Shown: positions 1 through 64,000 of the stretch, in pieces
Layout of the letters: every line of letters begins with the position of its first letter
How positions within the stretch are numbered: position 1 is the first letter of the stretch
NCBI GenBank assembly: GCA_032124015.1
Contig: JAQBEH010000022.1
Coordinates: 10,585 to 74,584 of the forward strand
From: Acidobacteriota bacterium
GTDB taxonomy: Bacteria; Acidobacteriota; Polarisedimenticolia; Polarisedimenticolales; DASRJG01
Length of the DNA: 64,000 nt
Reading direction: 5' to 3'
The notes under the pieces: generated by a model
The model's input: only the letters and a program-made list of their open reading frames with translations
The model's database searches: none
Told to the model about the DNA's origin: nothing
Program-made: the position numbers and the translations under genes

Positions 1-1
1 G

Positions 2-1399
2 TTCGATCGCCTCGGCCGGCACCCCGCCTACAAGTACTTCGGCACGCTGGGCATCTTCACCTGCCTGACCGTCGCCGGCTACTATTGCTACATCGAATCG
101 TGGGCGCTCGCGTACGTCTGGCACTCGATCGTCGGCACGTTTCGGACCGTCCCCCCGGAACAGTTCTTTCCCAGCTACCTCGGCCAGCACGAGACGTCGT
201 TGTTCGCGTTTCCCGGCGAGGCGGCGTTCTGGTTCCTGCTCACTTTGGTCTTGAACATCTCGATCCTCTCTCGCGGCCTGGCGAAAGGGGTCGAACTCGC
301 GGCGAAGATCGCGATGCCGCTCCTCGTCGTTTTTGGCGCCGTGCTGGCCGTGCGTGGATTGACCTTGCCCGTCGGATCGGCGGGTGTTGTCGAGAGCCCA
401 CTCGTCGGCCTCAATTTCGTCTGGAATCCGAAGCCCTCGGGGCTTTGGGATCCGGCGACGTGGCTCGCCGCCGCGGGGCAGATCTTCTTCACGCTTTCGG
501 TGGGGATGGGCTCGATCCATTGCTACGCGGCCTACCTGAAGGAAAACGACGACATCGCCCTGAATGCGGCCAGCGCCGGCTGGATGAACGAGTTCATCGA
601 AGTGATCCTGGGGGGCTCGATCCTGATCCCGATCGCCACCGCCTACCTCGGGCTCGAAGCGGTGCAACAGGCGACGGTGGGCGGGAGCGGTTTCGGCCTC
701 GGCTTTCTGACGCTCCCGAAGCTCTTCCTCAACTGGGGTTGGTTTGCGCCCGTGGCCGGGGCGATGTGGTTCGGGCTGCTTTTCTTCGCCGGTATCACGT
801 CATCGCTCGCGATGGGACAGCCGGTCCTGGCGTTTCTCGAGGACGAATTCGACGTCGCCCGCAAAAAGGCGGCACTCGTTTTCGGCGCGGCGATCGCGGG
901 GCTGGGTTTCTTTTGCATGTGGCTCTACCCCGGAGGCGCGTTCGACGAGTTCGATTTCTGGACCGGCACGTTTTCCCTGGTCGTTTTCGCGCTGGTCGAG
1001 ACGTTCGTCTTCGCGTGGGTGTTCGGCATGGAGAAGGGTTGGGCTGAGATCACCCGTGGGGCCGACATGAGGGTGCCCCGGGTGTTTCGCTACGTAATTC
1101 AGTACGTCACGCCCTTCCTGCTCCTGTTCATCTTTCTCGCGGCGCTCGTCAAACCAGCCGGAGACTGGGGTGCGGCCCTGGCGTCCTTGATGGCGGGCGA
1201 TGGCTGGCCGTTCGCCGCCGATAGCGTCATCGGAAAGTTGTTTCATCTCGGTGGTTCGTACGTGTGGTTCGACGCCGCGGGGCGGGGCACGCGGGAGTTG
1301 GTCATCGATCTGACGCGTGTGCTCCTGGCCGCCGTCCTCGCCGGCTGCATGGCGCTGACCTGGCGCGCCTGGCGACGCGAGAAGGGGCGTGCACGATGA
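2..1399 (+). CDS. Sodium-dependent transporter, NSS/SNF family (5' end outside window)
   Basis: The frame is open from the window edge (FDRLGRHPAYKYFGTLGIF..YIESWALAY). The body is multi-TM and carries the NSS-type motif GQIFFTLSVGMG. ORF-track entry 200..1399 is the in-frame tail. Confidence 0.85.
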   Translation, partial: FDRLGRHPAYKYFGTLGIFTCLTVAGYYCYIESWALAYVWHSIVGTFRTVPPEQFFPSYLGQHETSLFAFPGEAAFWFLLTLVLNISILSRGLAKGVELAAKIAMPLLVVFGAVLAVRGLTLPVGSAGVVESPLVGLNFVWNPKPSGLWDPATWLAAAGQIFFTLSVGMGSIHCYAAYLKENDDIALNAASAGWMNEFIEVILGGSILIPIATAYLGLEAVQQATVGGSGFGLGFLTLPKLFLNWGWFAPVAGAMWFGLLFFAGITSSLAMGQPVLAFLEDEFDVARKKAALVFGAAIAGLGFFCMWLYPGGAFDEFDFWTGTFSLVVFALVETFVFAWVFGMEKGWAEITRGADMRVPRVFRYVIQYVTPFLLLFIFLAALVKPAGDWGAALASLMAGDGWPFAADSVIGKLFHLGGSYVWFDAAGRGTRELVIDLTRVLLAAVLAGCMALTWRAWRREKGRAR

Positions 1400-1497
1400 C
1401 GCGCGCCGCGTGGATCATGCTGGCTGCGACGTGGGCCGTGATCGCCTACTTCATGATCCGTTTCTTCTGGATGGTCTTGAAGGCGCCAAAGAAATAG
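1396..1497 (+). CDS. 33-aa single-TM peptide, MetS-like small subunit of an NSS importer
   Basis: ATG 1396 overlaps the NSS stop (ATGA). The peptide MTRAAWIMLAATWAVIAYFMIRFFWMVLKAPKK is one hydrophobic helix plus a basic tail. Its position and size are typical of NSS small subunits. Confidence 0.55.
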   Translation: MTRAAWIMLAATWAVIAYFMIRFFWMVLKAPKK

Positions 1498-1576
1498 GGG
1501 GCAGAATAAGGGGACAGCAACCGTTTTCCCTGGTGGAAAACGGTTGCTGTCCCCTTATTCTGCCCCCTATTTCTTT
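1488..1576. terminator. 89-nt perfect palindrome (42-bp arms, 5-nt loop CTGGT); candidate bidirectional terminator related to the REP family
   Basis: 1488..1529 is the exact reverse complement of 1535..1576, checked base by base; the first mismatch is 1487/1577. The outer arm ends carry the Lys-Lys-TAG ends of both convergent genes. Confidence 0.8.
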
Positions 1577-2193
1577 TTGTGCCGCAGGTACTCGATGGCG
1601 AGCGGGAGCATCGAGATGGCGATGATCACCAGGATCACGAGAGAGAAGTTGTTCTTCACGACCGTGATGTTTCCGAATGCGTACCCCGCGGCCAGGCACG
1701 TCCCGACCCAGGTCACGCCCCCCACGACGTTGTAGGCAAGAAATCGCGGATACGACATGGTGCCGATCCCGGCGACGAACGGAGCGAACGTCCGGATGAT
1801 CGGCACGAAGCGTGCGAGGAAGATCGTCTTCCCGCCGTGCCGTTCGTAAAAGGCGTGCGTGCGCATCAGGTGCTCGTGCTTCAAGAAGCGAATCTTTCCG
1901 GTGAACGCCGCGGGCCCTATCGCCTTGCCGATCGAGTAGTTCACGGTGTCGCCGAGGATAGCCGCGGTGGCGAGAAGCACGAAAAGGGCGATCGGGTCCA
2001 GCGCTCCGGTCGCGGCCAACGCCCCGCACGCGAACAAGAGCGAATCCCCGGGAAGAAAGGGGGTCACGACGAACCCTGTCTCGAGGAAGACGATTGCAAA
2101 GAGGAAGCCGTAGGTCGAAGAACCGTGAGCCTGCACGAAATCTCCGAGGTGACGGTCGAGGTGCAGGAAGACGTCGATGATCCAATGCAGCAC
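1567..2193 (-). CDS. DedA family (VTT domain) inner-membrane protein
   Basis: 208-aa ORF. It carries typical DedA motifs (ETGFVVTPFLPGDSLLF, GKTIFLARFVPIIRTFAPFVAG). Confidence 0.85.
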   Translation of the reverse strand: MLHWIIDVFLHLDRHLGDFVQAHGSSTYGFLFAIVFLETGFVVTPFLPGDSLLFACGALAATGALDPIALFVLLATAAILGDTVNYSIGKAIGPAAFTGKIRFLKHEHLMRTHAFYERHGGKTIFLARFVPIIRTFAPFVAGIGTMSYPRFLAYNVVGGVTWVGTCLAAGYAFGNITVVKNNFSLVILVIIAISMLPLAIEYLRHKKK

Positions 2194-2242
2194 GGCGGAC
2201 CCCCTCGAGGGCGAACGAAACCGGGAGTCTAGCAGGGCGCAA

Positions 2243-2272
2243 TTGACAGCCCACCGGGGGGGTTGCTAGAAC
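2243..2272 (+). promoter_or_regulatory. Sigma70-like promoter candidate for the APC permease
   Basis: TTGACA (2243..2248), 18-nt spacer, TAGAAC (2267..2272). An 8-bp GC hairpin GTCCGCCC/GGGCGGAC (2286..2305) follows, upstream of GTG 2320. Hexamer match only. Confidence 0.3.
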
Positions 2273-2319
2273 GTCTCGCGGCCGGGTCCGCCCTTGGGGG
2301 CGGACGGGGGTAGTTAAGC

Positions 2320-4164
2320 GTGTCTCCTGGATTCGCCGTCGGTGCCCTCAAGCACCTGCTCGTGGGCAGACCGATTCCCTCGCACCAGGCTCACCAAGAG
2401 CGCTACACGAAGTCCACCGGGCTTGCGATTCTCTCGTCCGACGCCCTGTCGTCCGTTGCGTATGCGACCGAGGAAATCCTCCGCACGCTTCTGATCGCCG
2501 GCACCGCTTCGCTATGGCTGGTCACGCCGATCGGCTGCGTCATCGCCGGGCTGATGCTCGTGATCGCCTTTTCCTACCGCCAGACGATCTACGCCTATCC
2601 GGGGGGCGGCGGGGCCTATCGGGTCGCGCGCGAGAACATTGGAACCGTCGCCGGGCTCGTCGCGGCCGCGGCGCTGCTCCTCGACTATGTGTTGACCGTC
2701 GCCGTCAGCATCGCGGCCGGGGTCGCCGCCGTCACGTCGGCTTTCCCCGCGTGGCACGTCAACACCGTGGAACTCGCCCTCGGGTTCCTCGCGCTCATCA
2801 TGATCGGCAACCTGCGCGGCATCCGCGAATCGGGGCGCATTTTCTCGGTCCCGACGTTTTTCTTCCTCGGCAGCATGGGAACGCTTCTGCTCGTCGGGGT
2901 CTACAAGGTGCTGACCGGCGACGTCGCTCCGATCGTGCCCGCTTCGGCCGCTTTCGTCCCGGCGGAGACGGCATCCCTCTCGATCTTCCTGGTGCTTCGT
3001 GCGTTCGCGAATGGTTGCACCGCACTCACGGGAATCGAGGCGATCTCGGACGGGGTCCCGGCGTTCAAGCCTCCAGAGGCCAGAAACGCCGCGATCACGC
3101 TCCTGGTCATGGCCGGCTGCGCGGTCGTGCTCTTCATGGGCGTCACGCTCCTCGCGGGTACGTTCCACATCGTCCCGCGCCACGAAGAGACCGTCATCTC
3201 CCAGCTCAATAGGGCGATTCTGGGAGGTCGCGGCCCGTTTTACTACATGGTCCAGGCCGCGACGACCATGATCCTCGTGCTCGCGGCGAACACCGCGTTT
3301 TCGGATTTCCCCCGTCTGGCCTCGATCATCGCCCGCGACAAGTTCCTGCCCCGCCAGCTCGCCAATCAGGGCGACCGCCTCGCGTTTTCGAACGGCATCG
3401 TCATGCTGAGCTGTCTTTCGGGAGTCCTTCTGTTCAGCTTCGGCGGCGACACGCACGCGCTGATCCCGCTCTACATGCTGGGCGTTTTCGTGTCGTTTAC
3501 GTTGTCGCAGGCCGGTATGGTTATCAAGTGGCGCCGCGAGCGGAAGCCCGGCTGGCGCTTCGGGGTGTTCATCAGTGGGCTCGGCGCGACGCTCACACTG
3601 ATCGTCCTGTTCGTCGTTGCGATCACGAAGTTCCGCGAGGGGGCGTGGATCATCATCGTCCTCATCCCGATACTCGTCGCCCACTTCCTCGCGATTCGCC
3701 GTCATTACGACAAGGTGGCGCAGCAGCTGTCGTTGAAGGGCGTTGCCGTTGCCGACAAGAAGCACAATACGGTCATCGTTCCGATCGGCGGCGTCCACCG
3801 CGCAGTGGTCCAGGCTCTGGAGTACGCGCGCACGCTGTCGGACGACGTTCGTGCGATCTACGTCGACGTCGATGCCCACGCCACCCAGGAAATCCGCGAA
3901 GACTGGTCTCGCTGGGGGAAGGGGATCCGGCTCGAGATCCTGGCTTCGCCGTTCCGGTCGGTCATGGAGCCGCTCCTTGAGTACATCGAGCTCACGAACG
4001 ACGAGCGCCCTGACGACTTCATAACGGTGCTGCTCCCGGAGTTCGTGCCCGCTCGCTGGTGGCACCATCTGTTGCACAATCAACGCGCCCTTCTGATCAA
4101 GGGGGCGCTGCTGTTCCGGCCCAACATCGTTGTCACGAGCGTCCCGTACCACCTGCACGACTGA
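2320..4164 (+). CDS. APC-superfamily amino acid/polyamine permease with C-terminal cytoplasmic domain
   Basis: 614-aa ORF with a GTG start. The N-terminal two thirds are about 12 TM helices (SSDALSSVAYATEEIL..). A soluble C-terminal domain of about 150 aa follows. Confidence 0.75.
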   Translation: MSPGFAVGALKHLLVGRPIPSHQAHQERYTKSTGLAILSSDALSSVAYATEEILRTLLIAGTASLWLVTPIGCVIAGLMLVIAFSYRQTIYAYPGGGGAYRVARENIGTVAGLVAAAALLLDYVLTVAVSIAAGVAAVTSAFPAWHVNTVELALGFLALIMIGNLRGIRESGRIFSVPTFFFLGSMGTLLLVGVYKVLTGDVAPIVPASAAFVPAETASLSIFLVLRAFANGCTALTGIEAISDGVPAFKPPEARNAAITLLVMAGCAVVLFMGVTLLAGTFHIVPRHEETVISQLNRAILGGRGPFYYMVQAATTMILVLAANTAFSDFPRLASIIARDKFLPRQLANQGDRLAFSNGIVMLSCLSGVLLFSFGGDTHALIPLYMLGVFVSFTLSQAGMVIKWRRERKPGWRFGVFISGLGATLTLIVLFVVAITKFREGAWIIIVLIPILVAHFLAIRRHYDKVAQQLSLKGVAVADKKHNTVIVPIGGVHRAVVQALEYARTLSDDVRAIYVDVDAHATQEIREDWSRWGKGIRLEILASPFRSVMEPLLEYIELTNDERPDDFITVLLPEFVPARWWHHLLHNQRALLIKGALLFRPNIVVTSVPYHLHD

Positions 4165-4173
4165 TAGGCGACG

Positions 4174-4256
4174 GGGAAGAGGGGACACTCCCCTTTTTCT
4201 CACAAAGCTCCCCGGACACAGCTTCGATGAGAAAAAGGGGAGTGTCCCCTTTTCCC
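4174..4256. repeat. REPIN-like doublet: two inverted REP copies separated by a 25-nt spacer
   Basis: 4174..4202 (GGGAAGAGGGGACACTCCCCTTTTTCTCA) pairs with 4228..4256 at 28 of 29 positions, with one G-T. Each arm contains the 13-mer core (4181..4193 and 4237..4249). Confidence 0.8.
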
Positions 4257-6182
4257 ACCGAGTATTCTCCGTACGTGATTCCGCTGTCCCGCATTCCGCA
4301 TCGCATCGCCGTGCCGGCGCTCCTGGCGCTGTTCGTCACTTGCGGATTCGTCTCGCTGTCGAGGGATTCCATAACGTTCGACGAGACGGCTCACCTGGGC
4401 GCAGGCGTTTCGTATTTCGAAACTGGCGATTTCCGCCTCAACCCCGAGCACCCGCCGCTCGCCAAGTTAATCGCGGCCGCGCCCCTCGCGGTGTTGCACC
4501 GGGGTGGAGGGAATTACGACTCGCCCCTGTGGACCGGATCCCGTGCCAGCGCTGGCGAACCGCGTCGTTCGCACGCAAGCGAGTGGGGATTCGGTTTCGA
4601 ACTCCTGAACGGTCACCGCGCGGATGCATCGCGTCGTGATCCCGCGGCGCGACTGTCGCCGGCTCGTTGCATGATCCTGATCCTGGGGGTTCTGCTCGCG
4701 ATGGTCGTGTACGCCTGGGCCCGCGAGCTCTACGGGCCGCCCGCCGGACTTCTCGCCCTCGCACTCGCGATCACCTGCCCGGCGCTCTTAGCCCACGCGC
4801 GCCTCGTGACGACCGACCTTCCGGCCGCCCTCGGTTTCACGGCAACGACCTGGCTTGCGTGGAGATGGCTTTCGGCGCCGTCGTGGCGGCGCGCGGCGCT
4901 CACCGGCATGGGCCTGGGCGGGGCCGTCTTGTTCAAGTTCTCGTGCGCGCTCCTCGCCCCGCTCGTCGTGGTGCTCGCCGCGATCGCCGTTGCGACCGGA
5001 CGGTTGGACTTGAAGCGCGCGGGCGCGGGGCTCGCACTGATCGCAGCCATTGGCTACGGGTCGATCTGGGCCGGGTACGGGTTTCGTTTCGAGGCCTCGC
5101 GGGATCCGGGTTACGTTCTCGAGTGGGAGGGTCTCGCCGAAGACGCACCGCTCGCTCCCACGATCGTCTTCGCGCGCGAGCACCGTCTCCTCCCCGAGGC
5201 CTACCTCTTCGGCCTCGCCTACGCGAAAACCGAGTCCGTTGGACGCATCGCGTTTCTCGATGGAGAGCAGTCGCTCGCCGGCTGGTACCGCTATTTCCCC
5301 GAGGCGTTCTTTTTGAAAACACCCTTGGCGTTCACCGCGCTCGCGCTGTGGGTCCTCGCGGCCAGTGCGCTCCGCACTCGCGGTAGGAGCTTCGACGGAT
5401 GGTGCGTCGCGCTGACACCGCTCGTGTTCGCCGCGGTCGCGATCCTGAACCGCTTCAACATCGGCCACCGCCACGTGGCATCCGTCTACCCGTTCCTGTG
5501 CGTGGCGATCGCACCCGCGGCGGCGTGGCTTTCGGAGCGCGGTGCGCGGGCCGTCGCCGTCGCCGTCCTCGTCGGATCGTGCTTCGTCTCGTTCGCCCTC
5601 GCGACGCCCCGTTACCTCTCGTACTTCAACGTCTTCGCGGGCGGGCCGCGCGGCGGCGCCCAACACTTGGTGGACTCCAACATCGACTGGGGGCAGGATC
5701 TCATCCGCCTGAAGAGTTGGATGTCGGCCCGGAGCATCGAGGAAGTCGATCTCGCCTACTTCGGCACCGCCGATCCGCGCGCGTACGACATCAAGTTCCG
5801 GAAGGTCTTGCTGCTCTTTGATTTCTACCCGGAACTACCGGTCGTGCGGCCGGAGGCCGGTCACTACCTCGCCGCGAGCGTCACGCTGCTCGCGGGGGTC
5901 GACCCGAATGCTGATCGCTTGTTTGCGAAGGAACTCCTCAAGCGCGGGGTCGTTCCGCGAGACCAGATCGCGGCATACCAAAGCGACAGCGAGTTGCGCC
6001 GCGCCCGGGGGCTTCCTCTCGTGCACATCGCGGACTGGATGGTCCAGCGCGGACTGATCACCGCCGACGAGCGGCGCATGGCGGACGATGTGATCCCCGC
6101 GACGTGGCTCAGAAACGCGCGCGAGACGCTTACGCCTGTCGGCTGGGCCGGCGATTCGATCGCGATCTACCGGATGCCCTGA
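4227..6182 (+). CDS. GT-C fold glycosyltransferase, ArnT/PMT (GT39)-like membrane protein
   Basis: ITFDETAHLGAG..NPEHPPLAKL first-loop motif followed by many TM helices. The start is ambiguous: ATG 4227 lies inside the REPIN, and GTG 4275 is an alternative. The ORF-track start 4059 overlaps the upstream gene and is rejected. Confidence 0.7.
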   Translation: MRKRGVSPFPTEYSPYVIPLSRIPHRIAVPALLALFVTCGFVSLSRDSITFDETAHLGAGVSYFETGDFRLNPEHPPLAKLIAAAPLAVLHRGGGNYDSPLWTGSRASAGEPRRSHASEWGFGFELLNGHRADASRRDPAARLSPARCMILILGVLLAMVVYAWARELYGPPAGLLALALAITCPALLAHARLVTTDLPAALGFTATTWLAWRWLSAPSWRRAALTGMGLGGAVLFKFSCALLAPLVVVLAAIAVATGRLDLKRAGAGLALIAAIGYGSIWAGYGFRFEASRDPGYVLEWEGLAEDAPLAPTIVFAREHRLLPEAYLFGLAYAKTESVGRIAFLDGEQSLAGWYRYFPEAFFLKTPLAFTALALWVLAASALRTRGRSFDGWCVALTPLVFAAVAILNRFNIGHRHVASVYPFLCVAIAPAAAWLSERGARAVAVAVLVGSCFVSFALATPRYLSYFNVFAGGPRGGAQHLVDSNIDWGQDLIRLKSWMSARSIEEVDLAYFGTADPRAYDIKFRKVLLLFDFYPELPVVRPEAGHYLAASVTLLAGVDPNADRLFAKELLKRGVVPRDQIAAYQSDSELRRARGLPLVHIADWMVQRGLITADERRMADDVIPATWLRNARETLTPVGWAGDSIAIYRMP

Positions 6183-6817
6183 TCCTGCGCGGCCGCGACA
6201 AAGGCCCGGATCTTCGCGTAGTCCTTGAAGCCGTCGGCGCCCCTCGTCCCGGAGTTGACGTCGACCGCGGAGGGGCGCACCTGGGCGATGGCTTCCGCGA
6301 CGTTGTCGGGCGTGAGGCCACCCGCCAGGATCACCGGCTTTGGGGACGCCGCGGCGATGCGAGCGCTGATCGACCAGTCGTGCGTCGTCCCCGTGCCGCC
6401 GATGCGCCCGCGAGTTTTTGTATCGAGCAAGACGGCATCCGCGACGCGGGCGGCCGCCAGCGCCGCCGCGATCGTGTCCTCGCCCGTGACGTGGACGCTC
6501 TTGACGATGGCCGCGTAGGGGAGCGCCTCTCGTAGCGCGGAGATCGCAACCAGGGGGAAGTCTCCGTGGAGCTGCGCCACCGTCGCCCCGGACTCGCGCA
6601 TCAGCGCTGTTACCTCGGCAAGGCCGGTGCGATGCGTCACCAGGACGCGGCTGACGAAGGGTGGGACGGCTTCGAAAATGCGTCGCGCGGCCGCGGGATC
6701 GATCCTGTCGGGGGTGGCGTAGTCGAGCCCGACCAGGCACCCCACGGCGTCCGCCCCGGCCAGGACCGCGGCCAGAGCGTCTTCCACCCGTCTCAACCCG
6801 CAGATCTTCACGCGCAT
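6167..6817 (-). CDS. trpF: Phosphoribosylanthranilate isomerase
   Basis: MRVKICGL.., ..LLDTKT..GGTG.. and PVILAGGL are typical TrpF motifs. ATG 6817 is preferred over the upstream TTG 6826. Confidence 0.85.
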   Translation of the reverse strand: MRVKICGLRRVEDALAAVLAGADAVGCLVGLDYATPDRIDPAAARRIFEAVPPFVSRVLVTHRTGLAEVTALMRESGATVAQLHGDFPLVAISALREALPYAAIVKSVHVTGEDTIAAALAAARVADAVLLDTKTRGRIGGTGTTHDWSISARIAAASPKPVILAGGLTPDNVAEAIAQVRPSAVDVNSGTRGADGFKDYAKIRAFVAAAQDQGIR

Positions 6818-6826
6818 AGGCCCCAA

Positions 6827-6880
6827 GGATAGGGGACCTGGGGGATAGGGGACACTCCCCTTTTCGGATGTCCTCTATCC
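6827..6880. repeat. REP copy embedded in a nested hairpin
   Basis: Outer inverted repeat GGATAGGGGAC (6827..6837) / GTCCTCTATCC (6870..6880) matches at 10 of 11 positions. It encloses ATAGGGGACACTCCCCTTTT (6845..6864). Confidence 0.75.
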
Positions 6881-6887
6881 TTGCGCC

Positions 6888-7070
6888 ATGGACGAAGACC
6901 TCATCCAGGCGCAGTGCCCCTATTGCGGCTCCTGGCAGGAACTGGTCCTCGACCCGGGGTCCGTCGGGCAGATGGTCCAGGACTGCGAGGTTTGTTGCAA
7001 ACCGTGGGAAATGACCGTCGTCCGGAGCCGGTCCGGCGCCGTCACGGTGCGCCTCCTACGAATGGACTAA
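6888..7070 (+). CDS. CPXCG-motif cysteine-rich small protein (zinc-ribbon like)
   Basis: 60-aa ORF with CPYCG near the N-terminus and CEVCC downstream, matching the CPXCG small-protein family pattern. Confidence 0.6.
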   Translation: MDEDLIQAQCPYCGSWQELVLDPGSVGQMVQDCEVCCKPWEMTVVRSRSGAVTVRLLRMD

Positions 7071-7092
7071 AACCCCGAATCCCTGGTATAAC
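7063..7092 (+). promoter_or_regulatory. Sigma70-like promoter candidate (extended -10) for hppA
   Basis: TGGACT (7063..7068), 18-nt spacer containing a TGG extension, TATAAC (7087..7092). This would give a leader of about 165 nt. Hexamer match only. Confidence 0.3.
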
Positions 7093-7264
7093 CCACCGGC
7101 TTTCTGTCCGATGGGTTAACCCCAAGCGGGGTCTTGTGGGGCCGGAAGCGTTGGGCGCTGAAGCGTCCGCCAAGCGGCGGGCGGCCAACCCCTCCAAAAC
7201 TCGATTCCGTCCGCAATGCGGGCGGGGCAATGTGGCTTCACGCGAGCCGAGGAGAGAGGTTTCG

Positions 7265-9726
<2,462 letters not shown>

Positions 9727-9730
<4 letters not shown>

Positions 9731-9750
9731 GGGACAGTCCCCTTTTTCTT
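9727..9750. repeat. REP copy, one-mismatch core (GGGGACAGTCCCC)
   Basis: The sequence is ATAGGGGACAGTCCCCTTTTTCTT. The hppA stop TAG (9728..9730) is part of the element. Confidence 0.7.
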
Positions 9751-9778
9751 ACAAAATCAGAGAAGCGATTAAATCGAG

Positions 9779-9810
9779 ACGGCCGCTCCGAAGGGGGCGG
9801 CCGTTTTCTT
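9779..9810 (+). terminator. Rho-independent terminator candidate downstream of hppA
   Basis: Stem ACGGCCGC (9779..9786) / GCGGCCGT (9797..9804), followed by TTTCTT. Confidence 0.6.
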
Positions 9811-9874
9811 GTCGGCGTATGCTGCCCGAGTCAGAGCCAACCGTCGCGCCTGCGACGAAAAAAGAGGGTCGACA

Positions 9875-10240
9875 ATGAAGAGCAAATCGCAGAAATCAAG
9901 AACGACGCCTCAAACGGTCGAACAAGCGCGAATCGCGGCTAAACGCGCCGACACGGACGCTCGCGAAGCAAAAGAGAAGGCGCGGTCGGCAAAGTCCACT
10001 CTGAAGGCCGCCAGGAAGGCGTTCAAGAGTCTCGAGAAAGCGGCAAAGACAGCCCGCAAGGAGGCTCGTCGCGCTCAACAACAGGTCGAAGCCTTGCTCG
10101 CGCGTCAGGCCAAACCGAAGAAACGGACGGTCAAACGACGCCGAGCGCCCAAGAAAGCGGCAGCGCCTGCATCGAAGCCGCCGGTGGCCGAGGCGCCGGT
10201 TGTCGCAACGAGCGCTGAAATCCTCGGAGAACATCGATGA
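9875..10240 (+). CDS. Lys/Ala-rich basic protein (histone H1-like / nucleoid-associated candidate)
   Basis: ATG 9875 is preceded by AAAGAGGG. The 121-aa product is dominated by A, K, R and E (AKRADTDAREAKEKARSAKSTLKAARKAFK..KPKKRTVKRRRAPKKAAAP). Confidence 0.55.
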   Translation: MKSKSQKSRTTPQTVEQARIAAKRADTDAREAKEKARSAKSTLKAARKAFKSLEKAAKTARKEARRAQQQVEALLARQAKPKKRTVKRRRAPKKAAAPASKPPVAEAPVVATSAEILGEHR

Positions 10241-10469
10241 GAACCGCTCGAGCGCGGGCCTCAAGGCGCCGGGCCGTGAACTCGGCCTCAACCAACGGCG
10301 TCGCGGAGGCAGCCTACGAAAACAAGAAGTAGCCGTCTCGAGCTGGTGGCGGCGACGCCCGAGTTGACGCGCGCGGACTGGGCGGTCGTCATCGCGTCCT
10401 TGAGATTGTCCGGGACGACACGAGTAAAGTAATCTCCAACGGGGTCGGTTTCCGGGTGATCGGAGACGC

Positions 10470-10577
10470 ATGAGCGGAATCGCGCTCGAAAACGTCGAAG
10501 CCGGGAACCCGTCGGACTGTGGCATCGCCTGCCTGAAGAATCCCAAGAACATCTTGGAGAAGGGGCTACCTCTATGA
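10470..10577 (+). CDS. Hypothetical 35-aa peptide coupled to the downstream membrane protein
   Basis: The sequence is MSGIALENVEAGNPSDCGIACLKNPKNILEKGLPL. The stop overlaps the next ATG (ATGA at 10574..10577) and most third codon positions are G/C. The SD is weak and closely spaced. Confidence 0.3.
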   Translation: MSGIALENVEAGNPSDCGIACLKNPKNILEKGLPL

Positions 10578-11014
10578 GTACCGCCCGATCGGCGCGTGAG
10601 GCTATCCGGTGGATCAACGCGGGCATCGGAGCCGGACTGCTGACGTGCGTCGCCTATCCGCTGGTGTCGATGGCTCCCCTTCCCCGGACCTTGCTCGTGG
10701 TTCTCGCGGCGACTCTGGGGCCTTCATTGGCGTTGGCGTCTCTGGGTCTTCGCGAAGTACTGCGGCTGCACGATGAATCGATGTTGTGCGATCTCGGGGC
10801 GCTGTTCAACATCCTCGCGGGGGTGTTGTTCGAGGCGATGTTGCTCGTTCAACTCGCGGTTCGTCTGCGTTCGCCGGGCGACGCGATACCCGAGCAGCTC
10901 GTAGGTGTGTGTCCGGCAGTCGGAGTTTGGTACCTGGCCGCGACGATTCTCACGTGGCGCTCGATGTCGTGGCTGAAGGAAACGGCGAGACAACGGTATG
11001 CCCGGCACACGTAG
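10574..11014 (+). CDS. Hypothetical integral membrane protein
   Basis: 146-aa ORF with about 4 hydrophobic segments. No family was recognised. Confidence 0.5.
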   Translation: MSTARSAREAIRWINAGIGAGLLTCVAYPLVSMAPLPRTLLVVLAATLGPSLALASLGLREVLRLHDESMLCDLGALFNILAGVLFEAMLLVQLAVRLRSPGDAIPEQLVGVCPAVGVWYLAATILTWRSMSWLKETARQRYARHT

Positions 11015-11240
11015 CAACGGGACACGGGTTTCTCACGTCTTGAGCGCCGTCGGCGTGATCGTCTGGGGTGCGCTTGTGCTCGGTCTTTATTCGATCAGCA
11101 CTGCGGGATGCCCCTCAGGCGCATTTGGATCGCGGTGACGCTCGCCGTCGTCGGCTGCATCGTGGCGACGATCGTCCTTCAGGCGTCCGGGCTGGCTCCA
11201 GCAATGAGAGTTCTGCATTGAGTCGGTGAGCGCGCCACGG

Positions 11241-12197
11241 TCATCTTGGTTTGTTCTCGATGATTCCCTTCAGGTCCATGATCGTGTTCTGATCGGAAAC
11301 GATGACGCTGATCTTGTCCGAAAGTTTGTCGACGTAGAGGTAGCGGATGTAGTTCGGATTCTGCCGCAAGGCCTCGTTGATCAACTCGATGGCCTTCGCA
11401 CGTCCCGAGGCCTCGATCACCTTCCGCTCGGCCTCGCGCTCCTCCTTCTCCAGGACGTACTTCATCTGCTCGGCCGACTGCTGCGCGATTTGCTTGGCCT
11501 CGATCGCCTGCCCGAACTGGTCGGTGAAGCGCACGTCGCGCAGGACGACCTCGTCGACCATAAAGCCGTCCTTCTCGAGGAGCTCCTTGATCTTCACGTT
11601 GATCTCGTCTTGGATCGCAGCGCGCCGTGAGGAATACACGTCCATCACGGCGTACTCGGAGATGACGAGGCGGGTCACCGAGCGCACCGCGGGCCGGATG
11701 ATCTTGTCTTCGAAATCGGGGCCGATCTTCCGGTGGATACTCACGAGACGTTCCGGGTCGAGGTGATGCCAGACGGTCAGGTCGATTCCGACCTGAAGCC
11801 CTTCTTTCGTCGGCGACCAAAGCGAGTCGTCCATGTTCGATTTACGCCCTTCACCTTGCGCCTTGGTCATCGTGTATTCCAGACGCCGGATGTCGTACTC
11901 CGCCGTCTGACTGATCACCGGCCACACGAACGTCACACCCTCACGCGCGAGCCTGAAGCTCTTCGTGATCGTATTGAAGACCACCAGCGCATGGCCGACC
12001 GGAACGACCCGGACGGAGCCCACCATCGAGAACAGCAAAACCAGCAGGAGGGCGACGATCAGACCTACGCGTCCCGGGATTCCGGCTCGAATGCGGTTTC
12101 CCGCGACGTCGCGCAGGTGGCGGGAGCGGCGGATCTGGTAGACGAGGATGACGACGACCGGGATCGCGATGGCGAGAAACAGCATGAACGGGAGCAT
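11241..12197 (-). CDS. SPFH/Band 7 (prohibitin/HflC-like) membrane protein
   Basis: N-terminal TM region, then an SPFH core (VPVGHALVVFN.., VDEVVLRDVRFTDQF..AIEAKQIAQQ..) and a coiled-coil tail. Confidence 0.85.
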   Translation of the reverse strand: MLPFMLFLAIAIPVVVILVYQIRRSRHLRDVAGNRIRAGIPGRVGLIVALLLVLLFSMVGSVRVVPVGHALVVFNTITKSFRLAREGVTFVWPVISQTAEYDIRRLEYTMTKAQGEGRKSNMDDSLWSPTKEGLQVGIDLTVWHHLDPERLVSIHRKIGPDFEDKIIRPAVRSVTRLVISEYAVMDVYSSRRAAIQDEINVKIKELLEKDGFMVDEVVLRDVRFTDQFGQAIEAKQIAQQSAEQMKYVLEKEEREAERKVIEASGRAKAIELINEALRQNPNYIRYLYVDKLSDKISVIVSDQNTIMDLKGIIENKPR

Positions 12198-12315
12198 GGA
12201 AACCTCCTAGCGGAAAGCACGATCGAGCCCACGCGGCCGCCACCGTTACTGTACACGGAACGCGACGCGGAACGATCCGGATCGGGCGGGCAGTCGCGGC
12301 TTCGCCGCCGCCAGC

Positions 12316-12328
12316 TATAATCCCCGCA
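12316..12328 (+). promoter_or_regulatory. Perfect -10 box positioned for a leaderless transcript of the ClpX-like gene
   Basis: TATAAT at 12316..12321, then 6 nt, then the A of ATG 12328. No Shine-Dalgarno sequence lies between them. The -35 is weak. Confidence 0.35.
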
Positions 12329-13416
12329 TGAAACCCATCGAGATCAACGACTTCCTCCAGGCCGATGTGATCGGGCAGCAGGAAACCCTAAAATTCGTGG
12401 CGGTCGCCATCTTCAAGCACATCCAGGGGGAGCGGTATGGCAACCTCTTGATGATCGGGAACTCCGGCACCGGCAAGACGACGATCATGCGTTCCATGGA
12501 ACGCTTGTACGAAAAGCACGAGGAGTTCCACGCGAATCGCGTCGTCTGCATCATGAACGCCAATCAGTTCGCGAGCGAAGAGGGAATCGTCGACCCGAAT
12601 CGCCTCCTCGTTCGTCTGGAAGAGCGGGCGCGAGAGATCCTCGGCGAGGATGCCACCGCCGAGCAGATCGGCGACTACATAGAGCGCGCGACCGTCTGCA
12701 TCGACGAGATCGACAAGATCTCGGCGATCGTCGGCGGCAAACCGTACGTCACCGGCATCAACATCCAGCAGGGGCTGCTGACGTTGATCGAGGGCGAGCG
12801 GATTCTCTACCCGGTGACGATCTACAAGAACAAGCAGCTCGAAAAAGCCGCGATCCACATCGATACTGGAAAGATGCTGTTCCTGTGCGCGGGAGCGTTC
12901 GAATCACTCTACGATCAGGTGTACCGGCGGGTGACGTCGCCGACGTCGCGCGTCAAGCTTCCCGCCGAGACCGTTTACGAAAACGGCGAAGTCCAGATCC
13001 GCGAGTACTTCACGCTGCGCCACTGGTTCAAACAAGAAGACCTGTTCGACTACGGCATGCAGCCACAGTTCCTCTCGCGCTTCGACAATTCGATCATTCT
13101 CGAAGACCTGAATGCCGGAACGTTGTCGCGCATTTTCACCGAGCCGAAGGATTCGGTCCTGCGCGCGTCCCAGAATTTTTTCAAGAACTACAATATCGAC
13201 ATCGACGTGACCGACGGCGCCGTGCGCAAGATCGCGGACGAGGCGTCGAAGTCGAGCCGTATCGGGGCGCGTGCGCTGAAGGCCGTCTGGGGAAAGATCA
13301 TCAAGCCGTACGAATTCGACCCGTTCGGACAGACGGACGTCAAAAAAGAAGGCGACCGCCACCGCCTGGTCGTCGACGAAGCGGTCGTGCTACGTGCGCT
13401 GAAGCCGCCGCTTTAG
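12328..13416 (+). CDS. ClpX-like AAA+ ATPase lacking zinc-binding domain and IGF loop
   Basis: Walker A GNSGTGKT, Walker B VCIDEIDK, ClpX-like blocks QQGLLTLIEG, MLFLCAGAF and IGARALK. No N-terminal Cys cluster is present. Spot-counted lines are 48-57% GC against about 67% in the neighbouring gene. Confidence 0.8.
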   Translation: MKPIEINDFLQADVIGQQETLKFVAVAIFKHIQGERYGNLLMIGNSGTGKTTIMRSMERLYEKHEEFHANRVVCIMNANQFASEEGIVDPNRLLVRLEERAREILGEDATAEQIGDYIERATVCIDEIDKISAIVGGKPYVTGINIQQGLLTLIEGERILYPVTIYKNKQLEKAAIHIDTGKMLFLCAGAFESLYDQVYRRVTSPTSRVKLPAETVYENGEVQIREYFTLRHWFKQEDLFDYGMQPQFLSRFDNSIILEDLNAGTLSRIFTEPKDSVLRASQNFFKNYNIDIDVTDGAVRKIADEASKSSRIGARALKAVWGKIIKPYEFDPFGQTDVKKEGDRHRLVVDEAVVLRALKPPL

Positions 13417-13445
13417 GGAGACCTGACCCCTTTTCTTCTCTAGAA
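13414..13445. repeat. Degenerate REP-like element
   Basis: TAGGGAGACCTGACCCCTTTTCTTCTCTAGAA shares its CCCCT..TTCTCTAGAA tail with the copy at 25533. Its TAG is the stop of the ClpX-like gene. Confidence 0.4.
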
Positions 13446-13452
13446 TGTCGCC

Positions 13453-15819
13453 ATGAGAGATTTCGAGAAGCTGGGCGTTTTCTACCTCGGTAGGCTCGCG
13501 GGACCCAACGCTCCGAAAGAGCCGGAACCGGTCCTCTACGACGCGAAGGATCTCACGACGCATGGCGTGATCGTCGGGATGACGGGGAGCGGCAAGACAG
13601 GCCTCGGCATCGGCCTTATCGAAGAGGCCGCCATCGACGGCATCCCCACGATCGCCATTGACCCCAAAGGCGACCTCGGCAACCTGCTGCTCACCTTCCC
13701 CGACCTGGCGGCCGCCGACTTCGCGCCGTGGGTCGAACAAGGCGTCTCGGCCGATGAGACCGCGGCGGCGTGGACCAAGGGGCTCGCCGCGTGGGGCGAG
13801 GGGCCGGAGCGCATCAAGAAGTTCCGCGACGCCGTCGACCTGGCGATCTACACACCGGGAAGCAGTGCCGGCCGATCGATCTCGATCCTCCGTTCCCTCG
13901 CGGCGCCGCCTCCCGCGGTGATGGACGACGAGGACGCGCGCCGCGAGAAGATCAACGGTACGGTGTCCGGGCTGCTCGCCCTCCTCGCCATCGAGGCGGA
14001 CCCGCTCCGGAGCCGCGAGCACATTTTGATGGCGAAGCTCGTGGAGGCCGCCTGGACGACGGGGAAGGACCTGGATCTTGCGGGCCTGATCCGGGATATC
14101 CAGAAGCCGCCGTTCGATCGCGTCGGCGTCGTGGACGTCGAATCGTTCTACCCCGCGAAGGATCGAGGCGCGCTGGCGATGTCCCTCAACAACCTCCTCG
14201 CCTCGCCGGGGTTTGAGGCGTGGCTGACGGGCGAGCCCCTCGACATTCAGCGCCTCTTGTGGACCGCCGAGGGGAAGCCGCGCGTGTCGATCCTTTCGAT
14301 CGCGCATCTTTCGGACGCGGAGCGGATGTTCTTCGTGACGCTCCTTCTCAACGAACTCGTGGCCTGGATGCGCGGGCAGACGGGTACGACCAGTTTGCGC
14401 GCGCTGTTTTACATGGACGAAGTGTTTGGGTTTTTCCCTCCCGTCGCCAACCCGCCCGCGAAAACACCGATGCTGACGCTGCTCAAGCAGGCGCGAGCGT
14501 ACGGTGTGGGGTGCGTGCTTGCGACCCAGAACCCGGTCGATCTCGACTACAAGGGTCTCTCAAACGCGGGGACGTGGTTCCTCGGGCGACTGCAGACCGA
14601 ACGCGACAAAGCGCGCGTCATCGAGGGGCTTGAAGGCGCGTCGGCCGCGGCGGGAAGGAGCTTCGACAAGCAGGCGATGGAGGCGACGCTCGCCGGACTC
14701 GGGAAGCGGGTCTTCCTGATGAACAACGTCCACGAGGATGCGCCGGTCCTGTTCGAGACCCGCTTCACGTTGTCGTTCCTTCGCGGGCCGCTCACCAAAA
14801 AGCAGATCCAGGTCCTGATGGCGCCGCAGAAAAGCGCGGCCGCGGCTCAGCCCGCCGCGACACCGACTGTTGCGGCCTCGGGCGGGCGTCCGGCGGTGCC
14901 CGCCGGCGTGAATGAAACGTTCCTCCCGTGGCGCGGAGCGCAGAAACCAGGGGAGCGCCTCGTCTACCGGTCCGGCCTCCTCGGCACGGCGAACGTGCAC
15001 TTCGTCGATGCGAAGGCGCAGGTCGACGCGTGGGTCGAAGTGGCCCTGATCGCGCCCTTCGCGGAAGGCGGTGCCTGGGACGCCGCGGAAGATCTCGGCG
15101 AGAAACCTGAGCTCGAAAACGACCCCGATGCCAGGGCTGCGTTCGACTCCCTTCCCGCCGTCGCGTCCCAGCCGAAAAGCTACGCCGCGTCGGAGAAGGA
15201 GCTCGCCGGGTACCTCTACCGCACGAGAACGCTCGACCTCCACAGTTGTCCCTCGCTGAAGCTTGTGGCCAAGCTCGGCGAATCCGAGGGGGACTTCAAG
15301 ATCCGCGTGCAGCAGGCCGCGCGGGAGAAGCGGGACGCGGCAGTGGAAACGCTCAGAGCAAAATACGCGGGCAAAGCGGACACCCTGCGCAACCAGGAAC
15401 GGCGCGCCGCCGAGCGTGTCGCACGCGAACAGGTCCAGGCTTCCCAGCAGACGATGCAAACCGCGATCAGCGTCGGGGCCACCCTGCTTGGCGCATTGTT
15501 CGGACGCAAGGCGGTCTCCGTCGGATCGATCGGCCGCGCGACGACGGCCGCGCGGGGCGTCGGCCGCACGATGAAGGAACGCCAGGACCTCGACGGCGCG
15601 GAGCAAAGCGTCGAAGTGGTACGAAGGAAGATCGCGGACCTCGAGGCCGAGCTGCAGTCCGAAATCGCCGAACTGAGCAGCGCCCATGAACTCGAGAACT
15701 TCGCCATCCAGTCCGCCTCGCTGAAGCCGAGAAAATCGGACATCGCCGTGTCCGGGGTCTCGCTCGCTTGGATTCCCCACTGGGTGGGCGACGGCGGGAG
15801 CGCCCGCCCGGCACGGTGA
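13453..15819 (+). CDS. HerA/FtsK-superfamily P-loop NTPase, YjgR (DUF853)-like, with long C-terminal extension
   Basis: Walker [19 protein letters not shown], Walker [11 protein letters not shown] and [15 protein letters not shown] parallel E. coli YjgR blocks as I recall them. The C-terminal 300 aa or so is a coiled-coil plus a Gly-rich amphipathic segment. Confidence 0.75.
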
Positions 15820-15837
15820 CCGGCGAGAGGACGGTCG

Positions 15838-16674
15838 ATGGTGTACGACATCCGCACGCGATCCGGCGCCGTGATGCCGAACCTGGGGTTGGGTACCTGG
15901 CGCATGGGCGAAAACGAATCCGCCCGCCGAGAAGAGGTCGCCGCCTTGCAGCTAGGGCTCGACCTGGGATTGGATCTGATCGATACCGCGGAGATGTACG
16001 CCGACGGCGGCGCGGAAACCGTCGTCGCCGACGCTATCGCGGGGCGGCGAGACGGCGTCTTTCTCGTCTCGAAGGTCCTCCCTCACAACGCCAGCCGCAT
16101 AGGCACGCTTTCCGCCTGCGAGCGCAGCTTAAAGCGATTGCGCGTCGAACGTATCGATCTCTACCTGTTGCACTGGCCGGGGGAGCACCCGCTCGAAGAA
16201 ACGCTGGGCGCCTTCACGCGACTCGCGGAGCAGGGGAAAATCGCCCACTACGGCCTGTCGAATTTCGACCTCGACGAGCTTGCACGCGCGGAAGGGCTCC
16301 CGGGAGGCCTGCGCGTCGGCGCGAATCAGGTCCTCTACAACCTCGAACGGCGCGGGGTCGAGCGCAAGCTGATTCCGTGGTGTGCGTCCCGGAACATCGC
16401 GATCATGGCGTACTCGCCCCTCGAGCAGGGGAGGCTCAGCCCTCACGAAGCCCTGCGGCGCGTGGGGGCGCGGCACGACGCGACCCCCGCGCAGGTGGCG
16501 CTTGCCTGGACGCTGCGTCACGACAACGTCGTTGCGATCCCGAAGGCGGCTCGCCTCGCGCACGTTCGCCACAACGCGAAGGCCGCGGACATCGTTCTCA
16601 CCGAGGAAGACCTGGCGGACATCGATCACGCGTTCCCGCCTCCGCGACGCGACGTTCCCCTGGAGACCTTGTGA
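15838..16674 (+). CDS. Aldo/keto reductase
   Basis: 278-aa ORF with [15 protein letters not shown] and LYLLHWP motifs. Confidence 0.88.
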
Positions 16675-16685
16675 GTGCCAGGACC

Positions 16686-17312
16686 ATGAGCGCCGTCCTG
16701 ACGAAGCTCACCGCCCGCTACACGGTCGATCGGTTCGTCACCGCGAACGGTCCCGACCCGTTCCGCATCCTCATCAGTTGCATCCTCTCGCTCCGCACGA
16801 AAGACGAGGTCACCTACCCGGCAACCGAACGCCTGTTCGCAAAAGCGAGCGATCCGGCGGGGATGCTGAAGCTGACGCCCACCGCGATCGAAAAGGCGAT
16901 CTACCCGGCCGGCTTCTACCGGACGAAGGCGAAGCAGATTCGCGCGATCTCCGGGATCTTGCTGTCGCGTCATGACGGGACAGTGCCCGACACGATCGAG
17001 GACCTGCTCCTCCTTCCCGGCGTCGGGCGCAAGACGGCCAACCTCACGGTCACCCTCGGCTTCGGAAAACCCGGCATCTGTGTCGACACGCACGTCCACC
17101 GCATCGCGAACCGCCTCGGCTGGGTCGCGACCAACACCCCCGACGACACCGAGGCCGCGTTGCGACGCAGCCTCCCGAAACGTTGGTGGATCCCGATCAA
17201 CGAGACGTTGGTGCGCCACGGACAGCAGGTGTGCAAGCCGATCTCACCGTTGTGCTCGGCCTGTCCGGTCGCCCACGCGTGCCCGAAGATCGGTGTCGCG
17301 CGCCGTCGCTGA
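16686..17312 (+). CDS. nth: Endonuclease III
   Basis: HhH-GPD motif [14 protein letters not shown], catalytic VDTHV, and a C-terminal Fe-S cluster motif [20 protein letters not shown] 16671, overlapping the AKR stop, is an alternative start. Confidence 0.88.
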
Positions 17313-19358
17313 GGCGCGAAAAAGGGGAGTGTCCCCTTTTCCCCAAACCTGCAGCATCCACGCCACATCGAAGGCGATCTCCTTCAGCGCGTCGTAGCGC
17401 CCCGAGGAACCGCCGTGGCCGGCGGCGAAGTTCACCTTCAACAGGACCTGCGGCGCGCCGTCGTTTCTTTCACGCAAGCGCGCGACGTACTTGGCGGGCT
17501 CCCAGTACATGACTTGGCTGTCGTTGATGGAGGTCTTCACGAGCATTTTCGGGAATGGCTTACGGCCGAGGTTCGAGTACGGGCAATATGAGCGCAGGAT
17601 CGCGAACTGCGCCGGATCGGTCGGATTGCCCCACTCCTCGAACTCGGCGACGGTCAGCGGCAACGATGTATCGAGCATCGTGTTGATGACGTCGACGAAC
17701 GGCACCTTGAGGACCGCGCCACCCGCGACGTCCGGCCGCAGGTTCATAACGGCCCCGATGAGAAGGCCGCCCGCGCTCCCCCCTTCGATGATCAAGCGCT
17801 CCCGCGAAGCGTACGATCCGCGCACGAGGAAGTCAGCCACGGCGATGAAGTCGGTGAACGAGTTCGGCTTGTGCTCCATCCGCCCCGAATCGTGCCAGGG
17901 CTTTCCGAGCTCGCCTCCGCCACGCACGTGCGCCAGGGCGCAGACGGCGCCGCGATCGAGGAGCGACAGCCGGTTCGACGAGAACATCGCGGGGAGCGGA
18001 TAGCCGTACGCGCCGTAACCCACGAGGTGCATCGGCGCCGTGCCGTCCATCGGCGTGTCCTTCCGGTGAGCGAGCGAGACCGGAACGGCCGTTCCGTCGG
18101 GCGCGATCGCTTGAGCGCGCTCCACGGTGTAGAGCGAGGGGTCGTAGCCGCCCAGCACCTCGTTACGCTTCATGAGCGTCTTGGCGCGCGTCGCCATGTC
18201 GTAGTCGTAGATGGACGGTGGCGTGACCATCGACTGGTAACGGAAGCGGAAGATCGACGTCTTGAACTCGGCGTTGATGTCCGGGAAGGTCGAGTACGCC
18301 GGTTCCGGGAAAGAGATCGCGTGGGTTTCGCCCGAGTCCAGCGCGTGCACCACGAAGCGCTCGAGCCCATCCTCGCGCTCGTAGGCGACGAGATGCTCCG
18401 CGAACAACTCGATCCCCGCCAGGTTCACGTCTGTGCGGTGCGGCAGGACCTCCGTCCACGCTTCCTTGGCGATGGCGTCGACGGGGCACCGTGCGAGGCG
18501 GTAGTTGCGTCCGCTATCGTTGGTGCGAATCCAGAAGGTGCTTCCGCCGTGGTCGACCTCGTATTCGAGTTCGGGTGCTCTGGGCAGGAAGATCCGGAAT
18601 GCGCCGTCGGGATCGCTCGCTGCGAGGAAGCGGACCTCGCTGGCCGTGTGGCTGTCGGCGTCCAGGAAGAGGTACCCGAGACTCCGCGAGCGGCGGATCG
18701 CAAGCGAGAATCGCTCATCCGACTCCTCGTGAATGAGGACAGGTTCCGCGTCGCCTCGCCGGTGACGCCAAAGTCGATACGCTCGTTTCGCGTCGTCGTC
18801 GGTAACGTAAAAGAGCGTTTTCCCGTCGGCCGACCATGCGACCGAGCTGACCCTTTCGATCGATTCCGGCCCGTTTTCGGCGCGCCGCAGGTCGCGGACG
18901 TGCAGCGTGTACTCGCGAAACCCGGTCGTGTCCACCGAGTAGGCCAGTAAGCTGCCGTCGTCGCTCACCACGAAGGCGTTCACGGCGAAATAGGCGTGGT
19001 CGCGAGCGAGAGCGTTCAAGTCGAGGACGATTTCTTCGGCCGAGGTGAGCGCGCCGAGCTTGCGCGCGAGGATCGGGTACTGCTTCCCTTCCTCGGTGCG
19101 CGCGTAGTACCAATACAATCCCTTGCGGTAGGGGACCGAGAGGTCGGTCTCTTTGATGCGCGCGAGCATTTCCTTGTACAGGCGCTCTTGAAGGGCGCCG
19201 GTTCCCTGAAGCGCCGCTTCCGCGTGGGCGTTCTCGGCGACGAGGTGCGCCGTGACCCGAGGATCGTCTTTGTCGCGAAGCCAGAAGTAGTCGTCCTCCA
19301 GGGTCTCGCCATGAAGCGTGATCGCATGGGGAATACGCGGAGCGATGGGCGGGTTCAT
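17244..19358 (-). CDS. ptrB: Oligopeptidase B (S9A prolyl oligopeptidase family) with a REP-encoded C-terminal extension
   Basis: N-terminus [19 protein letters not shown], catalytic region GGSAGGLL, and AAGHGG near the end. ATG 19358 is used, because the ORF-track start 19415 runs through a REP. No stop occurs until 17244. Confidence 0.85.
17318..17344. repeat. REP copy (exact core, GTG orientation)
   Basis: The sequence is GAAAAAGGGGAGTGTCCCCTTTTCCCC. It lies just 3' of nth and inside the ptrB reading frame. Confidence 0.8.
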
Positions 19359-19367
19359 CCGACAATA

Positions 19368-19404
19368 ATAGGGGACACAGGGAAAGGGGACACTCCCCTT
19401 TTTC
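19368..19404. repeat. REP copy with ATAGGGGACAC head (left flank of RAYT)
   Basis: The sequence is ATAGGGGACACAGGGAAAGGGGACACTCCCCTTTTTC. It is near-identical to the reverse complement of 20226..20261. Confidence 0.8.
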
Positions 19405-19411
19405 GCGGTGA

Positions 19412-20078
19412 TCAAAAGTGGAAATCTGGTTCGCGGTCAGGGAAGGGCGCGTCCCGCTTCGCCACCCGTGGTCGACCGCGTGGTCTCAGTGTACCCAGCA
19501 GGTTGAGGCGGGTAGCGACGTCCCGCGTCCAGGTCGAGTCGCCCAGGGGCCGGTCGCGTTGAATCGACGTGCGTAGCTCCGAAAGTTCGGCGCCTGTCAG
19601 TGGGGTGTCGACCCAATCGAGCCACGGCGACGGAAGCGGCACCGGCGAGTTTGCCAGCAGTCCACGCGATTGGTCTATGAACTTCCGCTCGCGAACGCTC
19701 GACCATCGCCAGTGGGTAGCACAACGCACAAGGCCGGCCCGCACCGGATTGCGCTCGACATAACGCACGACCGTCAAGAAATGAGCATCAGCCTGGACGG
19801 GAGACGCCCCGTAACGCCCCTGCCAGACGCGGCCCGTTGTCCCGTGACGAACACGATGCCGTTGCACGTGCGTCGTGATGAGCCAGTGCATGAAGCGAGC
19901 GAGGTCCCCGTCCCCGATCGGGCGCACGACCAGATGGACGTGGTTAGGCATGAGACACCAGGCGAGAACATCCAGGCGCACTCTGCTCTTGGCATCGTGC
20001 ATCAGTCGCCCGGGCGTTGCGGCGAGTCACGACATGAGCGCACAAGCCACCGGGTATCGGACGGGAAAACCGAGGCAT
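19412..20078 (-). pseudogene. REP-associated tyrosine transposase (RAYT, IS200/IS605 Y1 family), N-terminally disrupted
   Basis: The main ORF 19412..20002 carries the HUH motif (LMPNHVHLVV) and the Tyr helix (VVRYVERNP). An N-terminal strand remnant MPRFSRPIPGGLCAHVVTRRNARATD starts at 20078 in a different frame. The segment between the two is shorter than in intact family members. Confidence 0.6.
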
Positions 20079-20178
20079 CGTGTCAGAGATGGGGGTGGGG
20101 GAGGACCATCGCCGAGGAAACTAGAACGGATGTCCGTTCCCTGAGGCCTTGCTCGAGCCGTCTCCTGGTTACGCATCC

Positions 20179-20211
20179 GCAACCCACCGCACGCGTCGTG
20201 CGGTGGGTTGC
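20179..20211. repeat. 33-nt palindrome (15-bp stem, 3-nt loop) upstream of the RAYT remnant
   Basis: GCAACCCACCGCACG (20179..20193) and CGTGCGGTGGGTTGC (20197..20211) are exact reverse complements. Confidence 0.7.
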
Positions 20212-20225
20212 GTCGCCGGAGCCTT

Positions 20226-20261
20226 GGAAAAGGGGAGTGTCCCCTTTTTGATGTCCCCTAT
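20226..20261. repeat. REP copy with inverted head (right flank of RAYT)
   Basis: The sequence is GGAAAAGGGGAGTGTCCCCTTTTTGATGTCCCCTAT. The M16 peptidase stop (TAG on the minus strand, 20258..20260) lies in its head. Confidence 0.8.
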
Positions 20262-22984
20262 TTCGGGTTGCCGTCGGGGTCGAGGTACTTCACGTCGCCC
20301 CATTTGAGTTCCTTGATGCCGGCCTCGATCTTCGCGCGGTCGCCCACGACGACCCAGACCATCTTGTCGGGGGTCAGCGTCTTTTTGGCGTCGGCATCGA
20401 CGTCGCTGGTCTTGAGCGCTCGGACCTTGCCGGGAAACGTCGTGTAGTAGTCGTCGGGAAGGCCGAAGATCACGATGTCGGCGATCGAGCCTGACACTGC
20501 ACCCTGAGTCTCCCACTGCCCAGGCAACGTGCGGGTCATGCCGTCTTGCGCCATCGCGAGCTCGGGCTGCGTGACGGGCATCGGGCCCGTGATGCCCTTG
20601 AACTGCTTCATGACCTCGACCATCGACTCCATGGTCTTGTCGGTTTGAACCGGTGCGTAGCCGATGAACGGGCGCTGGGCGCGCGCATCGGGAACGAACG
20701 TGTACACGCCGTAGGACCAGTGCTTGTCTTCCCGCAGGTCCATGTTCAGGCGGGCAACGAACGATCCGCCCAACACCTGAGTCATGGTCTTGAACGCGAT
20801 CTCGTCGGGGTTCGCGATCGGCGGAACGAGCTGGCCGGCGAGGATCACCGATTGCGCGGCACCCGGCTTGTCGAGAATGTAGATCGTCGTCGCGTTCTTC
20901 CCGGCGACGTTCGCCAGCTTCTTCGCCGGCACGCTTCCCTTCTTCCAGTCTTTGAACAGCGCCTCGAGTTTGGGCTTGATCTCGGCGAGCGTGGTGTTGC
21001 CGACGACGATCATCGTCGCGTTGTCGGGTTTGAACCACGTCTGGTGGTACTTGACGAGATCGTCTCGCGTCATCTTTGCCACGCCGTCCTCGTACCCTGA
21101 CCCTGAGAACGGAAGCCCGTACGGATGGCTGGAGCCGTAAAGAAGTTTCGGGAAGACGCGCAGCGCCATCCCGACCGGCTGGGCCTTCTCGCGCTGGATT
21201 CTCGCGATCTGCTGCTTTTGCAGGCGCTCGAAATCCGCCTCGGGGAAGGACGGATGCAACACGATGTCGGCGAAAAGGTCGAGTGAGGCGTCGAGGTTGG
21301 CGTTCAACGCGGAGAGAGAGACGAACGAGCTGTCGAGCGACGACCCCGCCCCGACGTTGGCTCCGAGCCGCTGCTGCTCATCGGAGATTTGGAGCGACGA
21401 GCGGGTCTTCGTCCCCTCGTCGAGCATTGCCATCGTAAGGCTAGCGGTGCCTGGAATGCCGTTCTGGTCGGCGGCGTAGCCAGCGTCCAAGATCAGGTTG
21501 AACCGGACGACCGGGACCGAGTCGCGCCGGGCGAACTGGATCTTCATGCCGTTCGAGAGTGTGGCCTTTTCGACTTTCGGGAAAACGACGGGAGGCTCCG
21601 CGCCCCCTTCCGGCATCTTCTTGCGGTCGGCGCCGGCGCCGTCAGCTTTGAGGTCGGCCGGGTACGGGTCGATCTGGAGGATATAGACGCCGTCGCTGAG
21701 CCACTTCTTAGCGGCCTCCTTGACTTCGGTCTGGGTTGCTTTGCGCACGATATCGAGGTCGTTCTTGTAAGCGTCGGGCGTTCCCGCGTAGACCATGCCG
21801 GCAGCCAGCACGTCCGACGTGCCACCGAATCCGCCGATGCGCTCTACGCCTCGAATGAACCCGGAGAAGACGTCGGTTTTCGCCCGCTCGAGCTCATCGG
21901 GGGTCGGTCCCTTGGCTAGGAACTTGGCAAGCTCCTCGTCCATCGTCTTTTCGACCTGGGCCGGATCGCCGTCTTTCTTGACGTCGACCTCGAGGGTGAA
22001 CAAGCTGGCGATCTCGCGCGTGTCGTTGTAGGCGTTGACTCTGGTCGCGGTCTGGTCGTCGTAAACCAGGCGCTTGTAAAGACGCGAGCTCTTGCCGTTC
22101 GACAGCACCTGCGCCGCGAGATCGAGCAACACGCGGTCTTTCGTCGCGTCGCCTGGAACGTTCCAGTACTTCAGGATGCGCGTTTGCGGGACACGGTCCT
22201 GGGCCAACTGGCGCGAGGATCCCGTTCGCTTGGCGACCCATTGATCGAAGCGGGCGATCGGGGGGCCTGGCGGGATGTCGCCGAAGTAGGTCTTCACCTT
22301 CGCGAGAATCTCCTGCGTATTGACGTCTCCGGCGATCGACAACACCGCGTTGTTCGGTCCGTAGTACGTCGCGAACCACTCCTTGACGTCTTCGAGCTTG
22401 GCGGCGCCCAGGTCTTCCATCGAGCCGATGACCGTCCAGTTGTAAGGGTGGCCGACGGGGAAACAGGCCTTGTTCGACAGCTCATCGGAAAGCGAGTACG
22501 GCTCGTTGTCGCCCTGGCGCTTTTCGTTTTGGACGACCCCGCGCTGCTCGTCGAGCCGCGGTTGGTCGATCGCGCCGGTCAAGTGCCCCATCCGGTCGGA
22601 CTCGAGCCAGAGGATCGTGTCGAGCGCGGTCTTCGGCACGTTCTGGAAGTAGTTCGTTCGGTCGTTGTTGGTCGTACCGTTCAGGTCGGTGGCTCCCAAC
22701 GGCTCGACCGCCATGAAGTAGTCGTTGTTGAAGTTCTCGCTCCCGTTGAACATCAGATGCTCGAACAGGTGAGCGAATCCTGTGCGGCCGGGCTTCTCGT
22801 TTTTCGACCCCACGTGGTACCAGACATTGACCGCCACGATCGGGGCCTTGTGGTCCTCGTGGACGATCAGCGTGAGGCCGTTGTCGAGGGTGAACTTCTG
22901 GTAGGAGATGTCGGGGATAGGAAGTTCGGCGGCGAGCGCCGGAAGCGCCGCAGCGAGTGCGAGAGCGATCAGACCTTTCTTCAT
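20258..22984 (-). CDS. M16 (pitrilysin) family zinc peptidase, two-unit fused form, secreted
   Basis: ATG 22984 follows AAGGAGA. Signal peptide MKKGLIALALAAALPALA and zinc motif HLFEHLMF are present. The product is 908 aa. The ORF-track start 23362 is an upstream extension. Confidence 0.88.
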   Translation of the reverse strand: MKKGLIALALAAALPALAAELPIPDISYQKFTLDNGLTLIVHEDHKAPIVAVNVWYHVGSKNEKPGRTGFAHLFEHLMFNGSENFNNDYFMAVEPLGATDLNGTTNNDRTNYFQNVPKTALDTILWLESDRMGHLTGAIDQPRLDEQRGVVQNEKRQGDNEPYSLSDELSNKACFPVGHPYNWTVIGSMEDLGAAKLEDVKEWFATYYGPNNAVLSIAGDVNTQEILAKVKTYFGDIPPGPPIARFDQWVAKRTGSSRQLAQDRVPQTRILKYWNVPGDATKDRVLLDLAAQVLSNGKSSRLYKRLVYDDQTATRVNAYNDTREIASLFTLEVDVKKDGDPAQVEKTMDEELAKFLAKGPTPDELERAKTDVFSGFIRGVERIGGFGGTSDVLAAGMVYAGTPDAYKNDLDIVRKATQTEVKEAAKKWLSDGVYILQIDPYPADLKADGAGADRKKMPEGGAEPPVVFPKVEKATLSNGMKIQFARRDSVPVVRFNLILDAGYAADQNGIPGTASLTMAMLDEGTKTRSSLQISDEQQRLGANVGAGSSLDSSFVSLSALNANLDASLDLFADIVLHPSFPEADFERLQKQQIARIQREKAQPVGMALRVFPKLLYGSSHPYGLPFSGSGYEDGVAKMTRDDLVKYHQTWFKPDNATMIVVGNTTLAEIKPKLEALFKDWKKGSVPAKKLANVAGKNATTIYILDKPGAAQSVILAGQLVPPIANPDEIAFKTMTQVLGGSFVARLNMDLREDKHWSYGVYTFVPDARAQRPFIGYAPVQTDKTMESMVEVMKQFKGITGPMPVTQPELAMAQDGMTRTLPGQWETQGAVSGSIADIVIFGLPDDYYTTFPGKVRALKTSDVDADAKKTLTPDKMVWVVVGDRAKIEAGIKELKWGDVKYLDPDGNPK

Positions 22985-23433
22985 CACGTGATCTTCTCCT
23001 TCGTGGTGGTACTGAGATTGCAATCTTTCTACGCGTACGCTCGCGCGTGGTTTCATGCGCGGAATCCCCAAACGCGACTCGAAACGGATGGAATACGGTA
23101 GCAGGGGCCAGTCTGGAATGGTGGGATGAATCGAGAGAAACCTGATACGGAAGTCCTCGCCCAATCGTTCGGCCCCCTCGAGTTCCAGGTACTGGAGGCG
23201 ATCTGACGAAAGCGGCGACCGGCCTTGCGCTGGCCGTCGTCGGCCGGTCGGGAGATCGAAAGAGCCTGGGCGATCGCCGCCGAAGGCGAGTGTTGGTCCC
23301 GCGCGCTCGGGGGCGCCTCGATTCGCGTGGGCCCCGGCGGTCCTGGGGGCGGTTGGGGTCATAACGGCGCCTGGTAGTCGTTGGCGTCTCCCTCTATCCT
23401 TCGCGTTCGATCGTCCGGAGTCGAGGGGAACTC

Positions 23434-25533
23434 ATGCGCCGATGGATACCCGCAATCATGACGCTCGCTGTGCTGGGGATTTCCGTCCTACGGGCGGCCG
23501 ACACCGAAACCCCGGTTGCTCATCCGGACGCCGAAGAGCGCGTCGAGGTCACGGCCACCAAGTTCGAGGACGACCCTGACAAGATCCCGCAGTCGATGAC
23601 CGTCGTTTCGGGCCAGGATCTCAGGGATCGTGGGGCGATGGATTTCCGCTCGGCCCTGGCGCTCGTGGCCGGAGTCGACATCGCCCCGGGCGGAGACGGC
23701 GGGCCGGCCTCGGCGGTCCCCGAAATGTGGGGCTTCAGGGAGCAGGACGCGTACCTGTTGATCGTCGACGGCGTCCCTTGGGGCGGCGTGTTCAACCCGC
23801 AGGTGTCGACCGTGCGCCTGAACGATATCGAGAGGATCGAGATCCTGCGCGGGGCGGCGCCGGTCATGTACGGGACCACCTCGTTCGTCGGAGTGATCCA
23901 GGTGATCCGCTACCGCCCCGGGTCCGGCGCGCCCGGCATCCAGGCGGCCGCGGGCTCGTACGGTAGTGCGGCGCTCGCGTCGTCGTTCGACCTCGGAACG
24001 TGGGCCGGCTTCGGCTCCCGTCTCACGCTCGACGCCGAGCAGCGGGATTACCCCGACCCGCGCACCGACTTCGAGCGCGGGCATGTTCTCTGGCGCAACT
24101 TCCGCCCGCTCGGTGGCGGTGGTGAAGTCTATTTCAACCTCGAAGGCACGTGGCTCAACCAGTCCCCGTCGAGCCCGGTCCCACGCACGGGAACCGTCCT
24201 CGCGCCGAACGTCCCGCAGAACGCCAATTACAACCCCGGCGGTGCCGAAATCGATCCCCGCCGGAACACGGTGAACGGCGGCTTCACCATCCCGAAGTCC
24301 TACGGCATCTGGAGCGGGCTCGTGTCCTACGCGCGTTCGTCCACCGACGCCCTGCGCGGATTCATCACCGATCCGACCGGGCCGGTCTTCCCCGCAATCG
24401 GCGAGCGTTCGACTACAACCCTCGACGAGGTGTAGGCCGACGCCCACATCGAGCTCACGAACGTCGCGAAGACTCAAATTGTGGTCGGTGTGGATTCCCA
24501 GTACGGCAAAGGCGACCTAGACGGTGGCGATTTCGACTACACGATCAACGCCGACGGCTCGGACCCGCCCGACGGCAACTCGATTCCGCTGAACATCGAC
24601 GCGAATATCATCGACACTCGAAATTTCGGAGGGCTGTACGGATTCGTCGCCTGGACGCCCGACTGGAGGTGGCGGCTCGAGGGGGGGCTGCGCCTCAATC
24701 TCACCGACGAGAGCCGCGACACCACGGTCCAGGACTTCGTGCCGGCGACGTTAGACCAGGGAACCGACCACGCCAGCGAGTCGAGGCCGAGCGGAAGCGC
24801 GGGTGTGACGTTCACCGCGTGGCAACGCGGGGCCGACAATGTCCGGATCTTCGCCGACTACCGGAAGACGTACAAGCCCGCCGCCGTGGATTTCGGCCTG
24901 AACGCCGAAGCCAGAATCCTAGACCCCGAGACCTCGGAGAGCATCGAGCTGGGCGTGCGCACGACGCTCCTCGAGCAGAGACTAGAGCTTGAGATGTCGG
25001 TCTTCAACATGGAGCTCCAAAATCTCGTGGTCCCCACGACCGTGAATGGCCTGCCCGCGCTCGAAAACGCCGGCGCCGAGCAGTTCAAGGGGATCGAGCT
25101 CGAAGCGACCGGGCGCCTGCCGCACGACATCGTGGTGCGGGCGGCGGGGAGCTACCACGACGCAACGTTCCTCGATTACGTTCGGGACTTCGACGGCGTG
25201 CCGACCCAGCTCGAAGGGAAACGCCAAGAGATGACCCCGATCTGGCTGGCCGGGGCCGGCATCGTCTACGCGCCTGCCAAGGGGTTCATCGCCCACGCGG
25301 AGGCGTCGTTCACCGGCTCGCGCTATCTCAACAAACGGAACACGGCGCTCGCCGCCCAGTTCACGACGTGGGGGATGGGCGTCGGCTGGCGCGGGGACCG
25401 CTTCACGATCCGGCTCGACGGCACGAATCTCGGCGACGAGCGCCCTCCGGTTTCCGAGAGCGAGCTCGCCGATGCGTCCTACTACCTTCTCGAGGCCCGC
25501 CGGATCTGGCTGTCGTTCGACTGGTTGTTCTGA
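23434..25533 (+). pseudogene. TonB-dependent receptor interrupted by one in-frame TAG (24433..24435)
   Basis: Signal peptide and plug domain (IPQSMTVVSGQDL, IERIEILRGAAPVMYG) are in ORF 23434..24435. The barrel, ending ..SFDWLF, is in ORF 24481..25533. Both ORFs are in the same frame, and the intervening codons are open apart from the TAG. Confidence 0.8.
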
Positions 25534-25562
25534 AAAAGTGGAACTCCCCTACTTCTCTAGAA
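25533..25562. repeat. Degenerate REP-like element between convergent TBDR and OMP genes
   Basis: The sequence is AAAAAGTGGAACTCCCCTACTTCTCTAGAA. Its reverse complement contains GTAGGGGAGTTCC. Confidence 0.4.
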
Positions 25563-27134
25563 CCTGTAAATCACGCCCGCATAGACCTGGTCCTGATTCT
25601 CGAAGGTGCCGGAATCACGTTCCAGTGAGAGCAGGATGGACCAGCGCCGGCCTATCGCGGCATCCATGTCGAGCCCGTACCAACTCAGGTGGCGATCCAG
25701 AGCGGGGTCCACGTTCAGTTCGTCGAGGCGACCCCCGGCAAATTCGAAATGAACGCCGGAGGAGACGTTCACACCAATGGATAGTGCGTAGAGGTCACCA
25801 CTGCTCTCCAGGTTCGAAAAGTGGGTTCCCCGCAAGCGGACTCCGAAGTTTGCGCGGGTGAAGCGCCCAGCGCCGACGGTCAACGAATAGGAGTTCGCTG
25901 GTCCCAGCACGCCGCCGTCGATCTGGCGCCCCTCGATCCCGATGTCCACGTGGCGACCGATGCGGAACGACGCGCCGCCCCAGGCCCCTTGCCGGGTCGA
26001 TCTGTCGAAGATGACGAGCGGATCCACGTAATCCCAGTATTGGTAGACGTTTTCGCGGCTGTCGTATCCAACGTTCAGATCCAGCCATTTCGCGGCGTGG
26101 ACCCTCAACGAGATGAAGGTCCCGGTGAGTTCGATCGGATCAAGGCCGGCGACGTCGACCTTCCAGCCGCTGTTGAAGTCCACCTCTTGGTTCGCATACA
26201 TCGACAGCCACTTCGAGTCGTAGATCGCCTGGAGGAAGAGATACTGTCGGCTGACGACGCTCGTGGCGTACGCGCCGACGAGGCCGGTGGTGAACGCCCA
26301 GCGTGACGTCGCTCCGGGGCGGTTGTGAACGTTGAAGTAACCCGCAAACTCCCTGACGTCCGTCGAGAAGCTCAAATCGTTGAGGTCCGGTTGCAAGCCC
26401 ACTAGGACACCGCCGCCCCAGCGTGGACCGTCGTGGGCGAACAGCACGCCGTCGAAAATCTCGACACCGTCGAGCATGGGGGCATACTGGCGTCCGAACG
26501 TCAGGCGCTCTTCCGGTGTGAAGCGGTACGAGACCGAGGCGCTGTACGTGCGCACCCTCTGCGTCGCTTGGTCTCCCCCCGAGAAAGTCGAATACGACGC
26601 TCGGCGCGCGCGGATATTGACGTCGAGATCCACCGGCGAGCCATTCAGTCCGTAGCCGGCGAGGCGCACGTTTGTCGCGGGTTCGCTGTACCCCCTGTCG
26701 TTTCCGCTGCGATCGATGATGCCGAGGTAACCGAGTCCGACAGTGCCATGGAGGCCGGCTCCCCGGGAGGCCGCCTTGGGAGACCCGGCCAAAGGCGGAG
26801 CGGCCGCAACCGGCGGGGTGCTCGGCGAATAACGCACCGTGTCGCCGACCCTGAGAGTCGTGGTCGACTCGACGATCGCGCAGGATACCCGGTGGCTCGT
26901 GACGTAGGTGACCTTGAGCGTCGCCACGTCGCTACCGTCGCGCACCGCCGTGAGCTCGTCGCCTTCCTGTAGTCCTTCGTCCTGGCCGGCGTCGACGTAG
27001 ACCGAAGTCGCGGCCACGTAGGTGATGTGCGCGATCGCCGGCTCAGGCTGAGCCGGCGGCGGCTCCGCGGCGAAGGCGAGCGCGGCCGAGACCAACGACG
27101 AGACGACGACAAGGCGTCGTGAGACGCGACTCAC
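25557..27134 (-). CDS. Outer-membrane beta-barrel protein with N-terminal soluble domain (porin component candidate)
   Basis: GTG 27134 overlaps the upstream stop (GTGA). Signal peptide RRLVVVSSLVSAALAFAAEP, a long stretch of alternating beta-strand pattern, and the aromatic terminus ..YAGVIYRF are present. Confidence 0.7.
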   Translation of the reverse strand: MSRVSRRLVVVSSLVSAALAFAAEPPPAQPEPAIAHITYVAATSVYVDAGQDEGLQEGDELTAVRDGSDVATLKVTYVTSHRVSCAIVESTTTLRVGDTVRYSPSTPPVAAAPPLAGSPKAASRGAGLHGTVGLGYLGIIDRSGNDRGYSEPATNVRLAGYGLNGSPVDLDVNIRARRASYSTFSGGDQATQRVRTYSASVSYRFTPEERLTFGRQYAPMLDGVEIFDGVLFAHDGPRWGGGVLVGLQPDLNDLSFSTDVREFAGYFNVHNRPGATSRWAFTTGLVGAYATSVVSRQYLFLQAIYDSKWLSMYANQEVDFNSGWKVDVAGLDPIELTGTFISLRVHAAKWLDLNVGYDSRENVYQYWDYVDPLVIFDRSTRQGAWGGASFRIGRHVDIGIEGRQIDGGVLGPANSYSLTVGAGRFTRANFGVRLRGTHFSNLESSGDLYALSIGVNVSSGVHFEFAGGRLDELNVDPALDRHLSWYGLDMDAAIGRRWSILLSLERDSGTFENQDQVYAGVIYRF

Positions 27135-27760
27135 GGCCTTCCCCCATAGAACGACACGGGATAGTGACACTCGACGCAATTCCGCGAGTACCCTCCCGCC
27201 ACGTGATTCGGGTTCCGGGTCGCGTAGTAGTCCTGCAGGTGACATGCGACGCACTCGGTCGGGGTGTTGACGTACCTCCGATTCGTATGCAGCACATGGC
27301 AGGCCTCACAATCGGCCGCGGCGTGCGCACCCACCAGGGGGAAGCGCGTCAACTGGTGGGCTCGGCCCATGTGCGCGCGGTCGATGAAGCTGCGCGGCGT
27401 GTGGCAGCGCGCACAGTCGTCGCCGAGCTCGCCGCGATGGATGTCCTGGTGGCACGACGTACAACTGCTGCCGACTTCTTTGAAGACGAGGTTGAGGTGG
27501 CAGGCGCGGCACGCGGTTTGAACGTGGGCTCCTTCCAGAGGAAACCGAAATCGCCCGTGATCGAACGATCGGGCGATCTTGGCCGGCTTCCAGCCTTCGG
27601 GTCCATGGCAGGTCGCGCACGTGTCCTTGAGAGGCCCATGCGGATTGTCGGCGTTCCCTACGTCGACGGCGACGCCGGCCTCGTCGGCGGCACGAACGAC
27701 GGCGCCCGCCCCAAGAAAAAAGAGGGCCGCCACTGCGAGCGCCTTCGTCATGTTCGTCAT
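27131..27760 (-). CDS. Heptahaem c-type cytochrome, periplasmic
   Basis: Seven CXXCH motifs: CATCH, CRACH, CTSCH, CARCH, CEACH, CVACH, CVECH. A signal peptide (MTKALAVAALFFLGAGAVVRA) is present. The ATG lies 5 nt after the upstream stop. Confidence 0.85.
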   Translation of the reverse strand: MTNMTKALAVAALFFLGAGAVVRAADEAGVAVDVGNADNPHGPLKDTCATCHGPEGWKPAKIARSFDHGRFRFPLEGAHVQTACRACHLNLVFKEVGSSCTSCHQDIHRGELGDDCARCHTPRSFIDRAHMGRAHQLTRFPLVGAHAAADCEACHVLHTNRRYVNTPTECVACHLQDYYATRNPNHVAGGYSRNCVECHYPVSFYGGRP

Positions 27761-27765
27761 GTCCG

Positions 27766-29835
27766 TCAGTCCGAAGATAGGGGCCGCGTGAGCGCGGGTC
27801 CACCGGGGATATGCTTTCCGTGACAGTCCTCGCAAGTGTGAGGCACTGGGCGATAGACGACGATCGCCCGCCCTTCCTTAGGTCGAGGCGCCGCATGGCA
27901 CTTCGCGCAGGGGACCTTCGCATGAGCGCCCTTCAGGGAGAACGTCGCGTCGACGTCGTGATCGAACTTCGACGCCGGTCGGAACGCAACCTCCCCGTGG
28001 CACGAGGCGCACTGACCGGCCTCGCCGCGCCGTGCAAATTGGTCGCCGTGAGGCGTTTCGTGGCACGCTTCGCAGTTCGTGCCTTTGGTCGTGAATACCA
28101 TCGGGGGCGCAGGCCCGTGGGCGAGCACCAGGGACGAGCGAGCCGGCCCAGGCACCTGTTTCGACTCGACGTGACAGGCATCGCACGAAATCGCCCGATG
28201 CGCCCCAACGAGCGCGTAGTTGAAGTAGAGATGCGAGGCCACATCCACGATCACCGGCCGGAAGGCGGCGAAGTTGTGACACGCTTCGCAGTTGTTCTTT
28301 TTGGGGCGCAACCCCGTCGGGCCGAACCGGCCGTCGTGAGCGTCGAAGTGGCACGAGGCGCACTCCGTCTCCCTGACGACGAGCAGGACGCCAGCGCGGC
28401 CGAGTTTATCGACCGGAGGCAGGGGAGGCAGTCCCTTGCGAGCCGGCCCGTGGCACGCGGCGCATTCGATCTTCGCGTGGCGTCCCTCGATCGGGAATTT
28501 CAGCTTCGCGTGCTCGGCCACGCCGAACAGGCTCGGCTTCCAACCGGCGACGTTGTGGCAGGGCTCGCAGGCCGCGCCTCCCGGCCGCGAGGCGAGCTGG
28601 CCGCCATGGTCGTCCCGATGGCAGTCGAGACAGCGCGAATACTTCGGCCGGAGAAGCACCCCCGCCGATCCCAAGGACCCCGCCGCGACGCCAGGAGGAT
28701 TCTTGAGGTGACACTTCTCGCAGGCGACGGCACGGTGACGGCCCTCGAGCGGATACGCCGATTTCTGGTGCTGCTCCACCGTGTACGCGTTGACGCGAAA
28801 GCCCTCGACCCGATGGCAGGCCGCGCAATCGACGACGCGGCCCTCAATCGTCGCCCGTCCGGCGTGGGCATCCTTGTGACACGACCCGCACGATGAGAAG
28901 ACAGGTTTCTTCCCCCACGCCTTGGCCGGATCGTGGCACTGCGCGCACTTGAGCGCGGTGTGTTTTCCGCGCAACGGGTAGCGGGTCTTGTCGTGCTCGA
29001 AGCTCGCCGCCGTCGCCGCCGTCACGGCGAGAAAGGACTCGGTTACGTGGCACTTCGCGCAGCCAGGCCCGAGTCGGCCGGCGTGAGGGTCGACGTGGCA
29101 GGGTGTGCACTCGGCGTGGGGGATCGGCTTGTACAACGGCTTCGGTCGGCCCTCCGCGTCCTTCGGGAGGTCGAGGTTCGCCACCATGTGGCACTTCTCG
29201 CACTTGACCGGAATGTGCTTTCCCGTCAGCGGGTAGCTCGTCTTGCCGTGGTCGAAATTGGAAGGCGGCTTCCACGCTACAACGCTGTGGCATGATTGGC
29301 ATTCTGGCCCGAGCGATCCGCGGTGGATGTCTTCGTGGCACGACTTGCACTCGCGCTCGAGCCCGATCCATCCTTCCGAAGGGTTCTTCCGCTTGGACAG
29401 TTTTGCGGCGGGCGAGACCACGTACTTCGCCGTGTGACAGTCTCGGCACTTGGTCGTCTGGTGCTTGCCCTCGAGCGGCCACCCAGCTGTCTTGTGGTCG
29501 AACTTATCCGCGCTTCCCTCCGGCCAAGCCACCATCTCGAAGTCGCGTCCCGCGTGGTCCGGATGACAGGTCGCGCACTCTTCGCCCTTCTTGGTCGCGT
29601 GCAATCCGCGGTCATGCTGGACCAGCCAACCGATGTCCTTGTGGCATTCGACGCACCGGTCGTCCATGGAGCCTTTCGCCTTGCCGTGGCAGGCGAAACA
29701 CTGAAGGGGCGTGTCGATCTCCTGATGGGGGTGAGCAAGCGGGCCGGGGGACATTTGGGCGTAGGCCGGCCCCGCGAGCGAGCCGACGGCGAGCGCGATG
29801 GCGAAGGCGCTCGATCTGACCGTCAATGGAACCAC
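27766..29835 (-). CDS. Multihaem c-type cytochrome with 23 CXXCH motifs
   Basis: I counted 23 CXXCH motifs in 689 aa, arranged as repeated triads (..PLxGxH-x4-CxxCH .. CxxCHxDxHxG .. CxxCH). GTG 29835 overlaps the upstream gene end. The signal peptide SSAFAIALAVGSLAGPAYA has no lipobox Cys. Confidence 0.88.
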   Translation of the reverse strand: MVPLTVRSSAFAIALAVGSLAGPAYAQMSPGPLAHPHQEIDTPLQCFACHGKAKGSMDDRCVECHKDIGWLVQHDRGLHATKKGEECATCHPDHAGRDFEMVAWPEGSADKFDHKTAGWPLEGKHQTTKCRDCHTAKYVVSPAAKLSKRKNPSEGWIGLERECKSCHEDIHRGSLGPECQSCHSVVAWKPPSNFDHGKTSYPLTGKHIPVKCEKCHMVANLDLPKDAEGRPKPLYKPIPHAECTPCHVDPHAGRLGPGCAKCHVTESFLAVTAATAASFEHDKTRYPLRGKHTALKCAQCHDPAKAWGKKPVFSSCGSCHKDAHAGRATIEGRVVDCAACHRVEGFRVNAYTVEQHQKSAYPLEGRHRAVACEKCHLKNPPGVAAGSLGSAGVLLRPKYSRCLDCHRDDHGGQLASRPGGAACEPCHNVAGWKPSLFGVAEHAKLKFPIEGRHAKIECAACHGPARKGLPPLPPVDKLGRAGVLLVVRETECASCHFDAHDGRFGPTGLRPKKNNCEACHNFAAFRPVIVDVASHLYFNYALVGAHRAISCDACHVESKQVPGPARSSLVLAHGPAPPMVFTTKGTNCEACHETPHGDQFARRGEAGQCASCHGEVAFRPASKFDHDVDATFSLKGAHAKVPCAKCHAAPRPKEGRAIVVYRPVPHTCEDCHGKHIPGGPALTRPLSSD

Positions 29836-30812
29836 GTGACACCGAGAACGATCGCGGTCCCCACGTGAAGCACGACGGCGACGAGCGCAACGATGGCCAT
29901 GGGCTTGTGCGCGACGTGCCAATAGCGGAGGAGTCGGTGCGTAACGTCGAGCATACGAGCTTGCTGCATCAGCGCGATCTCGCTCCGCATGAGACCGTGC
30001 AGTCTGGCGCGCGCCGCGCGATCGACCCGTCGTTCGGCGGTCGAAGCGCCTTTCCAACTCCACTGCAATTGTCGGGAGGTCTTCCACCGCCGCGCGTCGT
30101 CCGCGATCATGACCGCGAAAGCTTTCAGCGCGTTCATGTCGGGTGAGATCGTGGGAGACGCTCCAGAGAGCAGGGCGTGTTCGAGGAGCTCGCCGTCGAT
30201 CCCTGTGGCGTCGACGATTTGTTGAAGCACAGCCCGACGCTGGGTCTCGAGCTGGTCGCGCGTCAGCTCGACACCGTTTCTGCTACGCGGGATGCGCACG
30301 TAGATGTACCGTCCGACGACTCCGCTCAGCCACGCGACCATCATCGCGCCGTAGCCGAGCCCGATGAGGCCGGAGAAGTGCCACGCCGCGTGGAGCGTCG
30401 CGAGAAACGGAACGCAGAGGCCTGCTATCACGTGGACGTCGAGCCAGATCGCACGTGATGCGCCGAACGCAAGCCACCGGAATTTCTTTTGAAGCGGGTA
30501 GATCCACAAGAAGCTGAACAGGGCAAAGGCGGCGATTCCAGCGGCTTGTCCGATGAGGCCTGACGGTCGGAACCACGGATGCAGCGGGCTCCGCAAACGA
30601 TCGACCGCGGGCAACACGAAATACGGCAGGCCAGCAAGATTGGCCGAGACGACCAAGCCCAGGACGACGAGGAGGAAGCCCAGCCCGACGCGCGACCTCC
30701 TGGACGCCGCAATCTCCGCCTTCTGGGGGCGCTTGGCCGGCCTAGGCGCCGGTGCCGGCTCCGGCGCGCGCCGCTTTGCAGCGTGGTTCTCGAGCACGGC
30801 TTGTGAGCTCAT
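29823..30812 (-). CDS. Integral membrane protein with two H-x13-H helices (dihaem b-type cytochrome candidate)
   Basis: 329 aa with about 5 TM helices. One helix reads HVIAGLCVPFLATLH and another HKPMAIVALVAVVLH. A loop of about 110 aa precedes the last helix. Confidence 0.6.
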   Translation of the reverse strand: MSSQAVLENHAAKRRAPEPAPAPRPAKRPQKAEIAASRRSRVGLGFLLVVLGLVVSANLAGLPYFVLPAVDRLRSPLHPWFRPSGLIGQAAGIAAFALFSFLWIYPLQKKFRWLAFGASRAIWLDVHVIAGLCVPFLATLHAAWHFSGLIGLGYGAMMVAWLSGVVGRYIYVRIPRSRNGVELTRDQLETQRRAVLQQIVDATGIDGELLEHALLSGASPTISPDMNALKAFAVMIADDARRWKTSRQLQWSWKGASTAERRVDRAARARLHGLMRSEIALMQQARMLDVTHRLLRYWHVAHKPMAIVALVAVVLHVGTAIVLGVTWFH

Positions 30813-31068
30813 GGTTTCCCCGCCGGGAACCGAGCGAAAATGGTGCCAGCAAGGGACGACCCACCCGACGCCCGCGGATCCTTCCGTGTCCTTCGCGACG
30901 GCCCTGCGACGTAATCCTGGTTTCAGATTTGGTAATAGCGCGAGGACCTGATGGAGTGAAGCCCGAAGAGGAACGACGGGGGCGTGGCCCAGGGGTTGCT
31001 TGGTTCCTGGCGGGCACTCAATTCCCAGACAGAGCGCAGCAGTTCGGCTCGGAGAACGTAATACTTAC

Positions 31069-32364
31069 ATGCTGACCACCGTACTTTTCCTGACGACGAC
31101 CCTTCTTGTTTGCCTCGTGCACGTGCGCAAGCACGCGAAGCTCGAGCGAAGATCGCTCGAGTTGCGTGAGGAGAATGAAAAGGCCGGGCTCAACGAACCG
31201 TTCTCGCTTCATCCCCTCATCGACGAGAACTTATGTATCGGCTGCGGCTCCTGCGTTACGGCCTGCCCCGAGCAGGCGGTCCTTGGCCTCATCCAGGGGA
31301 AAGCGGTTCTTGTCGAGGCCTCGCAATGCATCGGCCACGGAGCCTGCAAGACCGCGTGCCCCACGAGGGCGATCCAACTCGTGTTCGGTACGGAAGAGCG
31401 TGGCGTCGACATCCCCAACGTCCAGTCGAACTTCGAGACGAACGTCCCGGGCATCTTCATCGCGGGTGAGCTCGGCGGCATGGGGCTGATCGGCAACGCC
31501 GTCGAGCAGGGGCGGCAGGCGATTGAGTCGATTCGCAAGCTGTCCGGGATGGGCCAAGGGAACCGGTTCGACGTCGTCATCGTCGGGGCCGGCCCGAGCG
31601 GATTCTCGGCATCTCTTGCGGCGCTGCACCACAAGCTGCGCGTCTTGACGATCGAGCAGGACACCCTCGGCGGGACCATCGCCCACTTCCCGCGCGGGAA
31701 GATCGTCATGACGCGACCCATGGAACTTCCCATCGTCGGGAAGGTGAGATTCTCCGAGACGACGAAGGAGAAGATCATCGACTTTTGGAAGAAGGTCGAG
31801 CGCGAAACCGGCGTCAAGATCAACTACAACGAGCGCCTGGAGACCATCGCCGTCGACGGGAACGGTTTCACCGTCCGCACTACGCGAGGTGAATACCGTG
31901 CCCGAGCCATACTTCTGGCCATTGGCCGCCGGGGCACCCCCCGCAAGCTCGGCGTCCCCGGCGAGGAACTCGACAAGGTCGTCTACCGGTTGATCGACCC
32001 CGAGCAGTATCGAGGTCAGCATGTGCTTGTCGTGGGCGGCGGCGACAGCGCCCTCGAGGCGGCGGCCGCCATAGCGGCGCAGCCAGGCTCGACCGTCACC
32101 CTCTCCTACCGAGAGAAAGCGTTCGTCCGGGCCAAGGTAACGAACCGCAAAAAGGTCGAGACGGCTCTGTTCGAAAAACGCCTGCGCGTGCTGTACGAGT
32201 CGAAAGTGCAGGTGGTGCACAAGAAATCGGTAGCTGTCGAGCAGAACGGCCAGGTGATCCTCGTCCCGAACGATGCGGTGATCGTCTGCGCGGGCGGCCT
32301 CCTCCCGACTCCGTTCCTCAAGGAAATTGGCATCGAGGTCGAAACGAAGCACGGCACCGCCTAG
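31069..32364 (+). CDS. Membrane-anchored 2x[Fe-S] ferredoxin-domain / FAD-NAD(P) oxidoreductase (thioredoxin-reductase-like)
   Basis: N-terminal TM helix MLTTVLFLTTTLLVCLVHV followed by RKHAK. Cluster motifs CIGCGSCVTACP and CIGHGACKTACP. Dinucleotide folds VVIVGAGPSG and VLVVGGGDSALE. Confidence 0.8.
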   Translation: MLTTVLFLTTTLLVCLVHVRKHAKLERRSLELREENEKAGLNEPFSLHPLIDENLCIGCGSCVTACPEQAVLGLIQGKAVLVEASQCIGHGACKTACPTRAIQLVFGTEERGVDIPNVQSNFETNVPGIFIAGELGGMGLIGNAVEQGRQAIESIRKLSGMGQGNRFDVVIVGAGPSGFSASLAALHHKLRVLTIEQDTLGGTIAHFPRGKIVMTRPMELPIVGKVRFSETTKEKIIDFWKKVERETGVKINYNERLETIAVDGNGFTVRTTRGEYRARAILLAIGRRGTPRKLGVPGEELDKVVYRLIDPEQYRGQHVLVVGGGDSALEAAAAIAAQPGSTVTLSYREKAFVRAKVTNRKKVETALFEKRLRVLYESKVQVVHKKSVAVEQNGQVILVPNDAVIVCAGGLLPTPFLKEIGIEVETKHGTA

Positions 32365-32404
32365 CGCCGCACGTCTCGTTTCGCGATGTGCCCTGTGACC
32401 CGAC

Positions 32405-34639
32405 TCAGTTCGTTTCCGGTGCTCCGTTGTCGATCCAACTCGTGATGATGGCCGGCTCCCCGGACAGCAGGTACTGTCGCATGGTCCCACCCGTCTGAGT
32501 CGTCGACCGGACCTTCGCACGATTGGCGAAGACCTGTGCGTAGGTCAGCAGGGTTGGGCTCTGGCCCCCGGTGGTGTGGCAGCCGCTCTGCGTGCAGCCG
32601 AGCTTGGTTCCGTTAGGCTGATTCGGCCGCGCGGTGATCATCGCCTTCGTCGTGTTCAGGTAGGTCACACGCGTTGTGACCGTCACCGAATCCTGCGCGC
32701 TCCCCTGGGGGCTGCCGTTGTCGATGACGGTGAGCGTGAAGGTGTAAGTCGCCGTTGCGTTCACCGGCGCTACAAAGCTCGGTGTCGCGGTGTTCGCACC
32801 CGACAGCGTCACCGTCGCTCCGGCGGTCTGGCTCCACTGATACGAGCTGATCGATCCATCGGGATCCGACGAGGCGCCGCCGTTGAGTAGGACCGTGACG
32901 CCCGGGTCGAGGTTGATCTGGTCGGGGCCGGCGTTCGCGAGCGGAGGCTGATTCGTCGCGACACTCACGGTGATGACGACCGTCGATGACCCGGTGGCTC
33001 CATCGTTGTCGGTGACGGTCAGAGCCGCCGTGTAGCTGCCGGCCGATGCATAGGTGTGCGTCGGGTTCTGAACGGTCGACGTGCCCCCGTCACCGAACGC
33101 CCACGCGTACGAGGCGATCGTGCCGTCCGTATCGGTGCCCGTCCCCGTGAACGTCACGAGCAACGGGGCGGTACCGGACGTCGGCGTGGCCGACGCCGAG
33201 GCGCTGGGCGGCAGGTTGCTGACGGCGGAGATGGCGACCGTCGACGAGCCGGTCGTGCCGCCGTTGTCGGTGACCGTCAGGGTGGCCGTGTAGTTGCCCG
33301 GCGACGCGAAGGTGTGCGAGGGGCTCTGCGCGCTCGAGGTCCCGCCGTCGCCGAAGGTCCACGCGTAGGAGGCGATGGTCCCGTCGGAGTCCGTCCCTGA
33401 ACCGGTAAACGCCACGACGAGCGGGGCTTTGCCGGAGGTCGGCGCGGCCGTGGCACTCGCCGTCGGAGGCTGGTTCCCGGCGGAACTCGCGGAAATGGCG
33501 ACCGACGATGAGCCCGTGGCTCCGTTATTGTCGGTGACCGTGAGCGTTGCGTTGTAGTTCCCCGCGGTCACATACGTGTGCGAGGGGCTGGCCACGGTGG
33601 ACGTGCCGCCGTCGCCGAAGGTCCAGGCATAAGACGCGATTGTTCCGTCGGAGTCGGACCCGGAGCCGGTGAAGACCACGGCCAGAGGCGCCAACCCGGA
33701 CGCGGGCGTTGCGGAGGCGCTTGCGATCGGAGGCTGGTTCGCAACGGCCGAGATCTGGACCGTTGCATTTCCCGTCGCGCCGTTGTTGTCGGTGACCGTG
33801 AGCGTCGCGTTGTAGTTGCCGGCCGTCTGATACGTGTGCGAGGGGTTCCTCGTGTTCGATGTGCCGCCGTCGCCGAAGGTCCAGGCGTAGGACGCGATCG
33901 TCCCATCGGAGTCCGTCCCGTTCCCGGTGAACGCCACCACGAGCGGCGCCTTCCCACTGGTGGGTGTGGCCGAAGCGCTCGCGGTCGGGGGCTGATTGGA
34001 CCCGGCCGTGATCGCGACCGTCGTCGAGCCTGTAGCGCCACCGTTATCGGTCACCGTGAGCGTGGCCGTGAAGTTCCCGCTGGTCTGATACGTGTGCGTG
34101 GGGTTCTGTTGCGTCGACGCGCCGCCGTCTCCGAACATCCAGGCGTAAGACGCGATCGTCCCGTTGGAATCGGTCCCGCTTCCCGTGAACGTCACGAGGA
34201 GCGGCGCCAATCCCGAGATCGGAGTCGCCGAAGCTGTCGCGGTCGGGGGCGGGTTTGCCGGAACGCTGACCGCGACCTCCACGGCCGCCTGACTCGTCGC
34301 GCCGGCGTTATCCGTGACTTCGAGCATGGCGATGAAGGTGCCAGCCGTGGCGTACAGGTGGGTCGGGTTGGCCTCCGACGAGGTGGCGCCGTCACCGAAC
34401 GTCCACGCGTAGGCGGCGATCGATCCGTCGGGGTCGGTCGCCGAGCCGGCGAAGGCCACGGTCAGCGGGGCCGGCCCCGAGGTCGGCGTAGCCGTCGCCA
34501 GGGTCACAGGCGCTTGGTTCGCTCTGTCGAGCGTGACGTCCTTACAGGCTAGAAAGGTCGCGAGAGCAAGAATGACGCCTGCGGCGAGCACGCGAGCGAA
34601 CGGCCACCCGTCCGCCCGGGATCCTCTCGTCTCTTTCAT
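32405..34639 (-). CDS. Lipoprotein with six tandem PKD domains, one ANAGPDQ-type PKD-like domain and a C-terminal CX4CH cytochrome-like domain
   Basis: ATG 34639 follows GGAGGA. Lipobox LATFLAC. Repeats of the type APLxVxFTGxGTDxDGTIASYAWTFGDGGTS..TLTVTDNxGATG. The tail contains CTQSGCH and a downstream GGTM. Confidence 0.85.
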   Translation of the reverse strand: MKETRGSRADGWPFARVLAAGVILALATFLACKDVTLDRANQAPVTLATATPTSGPAPLTVAFAGSATDPDGSIAAYAWTFGDGATSSEANPTHLYATAGTFIAMLEVTDNAGATSQAAVEVAVSVPANPPPTATASATPISGLAPLLVTFTGSGTDSNGTIASYAWMFGDGGASTQQNPTHTYQTSGNFTATLTVTDNGGATGSTTVAITAGSNQPPTASASATPTSGKAPLVVAFTGNGTDSDGTIASYAWTFGDGGTSNTRNPSHTYQTAGNYNATLTVTDNNGATGNATVQISAVANQPPIASASATPASGLAPLAVVFTGSGSDSDGTIASYAWTFGDGGTSTVASPSHTYVTAGNYNATLTVTDNNGATGSSSVAISASSAGNQPPTASATAAPTSGKAPLVVAFTGSGTDSDGTIASYAWTFGDGGTSSAQSPSHTFASPGNYTATLTVTDNGGTTGSSTVAISAVSNLPPSASASATPTSGTAPLLVTFTGTGTDTDGTIASYAWAFGDGGTSTVQNPTHTYASAGSYTAALTVTDNDGATGSSTVVITVSVATNQPPLANAGPDQINLDPGVTVLLNGGASSDPDGSISSYQWSQTAGATVTLSGANTATPSFVAPVNATATYTFTLTVIDNGSPQGSAQDSVTVTTRVTYLNTTKAMITARPNQPNGTKLGCTQSGCHTTGGQSPTLLTYAQVFANRAKVRSTTQTGGTMRQYLLSGEPAIITSWIDNGAPETN
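32947..34516 (-). repeat. Tandem coding repeats of about 260 bp (PKD units)
   Basis: Six consecutive units of 86-88 aa share long identical peptide runs (IASYAWTFGDGGTS, ATLTVTDN). Confidence 0.8.
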
Positions 34640-34759
34640 CCGTCCATCCTCCGGCGCCCGTAGCCGACCGTAGGAGAACAGAGCAAGCGCAGTGCCACGA
34701 CGTTGGTCGGACACTTCGAGTCATGCCGTTTTACGATTTCGTGGCGAATTCCGCCTACA

Positions 34760-36214
<1,455 letters not shown>

Positions 36215-36234
36215 AAAAGTGGCCGGATTCTAGC

Positions 36235-36705
36235 CTAGATCCAGCGCCGGACGCGCGCCTTGTAGCCGCGATAAACGTCGCCGAACTTGGCGTCGAGGTA
36301 GCGCTCCTCGCGGAGGACGACGCCGAACTGCAACACGAGGGTCAGGGGCAGGAGGAAGACCAGAAACGAAGGATCCGCGAGTGCCAAGCCGATCGCCGTG
36401 AACAGCACGATCAACGCCAGGTAGAGGGGGTTACGGGTGAAAGCGAACGGACCGCCGGAGACGATCGCCAGCGCGGGCAGACTCGGGTCGACGTTGGTCC
36501 CGGCGGCCTTCATGGTGCGCCGGCCCCAGATCGCGAGCGCGATCGCGCCCACCGCCAGCACGCCGCCCAGCCCGCGAAGCCACGGCGACGGCGCCAGACG
36601 GTAGGGGCAGGTGAGGTGCGCGAGCACGCCCAAAGCGACGCAGAGCAAGAAGAGCAACGGCGGGAAGATGACGACGCCGGGACTATCGCTCGATGTGTCG
36701 CTCAT
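36235..36705 (-). CDS. Isoprenylcysteine carboxyl methyltransferase/PEMT-family membrane methyltransferase
   Basis: ATG 36705 follows GGAGAA. The product is 156 aa with about 4 TM helices and the motif GPFAFTRNPLYLA. The ORF-track entry 36235..37197 extends upstream through non-coding-looking sequence. Confidence 0.65.
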   Translation of the reverse strand: MSDTSSDSPGVVIFPPLLFLLCVALGVLAHLTCPYRLAPSPWLRGLGGVLAVGAIALAIWGRRTMKAAGTNVDPSLPALAIVSGGPFAFTRNPLYLALIVLFTAIGLALADPSFLVFLLPLTLVLQFGVVLREERYLDAKFGDVYRGYKARVRRWI

Positions 36706-36758
36706 GACGATTTCTCCGCGAGAGAGGTTGCGATTCTCACGGGCGGCATGCCTGAAGT

Positions 36759-37346
36759 CTACGACCGACGCGGCCGTTCGAGCGTCACCGTGAAGAGGTC
36801 CAACTCGCCGCCGCAGGACACGTCGAAGTGGACGGCCGCGGCGCACCCGCGCCGGGCGATCTCCTGGGCTCCGAGCTTCTCGTCGTAGATCGTGTGCAGG
36901 GCGCCCAGCGCGTACGGCCCGCCGGATCCGATCGCGTCGAACCGCGTGAAGCGGGTGACCGACATCTGGCCCGTGACGTGGAAGATCCCGGCCGTGTTGA
37001 CGATCAGAAACGACGCGTCGAGGTCGGCGAACGGGGACTTGTCGTCGTCCATCGGCTGATCGTTGACGAACGAGTAGTCCTTCCGCATCCGCTTCCAGAA
37101 CCGGTTGAAGAACACGAAGATCTCCCGTTCGTTCCGCAGCCGCGGGGCCGGCCCTTTGGCGAGGAAATCCACCAGGATGTTCTCGTAGAGCCCCCACCCG
37201 GTCTGCGCGACGTACGACGCGCCGACCTTCATGATCTTCGACGAGTTGTGGTCGCCGCGCAGCACGCGGCGGTCGCCGAAGTTTTCTTGCGTGTCGGCGG
37301 CGATCGCGATGGTTCTACCCTTCTGAACGGCAACGGCGACGGACAT
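36759..37346 (-). CDS. HslV-like T1 (proteasome-type Ntn) peptidase with Ser at the nucleophile position
   Basis: MSVAVAVQKGRTIAIAADTQ parallels HslV TTIVSVRRNGHVVIAGDGQ. AIGSGGPYA is identical to the HslV block as I recall it. An SD GAGG lies 6 nt upstream of the ATG. Confidence 0.7.
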   Translation of the reverse strand: MSVAVAVQKGRTIAIAADTQENFGDRRVLRGDHNSSKIMKVGASYVAQTGWGLYENILVDFLAKGPAPRLRNEREIFVFFNRFWKRMRKDYSFVNDQPMDDDKSPFADLDASFLIVNTAGIFHVTGQMSVTRFTRFDAIGSGGPYALGALHTIYDEKLGAQEIARRGCAAAVHFDVSCGGELDLFTVTLERPRRS

Positions 37347-37395
37347 CGTGGACCTCGTGGTTTTGGGGACGACGCGGGGAGTCTACTCCGCCCTC

Positions 37396-37917
37396 TCAGT
37401 GTCTTTCGTAGGTTCCGATCAATTCGGCCGTCGCGAGCACGTGCCCTTCCATCGCGGCCAGGAGCTTCGCGCGCGTGGGTTTGTCGAGATCGCCGAGCAC
37501 GGTGTCGAGCGCGTAGAGCGTGTGAACGTAGCGATGCCGGCCGATCGGCGGGCACGGGCCCCCGTAGCCGGTGCGCCCCCAGTCGTTCGACCCTGCGAGC
37601 GTGCCGGGCAACAGTCCCTTCGCCGGGACCGCCTCACGGAGGCCCGTAGCGTCTGCGGGTAGGTCGTAGACGATCCAGTGCACCCAGGTCGTTTTCGGGG
37701 CTTTCGGATCGGGCGCATCGGGATCGGTGACGACGAGCGCGAGGCTCTTGGTCCCGGCGGGGACGTTGGCCCAGGCGAGGGGCGGAGAAACGTTCGATCC
37801 GTCGCAGGTGAATCGGGAGGGGATCGCCGCCTCGTGCGCGAACGCGGTCGACGTGAGTTTCATCGTCATGGCAGCTTCCGGGGCGAGAAGTAAGAGGACG
37901 AGGGCGAGCGGGTGCAT
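37396..37917 (-). CDS. YbhB/YbcL family PEBP (Raf kinase inhibitor-like) protein
   Basis: Carries the PEBP signature motifs [21 protein letters not shown] and [11 protein letters not shown]. Confidence 0.88.
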
Positions 37918-37947
37918 GGGATGATCCTAGCGCCTCCGCCCCAAGCC

Positions 37948-37953
37948 TATAAT
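37948..37953 (+). promoter_or_regulatory. Perfect -10 box upstream of tkt
   Basis: TATAAT lies 37 nt upstream of ATG 37990. GGAGGT at 37977..37982 serves as the SD. The -35 is weak. Confidence 0.3.
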
Positions 37954-37989
37954 GATCGGCCCTTCCGCAGCCGCCCTGGAGGTTCCCCT

Positions 37990-40002
37990 ATGTCGCCCGC
38001 ACCCGACGCGAAGCTCGCTAAGTCCGCCGCCAACACCCTTCGGTTTCTCTCGGTCGACGCGGTCGAAAAGGCGAAATCGGGGCATCCCGGTCTCCCCATG
38101 GGCGCGGCCGACGTCGCCTTCGTCCTCTGGGGCCGCTTCCTACGCTACGACCCGACGGCGCCCGACTGGGCCGATCGTGATCGGTTCGTGCTGTCGGCGG
38201 GGCATGGCTGCATGCTGCTGTATTCGCTCCTCCACCTGGCGGGGTTCGACCTCCCGATGGCCGAGTTGCAGGCGTTCCGGCAGTGGGGGAGCAAGACGCC
38301 GGGCCATCCGGAGTTCGGCCACACCGTGGGCGTCGAGGCGACGACCGGGCCGCTGGGCCAGGGGATCGCAAACGCCGTCGGCATGGCGCTCGCGGGCAAG
38401 ATGGTCGCCACGCGGTTCAACGACGCCGAGTTCCAGCCGGTCGCCCACCGCGTCTTCGCGCTGGCCAGCGATGGCGACATGATGGAAGGAATCTCGGGCG
38501 AAGCCTGCTCGCTCGCGGGGCACTTGGGGTTGGGGAATTTGATCGTCCTTTATGACGACAACGGGATCTCGCTCGACGGCAAAACCTCGCTCTCGTTCTC
38601 CGAAGACGTGCCGGCGCGCTATGCGGCGTACGGATGGCAAGTTCAGACGGTGGACGGCCACGACCACGAACAGATCGCCCAGGCGATCGAGGTCGCGATC
38701 GCCGATCGCGCGCGGCCGTCGCTCATCGCGTGCAAGACCCACATCGGCTATGGCGCACCGCACAAGCAAGATACCGCCGAGGCGCACGGGAGTCCGTTGG
38801 GACCCGATGAAACCAAGGCCGCGAAAGAGAGGCTCGGTTGGCCGCTGGAGCCCGCGTTTTACGTCCCCGACGAGGTCCGCGATTTCTTCCGCGCCCGCGC
38901 CGCGGAAGGGGCGGCGCTTCGCACCGGTTGGGAACACCGTTTCGAGCAGTGGGCGCACGAGAATCCCGTGAAGGCCGCGCAGTGGGACGCGATCTGGACG
39001 CGATCGGTGCCCGAGGATCTCGTGGCCCAACTCCTCGCCGCGGCACCCGTCGTCGCGGGAGCCACCAGAGAGCACGGCCGGACGATCCTCCAGAAGGCGG
39101 CGGAACTCGTGCCCGGCCTCGCCGGGGGCGCCGCCGATCTCGCGTCGTCCACCTTCACCGTCATCAAAGGCGGGGGCGACGTGGGCCCCGGCGCCTTCGA
39201 CGGCCGCAACATCCACTTCGGCGTGAGGGAGCACGCGATGGGGGCGATCGTCAACGGGATCGCCTATCACGGCGCGTTCCGTCCGTTCGGATCGACCTTC
39301 CTCGTATTCGCGGACTACATGCGCGGTGCGATCCGCGTCGCCGCGTTGTCGAAGCTCCCCGTGGTTTTCGTCTTCACGCACGATTCGATTTTCGTCGGAG
39401 AGGACGGACCGACCCACGAGCCGATCGAGCAGACCGCTTCGCTCCGCCTCATCCCGAACCTCGAGGTGTGGCGCCCCGCCGACGGCATCGAAACCGCGCT
39501 CGCCTGGGGAATGGCGCTCGAGCGAAAGGATGGACCGTCGGTGATCGTGCTCTCTCGCCAGAAGCTCCCGCCGATCGAGCGCCCCGGCCGCATCGGCGAG
39601 CGGGATTTGCGGCGCGGCGGCTATCTCGTCGCCGGAGACGAATCGCCTCGGGCCGTCGTCGCCGCGACCGGCTCCGAGCTGCATCTCGCCGTCGGCGCGC
39701 GCGAGGCGTTGGCCAAGCGCGGCGTCAAGATCAACGTCGTGTCGATTCCGTGCGTCGAAGTTCTCCATGCGCAAGACCCCTCGTATCGGAGTCAACTGTT
39801 CCCCGACGGCGCGCCGGTCGTCACGATCGAGGCGGGGCGCACCGATATGTGGCGTGCGCTCACCGGTCCTTCGGGCTTGGCACTCGGCATCGATCACTAC
39901 GGCGCGTCGGCCCCCGGCGCCGTCAACGCGGAGAAGTTCGGATTCACCGTCGAAGCCGTCACGGCCAAGATCGAGGCGTGGCTTGCGGGAGCGAACGGCT
40001 GA
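37990..40002 (+). CDS. tkt: Transketolase
   Basis: Carries SGHPG, GPLGQG, a ThDP-binding region (GDGDMMEG-type, here SDGDMMEGI) and [11 protein letters not shown]. The product is 670 aa. Confidence 0.93.
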
Positions 40003-40931
40003 CCGCGGGCGTCGTTGTCCTGGTCAACCCGGAAAGCGCGGGCGGGCGCACCCGTCGGCGGTGGCCGAGAATCGCCCACACCCTCGAACACACGATCGGC
40101 CCGTTCGAGTACCGCTTCACCGAACGACCACGGCACGCGAGCGCACTTGCGCGTGAGGTTGTCCTTGGCGGGTCCCGCCTGCTCGTCAGCGTTGGCGGTG
40201 ACGGCACGCACGGAGAGATCGTGAACGGGTTGCTCGAAGCCACCGCCGGCGCCCCACCGGCGGCACGCCCCGCATTGGGAATCGTACCCAGCGGCACCGG
40301 CAACGACCTCGCGCGGTCCCTCGGGCTTCCTAGAGGCATCGACGGTGCGATCGCGCGCCTCGCGTCGGGGACCGAGCGAAGTGTTGACGCCGGTCGCGTG
40401 AGCTTCGAATCCGACGACGGCGGTGCGAGCGCTCGGTACTTCGTCAATGTCGCGGATTTTGGTCTCTCGGGCGAGGTTGTCCGGCGGGTCAACCGTGGAG
40501 GCAAGGTCCTACCGGGGAAGGCGACCTTCTTCGTCGCGACCGTCGCGGCGATGCTGGCGTGGAAGAACCGTCCGATGCGCCTCGTGTTCGACGGTGGAGC
40601 GGAAGTATGGGAGGGGATCTTCCGCGAGGTGGCGGTCGCGAACGGGCGGACGATGGGCGGCGGCATGGTGATCGCCCCCGACGCGCGGATGGACGACGGT
40701 CTGTTCGACGTCGTCGCCCTCGGGGATTTCGGCTTTGGAGCCACGTTGGCGCTCGCTCCGGCGATCTACCGGGGGAAGCTCACGCGCGATCCGCGCGTCC
40801 GCCGCCGCCTCGCGACTCGTTTCGAGGCACACGCCGCGGACAGCGTTTCGCTCGCAGCGGACGGGGAGTCGTTGGGGCGACTCCCGGCGACCTTCGAAGT
40901 ACTCCCGGCGGCGTTGCGCGTTCTCATGTAA
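39978..40931 (+). CDS. Diacylglycerol kinase-family lipid kinase
   Basis: Carries [16 protein letters not shown] and [13 protein letters not shown]. The start is uncertain: GTG 39978 overlaps the tkt end, and CTG 39999 is an alternative. The ORF-track entry 38838..40931 is mostly shadow frame. Confidence 0.75.
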
Positions 40932-40954
40932 GCCCGCTGTTACCATGCGCGGCC

Positions 40955-42004
40955 ATGTGGCCGGATCACCTACGCAGTCAAACTCCGGACTCTCTGGCCA
41001 CTCTCTGGCCCGACCTTCCGCTCGATCCGTCGATCGCGCGCCGCGTGATCGCGCGTGTCACCGGCGAAGGGCGGGACGATCTCGTTGGGCTCAGGGGCCT
41101 GTCCCACGCGCTCGCCGCGGAAATAGCGAGGCGCGGGAGCACGAAGCGCCTCGATTGCGTCGACCGGCGCGAGAGCGCGCTCGACGGTTTCGTCAAATAC
41201 TTGTTCCGAGCCGCAGACGGCGCGTTCATCGAGTCCGTACGCATCCCGCTTCACCGGCCCCGGTTTTCCGTGTGCGTCTCCTCGCAGGCCGGTTGCGGCC
41301 TCGGCTGCGCTTTCTGCGAGACAGGACGCCTGGGCTTCGTGCGAAACCTCGAGCCGTGGGAGATCGTCGAGCAGGTCCTGGCCGTCAAGCGCGACGCCCC
41401 TCCCGAACGCCCCATCACCGGCGTCGTCTTCCAGGGCCAGGGCGAGCCGCTTCAAAACTACGACGCGGTGATCCGTGCGGCCACGATCCTGCGCGACCCC
41501 TCGGGTCTCAAGATCCGCGGCGAGGCGATCACGATTTCGACGGTTGGGCTCCTCCCCGCGATCGAGCGGTACACCGACGAGGGGCACGTCTTCCGCCTGA
41601 TCCTTTCCCTCACCTCCGCCATCGACGCCAAGCGCGCGACGCTCGTTCCTTTAGCCGAGAAATACTCCGTCGCCAAATTGGCGGCCGCGATGCGGAGGCA
41701 CGCTCTTCGGCACGGCGGCCCTGTGCACCTGGGCTGGGTCTTGATGTCCGGCGTCAACAGCGGAGAGGATGAAGCCGAGGCGATCGCCCGGGAGTTTTCG
41801 GGCGGGCCGGTGCGCGTTCATCTCATCGACGTGAACGACCCGTCGGGACGCTACCGTCCTCCCGATGACGCCGAACGGGGCAGGTTCCTCGACGCCTTGA
41901 GAGCGCGCGGCATCGCGTTCGTCAGGCGCTACTCGGGTGGTCCCGATATTCACGCGGCGTGTGGGATGTTGGCGGGGACGGCGCGCGGCGGAAGGCCCGT
42001 GTGA
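40955..42004 (+). CDS. rlmN: RlmN/Cfr-family radical SAM rRNA/tRNA methyltransferase
   Basis: Carries CVSSQAGCGLGCAFCETG (CxxxCxxC), GEPLQN and a C-terminal ACGML cysteine. Confidence 0.75.
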   Translation: MWPDHLRSQTPDSLATLWPDLPLDPSIARRVIARVTGEGRDDLVGLRGLSHALAAEIARRGSTKRLDCVDRRESALDGFVKYLFRAADGAFIESVRIPLHRPRFSVCVSSQAGCGLGCAFCETGRLGFVRNLEPWEIVEQVLAVKRDAPPERPITGVVFQGQGEPLQNYDAVIRAATILRDPSGLKIRGEAITISTVGLLPAIERYTDEGHVFRLILSLTSAIDAKRATLVPLAEKYSVAKLAAAMRRHALRHGGPVHLGWVLMSGVNSGEDEAEAIAREFSGGPVRVHLIDVNDPSGRYRPPDDAERGRFLDALRARGIAFVRRYSGGPDIHAACGMLAGTARGGRPV

Positions 42005-43371
42005 CCGCGGACGCGCCGAAGCGGCCGACCCTCCTCATGATGACCGTACCCTTGGTCATCTCGTTCTGGATGCGGTCGCTGTTTTCCTTCGTCGACACCT
42101 ACTACGCCTCGTTCCTCTCGGACGCCGCGGTCGCCGCGATCGGTCTTTCGTTTCCCTTCGAATTCGTGATGATCGCCGTGTGGGTCGGAATGTCGACCGG
42201 CCTCACGTCGAACTTCGCGCGCGCGATGGGGGCCGGGGAGGAGACGAAACTCCGGCAGTACCTGAAGGCGACCCGGACGCTGGTGCTGCTGTGCATCCCG
42301 GTCTTCCTGCTGCTTGGCGCCGGGTGCTGGGTGTTCGCGGGCATGCTGGCGCCCGACCGCGAGGTCGCGCGGCAATTTGCGGTTTACGGATCGGTGCTCG
42401 TCGGCGGTTCGGCGCTGACCCTCTTCTGGTCGGTGCTCCCCGATTCGATCGTCAAGGCGCATGGCGACACGAAAGCCACGATGTGGGCGGGGATCTGGTC
42501 CAACGTCATCAACGTCATTCTCAACACGATCTTCACGTTCGTCTTCCATTGGGGTGTTTTCGGAATCGCGTTTTCGACGGTGATCGGGCGATTCGGGGGG
42601 TTGGCCTACGCGCTGAAAAAGGCGGCCGGGCACGAGGCCGCGCGCGAGGCCAAGGGCCTCCCGTCGGTCCCCGGCCGCGACCCTCGCCCCTACCGTGCCC
42701 TCTTCGTGCTCGCGGTCCCCTCGGCGCTTTCCTACGTGCTCATGGCTTCTGAAACGGGCGTCGTCAACTGGCTGCTCAAGGGTCTCGAGCACGGCAGAGA
42801 AGCGCTCGCCGCATATGCGATCTACTACCGTGTCTTCAGTTTCGTCGTCATGCCCGCCATCGCCGCTTCGGTGGCGATGCTCCCGTTCGCGGCCCGGCGG
42901 ATCGGCGAACAGGACGTAGGCGCTGTCCGCCGCGGCTTGAAGCAGGCCCACCTCGCAGGCTGTGTCTACGCTGCGCTGGTGGCGCCCGTCTTGTATTTCC
43001 TGGCGCCCCCGCTCGCTAGGCACCTGTCCAGCTCCTCGGTCACGATTGCCTACCTTGTTCCGGCGCTTCGTGTCGTCCCGCTCGCCGCCCTTCTCGCTAT
43101 CCCGTTCTTCCTGTGCCGGCCGGTCTTCGAGGGGATGGGGCGTGGGCGGCCCGGTCTCACGATGTCGATGCTGCGCTACGTGGCGCTGGCCGTGCCGGCG
43201 GCTCTGACCGGGCTCTGGCTGGCACCGAAGCTCCGCGTTTCGCCCGTCCTCGGGCTGGTGGGCGGCTTGATGGCGGCGTCCGCGATCAGTTCCCTGGTTT
43301 TCCTCTTCTGGACTCGGAAGGCCTTGATCGAGGCCGCAAAAGGCTCGCAGAATCGTGGCGCCGCCGCATAA
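42001..43371 (+). CDS. MATE family efflux transporter
   Basis: GTG 42001 overlaps the upstream stop (GTGA). The product has 12 TM helices and the N-terminal motif LLMMTVPLVISFWMRSLFSFVDTYY. Confidence 0.75.
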   Translation: MTADAPKRPTLLMMTVPLVISFWMRSLFSFVDTYYASFLSDAAVAAIGLSFPFEFVMIAVWVGMSTGLTSNFARAMGAGEETKLRQYLKATRTLVLLCIPVFLLLGAGCWVFAGMLAPDREVARQFAVYGSVLVGGSALTLFWSVLPDSIVKAHGDTKATMWAGIWSNVINVILNTIFTFVFHWGVFGIAFSTVIGRFGGLAYALKKAAGHEAAREAKGLPSVPGRDPRPYRALFVLAVPSALSYVLMASETGVVNWLLKGLEHGREALAAYAIYYRVFSFVVMPAIAASVAMLPFAARRIGEQDVGAVRRGLKQAHLAGCVYAALVAPVLYFLAPPLARHLSSSSVTIAYLVPALRVVPLAALLAIPFFLCRPVFEGMGRGRPGLTMSMLRYVALAVPAALTGLWLAPKLRVSPVLGLVGGLMAASAISSLVFLFWTRKALIEAAKGSQNRGAAA

Positions 43372-43389
43372 TACGCGGCCGGAGGGGGC

Positions 43390-44259
43390 ATGCCCGCGAT
43401 TCCAAAGCTCGTATGGATCTTTGCCGCCACGCTGGCGATCGTGGCGCCGTTCGCCATCCTCGCGGGGCGTCGAGGCGGTCGCTACCGGGCGTTTCCGCGG
43501 TGGATCGCGGCCTGGTCCCAGTTCGCGATACTGATCGTCGCTCTCTCCCGCCTGAATTCGGCGATTTCGTTCACGCTCTTGGGCCTCGTGATGTTCGTCG
43601 CGCTCAAGCAGTACTTCACCCTGACGCCCCTGAGGCCCCAAGACCGCTGGGCCGTTCTCGTCGCCTACATCTCGATCCCGTTGGCGCTCTGGCCGACGTG
43701 GGCCGACTCGTTCAGCCTACTGAGCGTGGCCACCGTCATCGGGCTGTTCCTCTTGATCCCCGTCCTGCTCTCGATCGTTCCGCGGCAGCCCGGTTTGCTC
43801 GACGCTTTGGGGCGCGTGCTGCTCGGCGTTTTGGTGTTCGTGTTCTGCGCCGCCCACTTCGGCCTGATGACGCGCCTCCCCCTAGGGAGCCTCGAGCTGT
43901 TCGGGATCACGGCGCTGCTGGCCGACCTCCCGCAGCGGCTCACCGGGCGGATCCGTCCCGGCGGCGAGCGCGTGCGACCGTTGATCGGCGTATTGGCGAG
44001 CGTCGTCATTGCGGCGGCGGTTGGCGCGATGCTCGCGCCGTTGGCTTCTTCGACCGAGTCGCTTCACGGCGCGGTGGCCGGGGGCGTTATCGCCCTCGCG
44101 ATGGCGGGCGGCTCGCTCGTTTCGGATGCCGTGGCCCAGGATCTTCTGCGGACCCAGTCCGACGCGGTGCTGGGGCGCGCCGCGTTCCTCGACCGCACGC
44201 TGCCGGTGATCTATGCGGCGCCGTTTTTCTATCACTACCTAAGAGCCGTCGCCTCGTGA
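43390..44259 (+). CDS. Polytopic membrane protein, weakly CdsA (CTP_transf_1)-like, catalytic signature not conserved
   Basis: 289 aa with about 8 TM helices. The C-terminal segment SLVSDAVAQDLLRTQSDAVLGRAAFLDR lies where CdsA has S..KR..KD..PGHGG..DR. Confidence 0.4.
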   Translation: MPAIPKLVWIFAATLAIVAPFAILAGRRGGRYRAFPRWIAAWSQFAILIVALSRLNSAISFTLLGLVMFVALKQYFTLTPLRPQDRWAVLVAYISIPLALWPTWADSFSLLSVATVIGLFLLIPVLLSIVPRQPGLLDALGRVLLGVLVFVFCAAHFGLMTRLPLGSLELFGITALLADLPQRLTGRIRPGGERVRPLIGVLASVVIAAAVGAMLAPLASSTESLHGAVAGGVIALAMAGGSLVSDAVAQDLLRTQSDAVLGRAAFLDRTLPVIYAAPFFYHYLRAVAS

Positions 44260-45710
44260 ATACACTCAGGCGCGTGTTCCGCCTCGCCTTCTTCTACGCG
44301 TTCCAGCTCGGCTTCGTGAGGCCGATGCTGAAGTGGTATTGGGGCGCGCACTACCGCCGCAGGGCCACCCTTCCGAAGGGGCCCTGTCTCGTCGTGGCGA
44401 ATCACAACTCGCATCTCGACGCGCCGCTCCTCATGACGATGTTCCCGATCAAGCGCATCGCGCACATCCATCCCGTCGCCGCCGCGGACTACTTCGGTAA
44501 GACCGCCTGGCGCCGCACGATGGTGATGGTGGGGATGAACGCGATGGGGATCGAGCGAACCGCGGCGCCGGGGCGGGACGTCCTTCAGCCCGTGGTCGAC
44601 GCCCTCGAAGCGGGGCAGACGCTGATCTTCTTTCCCGAGGGGAGCCGGGGGACGCCCGGGGTCATCGGATCCTTCAAGCCGGGGATCGGGAAGATCGTGA
44701 AGAGCGTCCCCGGTCTCCTCGTGGTTCCGGTGTTCCTCTCGGGGGCGGAGCGCAGCCTTCCGCGCGGGGTGTCGCTTCCTCTCCCCCTGGGCCTCGACGT
44801 GAATATCGGGAAGCCCCGCACGTACTCGCCACTGCTCGATGCGCGCGACATCGCGGAGACCATCCGCGCCGATGTCTTGGCACTCGCCCCGGCCCCTCGT
44901 CCCGTTCCGGGGCCCCGCCCCACGCCTCCGGTCCGCGTGGTGTGCTGCGGCATCGACACCCAGGCGAACCACGCCCTGTTCCTCGCGCTCACCGAGAGGC
45001 TCGGAGCCGCAGGACGTACGATCGGTATCGCGGAGACGATCCTCGAATCCGACGGGACGGGGACGCGAGAGTCGGAAGGCATCCCGCTCGTGCGCAGCGG
45101 CACGGTGCCGCAGGTGCTTGCCTGGGTGCTCCGCACCGGCGGCATGCACCGCGGAAACAAGTTCGCCCAGATGGTCCGGCGGGCGCGTGTGGACGAGGCG
45201 CTCCAGGACGGACGCTCCGCCCGATTCGTCGTCGGGGAGGGAAGCCCCCTCGTCGATCTCCTCGCCTGGGGCGAGGCGGATTTCTACAGCGGTTCGTTCG
45301 ACGAGAAAGGGCTGCAACAACTTCTCCATTACGTCTCGGGCCAGAGGCGGATCCCGTTCGGCCAGTGGGCCCGGTTCCTCCGCAAGGCTCCCGAGGTTTG
45401 GCTGCTCAACGTCTTCGACCTCGCGCAACCGCCGGCTCCCGACGTACTCGTGCTGACGACGCGCGATGCGGGCTCGGCGATGGAACGCATCCGGTCTCGA
45501 GGCCGCGCGCTCGAGTCGTGGGAGAACGAGACGTTTCTCGGCCGGCTGCAAGAGGGCTACCGGCAGGTGGCCTCCGTGTTTCGGAAGAGGCGGATCGAGG
45601 TCGTCGAGCTGGACGGCCTCGACCTCAACGTCGACCGGGCGGCGGAGGAAATCGAAGCGGCCTGCCGGCGTTTGGCGTTGAAGGGGACCGAGGCGCTCCT
45701 CGGGGGGTAG
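44256..45710 (+). CDS. PlsC-type acyltransferase fused to a degenerate P-loop kinase-like C-terminal domain
   Basis: GTG 44256 overlaps the upstream stop. It has the HX4D motif (NHNSHLD) and FPEGSRG. The C-terminal 270 aa or so starts VVCCGIDTQANH, where dNMP kinases have GxDGxGKT. Confidence 0.7.
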   Translation: MNTLRRVFRLAFFYAFQLGFVRPMLKWYWGAHYRRRATLPKGPCLVVANHNSHLDAPLLMTMFPIKRIAHIHPVAAADYFGKTAWRRTMVMVGMNAMGIERTAAPGRDVLQPVVDALEAGQTLIFFPEGSRGTPGVIGSFKPGIGKIVKSVPGLLVVPVFLSGAERSLPRGVSLPLPLGLDVNIGKPRTYSPLLDARDIAETIRADVLALAPAPRPVPGPRPTPPVRVVCCGIDTQANHALFLALTERLGAAGRTIGIAETILESDGTGTRESEGIPLVRSGTVPQVLAWVLRTGGMHRGNKFAQMVRRARVDEALQDGRSARFVVGEGSPLVDLLAWGEADFYSGSFDEKGLQQLLHYVSGQRRIPFGQWARFLRKAPEVWLLNVFDLAQPPAPDVLVLTTRDAGSAMERIRSRGRALESWENETFLGRLQEGYRQVASVFRKRRIEVVELDGLDLNVDRAAEEIEAACRRLALKGTEALLGG

Positions 45711-45712
45711 AC

Positions 45713-46378
45713 ATGCCGGCAGAGCCGAAATTCGTCCCACTCCAGTTCCTCGAGTACACCCACGACGAGATGCTCCTGCGGTCGCAGGAATTTCAGTCGG
45801 AGATGGAGCGCCGGCGTACCGTTCGGGACTTCGCGGACCGCCCCGTCAAAGAGGAAATCCTGAGAAACGCGATCAAAACGGCGGGGACCGCACCTTCCGG
45901 GGCGCACAAGCAGCCGTGGACCTTCATCCTCGTGGGAAACCCCGAAACGAAGGCGCGGATCCGGCAAGCCGCCGAGGCCGAGGAAAAAGAGAGCTACGAA
46001 CGGCGGATGCCGCAAGAATGGCTCGACGACCTGGCTCCTCTCGGCACGGACTGGCGCAAGCCGTTCCTCACGATCTGTCCTTGGCTCATCGTGGTGATGG
46101 CCCAAACCTACGCCGCGACGCCTCGCGGCCTGGCGAAGCACTACTACGTCCAGGAGTCGGTCGGCATCGCCACGGGGTTCCTTCTCGCCGCGCTCCACCA
46201 CGCCGGTCTGGCCACGCTCACCCATACGCCCAGTCCAATGGCGTTCCTGCGGGACATTCTCGGGCGACCCGAGGAAGAGCGCGTGTTTCTCCTCGTGGCG
46301 GCCGGTTATCCCGCACCGGGGTGCGAGGTCCCCGACCTGGTGCGCAAGCCGCTCGAACGGATCCTCGTTGTCCGTTGA
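45713..46378 (+). CDS. Nitroreductase family protein (iodotyrosine-deiodinase-like)
   Basis: Carries RRTVRDF, APSGAHKQPW and the general layout of the nitroreductase fold. Confidence 0.75.
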   Translation: MPAEPKFVPLQFLEYTHDEMLLRSQEFQSEMERRRTVRDFADRPVKEEILRNAIKTAGTAPSGAHKQPWTFILVGNPETKARIRQAAEAEEKESYERRMPQEWLDDLAPLGTDWRKPFLTICPWLIVVMAQTYAATPRGLAKHYYVQESVGIATGFLLAALHHAGLATLTHTPSPMAFLRDILGRPEEERVFLLVAAGYPAPGCEVPDLVRKPLERILVVR

Positions 46379-46484
46379 CGTTGCAGATATTCCGCTGAGT
46401 CTTCCTCATCCGACTTGACGTAGCGCTCGGCTGCGGCAAACTTGGTGTGCGCGGTCACGTCCACGCGCGGACAGGAGGTGTCGG

Positions 46485-46934
46485 ATGAGCGGCTCCCAGA
46501 TCTTCTCCAAGCTGAGCCAGCAGGCCTTGGAAGACCATGCCGTCATCCACTTCCACCTCGACCAGCTCGAGCGCGCGCTTTCCGACCTCGATCCCGTACG
46601 CGCCACGGACGAGACGCTCCTCACGGTCGCCGTGCGCATCGACAGCTTCAAGGAGCGCCTCACCGAGCACTTCGGCACGGAGGAGGATGGGGGGCTGTTT
46701 CAGGGGATTCAGGACGCCCTGCCCCAGGCCGAAAGCGACGTTCGCCGCCTCCGCGCTCAGCACGCCCGGTTGAATGAGGCGCTCGAAAAGGCGCGCGCGA
46801 TCGCCCGCCGGGGTGACCCCGCCGAGGCGCTGGCCCTCAAAGCGGACCTGGACCGCTTCCTCGCGATGATGCGCGAGCACGAGCGCGACGAAGAAGCGCT
46901 CTTGAAGCGGGCCTTGCGGCAAGACGAGTGCTGA
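46485..46934 (+). CDS. Hemerythrin-like (HHE cation-binding) domain protein
   Basis: 149-aa helical protein with recurrent His/Glu pairs (LEDHAVIHFH, LTEHFGTEE, MREHERDEE). Confidence 0.5.
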   Translation: MSGSQIFSKLSQQALEDHAVIHFHLDQLERALSDLDPVRATDETLLTVAVRIDSFKERLTEHFGTEEDGGLFQGIQDALPQAESDVRRLRAQHARLNEALEKARAIARRGDPAEALALKADLDRFLAMMREHERDEEALLKRALRQDEC

Positions 46935-48229
46935 ACGCCTTCTTCGTCGCCCTCGTCCTCGTCTCCGTCCTCGTCGCTGCCTTTACCGGTCACATGGAGA
47001 CGGTTTCGTCTTCGGCGTTAGACGCCGCCAAGAAATCGGTCGAGCTGGCCCTGGGCCTCGTCGGGGTGATGTCGTTGTTCATGGGACTCATGAAGGTCGC
47101 GCAGGACGGCGGCCTGCTTCGTCTGATCGCGAAGGCGGCCGCACCGATCATGCGACGCCTCTTCCCGGACGTTCCCGCGGACCATCCCGCGATGAGTGCG
47201 ATGATCCTGAACATCGCCTCGAACGTGTTGGGTCTCGGAAACGCGGCGACCCCGTTCGGGATCCGGGCGATGCAAGAACTGGATCGATTGAACCCGGTGA
47301 AGGGCACCGCGACCAATGCGATGGTGCTCTTTCTCGCGATCAACACCGCGGGGTTGGCGATTCTGCCCACCGGGGTCGTCGCGCTGCGTGCTGCTGCCGG
47401 CTCGAAGGACCCTGCCGGGATCTTCTTCACCACCTGGTTCGCCTCGGCGTGCGCCACGCTCGTCGCCATCCTGGCGGCGACCCTGCTCGCCAAGCTCCCT
47501 CGATACCGGGCGACGAACCCGCAGGGAACCCTCTCCCCGGCGGCAACGGCCGAGCCGCCGCCGTCCGTTCCCGACGAACCCGCGCGAACCCCCCCGCGTT
47601 TTGGTGGCTGGCTCGCAGCGGGCTACGTCGCCGCCGTCGGTACCGCGCTCGTGGTCCACTTCGGCCACGAAGTCCGGGTGAGGCCGTGGGGCGACGTCGC
47701 GCGGGGGGTTGCTTCGTTCTGGATGATCCCCATTCTGATCGCCGGCCTCGTCCTTTTCGGCTGGGCGCGAGGCGTGCGCGTCTACGAGTCCGTCGTCGAA
47801 GGGGCGAAGGAAGGATTTCAGGTCGCGCTGCGCATCATCCCGTACCTGGTCGCGATTCTCGTGGCGGTGGCCATGTTTCGCGCCTCAGGGTGCCTCGACC
47901 TGTTCGTCGCCGCGGTGTCCCCCCTTACGGCGCCCTTGGGCCTTCCCGCGGAGGCGGTCCCGATGGCGGTGCTCCGCCCCCTTTCCGGATCGGGCGCGTT
48001 CGGCGTCATGAGCGAGATCCTCAGCACCCGCGGTCCTGATTCGTACCTTGGCTACCTCGTCAGCACCATGCAGGGGTCCACCGAGACGACGTTCTATGTC
48101 CTCGCGGTCTACTTCGGGGCCGTCGGCATCAAGAGGACCCGCCACGCCGTCCCCGCCGGCCTGCTGGCGGATGCCGCGGGGATCGCAGCGGCCGTATTCA
48201 TCTGCCACCTGGTCTGGGGCCGAGTCTGA
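46928..48229 (+). CDS. Nucleoside-recognition (Gate) domain membrane protein, SpmA/SpmB fusion type
   Basis: GTG 46928 overlaps the hemerythrin gene end. It carries SpmA-like LGLGNAATPFGIRAM and SpmB-like GSTETTFYVLAVYFG. Confidence 0.75.
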   Translation: MLNAFFVALVLVSVLVAAFTGHMETVSSSALDAAKKSVELALGLVGVMSLFMGLMKVAQDGGLLRLIAKAAAPIMRRLFPDVPADHPAMSAMILNIASNVLGLGNAATPFGIRAMQELDRLNPVKGTATNAMVLFLAINTAGLAILPTGVVALRAAAGSKDPAGIFFTTWFASACATLVAILAATLLAKLPRYRATNPQGTLSPAATAEPPPSVPDEPARTPPRFGGWLAAGYVAAVGTALVVHFGHEVRVRPWGDVARGVASFWMIPILIAGLVLFGWARGVRVYESVVEGAKEGFQVALRIIPYLVAILVAVAMFRASGCLDLFVAAVSPLTAPLGLPAEAVPMAVLRPLSGSGAFGVMSEILSTRGPDSYLGYLVSTMQGSTETTFYVLAVYFGAVGIKRTRHAVPAGLLADAAGIAAAVFICHLVWGRV

Positions 48230-48244
48230 TTGGGGTCAGGTCGG

Positions 48245-48273
48245 TTGACGCTATCGGAGCACGGTGCTAACGT
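48245..48273 (+). promoter_or_regulatory. Sigma70-like promoter candidate
   Basis: TTGACG (48245..48250), 17-nt spacer, TAACGT (48268..48273). Confidence 0.35.
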
Positions 48274-48279
48274 CGTTCG

Positions 48280-48411
48280 TTGCCGTGGAGAGAATCAAAT
48301 TAATGGACACGCGAAAGCTCGCCCGACCGGGCCTGCCTCGAACGAAGGGGGCGGGTCCGAAGGGGAAGATCGCGGAGAGGGCGCTCGGTTCACGAGCGCC
48401 CTTCGTGTTTT
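48280..48411 (+). ncRNA. Candidate small RNA or structured leader of about 130 nt, unclassified
   Basis: It is bounded by the promoter candidate and a terminator hairpin. No ORF or known RNA family was recognised. Confidence 0.3.
48379..48411 (+). terminator. Rho-independent terminator candidate
   Basis: Stem GGGCGCTCG (48379..48387) / CGAGCGCCC (48393..48401), loop GTTCA, then TTCGTGTTTT. Confidence 0.6.
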
Positions 48412-48437
48412 AGCGAACCAGACGACGGAGGGGACGC

Positions 48438-49235
48438 ATGTCGGACGCGAGAATCCAGCTTCAAAAACTTGTGAAGATGCAGGAGCTCGCCCTCGAGATC
48501 CAGGCCGCCCATGCGGTCGTCGATGGCGCACCCGCCAAGATCGAGGAAGCGGAAGGGCGCTTTCGTGAGCGCAATGCCGAGTACGTTGCGCTCAAGGAAC
48601 GTTTCGACGCGATCGACGCCGACCGCCGCGAGCGCACGCTGGACCTTTCAACCCTCGAAGAGACGCGGAAGCACTATCAGGACAGCCTGATGCAGGTGAA
48701 AAACCAGCGCGAGTATGCGGCGGTGCTCAAAGAGATCGACGCGGCAAAGGCCAGCATCGGCGATCACGAAGAGGCGATTCTGGCCAGCATGGACGAGGTC
48801 GAGACGTTGAAGGTCGATCTCGAGGCCCGCGTGGCGCACATCGAGTCCGAGCGTTTGATTGTCGAAAAGGAACGCGCCGAAGTCGAAGCCGCGGTTGCGG
48901 AGGCTCAGGCGCTCATCGAGCGCCACGCCGCCGAACGCGCCCAGATCGAAAGCACGCTTCCTCCCGCGCTCGTTGCCAACGTCACCCGCGTCGAGGAAGG
49001 CCGCAGGGGGCTCTTCCTCGTCCGGGTCGAGCGGGAGAGTTGCTCGGCCTGCAACGTCCGCCTGCGCCCGCAGGTCTATCAAGAGATTCGACAGGCCTCG
49101 AAGATCCACGTGTGCGGCAGCTGCCGCCGTTATCTCTACACCGAGGCCGCATTCACGACCACATCCGTCTCGACGTCCGCTGCGCTGAATGGGCCCGGCA
49201 CGGAGACGGAGGCGGTGAATGGCGGAGCGGTTTAG
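48438..49235 (+). CDS. Coiled-coil protein with C-terminal C4 zinc ribbon (DUF164 / Rv2229c-like)
   Basis: A long coiled coil is followed by CSACNVRL..CGSCRRYLY. The SD is GGAGGGG. The gene sits immediately upstream of RNase HI, as in actinobacteria. Confidence 0.7.
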   Translation: MSDARIQLQKLVKMQELALEIQAAHAVVDGAPAKIEEAEGRFRERNAEYVALKERFDAIDADRRERTLDLSTLEETRKHYQDSLMQVKNQREYAAVLKEIDAAKASIGDHEEAILASMDEVETLKVDLEARVAHIESERLIVEKERAEVEAAVAEAQALIERHAAERAQIESTLPPALVANVTRVEEGRRGLFLVRVERESCSACNVRLRPQVYQEIRQASKIHVCGSCRRYLYTEAAFTTTSVSTSAALNGPGTETEAVNGGAV

Positions 49236-49671
49236 AGCCGGCTTCGACGGCGGCTCGCGAGGAAATCCCGGTCCCGCCGCCTGGGGGGTGGTCGTCCTGG
49301 ATCCAGAAGGTCGCGTGATCGAAGGATTCGCCGGCGCGATCGGGCGGGCCACCAACAACGTCGCCGAATACACCGCCCTCCTCGAGGCGCTGGCCATTGC
49401 CCTGGCGCGCGAGGCCGACGACGTCGAACTCCTCGCCGATTCCGAGCTGGTGGTCAAGCAAGTCAGGGGCGAGTACAAGGTCAGACATCCCGACCTGATC
49501 CCGCTCCACGCCGAAGCGGTCCGCCGCATCGCCAGACTCCGCAAGTTCAAGATCGGCCACATCCCCCGTGAAAAAAACAAAGACGCGGACAAGCTGGTCA
49601 ACCGCGCGCTGAATCTGGTCGAAGGCGGTGGCGACGGAGCGGCGGTAAAGGTCCACGAGACGTTCGAGTGA
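49219..49671 (+). CDS. rnhA: Ribonuclease HI
   Basis: Carries FDGGSRGNPGPAA, NNVAEYTALLEAL, ADSELVVKQ and PREKNKDADKL. It overlaps the upstream gene by 17 nt. Confidence 0.85.
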   Translation: MAERFRAGFDGGSRGNPGPAAWGVVVLDPEGRVIEGFAGAIGRATNNVAEYTALLEALAIALAREADDVELLADSELVVKQVRGEYKVRHPDLIPLHAEAVRRIARLRKFKIGHIPREKNKDADKLVNRALNLVEGGGDGAAVKVHETFE

Positions 49672-50351
49672 CCGGCGTCGCCGTGCGGCTCCAGTTGGTC
49701 CGTGACCGGATCGCCGCCGCGTGCGCCAGGGCGGGCCGCGACCCCGGGTCGGTGCGCCTTGTCGCTGTGTCGAAGACGGTGCCGGTGGCGGGGGTCGCCG
49801 AGGCTCTGGCCGCGGGGCAGACTCTTTTCGGTGAAAACCGCGTGCAGGAAGCGCTGGCAAAAATGTCCGAGGCCGGACCGGAGGCCACCTGGCACCTGGT
49901 CGGGCACTTGCAAAAGAACAAGGCGAGGCACGCCGCTGGGGCATTTGAGCTCATTCACGGGCTCGACGATTCCGAGCTCGCTTTGGAGCTCGATCGCCGC
50001 GCCGCGATACGATCGATGACGCAACCGGTCCTCGTTCAGGCCAACCTCTCCGGGGAGGCCACCAAGCGCGGCTCGGACGAGGACGGACTGATGCCGCTCC
50101 TCACGGCGGTGGCCGGCCTTCCCCATCTCGAGCTGCGCGGACTGATGATCATCCCTCCACCCGTCGACGACCCCGAGCTCTCACGTCCCTGGTTCCGTCG
50201 CCTGAAGGACCTGCGCGATCGGGCCGCCTCGATTCTGGCGCAACCCCTTCCGGAGTTGTCGATGGGCATGACCGACGACTTCGAGGTGGCCATCGAAGAA
50301 GGGGCGACCTTGGTGCGCATCGGACGCGCCATCTTCGGCGAGCGGGCCTGA
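49668..50351 (+). CDS. yggS: YggS-family pyridoxal-phosphate homeostasis protein
   Basis: GTG 49668 overlaps the rnhA stop. It carries LVAVSKT, FGENRVQE, WHLVGHLQKNK and ELSMGMTDDF. Confidence 0.85.
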   Translation: MTGVAVRLQLVRDRIAAACARAGRDPGSVRLVAVSKTVPVAGVAEALAAGQTLFGENRVQEALAKMSEAGPEATWHLVGHLQKNKARHAAGAFELIHGLDDSELALELDRRAAIRSMTQPVLVQANLSGEATKRGSDEDGLMPLLTAVAGLPHLELRGLMIIPPPVDDPELSRPWFRRLKDLRDRAASILAQPLPELSMGMTDDFEVAIEEGATLVRIGRAIFGERA

Positions 50352-50410
50352 TCGGTGTCTTGCAAGGCCGAAAGCAGGAGGCTATGTTTGGCCGCGTTTC
50401 GGAGGGAACC

Positions 50411-50923
50411 ATGAGCACGCGTCTGACGGCGATGGACATCGAGAAACAGGTCTTCACGCGCAAGATGCGCGGCTTCGATCCCGACGAGGTTCAGCTCTTC
50501 CTTCGTGCCGTCGCCGAGGAGATCGAGCGGGTCAACCTCGAAAACGCGACGCTCAACGAAGAAGCGGGCGTGCTCCGGCACCGGCTGGAAGATTTCAAGG
50601 ACCGCGAGCGCACGCTCCAAGAGACGCTCGTGACCGCGCAGATCATGTCGGCGGACCTCAAGGACCGGTCGAAGGCCGAAGCCGAGCTTCTCGTGAAGGA
50701 GGCCCGCTTCAAAGCCGAACGGCTGCTCGATCAGGCGCAGGATCAGCTGCACGCGCTCGAAAACGAGATCGGGCGCCTCCGGCTCGAGAAAGACGCCTTC
50801 GAGAATCGTCTGCGCGCGGCGATCGACGAGCACCTTTCGCTTCTAGACCTGCGCAAGCAAGAGAAGGCCGACATCGACAATCTGCGCTTCTTGCGCCGGC
50901 GCTCCACGACCGACGTCGGATGA
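50411..50923 (+). CDS. divIVA: DivIVA domain protein
   Basis: ATG 50411 follows GGAGGG. It begins LTAMDIEKQVFTRKMRGFDPDEVQLFL and continues as a coiled coil. Confidence 0.8.
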   Translation: MSTRLTAMDIEKQVFTRKMRGFDPDEVQLFLRAVAEEIERVNLENATLNEEAGVLRHRLEDFKDRERTLQETLVTAQIMSADLKDRSKAEAELLVKEARFKAERLLDQAQDQLHALENEIGRLRLEKDAFENRLRAAIDEHLSLLDLRKQEKADIDNLRFLRRRSTTDVG

Positions 50924-52200
50924 TCGAAGCGGACCTCGCCGTCGTCGGCATTTCCGAACTGGCCACCCCTGAAGGACGATCTGCGCGGCTCGGCTCCGAC
51001 CTGGGACGCCTCCGCACGATCGGCGACGCCGCGGTCGCCTGTCGCGGCGGGAACTTCGTCTTCGTCGGCACCGAGCGAGACTTCAGGGTGCGGGTCACGA
51101 TGACGGCGGGCGGCCGCACGCTGGACGCCCGCGGCGCCACCGTGCTGCCGGGGTTTGTCGACGCGCACACGCACCTCCCGTTCGCGGGCTGGAGGGAGTC
51201 GGAGTTCAACGAGCGCCTCCTCGGTGCGACATACTCGGAGATCGCGGCGCGCGGCGGGGGAATTCTCTCGACCGTCGCGGCGACGCGCGCGGCGTCCCTG
51301 ACGGATCTGGCGCTTCTCACGCGGGCCCGGCTCGACGCGATGCTGCTTCTCGGAACGACTCTGGCCGAGGCCAAGAGCGGCTACGGGTTGTCCGCCGAGG
51401 CCGAGATCAAGCAACTCGAGGCGGTGAGAGTGGGCGCCGCGGGGCACCCGGTTCAAGTGGTGCCGACCTTTCTGGGCGCGCATACGGTTCCGAAGGAACG
51501 GCGTGACGACCGCAATCGTTACGTCGACGAAATCGTGAACACGATGATCCCGGAGATCAGTCGGCAGAAACTCGCGGTTTACGCCGATGCCTTCGTCGAC
51601 GCCCACGCGTTCTCATTGGCCGAGGCCCGGCGCGTGCTCGAGGCCGCGGCGGCCGCGGGGCTGGGCGTGCGCCTACACGCCGACCAACTCGCCGACGACG
51701 GAGGGGCGCTGCTCGCGGCGGAGTTGCACGCGGCGTCGGCAGACCATCTCGAGTACGTGTCCGATGCCGGAATCCAAGCGTTGGCCGGAGCGGGGACGGC
51801 GGCGGTGCTGCTTCCGGCCGCGACGTTCTTCCTCATGTCTCACGTGAAGCCGCCGGCGCGCCGTCTGATCGACGCGGGAGTCCCGGTTGCGATCGCTACC
51901 GATTTCAACCCGGGGACCAGCCCGACCGAGGCGATGGGGGCGGTTCTCGAATTCGCCTGCCTGACGCTTGGGCTCTCGATCGACGAGGCGATCGCGGCGG
52001 CAACCCTCAACGCGGCCTACGCCCTAGGGCACGCCGGACGAACGGGGTCGATCGAAGTGGGCAAGCGCGCGGATTTCGTGATCCACGCTGTACCGAACCG
52101 CTACCACCTGGTCTATCGCTTCGGTGTGCGGCGGGTGCGAACGGTCGTCGCCTCCGGAGTGGTCGTCGTCGAGGAAGGGCAGCGGCTCCCCGGAGCCTAG
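50920..52200 (+). CDS. hutI: Imidazolonepropionase
   Basis: ATG overlaps the divIVA stop (ATGA). It carries GFVDAHTHLPFAG, GGGILSTV, HADQL and ATDFNPG. Confidence 0.85.
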   Translation: MIEADLAVVGISELATPEGRSARLGSDLGRLRTIGDAAVACRGGNFVFVGTERDFRVRVTMTAGGRTLDARGATVLPGFVDAHTHLPFAGWRESEFNERLLGATYSEIAARGGGILSTVAATRAASLTDLALLTRARLDAMLLLGTTLAEAKSGYGLSAEAEIKQLEAVRVGAAGHPVQVVPTFLGAHTVPKERRDDRNRYVDEIVNTMIPEISRQKLAVYADAFVDAHAFSLAEARRVLEAAAAAGLGVRLHADQLADDGGALLAAELHAASADHLEYVSDAGIQALAGAGTAAVLLPAATFFLMSHVKPPARRLIDAGVPVAIATDFNPGTSPTEAMGAVLEFACLTLGLSIDEAIAAATLNAAYALGHAGRTGSIEVGKRADFVIHAVPNRYHLVYRFGVRRVRTVVASGVVVVEEGQRLPGA

Positions 52201-52580
52201 AACAACGGGGCGCGCTCTTCGTGGTCGAACTTGTAAACGTACTTCGTGACTTTGAAGTCGATCGTCTGTTCGTACTTCGCGCTGATGATCATCTCGTGCG
52301 TCGTGCGTTTCATGTGGAGATTCTTCTTTTGGAGTGGGAGCCTGAGATCCTGCGCCTTGTCGAAGACGCGCTTGAAGATCTCTTCGTCGTGTCGGCGGGT
52401 TGCGGCGAACCGGCACTCTTCCCGGATGAAATCACGGAACTCGTAGGCGTTCACCCGAACCGGGATGACCTTCGCGCCGACGAAGATGCCGGTGCCCAAG
52501 AGTGCCAGGGCGATCAAGAGCCCGATCCGGCCTTCGCCTCGTTCTGAAGTTCTATCGTTCATTGTCGTCCCATCTCCCAT
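52197..52580 (-). CDS. Hypothetical N-terminally anchored small protein
   Basis: 127-aa ORF with one TM helix (IGLLIALALLGTGIFVGAKVI) and a soluble domain. Spot GC is lower, about 52% in one line. The start could be the M at 52562. Confidence 0.5.
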   Translation of the reverse strand: MGDGTTMNDRTSERGEGRIGLLIALALLGTGIFVGAKVIPVRVNAYEFRDFIREECRFAATRRHDEEIFKRVFDKAQDLRLPLQKKNLHMKRTTHEMIISAKYEQTIDFKVTKYVYKFDHEERAPLF

Positions 52581-52655
52581 GCCCGGGAGTCACGAACCTG
52601 TATCCCGGCCCGCCGGGAACATAGGTTCCGCCCCGAAGGGAGGCAACAAGCCCCG

Positions 52656-53204
52656 TCAGCGCTTGAATAGGCTGTCGAACTGCGATTTCGGGTCGTTCGC
52701 GGATCCAGGCGATCCGGTTCGCTTCCCGGTCGTGTCGAGCACGATACGGGCCGAAAACGACGTGCAACTGTTCGCGCTGGATTTGTCGGTCACAACCGCG
52801 GTGATCGGGGCGCGGCACTCCCAGCGGGAGCCCGTATCGAAGTGTTGACAGGCACGGCAGGCGTGGAGGTACGCCGCGCAGTGAGGGCACCGGGTCTCCG
52901 AGGAGACCGCCCCCGAGGCGGCGACGTTGCGGCCGCAGTTCGGGCACCGCATGACCTCGTTCGCCTCCCTCTGGACGGCGTGCCTCAGCGAGCGCTGCTG
53001 CGCTCGTTCTTCGGGCGTCAGCGGAGTGGTCGGTGGGGAGTGCTTGCGGTCGCGATCGCGATCGTCGCGAGAAGAATCTTGGTAGCCCTTGTGTCCGTAC
53101 TTCCGTTCCACGGGGTGGCCTCTCACGAAATCCGGCGGGAGCGATGTCCGCGGCTTCGACTTACACGGCGCCTTCATCGTAGGTCGCGCGGCGCTTGGTG
53201 GCAA
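52656..53204 (-). CDS. Zinc-ribbon protein with basic, low-complexity N-terminus
   Basis: Carries CPNC..CPHC..CRAC plus further Cys residues. TTG 53204 directly abuts the upstream stop; ATG 53177 is an alternative start. Confidence 0.55.
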   Translation of the reverse strand: MPPSAARPTMKAPCKSKPRTSLPPDFVRGHPVERKYGHKGYQDSSRDDRDRDRKHSPPTTPLTPEERAQQRSLRHAVQREANEVMRCPNCGRNVAASGAVSSETRCPHCAAYLHACRACQHFDTGSRWECRAPITAVVTDKSSANSCTSFSARIVLDTTGKRTGSPGSANDPKSQFDSLFKR

Positions 53205-55169
53205 CTACCAGAGGTAGTCCTTGGCGATTTTTCGTTTGGCGTGGCCGGACAAGACGTGCATGACGCGGATCTTCCGGAGAGTGGCCGGGGAGAGCGTTCC
53301 GATCGGCAAATGCAGGATCTTTCGGTCGAGCCGCGCGGCGAGCTCGCGAAAGACGGGGCGGGGCGGCTTGGGGGCGACGTGGATCACGACCCGCTCCCTC
53401 GAGTAGTCGAGCGCCGCGAGCAGCAACACCTCGGCCTTGGTTTCAGCGAACCGGTAGTCGCCGTCGGTCCAGACGTCTCCGAGCCTCCCCGGCGGGTAGG
53501 AGAGGAGGAACCCGCCGTAGGTGACGCGGCAGATACCGGGCCCCACGATCGCCCGCTCCGGCGGGGTCGCGTAAAACGCCATGTCCGATTCCTGTCCGTG
53601 CTCTCCGAGCCAGGTCAGCTGGTACGGGTAGCGCTTGCTTCCTTGGTCCTCGTCCTCGTCGAAGATCACGACGACGATGCCGATATCCCCCGGGATGCGC
53701 CCCGACTCGCGCACATAGATCTGCTTTTCGGTCCAGTGGCGGATCGTCTCTCTCACGTCGATGCCGTCCAAAACCGACGTCGTGAAGGGAACGACGCGCG
53801 AGGCTTCCTCGGAGAGCACCGCCTTCCCCTTCTTGCGGAGGAACCCGCCGAAGGTCTCGACGATCACGTCCTCGGGGGGATAGGAGCAGATCGCCTCGCC
53901 GTCGAACGCTTCGAGCCACTCCCCGGGGAAGCGTTCGTCGCGTCTTTTTCGTCTCAGGAGCGATTCGGGACGGCGCACCTTGGGCCGGGCAACGCGCCGC
54001 TTCAGCCGCACGCGCCGCACGCCCTCCCAGAGCTCCTCCGCGCGGATGTGCGCGGTCGGCAGGTCGGTCGCCTGCTCCAGCTGCCACGGATACGACGTCG
54101 CCAACCGATGCAATTCGAACGCGAAATTGTCGGAAACGCACGACCTGGCGGCGACGACGAGATCGTAGAGGTCGGCGACGAGCATTCCGGAATGGCGCGC
54201 CAGGCGGCGGCCGTAGCGTGCGAGATTCCTTCGTTGCCACGGTTCGATGCTCTCGTCGACGGCTGCCGCCTCTAGAGCTTTCGACGCCTCGGCGACGAGG
54301 GCCCACTGGAGGCGCAGCCGGTCGAGCGGATCGCCGGCCCGCTGCGCGGCGAGCGCCGCGGCGTCGAGCAGCCGCAGGGGATGGTCGCCACGCCCTCCGG
54401 TCAGAACGCGAAACGCCCCGTAGTCGCGGCCGGAAGCCGTGGGCTCGGTGGGGGCGGAGGAAGGTTGAAGCCCGCGGCGCCGCGCCTCGTATGCGGCGAC
54501 GTAAAACGGCGGCTCGCCGAGGACCTCTCCCAACGATTCGGGATGGAGGTTCACGAGGCGCACGTTCTTGCGAACCGGCCGCGTGAGCGGCGCCGCCTGC
54601 TCGGCCGAAAGAGCGGCCGCGAAGCCGTCCACGTGGCGCATCCCGGCGACGACGAGGATCCTTTGCGCCCCAGCGCCGGCCAGCTCGCGGACGTGAAAGG
54701 CCATCGCGGCTTCGCGGCGCGCGTCTTCTGGATCGGCCGGGCGGGCCGTCCGACGGACGGCCTCGAGATACGCAGGGAGGCCGATGCGGGTGATCGCGTA
54801 GGGGTCCGGGAGCGGATCGCGATGATCCGCATAGCCGTCGACGTCCAGGTCGGCGCAGGCCAACGGCAAGCCGCGCTCCCGGGCCCACCGCGAGGCCTCA
54901 ACCGCGGGGTCCGCGGGATGGACCGGGAGGTAGATCGTGTCCCCGGCGGCGTTTTCGTAGAGCAGCACCGAGATCGACGGGAGGCGGTCGATCGCGCGGG
55001 CCCATACGCGCGAAAGCGTTGAAGGAACCTCCACGGCGACCGCGTCGGGGGCAATGCGGGCGAGCGCCCGGCGCACCGCCGTAGCCGATTCGAGGCGCTC
55101 GTGGAGGACGGGAACGACGAAGATCCCGCCCCCGAGATCGAGGGCGCCGTCTTCCGATCCCGCGTTCAT
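53205..55169 (-). CDS. Large protein with TraB/TIKI/ChaN-like N-terminal domain, rest uncharacterised
   Basis: VVPVLHERLES, PDAVAVEVP, ARREAAMAF and ILVVAGMRHVDG parallel the TraB GTAHVS / PD.V.VEL / ERD..M / GAGH blocks. ATG 55169 is preferred; GTG 55208 is possible. Confidence 0.5.
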   Translation of the reverse strand: MNAGSEDGALDLGGGIFVVPVLHERLESATAVRRALARIAPDAVAVEVPSTLSRVWARAIDRLPSISVLLYENAAGDTIYLPVHPADPAVEASRWARERGLPLACADLDVDGYADHRDPLPDPYAITRIGLPAYLEAVRRTARPADPEDARREAAMAFHVRELAGAGAQRILVVAGMRHVDGFAAALSAEQAAPLTRPVRKNVRLVNLHPESLGEVLGEPPFYVAAYEARRRGLQPSSAPTEPTASGRDYGAFRVLTGGRGDHPLRLLDAAALAAQRAGDPLDRLRLQWALVAEASKALEAAAVDESIEPWQRRNLARYGRRLARHSGMLVADLYDLVVAARSCVSDNFAFELHRLATSYPWQLEQATDLPTAHIRAEELWEGVRRVRLKRRVARPKVRRPESLLRRKRRDERFPGEWLEAFDGEAICSYPPEDVIVETFGGFLRKKGKAVLSEEASRVVPFTTSVLDGIDVRETIRHWTEKQIYVRESGRIPGDIGIVVVIFDEDEDQGSKRYPYQLTWLGEHGQESDMAFYATPPERAIVGPGICRVTYGGFLLSYPPGRLGDVWTDGDYRFAETKAEVLLLAALDYSRERVVIHVAPKPPRPVFRELAARLDRKILHLPIGTLSPATLRKIRVMHVLSGHAKRKIAKDYLW

Positions 55170-55226
55170 GGGGGAATCGTACCAGCGGCAAGGGTCTACA
55201 ATGCGCACTCACCAACGAGGTGCCCC

Positions 55227-56156
55227 TTGTTCCAGGTTCAAAGTCTGGTCAAATGCTACGGATCCCTGCGCGCCGTCGATGGCGTGTCGTTCACGGTTGC
55301 GAAGGGGGAGCTTTATGGGCTCCTCGGCCCCAACGGCGCGGGCAAGACAACCATCATGTCGATGCTCTCGGGACTTCTGACCCCCGATGACGGTCGGATC
55401 CTCTTCGATGGGATCGACCTCGCCGGCGAGCCGCTGAAGGTGAAGGCCCAGCTCGGCGTCGTGCCGCAGGAGCCGGCGCTCTATGAAAACCTCTCGGCGC
55501 GCGAGAACCTCAGCTTCTGGGGCGGGCTCTATGGTCTGTCCGGCGCACCGCTGAAGCAGGCGGTCGATCGCGTGCTCGAGCTGGTCGGGCTCACCGACCG
55601 CGCGAAGGACCCGGTGAAGCAATACTCCGGCGGGATGAAACGCCGTATCAATCTGGCACTCGGGCTGGTGCACGGACCGCGCGCGGTGCTGATGGACGAG
55701 CCGACCGTTGGTATCGACCCGCAGGCGCGACTCAACATTCTCGAGGCGGTCAAGCAGGTCGCTGCGGCCGGTACCACGGTGATCTACACGACCCACTACC
55801 TCGAGGAGGTCGAGCAGCTCTGCGACCGGATCGCGATCATGGATCACGGCAAGATCCTCGCGGAGGGAACGCTCGATGAGCTGAAGCGCCGCGTGGGTGG
55901 CCGCGACGTCGTCACGGTGAACGGGTCGTTCGACGCCGCCACCGTGCTGCCCCGCTTGACCGCGCTTGAGGGCGTGCAGGTCACGTCGACCGAGCCCGGG
56001 CGGATCGTGCTCTCGGTTGAAGGCTCCGGGCGCGGCGCGGTCGACCTGCTCTCGCGCGTGCTTGCCGGCGGGCTATCGATCGATGGAATCTCGATCCAAC
56101 CGCCGAGTCTCAACACGCTCTTTTTGAACCTCACGGGCCGCGAGCTGCGCGACTGA
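55227..56156 (+). CDS. ABC transporter ATP-binding protein (ABC-2 type exporter)
   Basis: TTG 55227 has GAGG 7 nt upstream. Walker A GPNGAGKTT, signature YSGGMKRR and Walker B VLMDEPT are present. Confidence 0.85.
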   Translation: MFQVQSLVKCYGSLRAVDGVSFTVAKGELYGLLGPNGAGKTTIMSMLSGLLTPDDGRILFDGIDLAGEPLKVKAQLGVVPQEPALYENLSARENLSFWGGLYGLSGAPLKQAVDRVLELVGLTDRAKDPVKQYSGGMKRRINLALGLVHGPRAVLMDEPTVGIDPQARLNILEAVKQVAAAGTTVIYTTHYLEEVEQLCDRIAIMDHGKILAEGTLDELKRRVGGRDVVTVNGSFDAATVLPRLTALEGVQVTSTEPGRIVLSVEGSGRGAVDLLSRVLAGGLSIDGISIQPPSLNTLFLNLTGRELRD

Positions 56157-57433
56157 TGCGGCTCCTCGTTCACCTCGTCGTGAAAGACCTGAAGCGCAAG
56201 ATGCGCTCGCCGCTAGGTCTGATTGCCGTGCTGTGTTTCCCGCTGCTCTTCGCGGGGATGATCGCTCTGGCGTTCGGCCACGGGGACAGCATCCCCAAGG
56301 TCCGCATGCTCGTCGCCAACGAAGATGACGGCCTCCTCGCGAACGGGGTCGCCTCGGTGTTCACCTCGCAACAGGCGGCGAAGTACTTCGACGGCAAAAC
56401 CGTCACCGTCGCCCAGGGCCTGGCGCTCATGGAAAAGGGGAAGGCGTCGGCTCTCCTGACGATACCCAAGGGGTTCACGAAAGACGTCCTCGACGGAAAG
56501 CCCGTGACGTTGAGGCTCTTGAGGAACCCCGCAGAGGGGATCCTCCCCGAGATCGCGGAGCAGGCCGCCGGGGCGCTGACGGACATCCTGGACGGTGCGC
56601 GGCGGGTGTTCGACAAGCCGCTCGCCGACCTGAGGCCGTTCTTTGAGGACGACGGCAAGGCGCCGAGCGACGCAGACATCATCGCGATCTCGCTGGCGGT
56701 CAAGCGGGGGATCGAGGGGATGTCGGACCTCGTCTTCCCGCCGGCGATCATTCTCGAGAGCGAAATGCTCGGCAACGTGACGGCGAAGCCTCAACCGACG
56801 GAAAAGAGGAAAGGCGACGCCCCGTCGTCGATCTTCCTCCTCGTTCTTCCCGGGGTCGCGGTGTACGGGTTGTTCCTCGTGGCCGATCAGGGGATGCGCG
56901 ATGTGATGACCGAGCGCACGCTCGGCACGCTGCGGCGCCAACTCGCCGGGCCGATAGCACCGGAGACGATCATCCTCGGGAAGGCCGTTTACACCGCGGT
57001 GTTGGCAGGAATGGCCATCGTCGTGATCGGCGGAATCGGTGCTTCCCTCTTGACTACATCGGTCAGCATCCCCGCGTTTCTCCTCCTTTCCGGAGCGCTC
57101 GTCCTGGCCGTCACCGGGACGACGGCGGTGATCTACGGCGTCGCGCGTACCGAACGGCAGGCCTCGACTCTCGGGAACATGATCTTCCTCGCGATGGGGT
57201 TTCTTGGGGGCGGTTTCATCCGCGTCGAGGGACTCCCGTCGGCGGTGCGTGGTATCGCACCGTTCACGCCGCTGTACTGGGGGACGCAAGGCTACCGCGC
57301 GATGCTCGAGAATGGGGCCGGAGTTTCGGGGGTCGCGACGCACATAGGTGTTCTTGCCCTCATGGGGATTGTCTTTCTCGGAATCGGTGCGGTGGCGCTG
57401 AGGCGGACGGCCCGCCGGGGAGTTTCGGCGTGA
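56156..57433 (+). CDS. ABC-2 type transporter permease
   Basis: 425 aa with an N-terminal TM helix, a large external loop and a C-terminal bundle of 5 TM helices. It overlaps the ATPase stop. Confidence 0.8.
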   Translation: MRLLVHLVVKDLKRKMRSPLGLIAVLCFPLLFAGMIALAFGHGDSIPKVRMLVANEDDGLLANGVASVFTSQQAAKYFDGKTVTVAQGLALMEKGKASALLTIPKGFTKDVLDGKPVTLRLLRNPAEGILPEIAEQAAGALTDILDGARRVFDKPLADLRPFFEDDGKAPSDADIIAISLAVKRGIEGMSDLVFPPAIILESEMLGNVTAKPQPTEKRKGDAPSSIFLLVLPGVAVYGLFLVADQGMRDVMTERTLGTLRRQLAGPIAPETIILGKAVYTAVLAGMAIVVIGGIGASLLTTSVSIPAFLLLSGALVLAVTGTTAVIYGVARTERQASTLGNMIFLAMGFLGGGFIRVEGLPSAVRGIAPFTPLYWGTQGYRAMLENGAGVSGVATHIGVLALMGIVFLGIGAVALRRTARRGVSA

Positions 57434-58575
57434 GGTCGCTTCTGCTTCTCGCCGCGAACGACGTGCGCCTGACGGTTCGTGATCGCGCCGCAGCATTCTG
57501 GATTCTGCTGCTGCCCATCTTCCTGATCTGGCTGTTTGGAAGCATAGGGGGCGGGAGCGGAACGCCGAAAGTCGCGCTGACGATCGTCGATCGGGACGGC
57601 GGATGGCTGGCCCAGTCGTTCTCCGGGGAGCTCGAATCGCCCAACGTGGCTCTGACGATTCTCCGCGGTGCGGAGGTCGATGGCGAGGCCGCGAAAAAGG
57701 CGACGCGCTGGATCGAGCTTCCCGCGGGATTCACCGACAACGTCCTCGCCGGGACGCAGCAGGTGTTGAAGATCGAAACCGGCGAGAACGCCCAGGCCGA
57801 CTATTCGCGCGCCGCGGAGGTTGTCGTCATCCGCGCCATCACGCGAACGCTCGCCCGTGTCGCCGAGATGAAGCAGTCGAGCGGTCCCATGAGTGCCGAC
57901 ACCTACGACGCGCTGCGCGCGCGCCCGCCGATCGTCACGCTGACCACGTCCACTGCGGGGCACGGAACGGCGGTGCCCCAAGGCGTCGCCCAGAGCGTGC
58001 CGGGGATCATGACGTTCACGGTTCTCATGATGACGCTGATCTACGGCGCGGTGTTCCTGACGATCGAGAAGCGCGAGGGCATGTTGAAGCGCCAGCTGAC
58101 GCTTCCGATCTCGCGCCCGACGATCCTCCTGGGTAAGGTGCTCGGCCGCGTTTTCGTCGCGATGCTCCAGATCGTGATTCTCGTCCTCGCCGGCCGGTTC
58201 CTCTTTCAGCTCGATTTCGGGCATTCGACCGCGGCATTGTTTGCGCTCCTCATCAGCTATGCCTTCGCGGTCGCCGGGATCGCGACGTTTCTGGGTGCGA
58301 TTCTCGCCAGTCCCGAGCAGGCGTCGATCGTCGGGTGGCTGGCCAGCATGGTCATGGCCGCGATGGGCGGTTGCTGGTGGCCTTCAGAGGTCATGCCCGA
58401 ATGGCTCCGCACGGCGGCGCATGTCTTTCCGACGACCTGGGCGATGGACGCGTTCCATGCGCTCATCAGCTTCGGACGGGGCTTCGAGGCCGTCGTCGTT
58501 CCCTGCGCCGTGCTGATCGGTTTCGGCACCCTGTTCTCCTGGATCGGCGCGCGCAAGCTCCAGACGAGTGTTTAG
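57430..58575 (+). CDS. ABC-2 type transporter permease (paralogue)
   Basis: 381 aa with the same architecture as the preceding permease. GTGA start-stop overlap. Its TAG stop lies in a REP copy. Confidence 0.8.
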   Translation: MRSLLLLAANDVRLTVRDRAAAFWILLLPIFLIWLFGSIGGGSGTPKVALTIVDRDGGWLAQSFSGELESPNVALTILRGAEVDGEAAKKATRWIELPAGFTDNVLAGTQQVLKIETGENAQADYSRAAEVVVIRAITRTLARVAEMKQSSGPMSADTYDALRARPPIVTLTTSTAGHGTAVPQGVAQSVPGIMTFTVLMMTLIYGAVFLTIEKREGMLKRQLTLPISRPTILLGKVLGRVFVAMLQIVILVLAGRFLFQLDFGHSTAALFALLISYAFAVAGIATFLGAILASPEQASIVGWLASMVMAAMGGCWWPSEVMPEWLRTAAHVFPTTWAMDAFHALISFGRGFEAVVVPCAVLIGFGTLFSWIGARKLQTSV

Positions 58576-58595
58576 GGGACACTCCCCTTGTTCAC
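58571..58595. repeat. REP copy (exact core) between convergent genes
   Basis: The sequence is TTTAGGGGACACTCCCCTTGTTCAC. It contains the TAG stop of the permease (58573..58575) and abuts the stop of the MoxR-like gene (58592..58594). Confidence 0.8.
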
Positions 58596-59428
58596 AAAAA
58601 CCGAAGCGCGTCGCTGCCTAAGACCCGCTCGACCGCATCGTGCAGCGCGGATTCGATCGTATCGGGCGCGCCGTCTTTGAGCCGCTTCAACGCATAGCGC
58701 GCGATGTTGATCCCGTCGCGCGCCGTGTACCGCTCGTCGGCTTCGTGCGCAGCCTGGAGGAAATCCGTCACGTACTGGAGGATCTCGTCGTCCGCGAACG
58801 GTAGGTTCTCCGCCAGGATCGCCTTTTCTTCATCGTGGTCCGGGAAATCGAGGTGGATCTGCGGCTGGAGCCGCGAGTGGATGTAGTCCGGCAGCTCGTA
58901 GGTCGACGCGTCGTCGTTCATCGTCGCGACGAAGCGAAATCCGGGGTGGGCGCGCACCTTGACGCCCGCCACGATTGACTCGACGTAGCGCCGGTTGTCG
59001 AGGAGCGGGGCGAGCGACGCCCACGACTTCTCGGACATGCGGTTCCCCTCGTCGATGATCGCGACGCCGCCCCTCAGCATCGCGGTGACGAGCGACGAGG
59101 CCACGTAGCGGATCCCCCCCTCGCGGTCGATCACCGGGGTGATCAGCAAGTCCTCGGGGCGCGTGTCCATCGTGGCTTGGAAGATGTAAACATCCTGGCC
59201 GCGCGCCTTTCCGGCGGCGTAGGCGAGTGTCGTCTTCCCCACGCCCGGTTTTCCCAGGAGGCGCGGGTTCATGGGGAGATCGCGCGGATCGACGACGCTC
59301 CACGCGGCCAAGAGCTGCTTTTGGGTCTCGGGCTGGCCGACCCAACGGATGGGAAGCTCGTCGGGGTGGGCGAGATGGAGGGCGACTCCCTCGATTTCGA
59401 TCGTCGAGCTCGCCCGTTTTTCCTTCAT
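58592..59428 (-). CDS. MoxR/CbbQ-like AAA+ ATPase (AAA_5 type)
   Basis: Walker A GKPGVGKTT and Walker B VAIIDEGNR are present. The product is a compact 278 aa. Confidence 0.8.
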   Translation of the reverse strand: MKEKRASSTIEIEGVALHLAHPDELPIRWVGQPETQKQLLAAWSVVDPRDLPMNPRLLGKPGVGKTTLAYAAGKARGQDVYIFQATMDTRPEDLLITPVIDREGGIRYVASSLVTAMLRGGVAIIDEGNRMSEKSWASLAPLLDNRRYVESIVAGVKVRAHPGFRFVATMNDDASTYELPDYIHSRLQPQIHLDFPDHDEEKAILAENLPFADDEILQYVTDFLQAAHEADERYTARDGINIARYALKRLKDGAPDTIESALHDAVERVLGSDALRFL

Positions 59429-59432
59429 CGCG

Positions 59433-60653
59433 TCAGGCGAGCTCGCGGAAAACTGTTTCGATTCGCGTAAACGCCCAGTCCAGTTCGTCCTTGGTCACGT
59501 TCAGCGGCGGTGCGAAACGGATCGTGTGAACATGCGTTTCCTTGCAGAGGAGCTGCTTGAAGCGCAGGGCCTCGCAGAACCGGCGGGCACCGCCGGCCTC
59601 AGGTGTCAACTCGAGGCCGATCCACAGCCCCTTTCCGCGCACTTCCTTGATCCACTTGCTCTTCAATCCGCGCAGCTTCTCGAGGAAGTACGCGCCGAGC
59701 GTCGCGGAATTCTCGATCATCTTCTCGTCGATCAGGACCTTGAGCGCTTCGCGAGCGATCGCCGCCGCCATCGGGTTGCCGCCGAAGGTCGAGCCGTGGT
59801 CGCCCGGTTTGTAAACGAGCATCACCGGGTCGTCGGCCAGGATCGCCGAGACGGGGTAGAAGCCGCCGGATAGCGCCTTGCCGACGATGACGATGTCGGG
59901 GCGCACGCCCTCGTGCTCGAAGCAGAAGAACTTCCCGGTGCGGCCGAGGCCCGACTGGATCTCGTCGCAGACGAACAACACGTTGTGCTTCTTGCAGAGC
60001 GCCTCGATGCCGCGCAGATAGCCCTCGGGCGGAACGTGGATGCCGCTTTCCCCCTGGATCGGCTCGACGAGAATCGCCGCGACGTTGGGGTTCATGGCAG
60101 CTTCGATCGCCGCAAGGTCGCCGTACGGGAGCATCGTGAATCCGGGCGTGAGTGGTCCGAAGCCGTCGCGGTACTGTTGCTCTTCCGAGAAGCTGATGAT
60201 CGTCGTCGTGCGCCCGTGGAAGTTTCCGGTGAAGACGAGGATTTCGGCCTTGTCCTTCGGGATACCCTTGACCGTGTACCCCCACTTCCGGGAGAGCTTG
60301 ATCGCGGTTTCGACGGCCTCGGCGCCGGAGTTCATCGGGAGCATCTTCTGGTAGCCCGAAAGCTGGGACATCTCTTTGTAGAGGAACCCGAGCTGATCGC
60401 TCCGGAACGCCCGTGAGGTGAGCGTCACGCGCTCGGATTGCTCGATCATCGCCTTGCGGATGCGCGGGTGCGCGTGGCCTTGGTTCACCGCGGAGTAGGC
60501 GGCGAGGAAGTCGAGGTACTTGGTCCCCTCGACGTCCCAAACCCAGCATCCCGACGCACGATGAACGACCACGTCCAAGGGGTGGTAGTTGTGGGCCCCG
60601 TAGTCGTCTTCGAGCTTGATGTAATCGTTTGCCGAGAGCTTGAGAGCGTCCAT
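59433..60653 (-). CDS. rocD: Ornithine aminotransferase (class III PLP aminotransferase)
   Basis: Carries GAHNYHPL, YSAVNQGH, DEIQSGLGRTG and VGKALSGG (PLP lysine). Confidence 0.85.
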   Translation of the reverse strand: MDALKLSANDYIKLEDDYGAHNYHPLDVVVHRASGCWVWDVEGTKYLDFLAAYSAVNQGHAHPRIRKAMIEQSERVTLTSRAFRSDQLGFLYKEMSQLSGYQKMLPMNSGAEAVETAIKLSRKWGYTVKGIPKDKAEILVFTGNFHGRTTTIISFSEEQQYRDGFGPLTPGFTMLPYGDLAAIEAAMNPNVAAILVEPIQGESGIHVPPEGYLRGIEALCKKHNVLFVCDEIQSGLGRTGKFFCFEHEGVRPDIVIVGKALSGGFYPVSAILADDPVMLVYKPGDHGSTFGGNPMAAAIAREALKVLIDEKMIENSATLGAYFLEKLRGLKSKWIKEVRGKGLWIGLELTPEAGGARRFCEALRFKQLLCKETHVHTIRFAPPLNVTKDELDWAFTRIETVFRELA

Positions 60654-60733
60654 GCGTCACCTCCACGAAAGAAATGGCAAGATATCATGCGGCAGTTGAC
60701 GCTTCCCGGGCCGGGCGGAATAATCCGGACCTC

Positions 60734-63310
60734 ATGAGTAACCAATCGCCCGGCGATTCTCCCGTCGGGCGCAAGCAACGGCTCCTCCTCCGCATCGAGC
60801 GATTCAGCCGAGAACGGTTCAAGCTCGTTTTTGCGGGCGCGCTGATCCTGCTCCTCGCATCGACCTGGATCAGTTCCCACATCAAGATCGAGTCGGACGT
60901 GTTGAACCTGATCCCGCGCGGGAACCGCCAGGTCGACACGTTTCGCGAGGCGCTGCACGAGTTCGGCTCGATCGACTACCTCATCGTTCTGTTCGAGGCC
61001 GCACAGGATGAGGGCCCCGACGAAATCGAGGACTTCGCCGATCTGTTCGCCGAGAAACTGAGGGCGCGCGAGGATCTCGTCCGGAGCGTCGAGTACCGGT
61101 TCCAACCCGACGCCAAGTTCATGCAACTTTTCTCGGAGAACGCCCTCCTCTTCGTCCCGCCGGAACAACTTCCTCAGATTGCCGGCAAGCTCGATGACGA
61201 GGCGATCCGCCGCCAGATCCGCGAGAACAAGATCGCGCTCTCCTCGCCGACCGCTTCGATCGCCGAGGGTCTCCTGCTTCGGGATCCTCTCGGCCTGATG
61301 CCGCTGTTCGTCGACCGGCTGTTGGCCCATCGCGGCGCGCTCAAGGTCGATCTGTCCGACGGGTACTACCTCTCGAGGGATAACCGCACGCTGATCATGT
61401 TGGTGAAGCCGTCCCACCCGTCTCAGGATCTCGCGTTCTCGCGAAAGCTCCTCGCCGCGGCCCGGGACGACGCCGAGGAGGTGCGCGCCACGCTCCTCGC
61501 CGACGGCGACGGGGGAGGCGGGACCGAACTGCGCTTCGGCGGCAATCCCGCCGCTCTCACCGAGGAATCGGGATTGCTGAAGCGGACGGTCGTCTTGAAC
61601 GGTGTCGTGGCGTTCGTCGCGGTCGTCCTCCTCTACTGGATCTGCTATCGGCGGCTCGCCGCGCTGTTTTATTCCTCCGTGCCGCTGATCGTCGGACAGG
61701 CGATCACCTTCGCGGTTGCGACGATCGTGCTGGGGAGCCTGAACTCGGCGTCGGCGTCGCTCCCCGCCTTGTTGATGGGGTTGGGGACCGACTTCACGAT
61801 CCTGATGTACGCGCGCTACGTGGAGGAACGCCAGGGGGGCGCGTCCGTTGCGGAGGCGACCGGGCGGATGGTCGGCCAGACGGGACTCGGCGTATTCACG
61901 GGGGCCATCACCTCAGCCGGGACGTTCTACGCGATGTGCGTGGGCAGCTTCCGCGGCCTGAGCGACCTGGGCTTTCTCGTCGGGACCGGGGTCCTCATCT
62001 GCGCGGTGGCGATTCTCTTTCTCCTCCCGGCGATGATCGCGTGGAACGAGGGGCTCGGAAAAACCCGAGAGCGCAAGGTCAAGAAGCTCCACCTCCAGTC
62101 CTTGGGGCTCGAGCACCTGATCACGTTTTCGGTCAAGCATCGGGTCGGCGTGATCGCGGGGATCTCGGTGCTGACGATCGCCGCTTCGGCGCTCGCGCTG
62201 AATCTGGATTTCGACGCGAGCGTCGATTCGCTGCGGAGCGGCGATGCGCCGTCGTTTGCGGTCCAAAAAGAGATCACCGAGAAATTCGGAGCCTCGCTGT
62301 CCTACATGATGGCGATCGCCGAAGGGCAAGACGTCGACGAGGCGGTTCGAAGGACCCACACGATCGAGGAGCGCCTGAAGCCGTTCCTCGCGGACGGCAC
62401 CGTCGGATCGTACGAGTCCATCCTCACCTACCTCCCTCTGGCCGAGCAGCAACAGCAGGTCATCGACGCGGTCCGCGGCCAAGATGCGGCGGCGTTTGAC
62501 GCGGATCGCATCCGGACGACGCTCCACGCGGCCCTCGCGGAAAACGGCTTCCGCGAGGAGGCGTTCGCGCCCTACTTCGAGCAGATGCAGCGCTTTTTGG
62601 CGCCTGCCCGGCCCATCACCCTGGACGACCTCGAGCACAACGGACTCGGCCGGATCGTCGAGCGTTACGTGCATCGCGGGTCGGGCCGCGTGAAAATCGT
62701 GACCTACCTCCATACGACTGATCCCAGGTGGCGCCGCAACCCGCCTCCGGGACTGGTCGAGGCCCTTCAGGCCGGCGACCCGGGCATCGTCGTTACCGGT
62801 ACGAACGTCGTTGGGCGCGAGCTTCGCAGGATCTACCTCTACGACTCGCGGGTCGCGGTCGCGCTTGGCCTTGCGCTCGTGGCGATGCTGCTCTGGTTCG
62901 ACTTCCGAAGCGCGAAGTTGACCGCGATCGCTCTGGCACAGGTCATCTCCGGGGTCCTCATGATGCTCGGCTGCATGAAGCTCGTCGGCATGCAGATCAA
63001 CTATGCGAACGCGTTCGTCGCCACGATGATCATGGGGGTCGGAATCGATTATGCGATCCACATCGTCCATCGCCTCTCGGCCAACGGCGGCGTGCTCGAC
63101 GAGGGCGTCATCGAGACGGGCAAGGGGGTCATCCTGGCCGCGGCCACCAACGTCGCGGGCTTCGGAACGCTCGCCTTCGGTAATTACCCGGCGATGCGCA
63201 GCGTGGGCATCGTGGCGCTCATCGGCTCTTTGACGTGCTTGCTGACGGCACTGACCTTGGTGCCCGCGTTGATGGTCAAGGCCCGGGCTTTTCCCCAGGA
63301 GGCGAAGTGA
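60734..63310 (+). CDS. MMPL/RND-superfamily membrane exporter
   Basis: 858 aa with two 6-TM bundles, each preceded by a large loop, and MMPL-type segments (GLGTDFTILMY, GVGIDYAIH). Confidence 0.8.
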   Translation: MSNQSPGDSPVGRKQRLLLRIERFSRERFKLVFAGALILLLASTWISSHIKIESDVLNLIPRGNRQVDTFREALHEFGSIDYLIVLFEAAQDEGPDEIEDFADLFAEKLRAREDLVRSVEYRFQPDAKFMQLFSENALLFVPPEQLPQIAGKLDDEAIRRQIRENKIALSSPTASIAEGLLLRDPLGLMPLFVDRLLAHRGALKVDLSDGYYLSRDNRTLIMLVKPSHPSQDLAFSRKLLAAARDDAEEVRATLLADGDGGGGTELRFGGNPAALTEESGLLKRTVVLNGVVAFVAVVLLYWICYRRLAALFYSSVPLIVGQAITFAVATIVLGSLNSASASLPALLMGLGTDFTILMYARYVEERQGGASVAEATGRMVGQTGLGVFTGAITSAGTFYAMCVGSFRGLSDLGFLVGTGVLICAVAILFLLPAMIAWNEGLGKTRERKVKKLHLQSLGLEHLITFSVKHRVGVIAGISVLTIAASALALNLDFDASVDSLRSGDAPSFAVQKEITEKFGASLSYMMAIAEGQDVDEAVRRTHTIEERLKPFLADGTVGSYESILTYLPLAEQQQQVIDAVRGQDAAAFDADRIRTTLHAALAENGFREEAFAPYFEQMQRFLAPARPITLDDLEHNGLGRIVERYVHRGSGRVKIVTYLHTTDPRWRRNPPPGLVEALQAGDPGIVVTGTNVVGRELRRIYLYDSRVAVALGLALVAMLLWFDFRSAKLTAIALAQVISGVLMMLGCMKLVGMQINYANAFVATMIMGVGIDYAIHIVHRLSANGGVLDEGVIETGKGVILAAATNVAGFGTLAFGNYPAMRSVGIVALIGSLTCLLTALTLVPALMVKARAFPQEAK

Positions 63311-64000
63311 TCCTCCCTCTCCCGCTGATCGCGCTTCTCCTCGGCCTCGTCGAGGGGATCACGGAGTTCCTGCCGATCTCCTCGACCGGCCACCTGATTC
63401 TTGTCGAGCGGCTCTGCGGCTTGACCGGAGACCGCGCGGAGGTGTTCGCGATTTTCATCCAGATCGGTGCGGTGCTGGCAGTCATGGTGGAATATCGCGC
63501 GAAACTCCTCGCGGTCGCCCGCGGTGCCATGACCAGGTCGCCGGAGAGGTCGTTCGCACTGAGCATCGCGATCGCGTTCCTGCCTGCGGCCGGGACCGGA
63601 CTGCTGACGCACGATTGGATCAGCGACTATCTGTTTGGGCCCCGTACCGTCGCGGCCGCTCTGGTCGCGGGAGCGATCGCGATCCTGGCGATCGAGCGGT
63701 GGAAGCCGGCGCCCACGATCGATCGCGTCGATCGGGTCGGACCGGGGCGCGCGGCGTTGATCGGCCTCGCCCAGTGCGTGGCTCTGTGGCCCGGCTTTTC
63801 TCGTTCGGCGGCGACGATCTTGGGTGGACTCCTGTGCGGGCTCGAACGGAAGGCCGCGACCGAGTTTTCGTTCTTCCTCGCGATTCCGACCCTGGGCGCC
63901 GCGACCGTCTACAACATCTGGAAGAAGCACGACGCGTTGATCCCCGGCGATCTCTTGTGGCTGTTGGTAGCGACGGCGGTGTCCTTCGTCGTCGCTTGGG
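63307..64000 (+). CDS. uppP: Undecaprenyl-diphosphate phosphatase (3' end outside window)
   Basis: GTG 63307 overlaps the MMPL stop (GTGA). My own translation gives EGITEFLPISSTGHL and WPGFSRSAATI. This ORF is absent from the ORF track because it runs off the window. Confidence 0.85.
   Translation, partial: MILPLPLIALLLGLVEGITEFLPISSTGHLILVERLCGLTGDRAEVFAIFIQIGAVLAVMVEYRAKLLAVARGAMTRSPERSFALSIAIAFLPAAGTGLLTHDWISDYLFGPRTVAAALVAGAIAILAIERWKPAPTIDRVDRVGPGRAALIGLAQCVALWPGFSRSAATILGGLLCGLERKAATEFSFFLAIPTLGAATVYNIWKKHDALIPGDLLWLLVATAVSFVVAW

Follow-up and report, generated by a model that had tools for sequence, protein, structure and literature searches.

A dispersed REP-like repeat family and a RAYT/TIRYT-type transposase gene, very likely linked, in an Acidobacteriota genome

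Repeats and genes in the window

The window, a 64,000-nt stretch of the genome of an uncultured member of the Acidobacteriota, contains a gene for a REP-associated tyrosine transposase (RAYT, HUH/Y1 type) at 19412-20077 on the minus strand, between inverted copies of the 13-mer GGGGACACTCCCC at 19386 and 20232. Exact copies of this core are found in the window at 4181(+), 4237(-), 6848(+), 17324(-), 19386(+), 20232(-) and 58575(+), and a copy with one mismatch, GGGGACAGTCCCC, is found at 9730, so that all of the exact and near-exact sites of the initial annotation were recovered. In 100 dinucleotide shuffles used as a control, the mean number of sites was 0.14 and the maximum was 1. The window is also dense in copies, with 7 where 1.43 would be expected at the genome average (Poisson P = 7e-4).

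The first two copies form a composite doublet at 4174..4256 (contig coordinates C22:14758-14840). It is an 83-nt near-perfect palindrome that begins 9 nt past the stop codon of the gene at 2320-4164, with cores at 4181-4193 (+) and 4237-4249 (-) and a centre module, CCCCGGACACAGC, at 4210-4222. At 6827..6880 is a nested singlet in which outer arms GGATAGGGGAC and GTCCTCTATCC surround the core at 6848-6860; this element occupies the gap separating two divergent gene starts, a promoter region in which a terminator would be pointless. The variant copy at 9728..9748 (+) reads TAG-GGGACAGTCCCC-TTTTTC, and the TAG stop codon of the gene at 7265-9730 overlaps the first G of its core. An ordinary, conserved terminator hairpin lies ca. 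45 nt beyond this copy – a terminator already present 3’ of the repeat, which counts against a terminator role at this site.

A singlet at 17318..17342 (-), GAAAAA-GGGGAGTGTCCCC-TTTTCC, is inserted into the oligopeptidase B gene at its 3’ end. Orthologs of this gene end in WGIEG, while in the window the last three codons and the stop have been replaced and the frame continues across the repeat for another 31 codons. The repeat is also the point at which synteny with the sister genomes G002 and G003 is lost. On the 3’ side of the RAYT gene, the repeat at 19364..19404 (+) consists of a head, AATAATAGGGGACAC, and the core at 19386-19398; on the 5’ side, the repeat at 20226..20262 (-) consists of a head, ATAGGGGACA, and the core at 20232-20244, and the TAG within this head is the stop codon of an M16 peptidase gene. 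The 16-mers that flank the RAYT gene, GGGGACACTCCCCTTT on the 3’ side and AAAGGGGAGTGTCCCC on the 5’ side, each occur 74 times in the genome. A 33-nt hairpin (20179..20211, -), found once in the genome, lies between the RAYT start and the 5’ repeat and is kept with compensatory changes in G009, G003, and G006. The singlet at 58573..58594 (+) makes up the entire 16-nt gap between two convergent stop codons, with a TAG overlapping the core on one side and a TCA, or TGA on the other strand, on the other.

The less exact relatives that had been proposed were of uneven quality. The long palindrome at 1488..1576 (ATAAGGGGACAGCAACCGTTTTCC, mirrored, with outer arms ATAGGGGGCAGAATAA) does belong to a related family, GGGGACAGCAAC-N-GTTTTCC, with 19 half-sites across the genome. 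The sequence at 25531..25553 (+), TGA-AAAAGTGGAACTCCCCTA, which fills a 23-nt gap between convergent genes, differs from the core by one mismatch and one deletion and is probably a decayed copy, while the proposed relative at 13414 is too degenerate to call.

Abundance and placement across the genome

The 3.97-Mb genome, in 156 contigs, has 89 exact copies of GGGGACACTCCCC (47 on the plus and 42 on the minus strand), where base composition predicts 0.59, and no other 13-mer in the genome is more frequent. The copies are spread over 46 of the 156 contigs rather than confined to the window, as a dispersed family would be. The A-run and T-run that were said to flank the core are part of the family consensus, GGAAAA-GGGGACACTCCCC-TTTTYC, and the extra head that was said to accompany it, AATAGGGGACA, has 23 copies across the genome. 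Among 185,579 species genomes searched, the 21-mer AAAAGGGGACACTCCCCTTTT was repeated only in MAGs of this genus.

Most copies are near the ends of genes. Cores lie a median of 11 nt past the stop codon, and, with gene calls from our own crude codon-usage caller, 40 of the 82 classifiable sites are in gaps between convergent genes, which make up 12% of all intergenic gaps. The description of all copies in the window as intergenic or at gene ends needs to be qualified for the copy at 6848, between divergent starts, or the one at 17324, inside an extended frame. There are also in-frame copies inside two Ser/Thr kinase paralogs in this genome, and one inside a gene in G002 that reads like glgB.

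The core accounts for a large share of the few terminator-like 3’ hairpins in the genome – 94 of 224 (42%) carry it – and the 25-mer has a predicted RNA minimum free energy of -16.9 kcal/mol. From its form, AAAA-hairpin-TTTT probably acts as a two-way intrinsic terminator or 3’ stabilizer, a role that would explain why copies are kept in minimal gaps between convergent genes. A GC hairpin that is terminator-shaped on both strands, found at this distance from stop codons and in this proportion of 3’ hairpins, would also be expected if the copies were ordinary host terminators, immobile, unlinked to a transposase, and alike because of selection, e.g. for a binding protein. The comparison with sister genomes below bears on this reading.

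The RAYT gene

The RAYT gene of the window is the only match to PF01797 (Y1_Tnp) in the genome. Relative to four orthologs it has a 41-nt gap near 19995-20000 that shifts the frame and removes ca. 45 N-terminal amino acids: an N-terminal coding piece runs from ca. 20077 to 19990 on the minus strand, and the remaining ORF (19412-20002, 196 amino acids) keeps the HUH motif (HVH) and the catalytic tyrosine (RYVERNPV). The gene is apparently a pseudogene in this assembly, and the frameshift makes current mobility in this genome doubtful.

The window ORF matches the NCBIfam family REP_Tyr_transpos with E = 4.8e-18, at profile positions 39-146 only. Bit scores against NF047646 were 65.5 for this ORF and 73.5 for an intact ortholog, both under the curated cut-off of 80, and the intact ortholog matches PF01797 with E = 1.8e-14. 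Judged by these profile matches, the RAYT is a divergent branch of the REP_Tyr_transpos family. Its top sequence match in the PDB is the E. coli TnpAREP structure 4ER8. The HVH of the window protein (HMH in the ortholog) aligns with the HUH motif of 4ER8, and the tyrosine of RYVERNPV aligns with the first tyrosine of DYIYINPV, which we take to be the catalytic one.

An AlphaFold model of the intact ortholog had a pLDDT of 82.5. In a fold search with this model, 4ER8 was ranked first (E = 5e-10, target TM 0.70), followed by IS200/IS605 transposases at ranks 2-30. The intact protein has 238 amino acids, including a helical C-terminal extension of ca. 95 amino acids past the HUH/Y core, in which the model places three helices at 166-204; no Pfam helix-turn-helix (HTH) family matched this extension, even at E = 10.

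Comparison with sister genomes

The RAYT orthologs in G002, G003, G006, and G009 are all found between genes for an M16 peptidase and oligopeptidase B, and these four, like the ortholog in G007, are flanked by inverted cores. The genome of the window, G000, has a single RAYT match.

Three types of core are abundant in this genus. The ACACT type is abundant in G000 (89 copies), G002 (87), G003 (71), and G009 (75), and it flanks the RAYT gene in each of these; the ACAGT type is abundant, and flanks the RAYT gene, in G006 (79 copies) and G007 (142); and the same is true of ACATTCTGC in G005 (32 copies) and G036 (23). Thus in each genome with a RAYT gene, the abundant repeat type is the one at the RAYT flanks. 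Genomes G001, G004, and G008 have 0-1 copies of the ACACT or ACAGT core, and a RAYT gene was not found in them, though its absence is not certain because these genomes are 75-87% complete.

Occupancy of orthologous sites differs between species. The site of the doublet at 4174..4256 is empty in G005 and G008; in G006 it is occupied by one core, in G002 by a core that is split, and in G001 by a type-3 hairpin. The gap in G002 orthologous to 6827..6880 is without the element. At the site 9728..9748 there is a copy in G000 (ACAGT type) and in G003 (ACACT-like) but none in G005 or G006.

These differences in occupancy, and the change of core type along with the flanks of the RAYT gene, would not be expected of ordinary host terminators. 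Nor would copies between divergent promoters (6848), in frame in the kinase genes, and in the glgB-like gene of G002, or a sister genome that does without any (G008), and we consider the host-terminator reading very unlikely. That the 13-mer serves in DNA uptake, or as some other recognition sequence selected for transformation, is extremely unlikely. Uptake sequences number in the thousands per genome, and Neisseria DUS pairs occur in terminators. The core is likewise a short fixed sequence, often in inverted pairs 3’ of genes, and is placed like DUS and USS; but there are only ca. 90 copies in 4 Mb, almost none of them inside genes, close relatives have other cores or none, and the repeat type co-varies with the RAYT flanks.

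We conclude that GGGGACACTCCCC is, very likely, the core of a REP-like terminal-repeat family belonging to the single-copy, vertically inherited RAYT/TIRYT-type HUH transposase at 19412-20077(-), because inverted copies flank the gene, the gene is at the same locus in the sister genomes, repeat type and RAYT flanks co-vary, and copies are present or absent at orthologous sites. By analogy with biochemical work on E. coli TnpAREP and on IS200/IS605 TnpA, the enzyme would recognize the small hairpin GGGGA-CAC-TCCCC in single-stranded DNA, and would cut and rejoin there. Solo copies, inverted pairs, and cargo-bearing pairs could in this way reach new sites, mostly just 3’ of stop codons, and once in place AAAA-hairpin-TTTT would be read as a two-way intrinsic terminator or 3’ stabilizer. 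The RAYT gene is missing 41 nt and is out of frame, so the population of ca. 90 copies has probably ceased to be renewed, barring activity of the truncated protein or of a second gene that was not assembled.

Doublets and the centre module

In many of the doublets, nested palindromes enclose a separate centre, TCCCCGGATACC, which is conserved. There are 41 palindromes with the centre module, of 40-157 nt, plus one case of 211 nt at a contig end. Their outer arms have 93% complementarity within an element, versus 63% identity between elements. The centre is asymmetric and is found in both orientations. The arms are mirrored, and some contain an inverted copy of the last codons and stop of the adjacent gene; such arms give symmetrical stops and rewritten C-termini to convergent genes.

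The centre module is decoupled from the 13-mer. G004 has 33 copies of the module but neither ACACT nor ACAGT cores, and gave no RAYT match, while G007 has 142 cores and lacks the module. A tie between the whole doublet and the RAYT was therefore not borne out in these genomes.

Varied cargo between inverted cores – the 43-nt centre, an interior of ca. 200 nt (G009, L014), and the 850-nt RAYT unit – is what might be seen if the elements were MITEs of a DDE-type insertion sequence, with the 13-mers as its terminal inverted repeats and only an incidental link to the RAYT. We consider this very unlikely: there is no direct target-site duplication at any filled/empty pair examined, the Y1 transposase, seen there in six species, is the only gene found to be enclosed by inverted cores, and solo copies outnumber pairs.

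A more tentative suggestion, which is possible though on balance doubtful, is that the palindromes are not only inserted but also undergo remodelling and growth at their sites through hairpin-templated (fold-back, ‘rolling-hairpin’-like) copying. This fits the mirror-identical arms, the occurrence of TCCCCGGATACC in both orientations, and the arms with inverted gene ends. If it were true, the centre module would be an ‘apex’ element in its own right, able to persist where the 13-mer is missing and no RAYT is detected, as in G004, and the family would supply most of the two-way terminators of the lineage.

Relation to known transposase systems

The repeat family and its RAYT represent a new lineage within a known kind of element. 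They offer a clean case, outside the Proteobacteria, of a RAYT/TIRYT-type transposase with its repeat population, and one genus holds three co-diverged repeat types and, in one member, a freshly broken transposase – a setting suited to asking how repeat populations decay after loss of the enzyme. The repeats shape gene ends, filling whole convergent gaps and donating stop codons; one has taken the place of the natural C-terminus of oligopeptidase B, and one marks a break in synteny. They also matter for annotation, accounting for several over-extended gene starts and ends in the window, and for many contig breaks of the assembly.

The REP/REPIN reading of the initial annotation is supported because the family is dispersed genome-wide, placed at gene 3’ ends, arranged in inverted doublets, and accompanied by a flanked single-copy RAYT in the window. 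Compared with the REP/BIME/REPIN-RAYT systems (REPtrons) of E. coli and Pseudomonas (Nunvar 2010; Bertels & Rainey 2011, PMC3116915; Ton-Hoang/Messing 2012), the window system likewise has a single-copy HUH/Y1 transposase, with 4ER8 as its best structural match, flanked by a repeat that it presumably mobilizes. The repeat lies outside genes, at their 3’ ends, supplies some stop codons, and occurs as singlets and as inverted doublets with mirrored arms that form long hairpins; the family is limited to one genus, and the RAYT is vertically inherited. That reading needs correction in two respects: the repeats are without the GT[AG]G foot, and the 56-bp doublets are more than a pair of REPs separated by neutral sequence, their ‘spacer’ being a conserved module, not variable filler, that has a phylogenetic distribution of its own. 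Other differences from REPtrons are that only some copies have an ATAG head, ca. 10 nt upstream, that each core is a perfect mini-hairpin with A and T runs, and that the host belongs to the Acidobacteriota, not the Gammaproteobacteria.

TIRYTs, or ‘TIRtrons’, are RAYT-like tyrosine transposases with GGGGWSAS terminal inverted repeats, and include an acidobacterial group (Di Nocera et al. 2013, PMC3733652). Their flanking repeats are also dispersed as singles and dimers in Stenotrophomonas maltophilia and, for ORF1552, in the acidobacterium Koribacter versatilis (PMC3733652). They are probably the same as subclass 2.1 of Quentin et al. 2018 (PMC6006769) and group 1 of Bertels et al., in which RAYT-flanking 16-mers occur 12 times on average, compared with 57 and 140 in groups 2 and 3, which are associated with REPINs (10.1101/119735).

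GGGGACAC, on both sides of the RAYT gene in the window, G002, G003, and G009, matches GGGGWSAS exactly, without a GTAG foot. Elsewhere the RAYT flanks have GGGGACAG (G006 and G007) or GGGGACAT (G005 and G010), the latter a misfit at the final S. The flanking repeats are, as in TIRYTs, inverted and part of a dispersed family of singles and dimers. The 238-amino acid protein may resemble TIRYTs in its length and its helical extension of ca. 95 residues; the extension of subclass 2.1 is HTH-like, while here there are the three model helices without a Pfam HTH. In their sequence, the repeats fit the GGGGWSAS terminal-repeat type of TIRYT transposases rather than canonical REPs. The system differs from group 1 in the number of flanking 16-mers, 74 versus an average of 12, and in having one gene copy per genome, at a syntenic position in the different species, as in the ‘domesticated’ groups 2 and 3.

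The RAYT has its HUH/Y1 fold in common with the TnpA of IS200/IS605 elements such as IS608 and ISDra2. Known IS200/IS605 TnpA depend on hairpins in single-stranded DNA. Here, in contrast to those elements, the gene is single-copy, does not move as a unit, and has no TnpB partner, and the repeats are vastly more numerous than the gene. The in-frame copies in the two kinase paralogs and the glgB-like gene of G002 are reminiscent of Rickettsia palindromic elements, though such copies are a minority here and most are extragenic.

A dispersed repeat family

The 13-mer GGGGACACTCCCC (hereafter the core), or its complement, is present at every coordinate at which the initial annotation placed it (4181, 4237, 6848, 17324, 19386, 20232 and 58575), and the copy with one mismatch at 9730 was found as well, with the sequence GGGGACAGTCCCC. 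Shuffled versions of the window had 0.14 matches to the 13-mer on average. In the whole assembly of this uncultured acidobacterium (3.97 Mb in 156 contigs, 65.8% G+C), of which the window is C22:10585-74584, there are 89 exact copies of GGGGACACTCCCC, 47 on the forward strand and 42 on the reverse, spread over 46 contigs, while 0.59 are expected from base composition. A genome-wide count showed that this is the most common 13-mer in the genome, above every GC-rich low-complexity word. The copies are thus neither at a chance level nor confined to the window, and the proposal of a dispersed family holds. The window contains five times its share, 7 copies with 1.43 expected (P = 7e-4). Among 185,579 species genomes, the 21-mer AAAAGGGGACACTCCCCTTTT is repeated only in five MAGs of this acidobacterial group; single matches in other phyla are about as numerous as expected by chance. 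An Rfam search of the window at gathering thresholds gave no match.

In its conserved form, a solo copy is a perfect hairpin of 25 nt, GGAAAA-GGGGA-CAC-TCCCC-TTTTYC, with an RNA minimum free energy of -16.9 kcal/mol, and some copies are surrounded by a pair of outer half-sites, AATAGGGGACA ... TGTCCCCTATT. The core begins with GGGGAC, as do its sister families: GGGGACAGTCCCC (23 in the genome), GGGGACAGCAAC-N-GTTTTCC (19 half-sites, including the palindrome at 1488–1576) and GGGGACATTCTGC (9). Inverted pairs of cores, 54–56 nt apart, form doublets that enclose a conserved centre module, TTTTTC-N4-CAAAGC-TCCCCGGATACC-GCTTTG-N4-GAAAAA. There are about 50 centre-module sites in the genome, many of them at contig ends, which accounts for many of the breaks in the assembly. 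The repeat family is a main cause of assembly breaks, and therefore the copy numbers are underestimates. Contigs that start or end within a doublet include C3, C6, C16, C44, C45, C55, C65, C70, C122, C134, C144 and C151.

A cognate transposase in the window

The only match to the Pfam Y1_Tnp domain (PF01797) in the genome is in the window, at 19748–20008 (-). It is inside an ORF at 19412–20002, between the core copies at 19386 (+) and 20232 (-), and this ORF matches the NCBIfam model "REP-associated tyrosine transposase" (RAYT) with E = 4.8e-18, at profile positions 39–146 only. The N-terminus that it lacks (MPRFSRPIPGGLCAHVVTRRNARAT...) is found immediately upstream in a different frame, so that the whole gene spans 19412–20077 (-). 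Nucleotide alignment with four orthologues revealed one clean 41-nt deletion, and the gene is therefore frameshifted; it has apparently been inactivated in this genome. The remaining ORF retains the HUH motif (HVH) and the tyrosine of RYVERNPV, which aligns with the first tyrosine of DYIYINPV in E. coli TnpAREP (PDB 4ER8), a residue that we take to be catalytic.

The intact orthologue in the sister genome G009 (238 aa) was modeled from a 32-sequence alignment, with a pLDDT of 82.5. The top structural match of the model was 4ER8 (E = 5e-10, target TM 0.70), followed by the transposases of ISDra2, IS608 and IS200. At the C-terminus, the model continues in a helical extension of about 95 residues, in which Pfam found neither an HTH nor a DnaA_C domain nor any other match. 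More than 6,600 homologues are found in public data, some labeled "REP-associated tyrosine transposase" by JGI.

Orthologues in four sister genomes (G009, G003, G002 and G006) have the same neighbors as the gene in the window, an M16 peptidase (...DPDGNP[KI]*) and oligopeptidase B. Inverted cores flank the RAYT in all five orthologues examined, these four and that of G007. Among the genomes tabulated, the abundant core in each is of the type that flanks its own RAYT. The ACACT type flanks the gene in the window's own genome, G002, G003 and G009 (89, 87, 71 and 75 copies, respectively), and the ACAGT type flanks it in G006 (79) and G007 (142). The third type, ACATTCTGC, flanks the RAYT in G005 (32 copies), where the gene is at a different locus, and in G036, a genome of another genus (23 copies). 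The sister genomes G001, G004 and G008, each with no more than a single ACACT or ACAGT copy, have no match to the RAYT. The 16-mers on both flanks of the RAYT in the window occur 74 times each, which is within the REPIN-associated range as defined by Bertels et al. (10.1101/119735; averages of 57 and 140 in REPIN-associated groups, 12 in group 1). The repeat family is REP-like (TIR-type), its cognate RAYT is inside the window, and the interpretation offered in the initial annotation is supported.

A 33-nt perfect hairpin, GCAACCCACCGCACG-ACG-CGTGCGGTGGGTTGC, lies at 20179–20211 (-), between the 5' repeat and the start of the RAYT. It occurs once in the genome, is conserved in G009, G003 and G006, where it has compensatory changes, and is absent from G002; it may have a regulatory function or terminate transcription of the peptidase gene upstream.

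Comparison with known systems

RAYT-like "TIRYT" transposases, whose flanking inverted repeats share GGGGWSAS, were described by Di Nocera et al. 2013 (PMC3733652); some of these repeats belong to families of singles and dimers with moderate copy numbers, and there is a sharply defined acidobacterial group in Koribacter, Terriglobus, Acidobacterium and Granulicella. The GGGGACAC of the present family fits GGGGWSAS. Quentin et al. 2018 (PMC6006769) identified the TIRYTs with their subclass 2.1, whose members are long, carry an HTH-like extension at the C-terminus and have no canonical REPs close by. The present system agrees with that description in the length of the protein and the lack of canonical REPs, and may belong to the subclass. 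Unlike canonical REPs, the present repeats lack GT[AG]G. In its behavior the system nevertheless resembles groups 2 and 3 of Bertels et al., which are single-copy, syntenic and rich in REPINs. The enzymology of the RAYT is an inference.

Position of the repeats relative to genes

Genes were called with our own codon-usage caller (3,408 genes, 92% coding), in which stop codons are reliable and starts approximate. Convergent gaps make up 12% of all gaps and hold 40 of the 82 classifiable repeat sites, while divergent gaps make up 26% and hold 5. From stop codon to core, the distance has a median of 11 nt and does not exceed 16 nt at three quarters of the sites. At 13 sites the core shares its first G with the stop codon TAG, as Di Nocera et al. 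described for GTAG REPs. The copy at 58575 is the whole of the 16-nt gap separating two convergent stops, and the one at 9730 overlaps the TAG of its gene.

A hairpin followed by a T-run is found at 224 of 3,296 gene 3' ends (67 in a shuffled control), and 94 of the 224 contain the core or its variant, a position in which the repeats would act as terminators. The orientation of the core relative to the upstream gene has no bias (10:9), and thus gives no hint of strand-specific selection on transcripts. A canonical intrinsic terminator, GACGGCCGCTCCGAAGGGGGCGGCCGTTTTC, at 9775–9805 is kept in G003, G005 and G006 with or without a repeat upstream.

Some copies have altered genes or their surroundings. 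At 17244–17336 (-), oligopeptidase B, whose orthologues end in WGIEG*, has had its final three codons and its stop replaced by the copy at 17324, and the frame is extended 31 codons past its natural end. Synteny with G002 and G003 stops at this copy, and the glyoxalase-like gene downstream in those genomes is missing here; the repeat therefore marks a rearrangement breakpoint. The copy at 6848 occupies a divergent promoter gap that has no element in G002. Exactly at this gap (window 6821–6887), G006 has about 2.3 kb of extra DNA (C133:5202-7489).

Two Ser/Thr kinase paralogues (C120:39621 and C67:24164) contain the repeat 21-mer in frame (KGSVPF), directly before HRDLKPAN, with no change in length, and it is kept in the sister species G003 and G009 (loci L064 and L069). 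Either the repeat converted this stretch and the change was tolerated, or the stretch is a clue to where the repeat came from. In G002, a tight doublet is within a gene that reads like glgB. Several ACAGT matches inside genes (C133, C144 and C36) were rejected as elements, being coding coincidences or protein repeats.

Occupied and empty sites

For 65 repeat sites in relatives, comparison of the flanking DNA with the window's own genome yielded 32 collinear pairs. Many of these sites are occupied in one species and empty in another – for example, a 93-nt doublet in G009 corresponds to 8 nt here (L026), and a singlet in G003 to none (L048). No direct target duplication was found at any filled/empty site compared. 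The site at 9730 is occupied here and in G003 and empty in G005 and G006, with a conserved ordinary terminator 45 nt beyond. At the doublet site 4174–4256, five states were seen among six species. G005 and G008 have no element there, G006 has one core, and in G002 a short inner hairpin splits the core; G001 carries a type-3 hairpin, and the window carries the centre-module doublet.

This series of states agrees with insertion into the loops of hairpins already present, an explanation that does not fit a 130-nt palindrome in G002. The right arm of that palindrome repeats, in inverted orientation, the 18 nt with which the upstream coding sequence ends; the same 18 nt are kept in the window (46912–46929), where the genes overlap (GTGCTGA) and there is no palindrome. 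Palindrome arms can thus take in unique flanking DNA, and at L029 in G003 the convergent neighbor now ends in a 9-nt inverted copy of the end of the other gene, including its stop. In the window's own genome, 14 of 35 centre-module elements and 20 of 70 singlets have palindromes that contain a neighbor's stop or have one at their edge.

Measured by gapped extension of the arms (ungapped extension undercounts them), 41 centre-module elements in this genome are near-perfect palindromes of 40–157 nt. A 211-nt case with 99-nt arms (C16:19-229) was set aside as probably a fold-back artefact at a contig end. The arms are mirrored within a copy (93%) and differ between copies (63%), and both orientations of the centre are present (28:13). 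Together, the mirrored arms, the two orientations and the arms that copy gene ends suggest that hairpin-templated copying, by fold-back synthesis or template switching, may remodel the elements in place. Among arm mismatches, G:T-compatible pairs are not enriched (27 of 64), and selection on RNA and selection on DNA are therefore indistinguishable.

Centre module and core are decoupled: the module is missing from G007, which has 142 cores, and G004 has 33 centres, no ACACT or ACAGT cores and no match to the RAYT; its centres sit within GGGGACATTCTGC...GCAGAATGTCCCC palindromes. At L078–L097 in G004, TCCCCGGATACC is found in three-layer palindromes of about 150 nt, in which arms of GGGGACATTCTGC on the outside are followed by an inner hairpin that is variable but mirrored, and then by the centre. 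The right arm of the 130-nt palindrome in G002 also provides a GGAG, 7 nt upstream of the ATG of the downstream gene.

Follow-up and report, generated by a model that had tools for sequence, protein, structure and literature searches.

A mostly acidobacterial, ClpX-derived AAA+ ATPase family without the zinc-binding domain or the GYVG, RKH and IGF motifs

Introduction

Few AAA+ unfoldases are understood as well as ClpX. Substrate selection, grip and delivery by ClpX are set by its zinc-binding domain (ZBD), its RKH loops, the tyrosine of its GYVG pore-1 loop and its IGF loops. The canonical protein (TIGR00382/NF003745; PDB 6wrf, 8e91, 3hws) is encoded next to clpP. HslU (TIGR00390) is a ClpX-related ATPase that has neither a zinc domain nor IGF loops. 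AAA+ rings with non-aromatic pore-1 loops that are kept under selection are also known, namely p97/Cdc48 D1 and the torsins, which have no aromatic residue for gripping and serve in assembly, regulation or remodelling. Within the ClpX lineage, Myxococcus xanthus ClpX3 (MXAN_2743) is an isolated paralogue, encoded away from clpP, with neither the N-terminal zinc domain nor RKH; it is dispensable but required for growth at raised temperature (PMC11423568). We found no other experimentally studied “stripped” ClpX paralogue in the literature.

Here we describe a gene in a 64,000-nucleotide stretch of an Acidobacteriota genome (the window) that encodes a ClpX-derived AAA+ ATPase from which all four of these ClpX elements are missing. 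It belongs to a family, termed XL below, whose members are labelled in databases as “AAA family ATPase” or, automatically, as ClpX, and for which our literature search found no paper.

Results

The open reading frame of 362 codons listed first in Table 1 is confirmed as a real gene encoding a ClpX-derived AAA+ ATPase, and its frame offers no earlier start. A phmmer search matched residues 3-354 of the protein to ClpX in the PDB with E = 1.9e-25 (E. coli ClpX 6-342, a construct without the ZBD), and the AlphaFold2 model of the single chain (pLDDT 91.5, pTM 0.87) retrieved ClpX throughout its top 50 Foldseek matches in the PDB, at TM 0.72-0.76. Scores against the models for ClpX itself stayed far lower than for a true equivalog, with 149.6 bits for NCBIfam NF003745 (cut-off 359) and 118.4 bits for TIGR00382 (cut-off 370.75), while for the HslU model the score was 69.8 bits (cut-off 362.45) and the match covered the C-terminal part alone. 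Because a normal tig-clpP-clpX-lon operon, with a canonical clpX scoring 635 bits, stands on a different contig of the same genome, the XL gene is a ClpX paralogue, as the first-pass annotation had proposed, and is not the sole clpX.

That annotation had also aligned the protein block by block with the ClpX AAA+ module, and all of the motifs that it quoted were found in an end-to-end match to that module. Canonical ClpX and XL share the fold of the large and small AAA+ domains, both Walker motifs, the QQ(A/G)LL(K/T)LIEG box, the arginine finger and the GAR sensor-2, so that the features of a ClpX-type module (fold, Walker A/B, arginine finger and sensor-2) are all present; the other ClpX-type blocks are QQGLLTLIEG (aa 147-156), MLFLCAGAF (aa 183-191) and GARALK (aa 313-318). 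The two Walker motifs and the residues R251 and R315 are unchanged across the 29 XL members aligned and in ClpX. Where ClpX has its RKH loop, both proteins form a beta-hairpin, and each has a loop in the place of pore-1, of pore-2 and of IGF. Beyond this common frame they diverge: identity is 25-33%, XL carries insertions of 8 and 12 residues in the large domain together with a longer, structured element at the IGF position, it has lost an 11-residue segment ahead of Walker A, and its pore-2 loop is shorter. Of the two, only ClpX has the ZBD, GYVG, RKH and [ILMV]GF.

Table 1. Features of the XL locus in window coordinates
Feature	Position	Strand	Evidence or remark
TATAAT -10 box, 6 nt 5' of ATG	12316..12321	+	Sequence; conserved in orthologues
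ClpX-like AAA+ ATPase CDS (XL family)	12328..13416	+	362 aa; ORF, profile, alignment and model evidence
Walker A, GNSGTGKT (aa 44-51)	12457..12480	+	G44, G47, G49, K50 and T51 invariant in 29 sequences
Pore-1 loop equivalent, ASEEGIVDP (aa 82-90)	12571..12597	+	Acidic, without aromatic residue; alignment and model
Walker B, VCIDEIDK (aa 123-130)	12694..12717	+	D126, E127, D129 and K130 invariant
Pore-2 loop equivalent, SAIVGGKPYVTG (aa 132-143)	12721..12756	+	4 residues shorter than in ClpX; alignment
Beta-hairpin at the ClpX RKH-loop position (aa 158-178, tip YKNKQ)	12799..12861	+	Alignment and model
Rebuilt IGF-loop equivalent (aa 203 to about 228)	12934..13011	+	Alignment, model and conservation
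Arginine finger R251 in PQFLSRFD (equivalent of ClpX R307)	13078..13080	+	Invariant
Sensor-2 R315 in GARALK	13270..13272	+	G313, A314 and R315 invariant
HerA/YjgR-like P-loop NTPase (788 aa)	13453..15819	+	Pfam HerA_C 6.4e-10, DUF87 7.5e-6

The absence of the zinc domain, already remarked on in the first-pass annotation, holds: the N-terminus of the XL protein aligns as the equivalent of the ClpX linker, the ORF contains no C4 zinc-binding domain, and no CxxC...CxxC pattern occurs in any frame within 3 kb. The replacement of the pore-1 tyrosine (GIVD for GYVG) holds equally. In the model the pore-1 loop lies between strand 73-77 and helix 91-105, and ClpX Y153 aligns, depending on register, to G86 or I87. 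A pairing of F81 with the pore tyrosine, returned by phmmer, is a mis-register; the family alignment sets F81 on the leucine of ClpX “TTL”. Pore-1 is free of F, W and Y in all 18 near-subgroup sequences, and in close relatives the tyrosine-equivalent position is I, V, M, A or S. Other XL clades retain F or Y in pore-1 (MEFRP, GYG), and both pore loops lack aromatic residues in 14 of 48 XL members. Within the near subgroup Tyr139 of pore-2 is invariant, and the pore-2 loop reaches a mean column identity of 89%. The RKH motif was not found in the XL protein; the hairpin that occupies its place has a tip that varies across the family, and at 51% mean column identity it is the least conserved region of the protein.

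At the IGF position the earlier statement that no loop is present was half right. The [ILMV]-G-[FL] tripeptide is found neither in the XL protein nor in any family representative, but a loop does exist, rebuilt, longer than that of ClpX and conserved. It consists of TSPTSRVKLP followed by a beta-hairpin (AETVYE-NG-EVQIRE); in the near subgroup the columns of this element average 83% identity, against 79% for the whole protein. Leu211, at the loop tip, marks a position that is hydrophobic family-wide (L, F, M, I or V in 48/48 members) and flanked by basic residues. The alignment of the XL protein thus revealed neither an intact aromatic pore loop nor an intact IGF loop, and the ZBD, G[YFW][VI]G, [ILMV]G[FL] and RKH are missing from all family representatives. 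Loss of the ZBD, the pore-1 tyrosine, RKH and IGF would make both canonical docking to ClpP and canonical gripping of substrate unlikely, which is the strength at which the original doubts about ClpP partnership and canonical translocation can be upheld.

XL proteins are a mostly acidobacterial family distinct from ClpX equivalogs. In the tree they are monophyletic, with SH-aLRT support of 100 and a long stem of 3.0 substitutions per site; the clade is placed beside or inside ClpX and separate from HslU, two of whose eight rows are mis-extracted ORFs (branch length 10) and are to be disregarded. XL further differs from HslU, a clade of its own, in having no I-domain insertion, and it has no GYVG. 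We recognised family members by a length of 360-390 aa, a ClpX-like module, loss of the ZBD, GYVG, RKH and IGF, and monophyly, together with an NAN motif before pore-1 and the EDLF-YGM-PQF-RFD and EFDP blocks; the 362-aa protein shows every one of these marks. There are about 2000 homologues, nearly constant in length at 362-366 aa, and among 301 Acidobacteriota genomes 32 carry the family; within the window's order it is present in each of the 10 genomes sampled.

Two kinds of ZBD-less ClpX relative invite comparison. Other representatives (P0219, P0224, P0228, P0253, P0254 and P0260 among them) are 342-396 aa long and, like XL, begin at the AAA+ module, but they retain GY[VI]G and [ILM]GF, neither of which is present in the XL family, and because of this retention they are plausibly still coupled to ClpP. 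M. xanthus ClpX3, compared here by its published description, has 43.5% identity to E. coli ClpX (PMC11423568), against ∼26% for XL; that figure places it in the ordinary ClpX radiation, and it is unlikely to belong to the XL family.

Comparison of the XL gene with close orthologues gave dN/dS values of 0.04-0.07, indicating strong purifying selection, and the protein evolves at roughly twice the rate of the genome's own ClpX. Its GC content was reported to be lower than that of its neighbours, and this is so: at 58.6% it is the lowest among window genes of more than 150 aa (mean 65.5%, sd 2.5%), compared with 66.8% for the adjoining HerA-like gene. As a sign of foreign origin, this figure did not survive closer inspection. 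GC3 is normal (83.2%, where window genes average 84.1%), and the shortfall comes from the first two codon positions, so that the low GC is explained by amino-acid composition, and horizontal transfer as its source is ruled out. In genome G258 the XL copy may be transferred.

The -10 box in front of the gene recurs among relatives: GCTATAAT precedes the start codon by 6-9 nt in orthologues L005-L010, L026, L012 and L013, and TAnAAT boxes occur at equal distance in the distant clades L086, L088, L093, L095 and L096. A consensus promoter scan returned no full -35/-10 pair. From this conserved sequence we conclude that the XL gene probably has its own leaderless or near-leaderless promoter.

Gene neighbourhoods were surveyed by tblastn of the genes around XL in the window on 21 related loci and by gene calls on ∼40 loci, made with a codon-log-odds caller for which called genes were the training set. 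From one lineage to the next XL has different neighbours, commonly housekeeping genes (ThrRS, CarD, LepA, signal peptidase, PGI, FtsY). Synteny with AKR and nth is retained across the order, and the XL gene lies beside clpP in none of ∼45 loci. A HerA/YjgR-like gene does begin on the same strand 36 nt after the XL stop, as first described. The adjacency occurs only in close relatives (≥78% identity), and even there it is unstable: the HerA-like gene is missing beside a 92%-identical orthologue (L008/L099), has three genes between it and XL in L098, lies 1.3-1.9 kb away in L012 and L013, and is absent within 7 kb in every XL relative of ≤71% identity. Other neighbours are often linked to membranes, namely SPFH (window and close relatives only), FtsY (7 loci), PspA/PspB with PgpA, and signal peptidase with LepA. 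In seven loci from sister lineages, a gene for a ∼200-aa polytopic membrane protein follows 5-8 nt downstream of the XL gene; in 38 genomes searched, 6/6 hits of this protein were directly beside an XL gene and none fell in XL-less genomes. Neither the window's own genus nor the majority of XL-bearing genomes has it, which rules it out as a universal partner and leaves a lineage-specific lead. The partners that had first been suggested failed the neighbourhood test, no conserved partner having emerged from it.

The genome encodes one ClpP, plus a weak match within a 568-aa ORF, and a second ClpP dedicated to XL is thereby ruled out. The gene at 36759..37346, first described as an orphan HslV-like gene and a possible pair for XL, encodes a 195-aa homologue of BPH (PDB 5ovu, E = 1.3e-27). 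Neither hslU nor hslV was found in the genome or in the window's genus, whereas hslVU is retained in most XL-bearing genomes checked; the coexistence excludes XL as a replacement for HslU.

Discussion

On balance, we lean towards the view that XL is a free-standing, ClpX-derived ring ATPase of the remodelling or chaperone type, which operates independently of ClpP and is no longer a ClpXP unfoldase. The protein would assemble into a ring, probably a hexamer, and hydrolyse ATP. Having no N-terminal adaptor or substrate domain, no RKH loops for tag recognition, no gripping tyrosine in pore-1 and no ClpP tripeptide, such a ring may act without ClpP as an ATP-driven remodeller of some client or partner, and would do so by remodelling rather than by processive threading. 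The client or partner might be contacted through two candidate elements, the conserved loop-hairpin that has replaced the IGF loop and the Tyr139-bearing loop of pore-2. “Remodelling ATPase” is here best understood as a generic label. The p97/Cdc48 D1 and torsin rings offer an analogy only, since they belong to different clades and have no specific sequence relationship to XL. The aromatic pore-1 residues of other XL clades, and the pore-2 tyrosine of the near subgroup, also mean that some form of polypeptide threading could persist in the family. Likewise, with a hydrophobic-tipped loop retained where ClpX docks on ClpP, binding to ClpP or to another ring could still occur.

It could be argued instead that XL is still a ClpP-coupled unfoldase, serving ClpP as a second ATPase with different targets, in which Leu211 of the RVKLP loop docks into the ClpP clefts while I87/V88 and Tyr139 grip the substrate. 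The hydrophobic, basically flanked loop position of all 48 members and the invariance of Tyr139 in the near subgroup would suit such an arrangement, and the single ClpP of the genome could be shared between two ATPases. However, every member lacks the central glycine of the tripeptide, the loop runs into a structured hairpin that canonical ClpX does not have, the tyrosine-equivalent position in close relatives is filled by I, V, M, A or S, and the gene never adjoins clpP, so we regard continued coupling to ClpP as distinctly unlikely. We would give slightly more weight, while still thinking it improbable, to XL being a membrane-associated ATPase for quality control or biogenesis that docks through its rebuilt loop on the ∼200-aa polytopic protein or on an SPFH scaffold. 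The tight and exclusive linkage of that protein to XL and the run of membrane-linked neighbours (SPFH, FtsY, PspA/PspB, PgpA, signal peptidase, LepA) speak for it. Set against these are the restricted occurrence of both proposed docking partners and the lack of any hydrophobic or amphipathic membrane segment seen in the ATPase; a membrane theme among ∼45 loci may also be coincidence.

The remaining explanations tie XL to particular genes of the window or deny it a function. HerA-type ATPases often operate in defence systems, and the same-strand arrangement with a 36-nt gap, kept at ≥78% identity, might suggest a two-ATPase conflict or defence module; weak PADLOC HerA matches for the neighbour would be in keeping with this. 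We consider such a module very unlikely, as the two genes have independent phyletic patterns, part company in the orthologues described above, and are flanked by housekeeping genes (AKR, Nth, pyrophosphatase), while XL has its own promoter box and yielded only marginal matches in defence-system libraries (PADLOC DolB 6.5e-6, N-terminal 60 aa). Confinement of the adjacency to close relatives, over the 21 related and ∼40 gene-called loci, rules out the HerA-like protein as a partner, contrary to the conserved pairing first envisaged. The proposal that XL serves BPH, in place of HslU in a genus without hslVU, draws on the identity of the 195-aa protein and on BPH not being known to have a regulator. 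It has very little chance of being correct: BPH occurs in 4/301 genomes of the phylum and XL in 32/301, with three genomes sharing both, so that 29 XL-bearing genomes have no BPH and one BPH genome has no XL. In G275, a member of the window's genus, XL is present but BPH is not; a distance of 23 kb separates the two genes in the window, and most XL-bearing genomes checked keep hslVU. This phyletic pattern largely rules out BPH as the partner, and the pairing with the HslV-like gene falls with it. That XL is a functionless copy of ClpX, either in decay or acquired by recent transfer, might be read from its low GC and lost hallmark motifs, but the chance of this is negligible given dN/dS of 0.04-0.07, invariant catalytic residues, ∼2000 homologues of almost uniform length, GC3 that matches the genome, and AKR-nth synteny across the order; the selection and composition data rule it out.

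Returning to a ClpP-independent ring, a more specific version can be put forward, tentatively and as doubtful. The ring may have given up both ClpP docking and tyrosine-based threading, the IGF loop having been turned into a loop-hairpin for a new partner and the aromatic residue having moved, in the near subgroup, to pore-2 Tyr139. A possible partner in that case would be the ∼200-aa polytopic membrane protein of the sister lineages. If this were true, XL would be a ClpX-type machine of a kind not described before, non-proteolytic and possibly docked on a membrane.

On a practical level, users should be aware that one source automatically labels XL proteins “ATP-dependent Clp protease ATP-binding subunit ClpX”, a name that misleads. 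More broadly, the XL family is a natural experiment in which a ClpX motor has been kept under purifying selection without its four hallmark elements, and it raises the question of what a ClpX ring does when it does not thread into ClpP. The family is found throughout at least one order of Acidobacteriota, a phylum with very little experimental biology, and the client of XL, once found, would define a new branch of Clp/Hsp100 function.

Results

The ClpX-like AAA+ ATPase of this locus (the XL ATPase; with its relatives, the XL family) matched generic AAA domains alone in Pfam (AAA_2, 7e-12), and its closest NCBIfam model was ClpX at 149.6 bits (cut-off 359), with HslU far lower at 69.8 bits. 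A phmmer search against the PDB aligned residues 3-354 to an E. coli ClpX construct devoid of the N-terminal C4 zinc-binding domain (ZBD; E = 1.9e-25). The AlphaFold2 model, built from an input alignment of 29 sequences, was confident (pLDDT 91.5, pTM 0.87), and its best 50 Foldseek matches in the PDB were all ClpX chains (TM 0.72-0.76, identity 25-27%). Every ClpX-type motif quoted in the first-pass annotation was found in the protein, and an alignment of 27 XL members with the genome's own ClpX showed invariant Walker A (G44, G47, G49, K50, T51), Walker B (D126, E127), arginine finger (R251) and sensor-2 (G313-A314-R315) residues. The description of the gene as a clpX paralogue was confirmed by the 97% complete assembly of this genome, which carries tig-clpP-clpX-lon on a separate contig (C104); the ClpX encoded there reaches 635 bits and contains CxxC...CxxC, GYVG, RKH and MGF, and ClpP is present in one copy only.

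Coordinates of the XL gene and associated features (window positions unless a locus is named)
Feature	Position	Strand	Details
XL ATPase CDS	12328..13416	+	362 aa ORF
-10-like box, TATAAT (GCTATAAT)	12316..12321		6 nt upstream of the XL ATG
Spacer, XL stop to HerA-like start	13414..13452		36 nt
Aldo-keto reductase (AKR) and endonuclease III (nth) genes	15838..17312
Proteasome homologue (BPH)	36759..37346	-	195 aa; PDB 5ovu, E = 1.3e-27; 5ovs, 1e-23
Membrane protein genes, ~200 aa (outside window)	L028:8107-8682, L029:8169-8780, L069, L070, L072, L073, L098
TIM-barrel fusion, P0122 / P0271	L112:8001-10115

The N-terminus of the XL ATPase corresponds to the ClpX linker that comes after the ZBD. 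Extension of the reading frame is impossible because of an in-frame stop 40 codons upstream with no start codon between, and no CxxC...CxxC motif was found near the ORF, in agreement with the reported absence of the domain. The pore-1 loop reads ASEEGIVDP (aa 82-90), in which the counterpart of ClpX Y153 is G86 or I87, depending on register. Close relatives have I, V, M, A or S at this position, and the loop is free of aromatic residues in all 18 sequences of the near subgroup (the closest XL relatives), so the replacement of the pore-loop tyrosine proposed earlier holds. The phmmer pairing of F81 with the ClpX tyrosine is out of register and was rejected: in the XL family F81 occupies the place of the Leu of “TTL” in ClpX. 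The pore-2 loop is four residues shorter than in ClpX and contains Tyr139, within a G-K/R-P-Y-V-T-G motif, which is invariant in the near subgroup. Across 48 XL members, an aromatic residue was present in pore-1 only in 14, in pore-2 only in 19, in both loops in one and in neither in 14; given this unevenness, no one gripping residue is required family-wide.

At the RKH position the beta-hairpin is retained and the motif is missing, with the lowest conservation in the protein (51% mean column identity). The IGF position (aa 203-228) holds the loop TSPTSRVKLP followed by a beta-hairpin. The tripeptide is indeed absent, but the loop itself, previously thought missing, is present in a rebuilt form that is ~9 residues longer than that of ClpX and, in the near subgroup, 83% conserved against a protein average of 79%. 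A motif scan of library representatives found all XL ones to lack the ZBD, G[YFW][VI]G, [ILMV]G[FL] and RKH, whereas other ZBD-less ClpX-like representatives retain GYVG and IGF. At the level of sequence, the XL ATPase has thus lost four ClpX-specific functional elements, and the joint loss of the ZBD, pore-1, IGF and RKH motifs defines the family.

Approximately 2000 homologues were found at E <= 1e-5, nearly all of 362-366 aa and labelled “AAA family ATPase” or, automatically, ClpX. Clustering at 50% left just 59 representatives better than 1e-30, beyond which scores drop to ~110 bits, the onset of canonical ClpX. Homologues with a named source come from Acidobacteriota (Thermoanaerobaculia, Holophagales, Polarisedimenticolaceae, Terriglobia), apart from one record labelled Thermodesulfobacteriota. 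The family is present in 32 of 301 genomes sampled across Acidobacteriota, in 10/10 genomes of the window's order and in 0/18 genomes from elsewhere in its class; two copies, from different clades, occur in some of the sampled genomes. A maximum-likelihood tree, in which two mis-extracted HslU rows are to be disregarded, recovered the family as monophyletic (SH-aLRT 100) with a very long stem (3.0 substitutions per site), joining inside or next to ClpX and apart from HslU. Against close orthologues dN/dS was 0.04-0.07, and over the same genome pairs XL protein divergence was about twice that of ClpX (for example, 68% versus 86% identity for G091).

G258, a genome from another taxonomic family, has two XL copies (loci L071 and L093), one 67% and the other 40% identical to the window's protein, and a ClpX identity of 67%. 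Horizontal acquisition of the first copy is possible, since its identity equals that of ClpX despite the ~2-fold faster evolution of XL. P0122 / P0271, a member with 51% identity, has a short Cys-rich N-terminal extension and a C-terminal fusion to a xylose-isomerase-like TIM barrel (Pfam AP_endonuc_2, 4.8e-29); the AKR that, together with nth, is syntenic with the XL gene in the window's order is likewise a TIM barrel.

The low GC content noted in the first-pass annotation is real, at 58.6% the lowest among the window's larger genes (mean 65.5%, sd 2.5%), but it is not the anomaly suggested there, as GC3 is normal (83.2% versus a mean of 84.1%). The deficit sits in codon positions 1 and 2 (GC2 34%) because I, E, K, N, F and Y are abundant in the protein, so the low GC gives no indication of a foreign origin. 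Upstream, the GCTATAAT box recurs 6-9 nt before the start codon of XL orthologues and is conserved while the remaining intergenic DNA diverges; distant clades have TAnAAT boxes at equal distance from the start. A conserved box beside the start codon argues that the XL gene is probably its own, leaderless transcription unit, and suggests leaderless mRNAs in these XL-bearing Acidobacteriota.

Discussion

The XL ATPase has the ClpX fold and a full catalytic set, is under strong selection, and has neither clpP linkage nor a conserved gene partner. Given the invariance of the trans-acting arginine finger, it would be expected to assemble into an ATP-hydrolysing ring. ClpX pore-1 tyrosine mutants lose unfolding and translocation, and ClpP binding by ClpX requires the IGF loops. 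In light of these requirements the most economical reading, and one we consider somewhat probable, is of a ClpP-independent ring ATPase that would remodel a client rather than feed a protease. The loop-hairpin at the IGF position and the pore-2 loop with Tyr139, both conserved surface elements, are candidate contacts for a client or partner. The lost ClpX elements likewise support the earlier view of a stripped-down paralogue unlikely to be a canonical ClpP partner. A less likely rival is residual ClpP coupling through the hydrophobic tip of the rebuilt loop, where the position of Leu211 is hydrophobic in 48/48 XL members and the IGF tripeptide is absent.

Other rivals place the XL ATPase with a neighbouring gene product. 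The HerA/YjgR-like gene (Pfam HerA_C 6.4e-10, DUF87 7.5e-6) does start 36 nt downstream, as first described, and the pairing is retained in orthologues of at least 78% identity; a common module is not supported, however, as the adjacency is local synteny only. The HerA-like gene is missing from a 92%-identical orthologue (L008/L099), where AKR lies directly downstream, the pairing is broken up in L012, L013 and L098, and no relative of 71% identity or less has a HerA-like gene within 7 kb. The spacer itself contains a short GGG...CCC hairpin and then TTTTCTTC. Elsewhere the next gene downstream encodes an alpha/beta hydrolase, an HExxH peptidase, FtsY (one taxonomic family) or unrelated products, and the flanks are frequently housekeeping (ThrRS, CarD, RibF, LepA, signal peptidase, PGI). 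Roughly half of the near-subgroup loci have AKR and nth at a greater distance downstream; the two are kept together 3′ of the XL gene order-wide (9 loci), with a HerA-like gene, a membrane protein and a methyltransferase as the variable genes between. The XL ATPase might instead be a membrane-docked machine. At seven loci a polytopic membrane protein of ~200 aa is encoded immediately downstream (spacing 5-8 nt), from an unannotated family with the motifs GKFLxxGPLxAG and IGDGVGxGVE and zero Pfam matches. A search of 38 genomes found it six times, always adjoining an XL gene; it was absent from the XL-free genomes among them and from the window's genus.

The “orphan HslV-like” gene proposed as a partner is a BPH homologue that matched no Pfam family at E up to 0.1. 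BPH occurs in four of the 301 genomes, three of which also carry the XL family, but 29 of the 32 XL-bearing genomes are without it, and these phyletic patterns do not support the pairing. Both hslU and hslV are missing in the window's genus (G000, G161, G275), while hslU is present in the sister genus (G001, G139) and in 56/61 sampled Acidobacteriota; replacement of HslU by the XL ATPase is not supported either, as XL and hslVU occur together in other genomes. BPH, found in 2/3 genomes of the window's genus, is not a strict hslVU replacement because it coexists with hslVU in G091 and G099.

Canonical ClpX is the nearest characterised protein to the ClpP-independent ATPase proposed here, which fails five of its six testable defining features. 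Among proteins that have been studied, the closest analogue is Myxococcus xanthus ClpX3, also ZBD-less, RKH-less and genomically isolated, whose deletion impairs growth at 36 °C and whose 43.5% identity to E. coli ClpX places it in the ordinary ClpX radiation (PMC11423568). No literature on the XL family was found. Neither function nor partner emerged from the sequence data for the XL ATPase, which is unusual in its anatomy among ClpX relatives and belongs to an uncharacterised, mostly acidobacterial, ClpX-derived family.

Follow-up and report, generated by a model that had tools for sequence, protein, structure and literature searches.

RAYTs are single-copy, vertically inherited single-strand DNA endonuclease/transposases of the Y1/HUH type. 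They recognise the REP hairpins that flank their genes, and they are thought to spread them, alone or as inverted doublets (REPINs). The protein of Escherichia coli, TnpA-REP (YafM; structure 4ER8), part of the REP/BIME system or 'REPtron', is built around a sheet of four antiparallel strands, with helices packed on it (PMC3479197). Such genes may also die. Frameshifted or lost RAYTs are known in Neisseria gonorrhoeae, in Pseudomonas chlororaphis and in some E. coli; the published cases of loss display fewer REPINs and a lower share of the master sequence, with a decay expected to last millions of years (Bertels and Rainey, 10.1101/2021.07.10.451892).

The locus considered here lies in a 64,000-nt stretch of DNA of an uncultured Acidobacteriota bacterium (the window), belonging to a genome of 3.97 Mb available as a 156-contig draft, 97% complete (G000). 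Very probably, it is a REP-RAYT unit in which the RAYT gene was recently turned into a pseudogene by a 41-nt frameshifting deletion, leaving its REPs orphaned. As in the E. coli system, we find a gene of the Y1/HUH fold, present in single copy and bracketed by inverted REPs that are also dispersed elsewhere. Unlike E. coli TnpA-REP, with which it shares about 22% identity, the window family adds a C-terminal extension of some 90 aa (…PLPSPWLDWVD…RPRGRPR), and the window copy reads as a frameshifted pseudogene. Its REPs differ from the E. coli ones too: they have a perfect 8-10-bp stem and a 3-nt loop without the GTAG tag and, in contrast to the GTAG- and CGTC-tagged REP superfamilies (PMC3733652), their consensus has neither tetranucleotide. 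The TnpA transposases of the IS200/IS605 family (IS608, ISDra2) share the HUH and tyrosine core and the recognition of sub-terminal hairpins, and come next in fold comparisons; unlike these, the window gene occurs once and does not travel together with its hairpins, occupying instead one site across a genus-level radiation. A parallel for its present state is found in N. gonorrhoeae, P. chlororaphis and E. coli, where a single RAYT is likewise frameshifted population-wide and a REP/REPIN family orphaned. Unlike in those cases, the REPs here are undecayed and the host belongs to the Acidobacteriota rather than to the Proteobacteria.

The RAYT remnant and the fold of its intact orthologue

The initial annotation had recognised Y1/HUH transposase hallmarks in the ORF at 19412..20002 (minus strand, 196 aa), and its translation does contain LMPNHVHLVV, RYVERNPVRAG and the ...RPRGRPR tail. 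Profile searches agree. Pfam Y1_Tnp matches the product with an E-value of 2.7e-10 (profile positions 33-121 of 121), while NCBIfam REP_Tyr_transpos matches it at 65.5 bits (positions 39-146 of 146), a score that the absent N-terminus keeps under the cut-off of 80 bits. The ORF retains in full the HUH motif NHVHLVV, the catalytic-tyrosine helix RYVERNPV and the C-terminal extension (...RPRGRPR...), and the corresponding HUH and catalytic-tyrosine columns, H60, H62 and Y120 in the numbering of the intact orthologue P0004, are invariant in 42 relatives. A complete Y1_Tnp domain, with the four strands of its sheet, beta1 included, in one frame, was not found in the window copy by profile match, DNA alignment or model. 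P0004 (235 aa, 75% identical to the window product) by comparison covers Y1_Tnp positions 6-121 and scores 84.9 bits against the NCBIfam RAYT profile, above the 80-bit cut-off. The window ORF matches its residues 40-235 and starts at an internal methionine. About 7,800 proteins match in a database of 5.8 billion clusters, the close ones being 220-238 aa long. On these alignments, ORF 19412..20002 is best described as a RAYT-type Y1/HUH transposase gene that is now a pseudogene rather than a functional member of the family.

An AlphaFold model of P0004, built on 42 relatives (pLDDT 85.6, pTM 0.81), comprises beta1 (13-20), alpha1 (30-46), beta2 (49-56) and beta3 (60-67, with the HUH motif at H60/H62), then a long helix, beta4 (104-108) and the tyrosine helix (111-122). 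Compared by sequence with solved structures, P0004 has 4ER8, the E. coli TnpA-REP, as its sole match (9e-7); with the model as a query, Foldseek again places 4ER8 at the top (E-value 1.3e-9, TMt 0.71), followed by IS200/IS605 transposases. Mapped on this model, the window ORF, beginning at the equivalent of residue 40, has no beta1 and misses 10 of the 17 residues of alpha1. With three of the four strands of its catalytic sheet left, the 196-aa product is predicted to have very little chance of folding as an active nuclease, and it is from this missing strand that we infer a loss of activity.

A 41-nt deletion

When the window is aligned with the DNA of syntenic intact orthologues (L007, L012 and L013), a single gap of 41 nt is seen in it. 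The junction, at 20002..20005 on the minus strand (…GCGACTG|ATGCAC…), is supported by both DNA and protein alignments. Since 41 nt make 14 codons less one base, the frame is shifted by +1: the window reads …CGC AAC GCC CGG GCG ACT G|ATG CAC GAT… where the orthologues read …ACT/ACC GTC TTT CAT/CAC … ATG CAA/CAG CTA/CTC | GTG/ATG …. The missing segment is equivalent to V26-L39 of P0004 (…VFHTDADYAILMQL…), namely the loop that follows beta1 together with ten residues at the start of alpha1. As a consequence, a fragment of 44 aa retains beta1, and the long ORF has its start at the counterpart of M40. The fragment is an ORF of the adjacent frame (19944..20078, minus strand), the first 25 codons of which (20078..20004) encode the true N-terminus, MPRFSRPIPGGLCAHVVTRRNARAT, with strand beta1, the remainder being out-of-frame read-through; in a protein search with P0004 it comes out as a separate match to residues 1-27, at 81% identity. 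The longer frame, of 591 nt, is still open, which goes against reading the gene as dead; open frames are cheap at 66% GC.

Much of this had been anticipated. The initial annotation had placed an N-terminal remnant in another frame from 20078, exactly where we find it, and its claim that the gene is inactivated gains support, in comparison with intact orthologues, from the frameshift, the splitting off of beta1 and the loss of 14 codons. It had also described a linker 15-20 residues shorter than usual: the shortening is real, but what lies behind it is the frameshifting deletion. Finally, it had called the RAYT 'degraded'. Broken it is, but the word overstates the damage, as there is one lesion and the rest is conserved as in intact orthologues.

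L007 suggests how the deletion may have arisen: in its sequence the borders of the deletion carry the words ACTG and ACTAG, at a distance of exactly 41 nt, and the segment between such short direct repeats could plausibly have been lost by slippage. The lesion is not restricted to one assembly. Five independently assembled contigs, one of them from a JGI metagenome and each of the other four from the Logan assembly of a separate run, encode P0001, a protein that differs by one residue from the 196-aa product of the window. They align to the window without gaps over 1.0-5.9 kb, at 99.8-99.9% identity, and bear the same 41-nt deletion, which is therefore real and common in the population. No near-identical intact allele appeared in the search of the 5.8-billion-cluster protein database, where the next match is 78% identical.

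A stable site between two peptidase genes

Intact orthologues of 220-238 aa are found at the same site, between genes for M16 and S9 peptidases, all three genes being co-directional. This holds for P0002, P0004, P0039, P0083, P0095 and P0027, and orthologues with 46-78% identity are all at the M16-S9 site, with the RAYT again bracketed by inverted REPs. In three congeners (G001, G005 and G008) the site is empty, M16 and S9 being directly adjacent, with neither RAYT nor REP. To judge from this synteny, the RAYT appears to be vertically inherited at a stable chromosomal position.

Eight of the 120 relatives listed start at the same internal methionine as the window ORF; relatives called in this way, with 181-198 aa, include P0019, P0022, P0027, P0039, P0077, P0083 and P0095. 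The initial annotation had admitted that its reading would fail if the ORF were a full-length member of a shorter subfamily. Such a naturally shorter subfamily is rejected: in all four of the 'short' relatives that were inspected (P0039, P0083, P0095 and P0027) the full N-terminus lies upstream in frame, with the pattern …PRxSRPxxGxxCAHVVTRGNxRATVFH… and an ATG, GTG or TTG start, so that their short form is a mis-call of the start codon.

Between the upstream REP and the RAYT lies a further hairpin, a GC-rich palindrome of 33 nt (20179..20211). It is unique in the genome, and it is conserved, with compensatory changes, at orthologous loci. We considered it as a sub-terminal hairpin of the RAYT and rejected this role, in view of its uniqueness and of its presence at the RAYT-less M16-S9 junction of G005. 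Most likely, it is a terminator-like hairpin associated with the M16 gene.

The REP family

The REP copy downstream of the RAYT, ATAGGGGACACAGGGAAAGGGGACACTCCCCTTTTTC (19368..19404, plus strand), is made of ATAGGGGACA, 5 nt and the hairpin AAAGGGGA-CAC-TCCCCTTT, and it lies 10 nt upstream of the ATG of the S9 peptidase gene (19358..19356, minus strand). The upstream copy, ATAGGGGACATCAAAAAGGGGACACTCCCCTTTTCC (20226..20261, minus strand), is inverted with respect to the former; the M16 peptidase gene ends within its ATAGGGGACA motif, which supplies the stop codon TAG (20260..20258). Each of the two folds as a stem of 8-11 bp with a 3-nt loop, and apart from the spacer, of 4-5 nt, and their last bases they are the same. 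The initial annotation had described them as near-identical elements in inverted orientation, which they are, and had seen here the canonical REP-RAYT arrangement that ties dispersed repeats to their likely mobiliser. This also stands, the flanking core being that of a genome family of about 110 copies.

Within the window the 19-nt core has seven matches at up to 2 mismatches, against none in 100 shuffles. Besides the flanking copies, they comprise a REPIN-like doublet (4178..4252), with two inverted cores 56 nt apart and a conserved spacer CAAAGCTCCCCGGA(T/C)AC…, and single cores at 6845..6863 (plus strand, 1 mismatch), at 9727..9745 (plus strand, 2 mismatches, a ATAGGGGACAGTCCCCTTT variant that is the master form in the congener G006) and at 17321..17339 (minus strand, exact, at the 3' end of the S9 peptidase gene). 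Genome-wide, the core AAAGGGGACACTCCCCTTT occurs 110 times at up to 2 mismatches, 62 of them exact, and the commonest 21-mer of the genome (51 copies) contains it. These counts use the 19-mer core as a proxy and, as all REP counts in fragmented metagenome-assembled genomes, are approximate; with 18 of the 110 REPs within 300 nt of contig ends, the figure for the genome is a lower bound. Abundant 16-mers in the flanking extragenic DNA have been used to identify RAYTs (Bertels et al., 2017, PMC5581495), and the 19-mer that flanks the gene here is abundant indeed, with its 62 exact copies.

The consensus over 108 copies is GGAAAAGGGGACACTCCCCTTTTTC. Neither GTAG nor CGTC stands at the foot of the palindrome in this consensus; in the variant ATAG-GGGACAGTCCCC the tetranucleotide is ATAG only. 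The ATAGGGGACA motif is found 4-5 nt upstream of the core in 16 of the 110 copies, and in some cases the copy forms the tip of a longer palindrome specific to its locus. About a quarter of the cores form 14 convergent doublets with a core spacing of 54-56 nt and a conserved spacer in either orientation. Inverted REPs at a fixed short distance, able to make a long hairpin, are what defines a REPIN, and these doublets have the same build as the REPINs of Pseudomonas fluorescens SBW25 (Bertels and Rainey, 2011, PMC3116915). Unlike in that strain, most cores here (about 80) are singlets, and no two of the doublets are identical.

Co-distribution of REPs and RAYT

A protein search of G000 with P0004 recovers the two pieces of the locus (residues 38-232 and 1-27) and one distant gene, and Pfam Y1_Tnp has a single match, at this locus. 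The RAYT is thus single-copy in the draft, without near-identical duplicate, and neither the Y1_Tnp profile nor the search with P0004 revealed a second RAYT of this type in the 97%-complete assembly. Orthologues that cover the whole query are present in five congeners, with one TGA in the match of G003 and no stop in the others (G002, G006, G007 and G009); G002 and G007 carry in addition a second RAYT paralogue, at 57% identity. The REP family follows the gene. Congeners with this RAYT clade have 108 (G002), 96 (G003), 76 (G006), 133 (G007) and 81 (G009) REP cores, against 0-2 in those without it (G001, G004, G005 and G008).

This co-occurrence bears on the idea that the REPs of G000 are still mobilised in trans, be it by the distant gene or by an unassembled RAYT paralogue, to which we give a slim chance. 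The distant gene (G000:C97:11338-12273, 312 aa) has HUH and tyrosine motifs (HAYCLLPRHYHVLV and RYIHLNPV) and reaches 38.5 bits with NCBIfam REP_Tyr_transpos; a non-cognate RAYT maintaining REPINs has been suggested for P. chlororaphis (10.1101/2021.07.10.451892), and a mobiliser acting in trans would agree with the high share of master copies described below. Yet this gene, the only candidate for the intact paralogue that the initial annotation had wished to see, is no more than 30% identical to the RAYT clade, is without Pfam match and has no flanking REPs. It is, moreover, a single-copy orthologue in 8 of the 10 genomes of the genus, including G005 and G008 (2 and 0 REPs, respectively): its distribution does not follow that of the REP family, hence it is unlikely to be the mobiliser, and we rejected it. 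A second, REP-flanked RAYT could be hidden in an assembly gap, as the draft has 156 contigs and 18 of the 110 REPs lie near their ends; the assembly as it stands has no other Y1_Tnp match.

Age of the break

Three observations suggest that the break of the RAYT gene is recent. The first comes from the REPs. Copies identical to the master make up 62 of the 110 cores (56%) in G000, against 38/108 (35%) in G002, 30/96 (31%) in G003 and 35/81 (43%) in G009, the congeners that have the same master as G000 and full-length RAYT matches. G000 has both the most exact copies and the highest share among the congeners compared. Decay being absent relative to congeners with an intact RAYT, the loss reads as recent, although the undecayed population would also fit continued mobilisation. 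To the question raised at the outset of whether the family is still mobile, the answer is then that its mobiliser has probably just been lost, and that the REPs, which may well be immobile at present, show no decay.

The other two come from the gene. Decomposition of NG86 pairwise values with L007 and L013 gives the window branch a dN of about 0.085 and a dS of about 0.56, hence an omega of about 0.15, inside the range of the RAYT family (0.13-0.27). Had the gene drifted neutrally for long, omega would be higher, and this low value points to a recent break. In addition, relaxed constraint outside the deletion is hardly visible. An alignment of 85 full-length relatives has 55 columns with at least 95% conservation, and in these every deviation of the window falls inside the deletion; in columns conserved to at least 90% it has two unremarkable substitutions, G20R and L->I, and in those conserved to at least 80% it has seven (K->G and F->S in WQGRYKAFP among them), against 0-6 in close relatives. 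There is no excess at the two stricter thresholds, and a mild one at 80%.

A low omega would, however, be equally expected if selection still acted on the truncated ORF. A 196-aa protein made from the internal ATG might be functional, binding REPs, acting as a regulator or being rescued by the 44-aa peptide, in which case the gene would be remodelled rather than dead. In keeping with this idea are the intact HUH motif, catalytic tyrosine and C-terminal extension, the lack of further stops or frameshifts, the undecayed REPs and the fact that all six assemblies show the deletion allele and no other. We nevertheless consider it highly improbable. One of four core beta-strands and 10 of 17 alpha1 residues are gone while every other orthologue examined is full-length, the low omega mostly dates from before the deletion, and three well-conserved sites have undergone radical substitutions (G20R, K->G and F->S) that hint at relaxed constraint.

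Barely credible is a programmed +1 ribosomal frameshift that would fuse the two ORFs into one protein. They do overlap by 59 nt (19944..20002), but the fused product would still be short of 14 core residues, coding is in a single frame in every orthologue, and no slippery motif was noted by eye. That the frameshift is an artefact of sequencing or assembly, or the ORF a normal member of a shorter subfamily, has a next to nil likelihood: several relatives are indeed called from the same internal methionine, but the four that were checked are complete upstream, and the artefact is rejected on the five independent assemblies, from different projects, that have the same gap.

Loss of the RAYT by deletion thus stays as the preferred reading, and the events may be pictured as follows. 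In this lineage of Acidobacteriota the RAYT occupies a fixed place between the M16 and S9 peptidase genes. A deletion of 41 nt, probably by slippage between short direct repeats, has cut 14 codons and shifted the frame. What is left is an N-terminal fragment of 44 aa and, from an internal methionine, an ORF of 196 aa without one strand of the catalytic sheet. The family of about 110 REPs would probably have been deprived of its mobiliser, the assembly having no other RAYT of this type, and its copies would not yet be eroding, the break being recent.

Implications

In terms of annotation, the locus is better named a RAYT pseudogene, and several database orthologues carry mis-called starts. The kind of event described here was already known, so that its novelty is limited to the phylum and to the early stage: the window case looks like an earlier step than the published RAYT losses. 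It connects the commonest short repeat of a genome with its mobiliser, and does so in a phylum for which descriptions of REP-RAYT systems are scarce.

One may go further and suppose that G000 was caught just after the death of its RAYT, at the peak of its REPs, in a course where overshoot is followed by elimination of the RAYT, or else that the truncated RAYT keeps a REP-directed function; this we hold to be unlikely. If the REPs did peak just after RAYT death, we would be looking at the overshoot-then-elimination step of the Bertels-Rainey conflict model, of which the published cases show the later phase of decay only. A dead RAYT accompanied by uneroded REPs is, in any event, an example dated by its state, which complements the late-stage cases and could help calibrate the rate at which orphan REPs decay.

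REPs at the borders of genes

The two REPs that bracket the RAYT pseudogene leave hardly any room to the genes on either side. The M16 peptidase gene takes its TAG stop codon from the upstream one (20258..20261), the downstream one ends 10 nt from the start of the S9 peptidase gene (19356..19368), and we must therefore see them as packed tightly on both neighbours. A further REP core, this one exact (17321..17339), sits at the 3' end of the same S9 gene, which is oligopeptidase B-like.

In some relatives, the RAYT reading frame itself runs into REPs. At the corresponding locus of the congener G002 (L018, on its contig C7, ~12243-12940 and onward), this frame has no stop: it crosses a REP doublet and continues directly into the S9 peptidase ORF, making an open frame of 933 aa. 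The RAYT C-termini of two database proteins, P0008 and P0010, terminate within a REP (…KEKGECPLF…). For the RAYT orthologues P0019, P0022, P0027, P0039, P0077, P0083 and P0095 in the database, gene callers placed the start at the internal Met, a conserved residue. Inspection of four of them (P0027, P0039, P0083 and P0095) puts the true start about 39 codons upstream, as ATG, GTG or TTG.

Other palindromes and repeats, and a Y1-like gene

Between the upstream REP and RAYT lies a GC-rich palindrome of 33 nt (20179..20211). That it might be part of RAYT is ruled out: it is present in a single copy in the genome, orthologous loci keep it, with compensatory changes in the stem, and it is found too at the M16–S9 junction of the congener G005, which has no RAYT. 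It is therefore most likely to belong to the M16 gene, as a terminator-like element.

An 18-nt unit repeated in tandem, GTCGCCCCAGGTTGCGGT, in about 14 copies, accounts for the 25-mers that k-mer counting ranks highest in the genome. Outside the window, a distant Y1-like gene (G000:C97:11338-12273, or 1839..2777 in locus L026) codes for a protein of 312 aa, with an HUH-like RHYHVLV motif, a tyrosine motif RYIHLNP and a long C-terminal extension. As a single-copy orthologue it occurs in 8 of the 10 genomes of the genus, independently of the presence of REPs.

A second family of palindromes, separate from the main REP, is represented in the window at 1508..1556. It consists of TAAGGGGACAGCAACCGTTTTCC-N4-6-GGAAAACGGTTGCTGTCCCCTTA, with a stem of ~21 bp, and is found at some 15 loci across the genome (for example G000:C21:21700 and C40:19219); 29 half-sites are counted at no more than three mismatches. 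Like the main REP, it begins with AAGGGGACA, and ATAGGGG… motifs frequently lie at its flanks. The same RAYT may act on this family as a second substrate, or the family may be left over from a second RAYT, now lost; two RAYT paralogues are present in G002 and in G007.

Finally, in 8–12 of 108 REP copies genome-wide, a longer palindrome, specific to its locus, has the hairpin at its tip (as in G000:C3:10914, C142:49440, C142:53901 and C46:8796). Perfect pairing of the flanks over at least 8 bp past the REP core, with a maximum of 16, is seen in 7% of copies; in a control with swapped flanks, the figure is ~0.1%. Such copies suggest either that REPs were inserted into the loops of existing hairpins or that they belong to a longer palindromic element whose ends are TAGGGGACA.

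Follow-up and report, generated by a model that had tools for sequence, protein, structure and literature searches.

A five-gene cytochrome, barrel and flavoprotein locus of an acidobacterium as a candidate trans-envelope electron conduit

Can a single bacterial locus encode an electron path all the way from the cytoplasm to the cell exterior? To our knowledge, experimental characterisation of porin-cytochrome conduits is confined to a few Proteobacteria and to Geobacter, where all of them are fed from the quinone pool. The question is raised by a 64,000-nt stretch of contig JAQBEH010000022.1 of an Acidobacteriota bacterium (the window). An initial annotation, made from the sequence of this stretch, proposed that four coupled genes form a trans-envelope conduit of non-canonical composition, and that a divergent Fe-S flavoprotein next door could complete the path.

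Gene content and predicted products

The four open reading frames, here called A, B, C and D, were found on the minus strand at 25557-30812, with coordinates and junctions as annotated. A and B overlap by 13 nt if B starts at GTG 29835 (689 aa). Public calls on identical contigs give B either this start or a TTG start at 29826 (686 aa), in which case the overlap with the A stop is 4 nt. B and C are separated by a 5-nt gap (27761-27765) that precedes ATG 27760, and C and D share a 4-nt GTGA overlap (27131-27134), a case of translational coupling. The uncertainty in the ORF calls is limited to the B start: the A, C and D products (329, 209 and 525 aa), and the 431-aa product of the neighbouring flavoprotein gene F, are called exactly on 41-54 public contigs. 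On the synteny described below, we take the true unit to be five genes, A to D and F. The 256 bp between the divergent A and F (30813..31068) are presumed, purely from the gene arrangement, to be a bidirectional promoter region; a sequence scan of these 256 bp found no sigma-70 consensus match.

A (29823..30812, minus strand) is predicted to be a five-helix inner-membrane protein and a putative di-haem b electron carrier. Its five hydrophobic segments are flanked by K+R-rich loops on alternating sides, in keeping with the positive-inside rule, and its N-terminus is putatively cytoplasmic. An AlphaFold2 model (pLDDT 77) is all-helical, with helices that agree with the five segments, and the protein carries a cytoplasmic helical insert of 130 aa. 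The two H-x13-H helices noted in the initial annotation are there: TM3 (residues 120-141; 30390..30455, minus strand) reads W123-x3-H127-x13-H141, and TM5 (residues 296-323; 29844..29927, minus strand) reads W298-x3-H302-x13-H316. Both tryptophans and all four histidines are invariant in 45 homologues, as are H78, H299 and the S163, G164 and G167 of an SGxxG motif in TM4 (S163-G164-V-V-G167).

We sought relatives of A among known haem proteins. Pfam and NCBIfam gave no family match, and no PDB relative was found by sequence or fold (best Foldseek E-value 0.57). We rejected membership of the FRD/NOX/MsrQ group (PF01794), since A has no Pfam match and five rather than six TM helices; Ferric_reduct (PF01794) matched faintly in 4 of the 45 homologues (best E 0.0068), hhalign against E. 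coli MsrQ gave 0.1% probability, that is, no similarity, and His-pair geometry is the sole common trait. Prokaryotic cytochrome b561 (PF01292) was rejected likewise, with an hhalign probability of 0.2% against E. coli YodB (no similarity) and no significant profile match; Ni_hydr_CYTB (PF01292) appeared only below threshold in two distant relatives (19 bits, cut-off 30). Profile, hhalign and Foldseek comparisons showed no significant likeness to any known haem-b protein, and it is solely from the His motif that we infer haem binding by A. A may also hold a quinone site. Members of this family occur in 257 species-level genomes and form about 2,750 clusters when grouped at 50% identity; the sole annotation they carry is "hypothetical protein".

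B (27766..29835, minus strand) is a secreted c-type cytochrome with 23 CXXCH motifs, which account for 46/46 of its cysteines. It is built of c7-like trihaem units (Pfam Cytochrome_C7 in five stretches, E 8e-29), with 28.8 aa per haem and a trihaem repeat of about 85 aa. All 23 motif columns are common to orthologues across phyla, including one from Emticicia at 31% identity, and the mature start Q-[IML]-S-P-G is kept. C (27131..27760, minus strand) is a secreted, barrel-associated cytochrome with seven CXXCH motifs and 14/14 cysteines inside them, so that both annotated haem counts stand. B, C and D each begin with a hydrophobic segment followed by an AXA-type site; reading the N-termini by eye, we found no lipobox cysteine in any of the three. 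The export signals expected of the cytochromes are thus present, and the set has no lipoprotein cytochrome, as annotated. Among B and C there was a weak match to TIGR04257 (nanowire_3heme), and none of the NCBIfam Ext, Oma, Omb and Omc models matched above noise. We rejected the MtrA/DmsE decahaem family (TIGR03508) for both: C scored 16.2 bits against a cut-off of 192.2 and has seven haems rather than ten, and B, with 23 haems, had no match.

D (25557..27134, minus strand) is a 525-aa outer-membrane beta-barrel ending in ...VIYRF. Its AlphaFold2 model (pLDDT 82.8) has about 22 beta-strands (residues 128-524) behind a small FlgT_C-like N-terminal beta domain (residues 33-102; 26829-27038, minus strand), which agrees with the annotated soluble domain and aromatic terminus. 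At E <= 0.1, D itself matched nothing in Pfam or NCBIfam; FlgT_C was matched in 16/45 members of its family and OMP_b-brl in 3/45. D aligns over its full length with the Emticicia homologue (hhalign 99% probability). Foldseek returned generic barrel matches only (TM 0.35-0.43, about 10% identity). Pfam, NCBIfam and Foldseek gave no grouping with ordinary porins or ushers. We rejected MtrB/PioB (PF11854) on the lack of a profile match and on about 22 rather than 26 strands; PF11854 was not matched at 0.01 in 45 D-family members, and MtrB was missing among the best 50 Foldseek matches.

F (31069..32364, plus strand) is a membrane-anchored Fe-S flavoprotein. A TM helix (residues 1-19, then RKHAKLERR) precedes a 2x[4Fe-4S]-type ferredoxin domain (Fer4 families) and a TrxR/YpdA-type FAD/NAD(P)H domain (Pyr_redox_3, 1e-39) with GxGxxG at residues 173 and 323. 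The Fe-S motifs, placed by their cysteines, are CIGCGSCVTACP ... CIGHGACKTACP (31234..31362, plus strand). Histidine replaces the second cysteine of motif 2, and this C-x2-H-x2-C-x3-CP form is kept in 74/75 orthologues; His-for-Cys ligation is typical of Fe-S clusters that pass electrons to a partner protein. The nearest PDB relatives are YpdA/Bdr (7a76/7a7b), then TrxR and TrxR-type FNR (3ab1/5ygq). F has the two-Rossmann Pyr_redox_3 fold and no redox CxxC or Cys pair in its flavin domain, as in TrxR-type FNR and YpdA. On the missing CxxC and the FNR-type relatives we rejected a disulfide reductase; we also rejected a YpdA orthologue (156 bits against an equivalog cut-off of 340), F being a relative only.

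Conservation of the module across phyla

We surveyed synteny from the A side in 80 genomes and from the D side in 80 metagenome contigs. F adjoins A in 58/59 loci: it is divergent in 32, stands between A and B in 24 and follows D in 2. D lies downstream of A in 43/45. From the D side, a multihaem gene abuts the 5' end of D in 63/64 loci, and 15 of the 19 whose flanks are long enough also have A; in two D loci with B-C-D, the 5-6 kb upstream contain neither A nor F. No other neighbour gene recurred in more than 9 of 80 loci. The linkage of the barrel to cytochromes, and of the families to one another, thus held well beyond this contig.

The five families occur together at 21-50% identity in Gemmatimonadota, Acidobacteriota, Eisenbacteria, Krumholzibacteriota and Bacteroidota, and many uncultured bacteria of soil and water carry the module. 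F is its most conserved protein (47% identity to Emticicia). A plasmid of the cultured Emticicia oligotrophica (DSM 17448) carries the whole module in the order ccsA-A-F-B(23)-C(40)-D, the numbers being haems. One surveyed locus belongs to MAG SAR286 of the Sterkfontein survey discussed below and has the order A-F-cyt20-cyt16-D. Copper-related genes flank some loci.

This distribution bears on whether the genes form a functional unit at all. Long spurious ORFs are common in a high-GC window such as this one, and no promoter or terminator consensus supporting an operon was found at the locus, as might be the case if the genes were juxtaposed by chance, mis-annotated, or if the barrel had nothing to do with the cytochromes. 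The overlapping junctions and the joint occurrence of five diverged families in five phyla leave that explanation hardly any probability; the synteny surveys refute chance juxtaposition, with every part conserved in dozens of distant loci.

The two cytochromes differ in how they vary. B has 23 haems in 34/43 loci and 20 in 6/43. C orthologues carry 10-68 haems (median 22) to the 7 found here, and in 47 of the 48 longer orthologues (10-68 haems) the first seven haems align with C, at 39-57% identity. By this alignment, C is a minimal form that corresponds to a conserved N-terminal 7-haem core common to the longer orthologues. The C+D pair is duplicated together in five loci.

Sphingomonad plasmids carry an A-type protein (hhalign 97%) beside a reductase and a 7-haem cytochrome. 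This reductase is of the FNR/NOX type (FAD_binding_6 + NAD_binding_1 + 2Fe-2S), and, judged by domain content, the plasmids represent a putative independent swap of the NAD(P)H reductase beside an A-type protein. These porin-less sets adjoin metal-resistance genes on many plasmids. A tblastn search of plasmids did not find the proteobacterial PCC3 type (see below).

Predicted electron path and competing readings

The gene content, motifs, D fold, export signals and five-gene conservation were observed directly. From them we infer the cofactor binding of A, the protein contacts, the direction of flow and the acceptor. With modest confidence, we propose that the five components form an envelope-spanning chain that exports electrons from NAD(P)H to the cell surface. 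F would sit on the cytoplasmic face, held by its single TM anchor, and oxidise NAD(P)H at FAD. Electrons would pass through its two Fe-S clusters, the second with the conserved His for Cys, to A. A would hold two b-haems between TM3 and TM5, one towards the cytoplasm (H127 and H302) and one towards the periplasm (H141 and H316), forming a stack through the membrane, and would hand electrons on to the periplasm with no quinone step required.

Geobacter GSU1996, with 12 haems, is roughly 12 nm long. By analogy, B would be a fixed-length 23-haem c7-like wire of about 20 nm bridging the periplasm. The 7-haem core of C would lie in or under the ~22-strand D and pass electrons to the cell surface, in parallel with MtrA in MtrB or MtoA in MtoB; in most relatives, a C-terminal extension of 3-61 further haems would project outward. 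Candidate acceptors are Fe(III) or Mn(IV) minerals, humics, and O2, which would yield superoxide. The conduit proposed in the initial annotation passed all the genomic tests applied to it (barrel family, cytochrome linkage, export signals), its function being a prediction. The same holds for the role of F in completing the path, with F next to A in nearly every locus and between A and B in 24.

The cytochromes could instead serve within the periplasm. A and F would reduce B and C, which would act as a capacitor or reduce soluble chelated metals, metalloids or oxidants entering through a plain channel D, and electrons would not cross the outer membrane. The porin-less sets near metal-resistance genes on many sphingomonad plasmids fit this account, as do the porin-less sets that He et al. 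also list (PMC5566968), the copper-related genes near some loci, the mere seven haems of C here, and the fact that neither a lipoprotein nor a secretion system is encoded at the locus; the long C extensions would need a way out, and neither a lipobox nor a type II secretion gene nor any further export route was seen. The abutting, coupled multihaem gene beside D (63/64) and the co-duplication of C and D are, however, what a cytochrome-in-barrel complex leads one to expect, and not a general porin, and hypervariable C extensions of up to 68 haems are hard to fit beside a 23-haem B that spans the periplasm. We regard both the periplasmic sink and its capacitor or soluble-acceptor versions as unlikely.

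The chain might also run inward, oxidising Fe(II) or Mn(II), from D and C through B to A and the quinone pool, with F accessory or with reverse flow making NAD(P)H. He et al. 2017 proposed uptake for PCC3/PCC4 clusters with a like inner-membrane protein in iron oxidisers (PMC5566968). Mto/Mtr-type conduits are considered reversible, and in Sideroxydans CL21, cells oxidising iron showed a rise in the inner-membrane gene of one PCC3 copy. Uptake does not sit well with an NAD(P)H flavoprotein beside A in nearly all loci (58/59), nor with the exchange for another type of NAD(P)H reductase seen on plasmids of sphingomonads. NAD(P)+ reduction from Fe(II) is also strongly uphill, and inward flow opposes the membrane potential. 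PCC3, a proposed cluster type and of those described the nearest to this module, was down-regulated on Fe(II) in Sideroxydans ES-1, which speaks against uptake and says nothing positive about function. The hosts belong to heterotroph-dominated phyla, and 3/36 PCC-bearing MAGs of one survey fix carbon (PMC13264449). Inward flow seems to us improbable, and so does either part for F within it. We favour export, since NAD(P)H is a strong reductant, and since electrons moving inward to NAD(P)+ would have to climb both a redox gradient and the membrane potential.

The locus belongs to a large, uncharacterised family, in which an outer-membrane conduit is tied to an NAD(P)H flavoprotein and a membrane protein with a NOX-like double His-pair signature. 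If the export reading is right, it would describe a new route for electrons across the inner membrane and add dominant heterotrophs of soil, freshwater and wastewater to the organisms capable of extracellular electron transfer; the carriers include abundant aerobic heterotrophs among the Gemmatimonadota, Bacteroidota (such as Saprospiraceae and Aquirufa) and Acidobacteriota. It would also supply the PCC3 clusters, which are debated in work on iron oxidisers, with a function that can be tested, and would account for the giant 40-68-haem cytochromes as outward extensions, of varying length, on a conserved 7-haem core. More tentatively, the module might then be machinery behind the reduction of extracellular iron, manganese or humics by aerobic heterotrophs, and a source of extracellular superoxide in bacteria not regarded as electroactive. 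The plasmid copy in E. oligotrophica makes the question directly testable in culture.

Comparison with known systems

He et al. 2017 described PCC3 and PCC4 as a porin, a periplasmic multihaem cytochrome (MHC; median 21 haems), a second, "extracellular" MHC of variable and large haem number (10-85, median 34), and an inner-membrane protein of ~300 aa with 5 TM helices, SGxxG on TM4 and Wx3Hx13H on TM3 and TM5 (PMC5566968). Their PCC3 examples include Slit_0867-0870 of Sideroxydans lithotrophicus ES-1 and Leptothrix cholodnii SP-6, and they report the membrane proteins of PCC3, PCC4 and others to be mutually dissimilar by BLAST (PMC5566968). In this motif-defined comparison, A has every motif, including both Wx3Hx13H helices. 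The periplasmic MHC of PCC3 has 21-27 haems at ~26-27 aa per haem, in repeats, and B has 23 at 28.8. The gene cluster (large MHC, second MHC, porin, inner-membrane protein) has its counterparts here in the order A-B-C-D, and the porin has 22 predicted strands in L. cholodnii and about 22 in D. The second MHC varies in both (10-85 haems against 7-68 among C and its orthologues), although that of this locus has only 7. PCC4 resembles the module further in having Fe-S and other redox genes beside the membrane protein.

PCC3 nevertheless differs from the present module in several respects. It has no NAD(P)H flavoprotein, whereas an FNR-like Fe-S flavoprotein is almost obligatory here; it is mostly proteobacterial, whereas the present hosts are of other phyla; its model has electrons from Fe(II) oxidation entering the quinone pool; and its trihaem repeat is ~60-66 aa, against ~85 aa in B. 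The initial annotation had set the locus apart from known layouts. That contrast holds against MtrCAB, MtoAB/PioAB and Geobacter and gives way before the PCC3 pattern (PMC5566968), so that calling the composition without precedent is overstated. Two of its distinguishing traits lose weight: the second cytochrome has anything from 7 to 68 haems across orthologues, and PCC3/PCC4 already carry a Wx3Hx13H membrane protein (PMC5566968).

The 2026 survey of MAGs from Sterkfontein ghost-rock describes a PCC "group 1" with a large multihaem cytochrome beside a ~20-strand porin, and a ferredoxin-NADP+ reductase gene near it in 7/11, noted as "potential functional coupling" (PMC13264449). That survey is descriptive and, in contrast to the present analysis, does not recognise the membrane protein and its His motifs, survey across phyla or compare fixed with variable cytochromes (PMC13264449).

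With MtrCAB, MtoAB and PioAB the module shares a periplasmic multihaem cytochrome in an outer-membrane barrel, encoded by adjacent genes, and the minimal C-D pair without a separate surface cytochrome resembles MtoAB and PioAB. In contrast, D falls outside the MtrB_PioB family (~22 strands, not 26), there is no MtrC-type lipoprotein, and no quinol dehydrogenase of the CymA/NapC kind provides the inner-membrane input. The c7-like trihaem units of B and C recall the Geobacter "nanowire" cytochromes GSU1996 and GSU2210, and Geobacter Ext regions likewise include inner-membrane or Fe-S components (as the NCBIfam name ExtO reflects). Unlike Geobacter Pcc/Ext, this locus lacks a lipoprotein cytochrome and has a different inner-membrane step.

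NOX/FRD and MsrQ-Fre share with the module two His pairs 13 residues apart on two TM helices, a "split NOX" logic, and a cytoplasmic NAD(P)H flavoprotein as the electron source. They differ in that A has no significant sequence or profile similarity to them, has 5 TM helices with the long cytoplasmic insert, and has a multihaem cytochrome as its proposed acceptor rather than O2, Fe(III) or MsrP. As a more tentative proposal, the module might be a bacterial, envelope-spanning counterpart of NADPH oxidases and ferric reductases: quinone-independent, built on a novel di-haem b family, and carrying electrons over 30-90 c-haems from NAD(P)H to the exterior.

Genes and products of the module

We re-derived the gene set by ORF analysis of the window, which bore out the four coupled genes of the initial annotation. 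On the minus strand lie the His-paired membrane protein A (29823-30812, 329 aa), the 23-haem cytochrome B (27766-29835, 689 aa counted from GTG), the 7-haem cytochrome C (27131-27760, 209 aa) and the beta-barrel D (25557-27134, 525 aa, C-terminus VIYRF). The Fe-S flavoprotein F (31069-32364, plus strand, 431 aa) is divergent to A, and we refer to all five as the module. The proposed junctions and haem motif counts (23 CXXCH in B, 7 in C) were reproduced: A overlaps B by 13 nt, 5 nt separate B from C, and C and D share a GTGA. All Cys residues of B (46) and C (14) fall within the CXXCH motifs. On identical contigs, public annotation starts B in two ways, yielding either 689 aa or, when TTG 29826 is the start codon and the overlap is 4 nt, 686 aa; products identical to A, C, D and F are called on 41-54 public contigs. 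Read by eye, the N-termini of B, C and D have a hydrophobic segment and then an AXA-type site, with no lipobox Cys. Orthologues of B keep the Q-[IML]-SPG sequence at the mature N-terminus. Plus-strand ORFs that overlap A-D, in a region of 65% GC, are not conserved features. A promoter and terminator scan gave matches no better than in shuffled sequence, and Rfam and tRNA scans of the 64-kb window gave zero matches.

A has no family in Pfam or NCBIfam, and its family yields only faint haem-b-type Pfam hints. It has five hydrophobic segments, and three parts rich in K/R, namely the N-terminus, the loop at 108-121 and a helical insert of 140 residues (167-306), should therefore face the cytoplasm. 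Invariant in 45 homologues are H78, H127, H141, H299, H302 and H316, as well as W123, W298, S163, G164 and G167. Within TM3 and TM5, one His pair (H127 and H302) sits close to the cytoplasmic side and the other (H141 and H316) close to the periplasmic side, an arrangement that suits a transmembrane wire of two haems, with A as a putative haem-binding protein. The AF2 model is all-helical (pLDDT 77). We looked for homology to known haem-b proteins and rejected it: a PDB profile search gave nothing, Foldseek with the model found no PDB neighbour (best E-value 0.57), and neither E. coli MsrQ nor YodB matched A in hhalign. Two proteins, P0317 (863 aa) and P0305, have matches to A as well as to Fer4/Pyr_redox_3 and were considered as A-F fusions. 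Out-of-frame Arg/Pro/Gly-rich stretches between their two parts identify them as gene calls merged across frameshifts, so we dropped this Rosetta-stone evidence.

F begins with a TM helix and basic residues, followed by a two-cluster ferredoxin domain and a Pyr_redox_3 flavin/NAD(P)H domain. The nearest solved relatives of the flavin domain, which has no redox CxxC, are YpdA/Bdr, TrxR and TrxR-type FNR. The second Fe-S motif reads C-x2-H-x2-C-x3-CP in 74/75 orthologues.

D likewise has no Pfam or NCBIfam family. Its AF2 model (pLDDT 82.8) consists of a small beta domain (residues 33-102) and approximately 22 strands (residues 128-524), in keeping with the predicted barrel with an N-terminal soluble domain; the latter matches FlgT_C in 16/45 family members. 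Foldseek returned generic barrels only (usher FimD/PapC, AlgE and Occ porins; TM 0.35-0.43, ~10% identity). We did not read these matches as placing D among the ushers, since strand number, domain make-up and gene context are all different.

Synteny and spread of the module

At the 50% identity level, an exhaustive profile search recovered 2,758 representatives of the A family, 1,597 of them at E <= 1e-10; those we looked up were all labelled 'hypothetical protein'. The Bacteroidota branch, including Emticicia, Aquirufa and Saprospiraceae, accounts for 7,331 of 8,000 scored candidates. We surveyed synteny from both ends of the module: (i) from A, using the best 80 of 257 species genomes that encode a relative, mainly Gemmatimonadota MAGs with some from Acidobacteriota, Eisenbacteria and Krumholzibacteriota; and (ii) from D, using 80 metagenome contigs and a pattern scan built on a 12-sequence D alignment. 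On the A side, F adjoins A in 58/59 loci with enough flank, being divergent as in the window in 32, between A and B in 24 and after D in 2, and D lies downstream in 43/45. On the D side, the end of a multihaem ORF lies at the start of D in 63/64 loci; where the upstream flank reached 8.5 kb or more (19 loci), A occurs in 15 and F in 14. Distant D homologues (31-35% identity) sit in one-strand clusters of an A-like protein, an F-like protein, two or three multihaem cytochromes and D. When all flanking ORFs of the 80 loci were clustered, no other gene was common to more than 9/80; CcmE-like genes occur in 8/80. Two D-family loci (L100 and L103) encode a 23-haem B, a 9-haem C and D, with A and F absent from the upstream flank of 5-6 kb; the inner-membrane components may thus be encoded elsewhere or be lacking.

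Among the matches of A, the best is from a MAG that carries the label Actinomycetes; Acidobacteriota come next, then Gemmatimonadota. Locus L006 (9833-16777), from a MAG with the Actinomycetes label, is the closest genome-collection relative of the window module, with A 66-68% identical. There, B, C and D are in many frame-shifted pieces, reflecting either long-read assembly error or a decaying copy, and the taxonomic label is doubtful because the system is an outer-membrane one.

A cultured bacterium, Emticicia oligotrophica DSM 17448 (Bacteroidota), has the module on plasmid pEMTOL02, at 81299-89995. Identity to the window proteins is 25% for A, 47% for F, 31% for B and 21% for D (hhalign 99%), and B and C have 23 and 40 haem motifs. 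The gene directly before A-F-B-C-D (L086, 2198-5284) encodes 1,028 aa and is annotated ccsA, for cytochrome c biogenesis, so the conduit may travel on the plasmid together with a cytochrome c maturation gene. A GW-domain protein gene follows D.

Pfam Cytochrome_C7 matches B over five stretches (E 8e-29) and C weakly; neither reaches the NCBIfam cut-offs for the MtrA/DmsE, HmcA, Ext or c7 families, and a PDB search with B found no sequence relative. B has 23 haem motifs in 34/43 loci and 20 in six, and 23/23 motif columns align across the window, Gemmatimonadota and Emticicia. Its constant length fits a periplasm-spanning role, as argued likewise for the 21-27-haem PCC3 (porin-cytochrome c cluster class 3) cytochrome (Hoover et al.; Edwards et al.). 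The D-adjacent cytochrome, C, ranges from 10 to 68 haem motifs among orthologues (median 22). Window C aligns end to end with orthologue haems 1-7 in 47/48 cases (identity 39-57%) and is therefore a bare core. C is short in close relatives as well (201 and 274 aa), which makes shortness a lineage trait and not a truncation. The largest C orthologues, single ORFs of 1,400-1,900 aa from Eisenbacteria and Gemmatimonadaceae MAGs, have 68 (L035, 13489-19275), 58 (L073, 12946-17544), 58 (L083, 14320-18729) and 55 (L056, 14320-18603) CXXCH motifs, among the largest haem counts reported. Five loci have a second C+D pair behind the first, indicating that C and D form one sub-unit; the extra cytochrome in these loci (L042, L045, L046, L060 and L068) has 12-16 haems. 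The duplication suggests two exit ports fed by a single A-F-B set.

Porin-less sets and neighbouring genes

Plasmid tblastn matches comprised only Emticicia and porin-less sets on sphingomonad conjugative plasmids, in which a reductase is followed by an A-type protein (hhalign 97%) and a 7-haem cytochrome. This reductase is of the FNR/NOX type (FAD_binding_6, NAD_binding_1, Fer2) and differs from F; its pairing with an A-type protein is independent support for cytoplasmic NAD(P)H input. On plasmid pSLPG of Sphingobium sp. SYK-6 (L087, 2333-5690), the set consists of the 2Fe-2S reductase, a 242-aa A-type protein and the cytochrome, next to a heavy-metal-responsive regulator and a copper-binding four-helix-bundle protein. 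It is near-identical on at least 17 plasmids of Sphingobium and other sphingomonads, mostly conjugative.

Three window neighbours were also noted. Convergent to D, a TonB-dependent receptor gene (23434-25533, plus strand) is interrupted by a single in-frame TAG (24433-24435), with the Plug domain in one ORF (23434-24435) and the barrel in the next (24481-25533); loss of the gene to a pseudogene, an error in sequencing or stop-codon read-through would account for this. Beside F, a 769-aa protein with seven PKD domains (32405-34714, minus strand) contains C-T-Q-S-G-C-H, a CX4CH-like motif, in its C-terminal ~90 aa, a region with no Pfam match; the gene adjoins F in close relatives too (L089, L091-L094), but not in distant ones. 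A Glu/Leu/Phe/Val-type dehydrogenase, which makes NAD(P)H, is encoded at 34760-36214 (minus strand) and also directly downstream of D at a distant locus (L004, 9690-10997), a proximity that could be chance.

Proposed electron path and known systems

Observed are the component proteins with their motifs, the fold of the barrel and the linkage kept across loci, and we consider it probable that the locus is a trans-envelope conduit. We infer haem binding by A, the contacts between proteins, the flow direction and the acceptor. Electrons would pass from NAD(P)H to the FAD of F, on to its two Fe-S clusters, and then to a haem b at the cytoplasmic side of A (H127/H302) and a second at the periplasmic side (H141/H316). 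B would act as the carrier across the periplasm, and C, seated in D, would deliver to an external acceptor. Outward flow is preferred on thermodynamic and electrical grounds drawn from established bioenergetics, and the full NAD(P)H-driven outward model seems to us slightly favoured on balance.

The module lies outside the Mtr/Mto/Pio and Geobacter Pcc/Ext families but by motifs and gene layout fits the PCC3/PCC4 class of He et al. 2017 (PMC5566968). In that class the inner-membrane protein (~300 aa) has 5 TM helices, an SGxxG motif and Wx3Hx13H twice; of the two multihaem cytochromes, one is periplasmic (median 21 haems) and the second has 10-85 haems. The porin has 22 predicted strands in L. 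cholodnii. The initial reading of a conduit with a flavoprotein was supported in substance, but given these matches its claim to uniqueness was overstated. PCC3 in Sideroxydans ES-1 was down-regulated on Fe(II), and its role is a proposed one. A 2026 survey (PMC13264449) found ferredoxin-NADP reductase genes beside PCCs with ~20-strand porins; one of its MAGs is our locus L054. A 2024 study of wastewater MAGs, Saprospiraceae among them, reported previously undescribed many-haem cytochromes with up to 112 haem-binding motifs. What the module adds to these bioinformatic proposals is (i) a five-gene definition with survey numbers; (ii) an NAD(P)H flavoprotein that is almost always present and whose Fe-S motif has a conserved His; (iii) a fixed-B/variable-C architecture with a C core of 7 haems; (iv) the breadth of the A family; (v) a cultured, plasmid-borne example; and (vi) an NAD(P)H-driven, outward, possibly quinone-independent model, which departs from the published PCC3 hypothesis.
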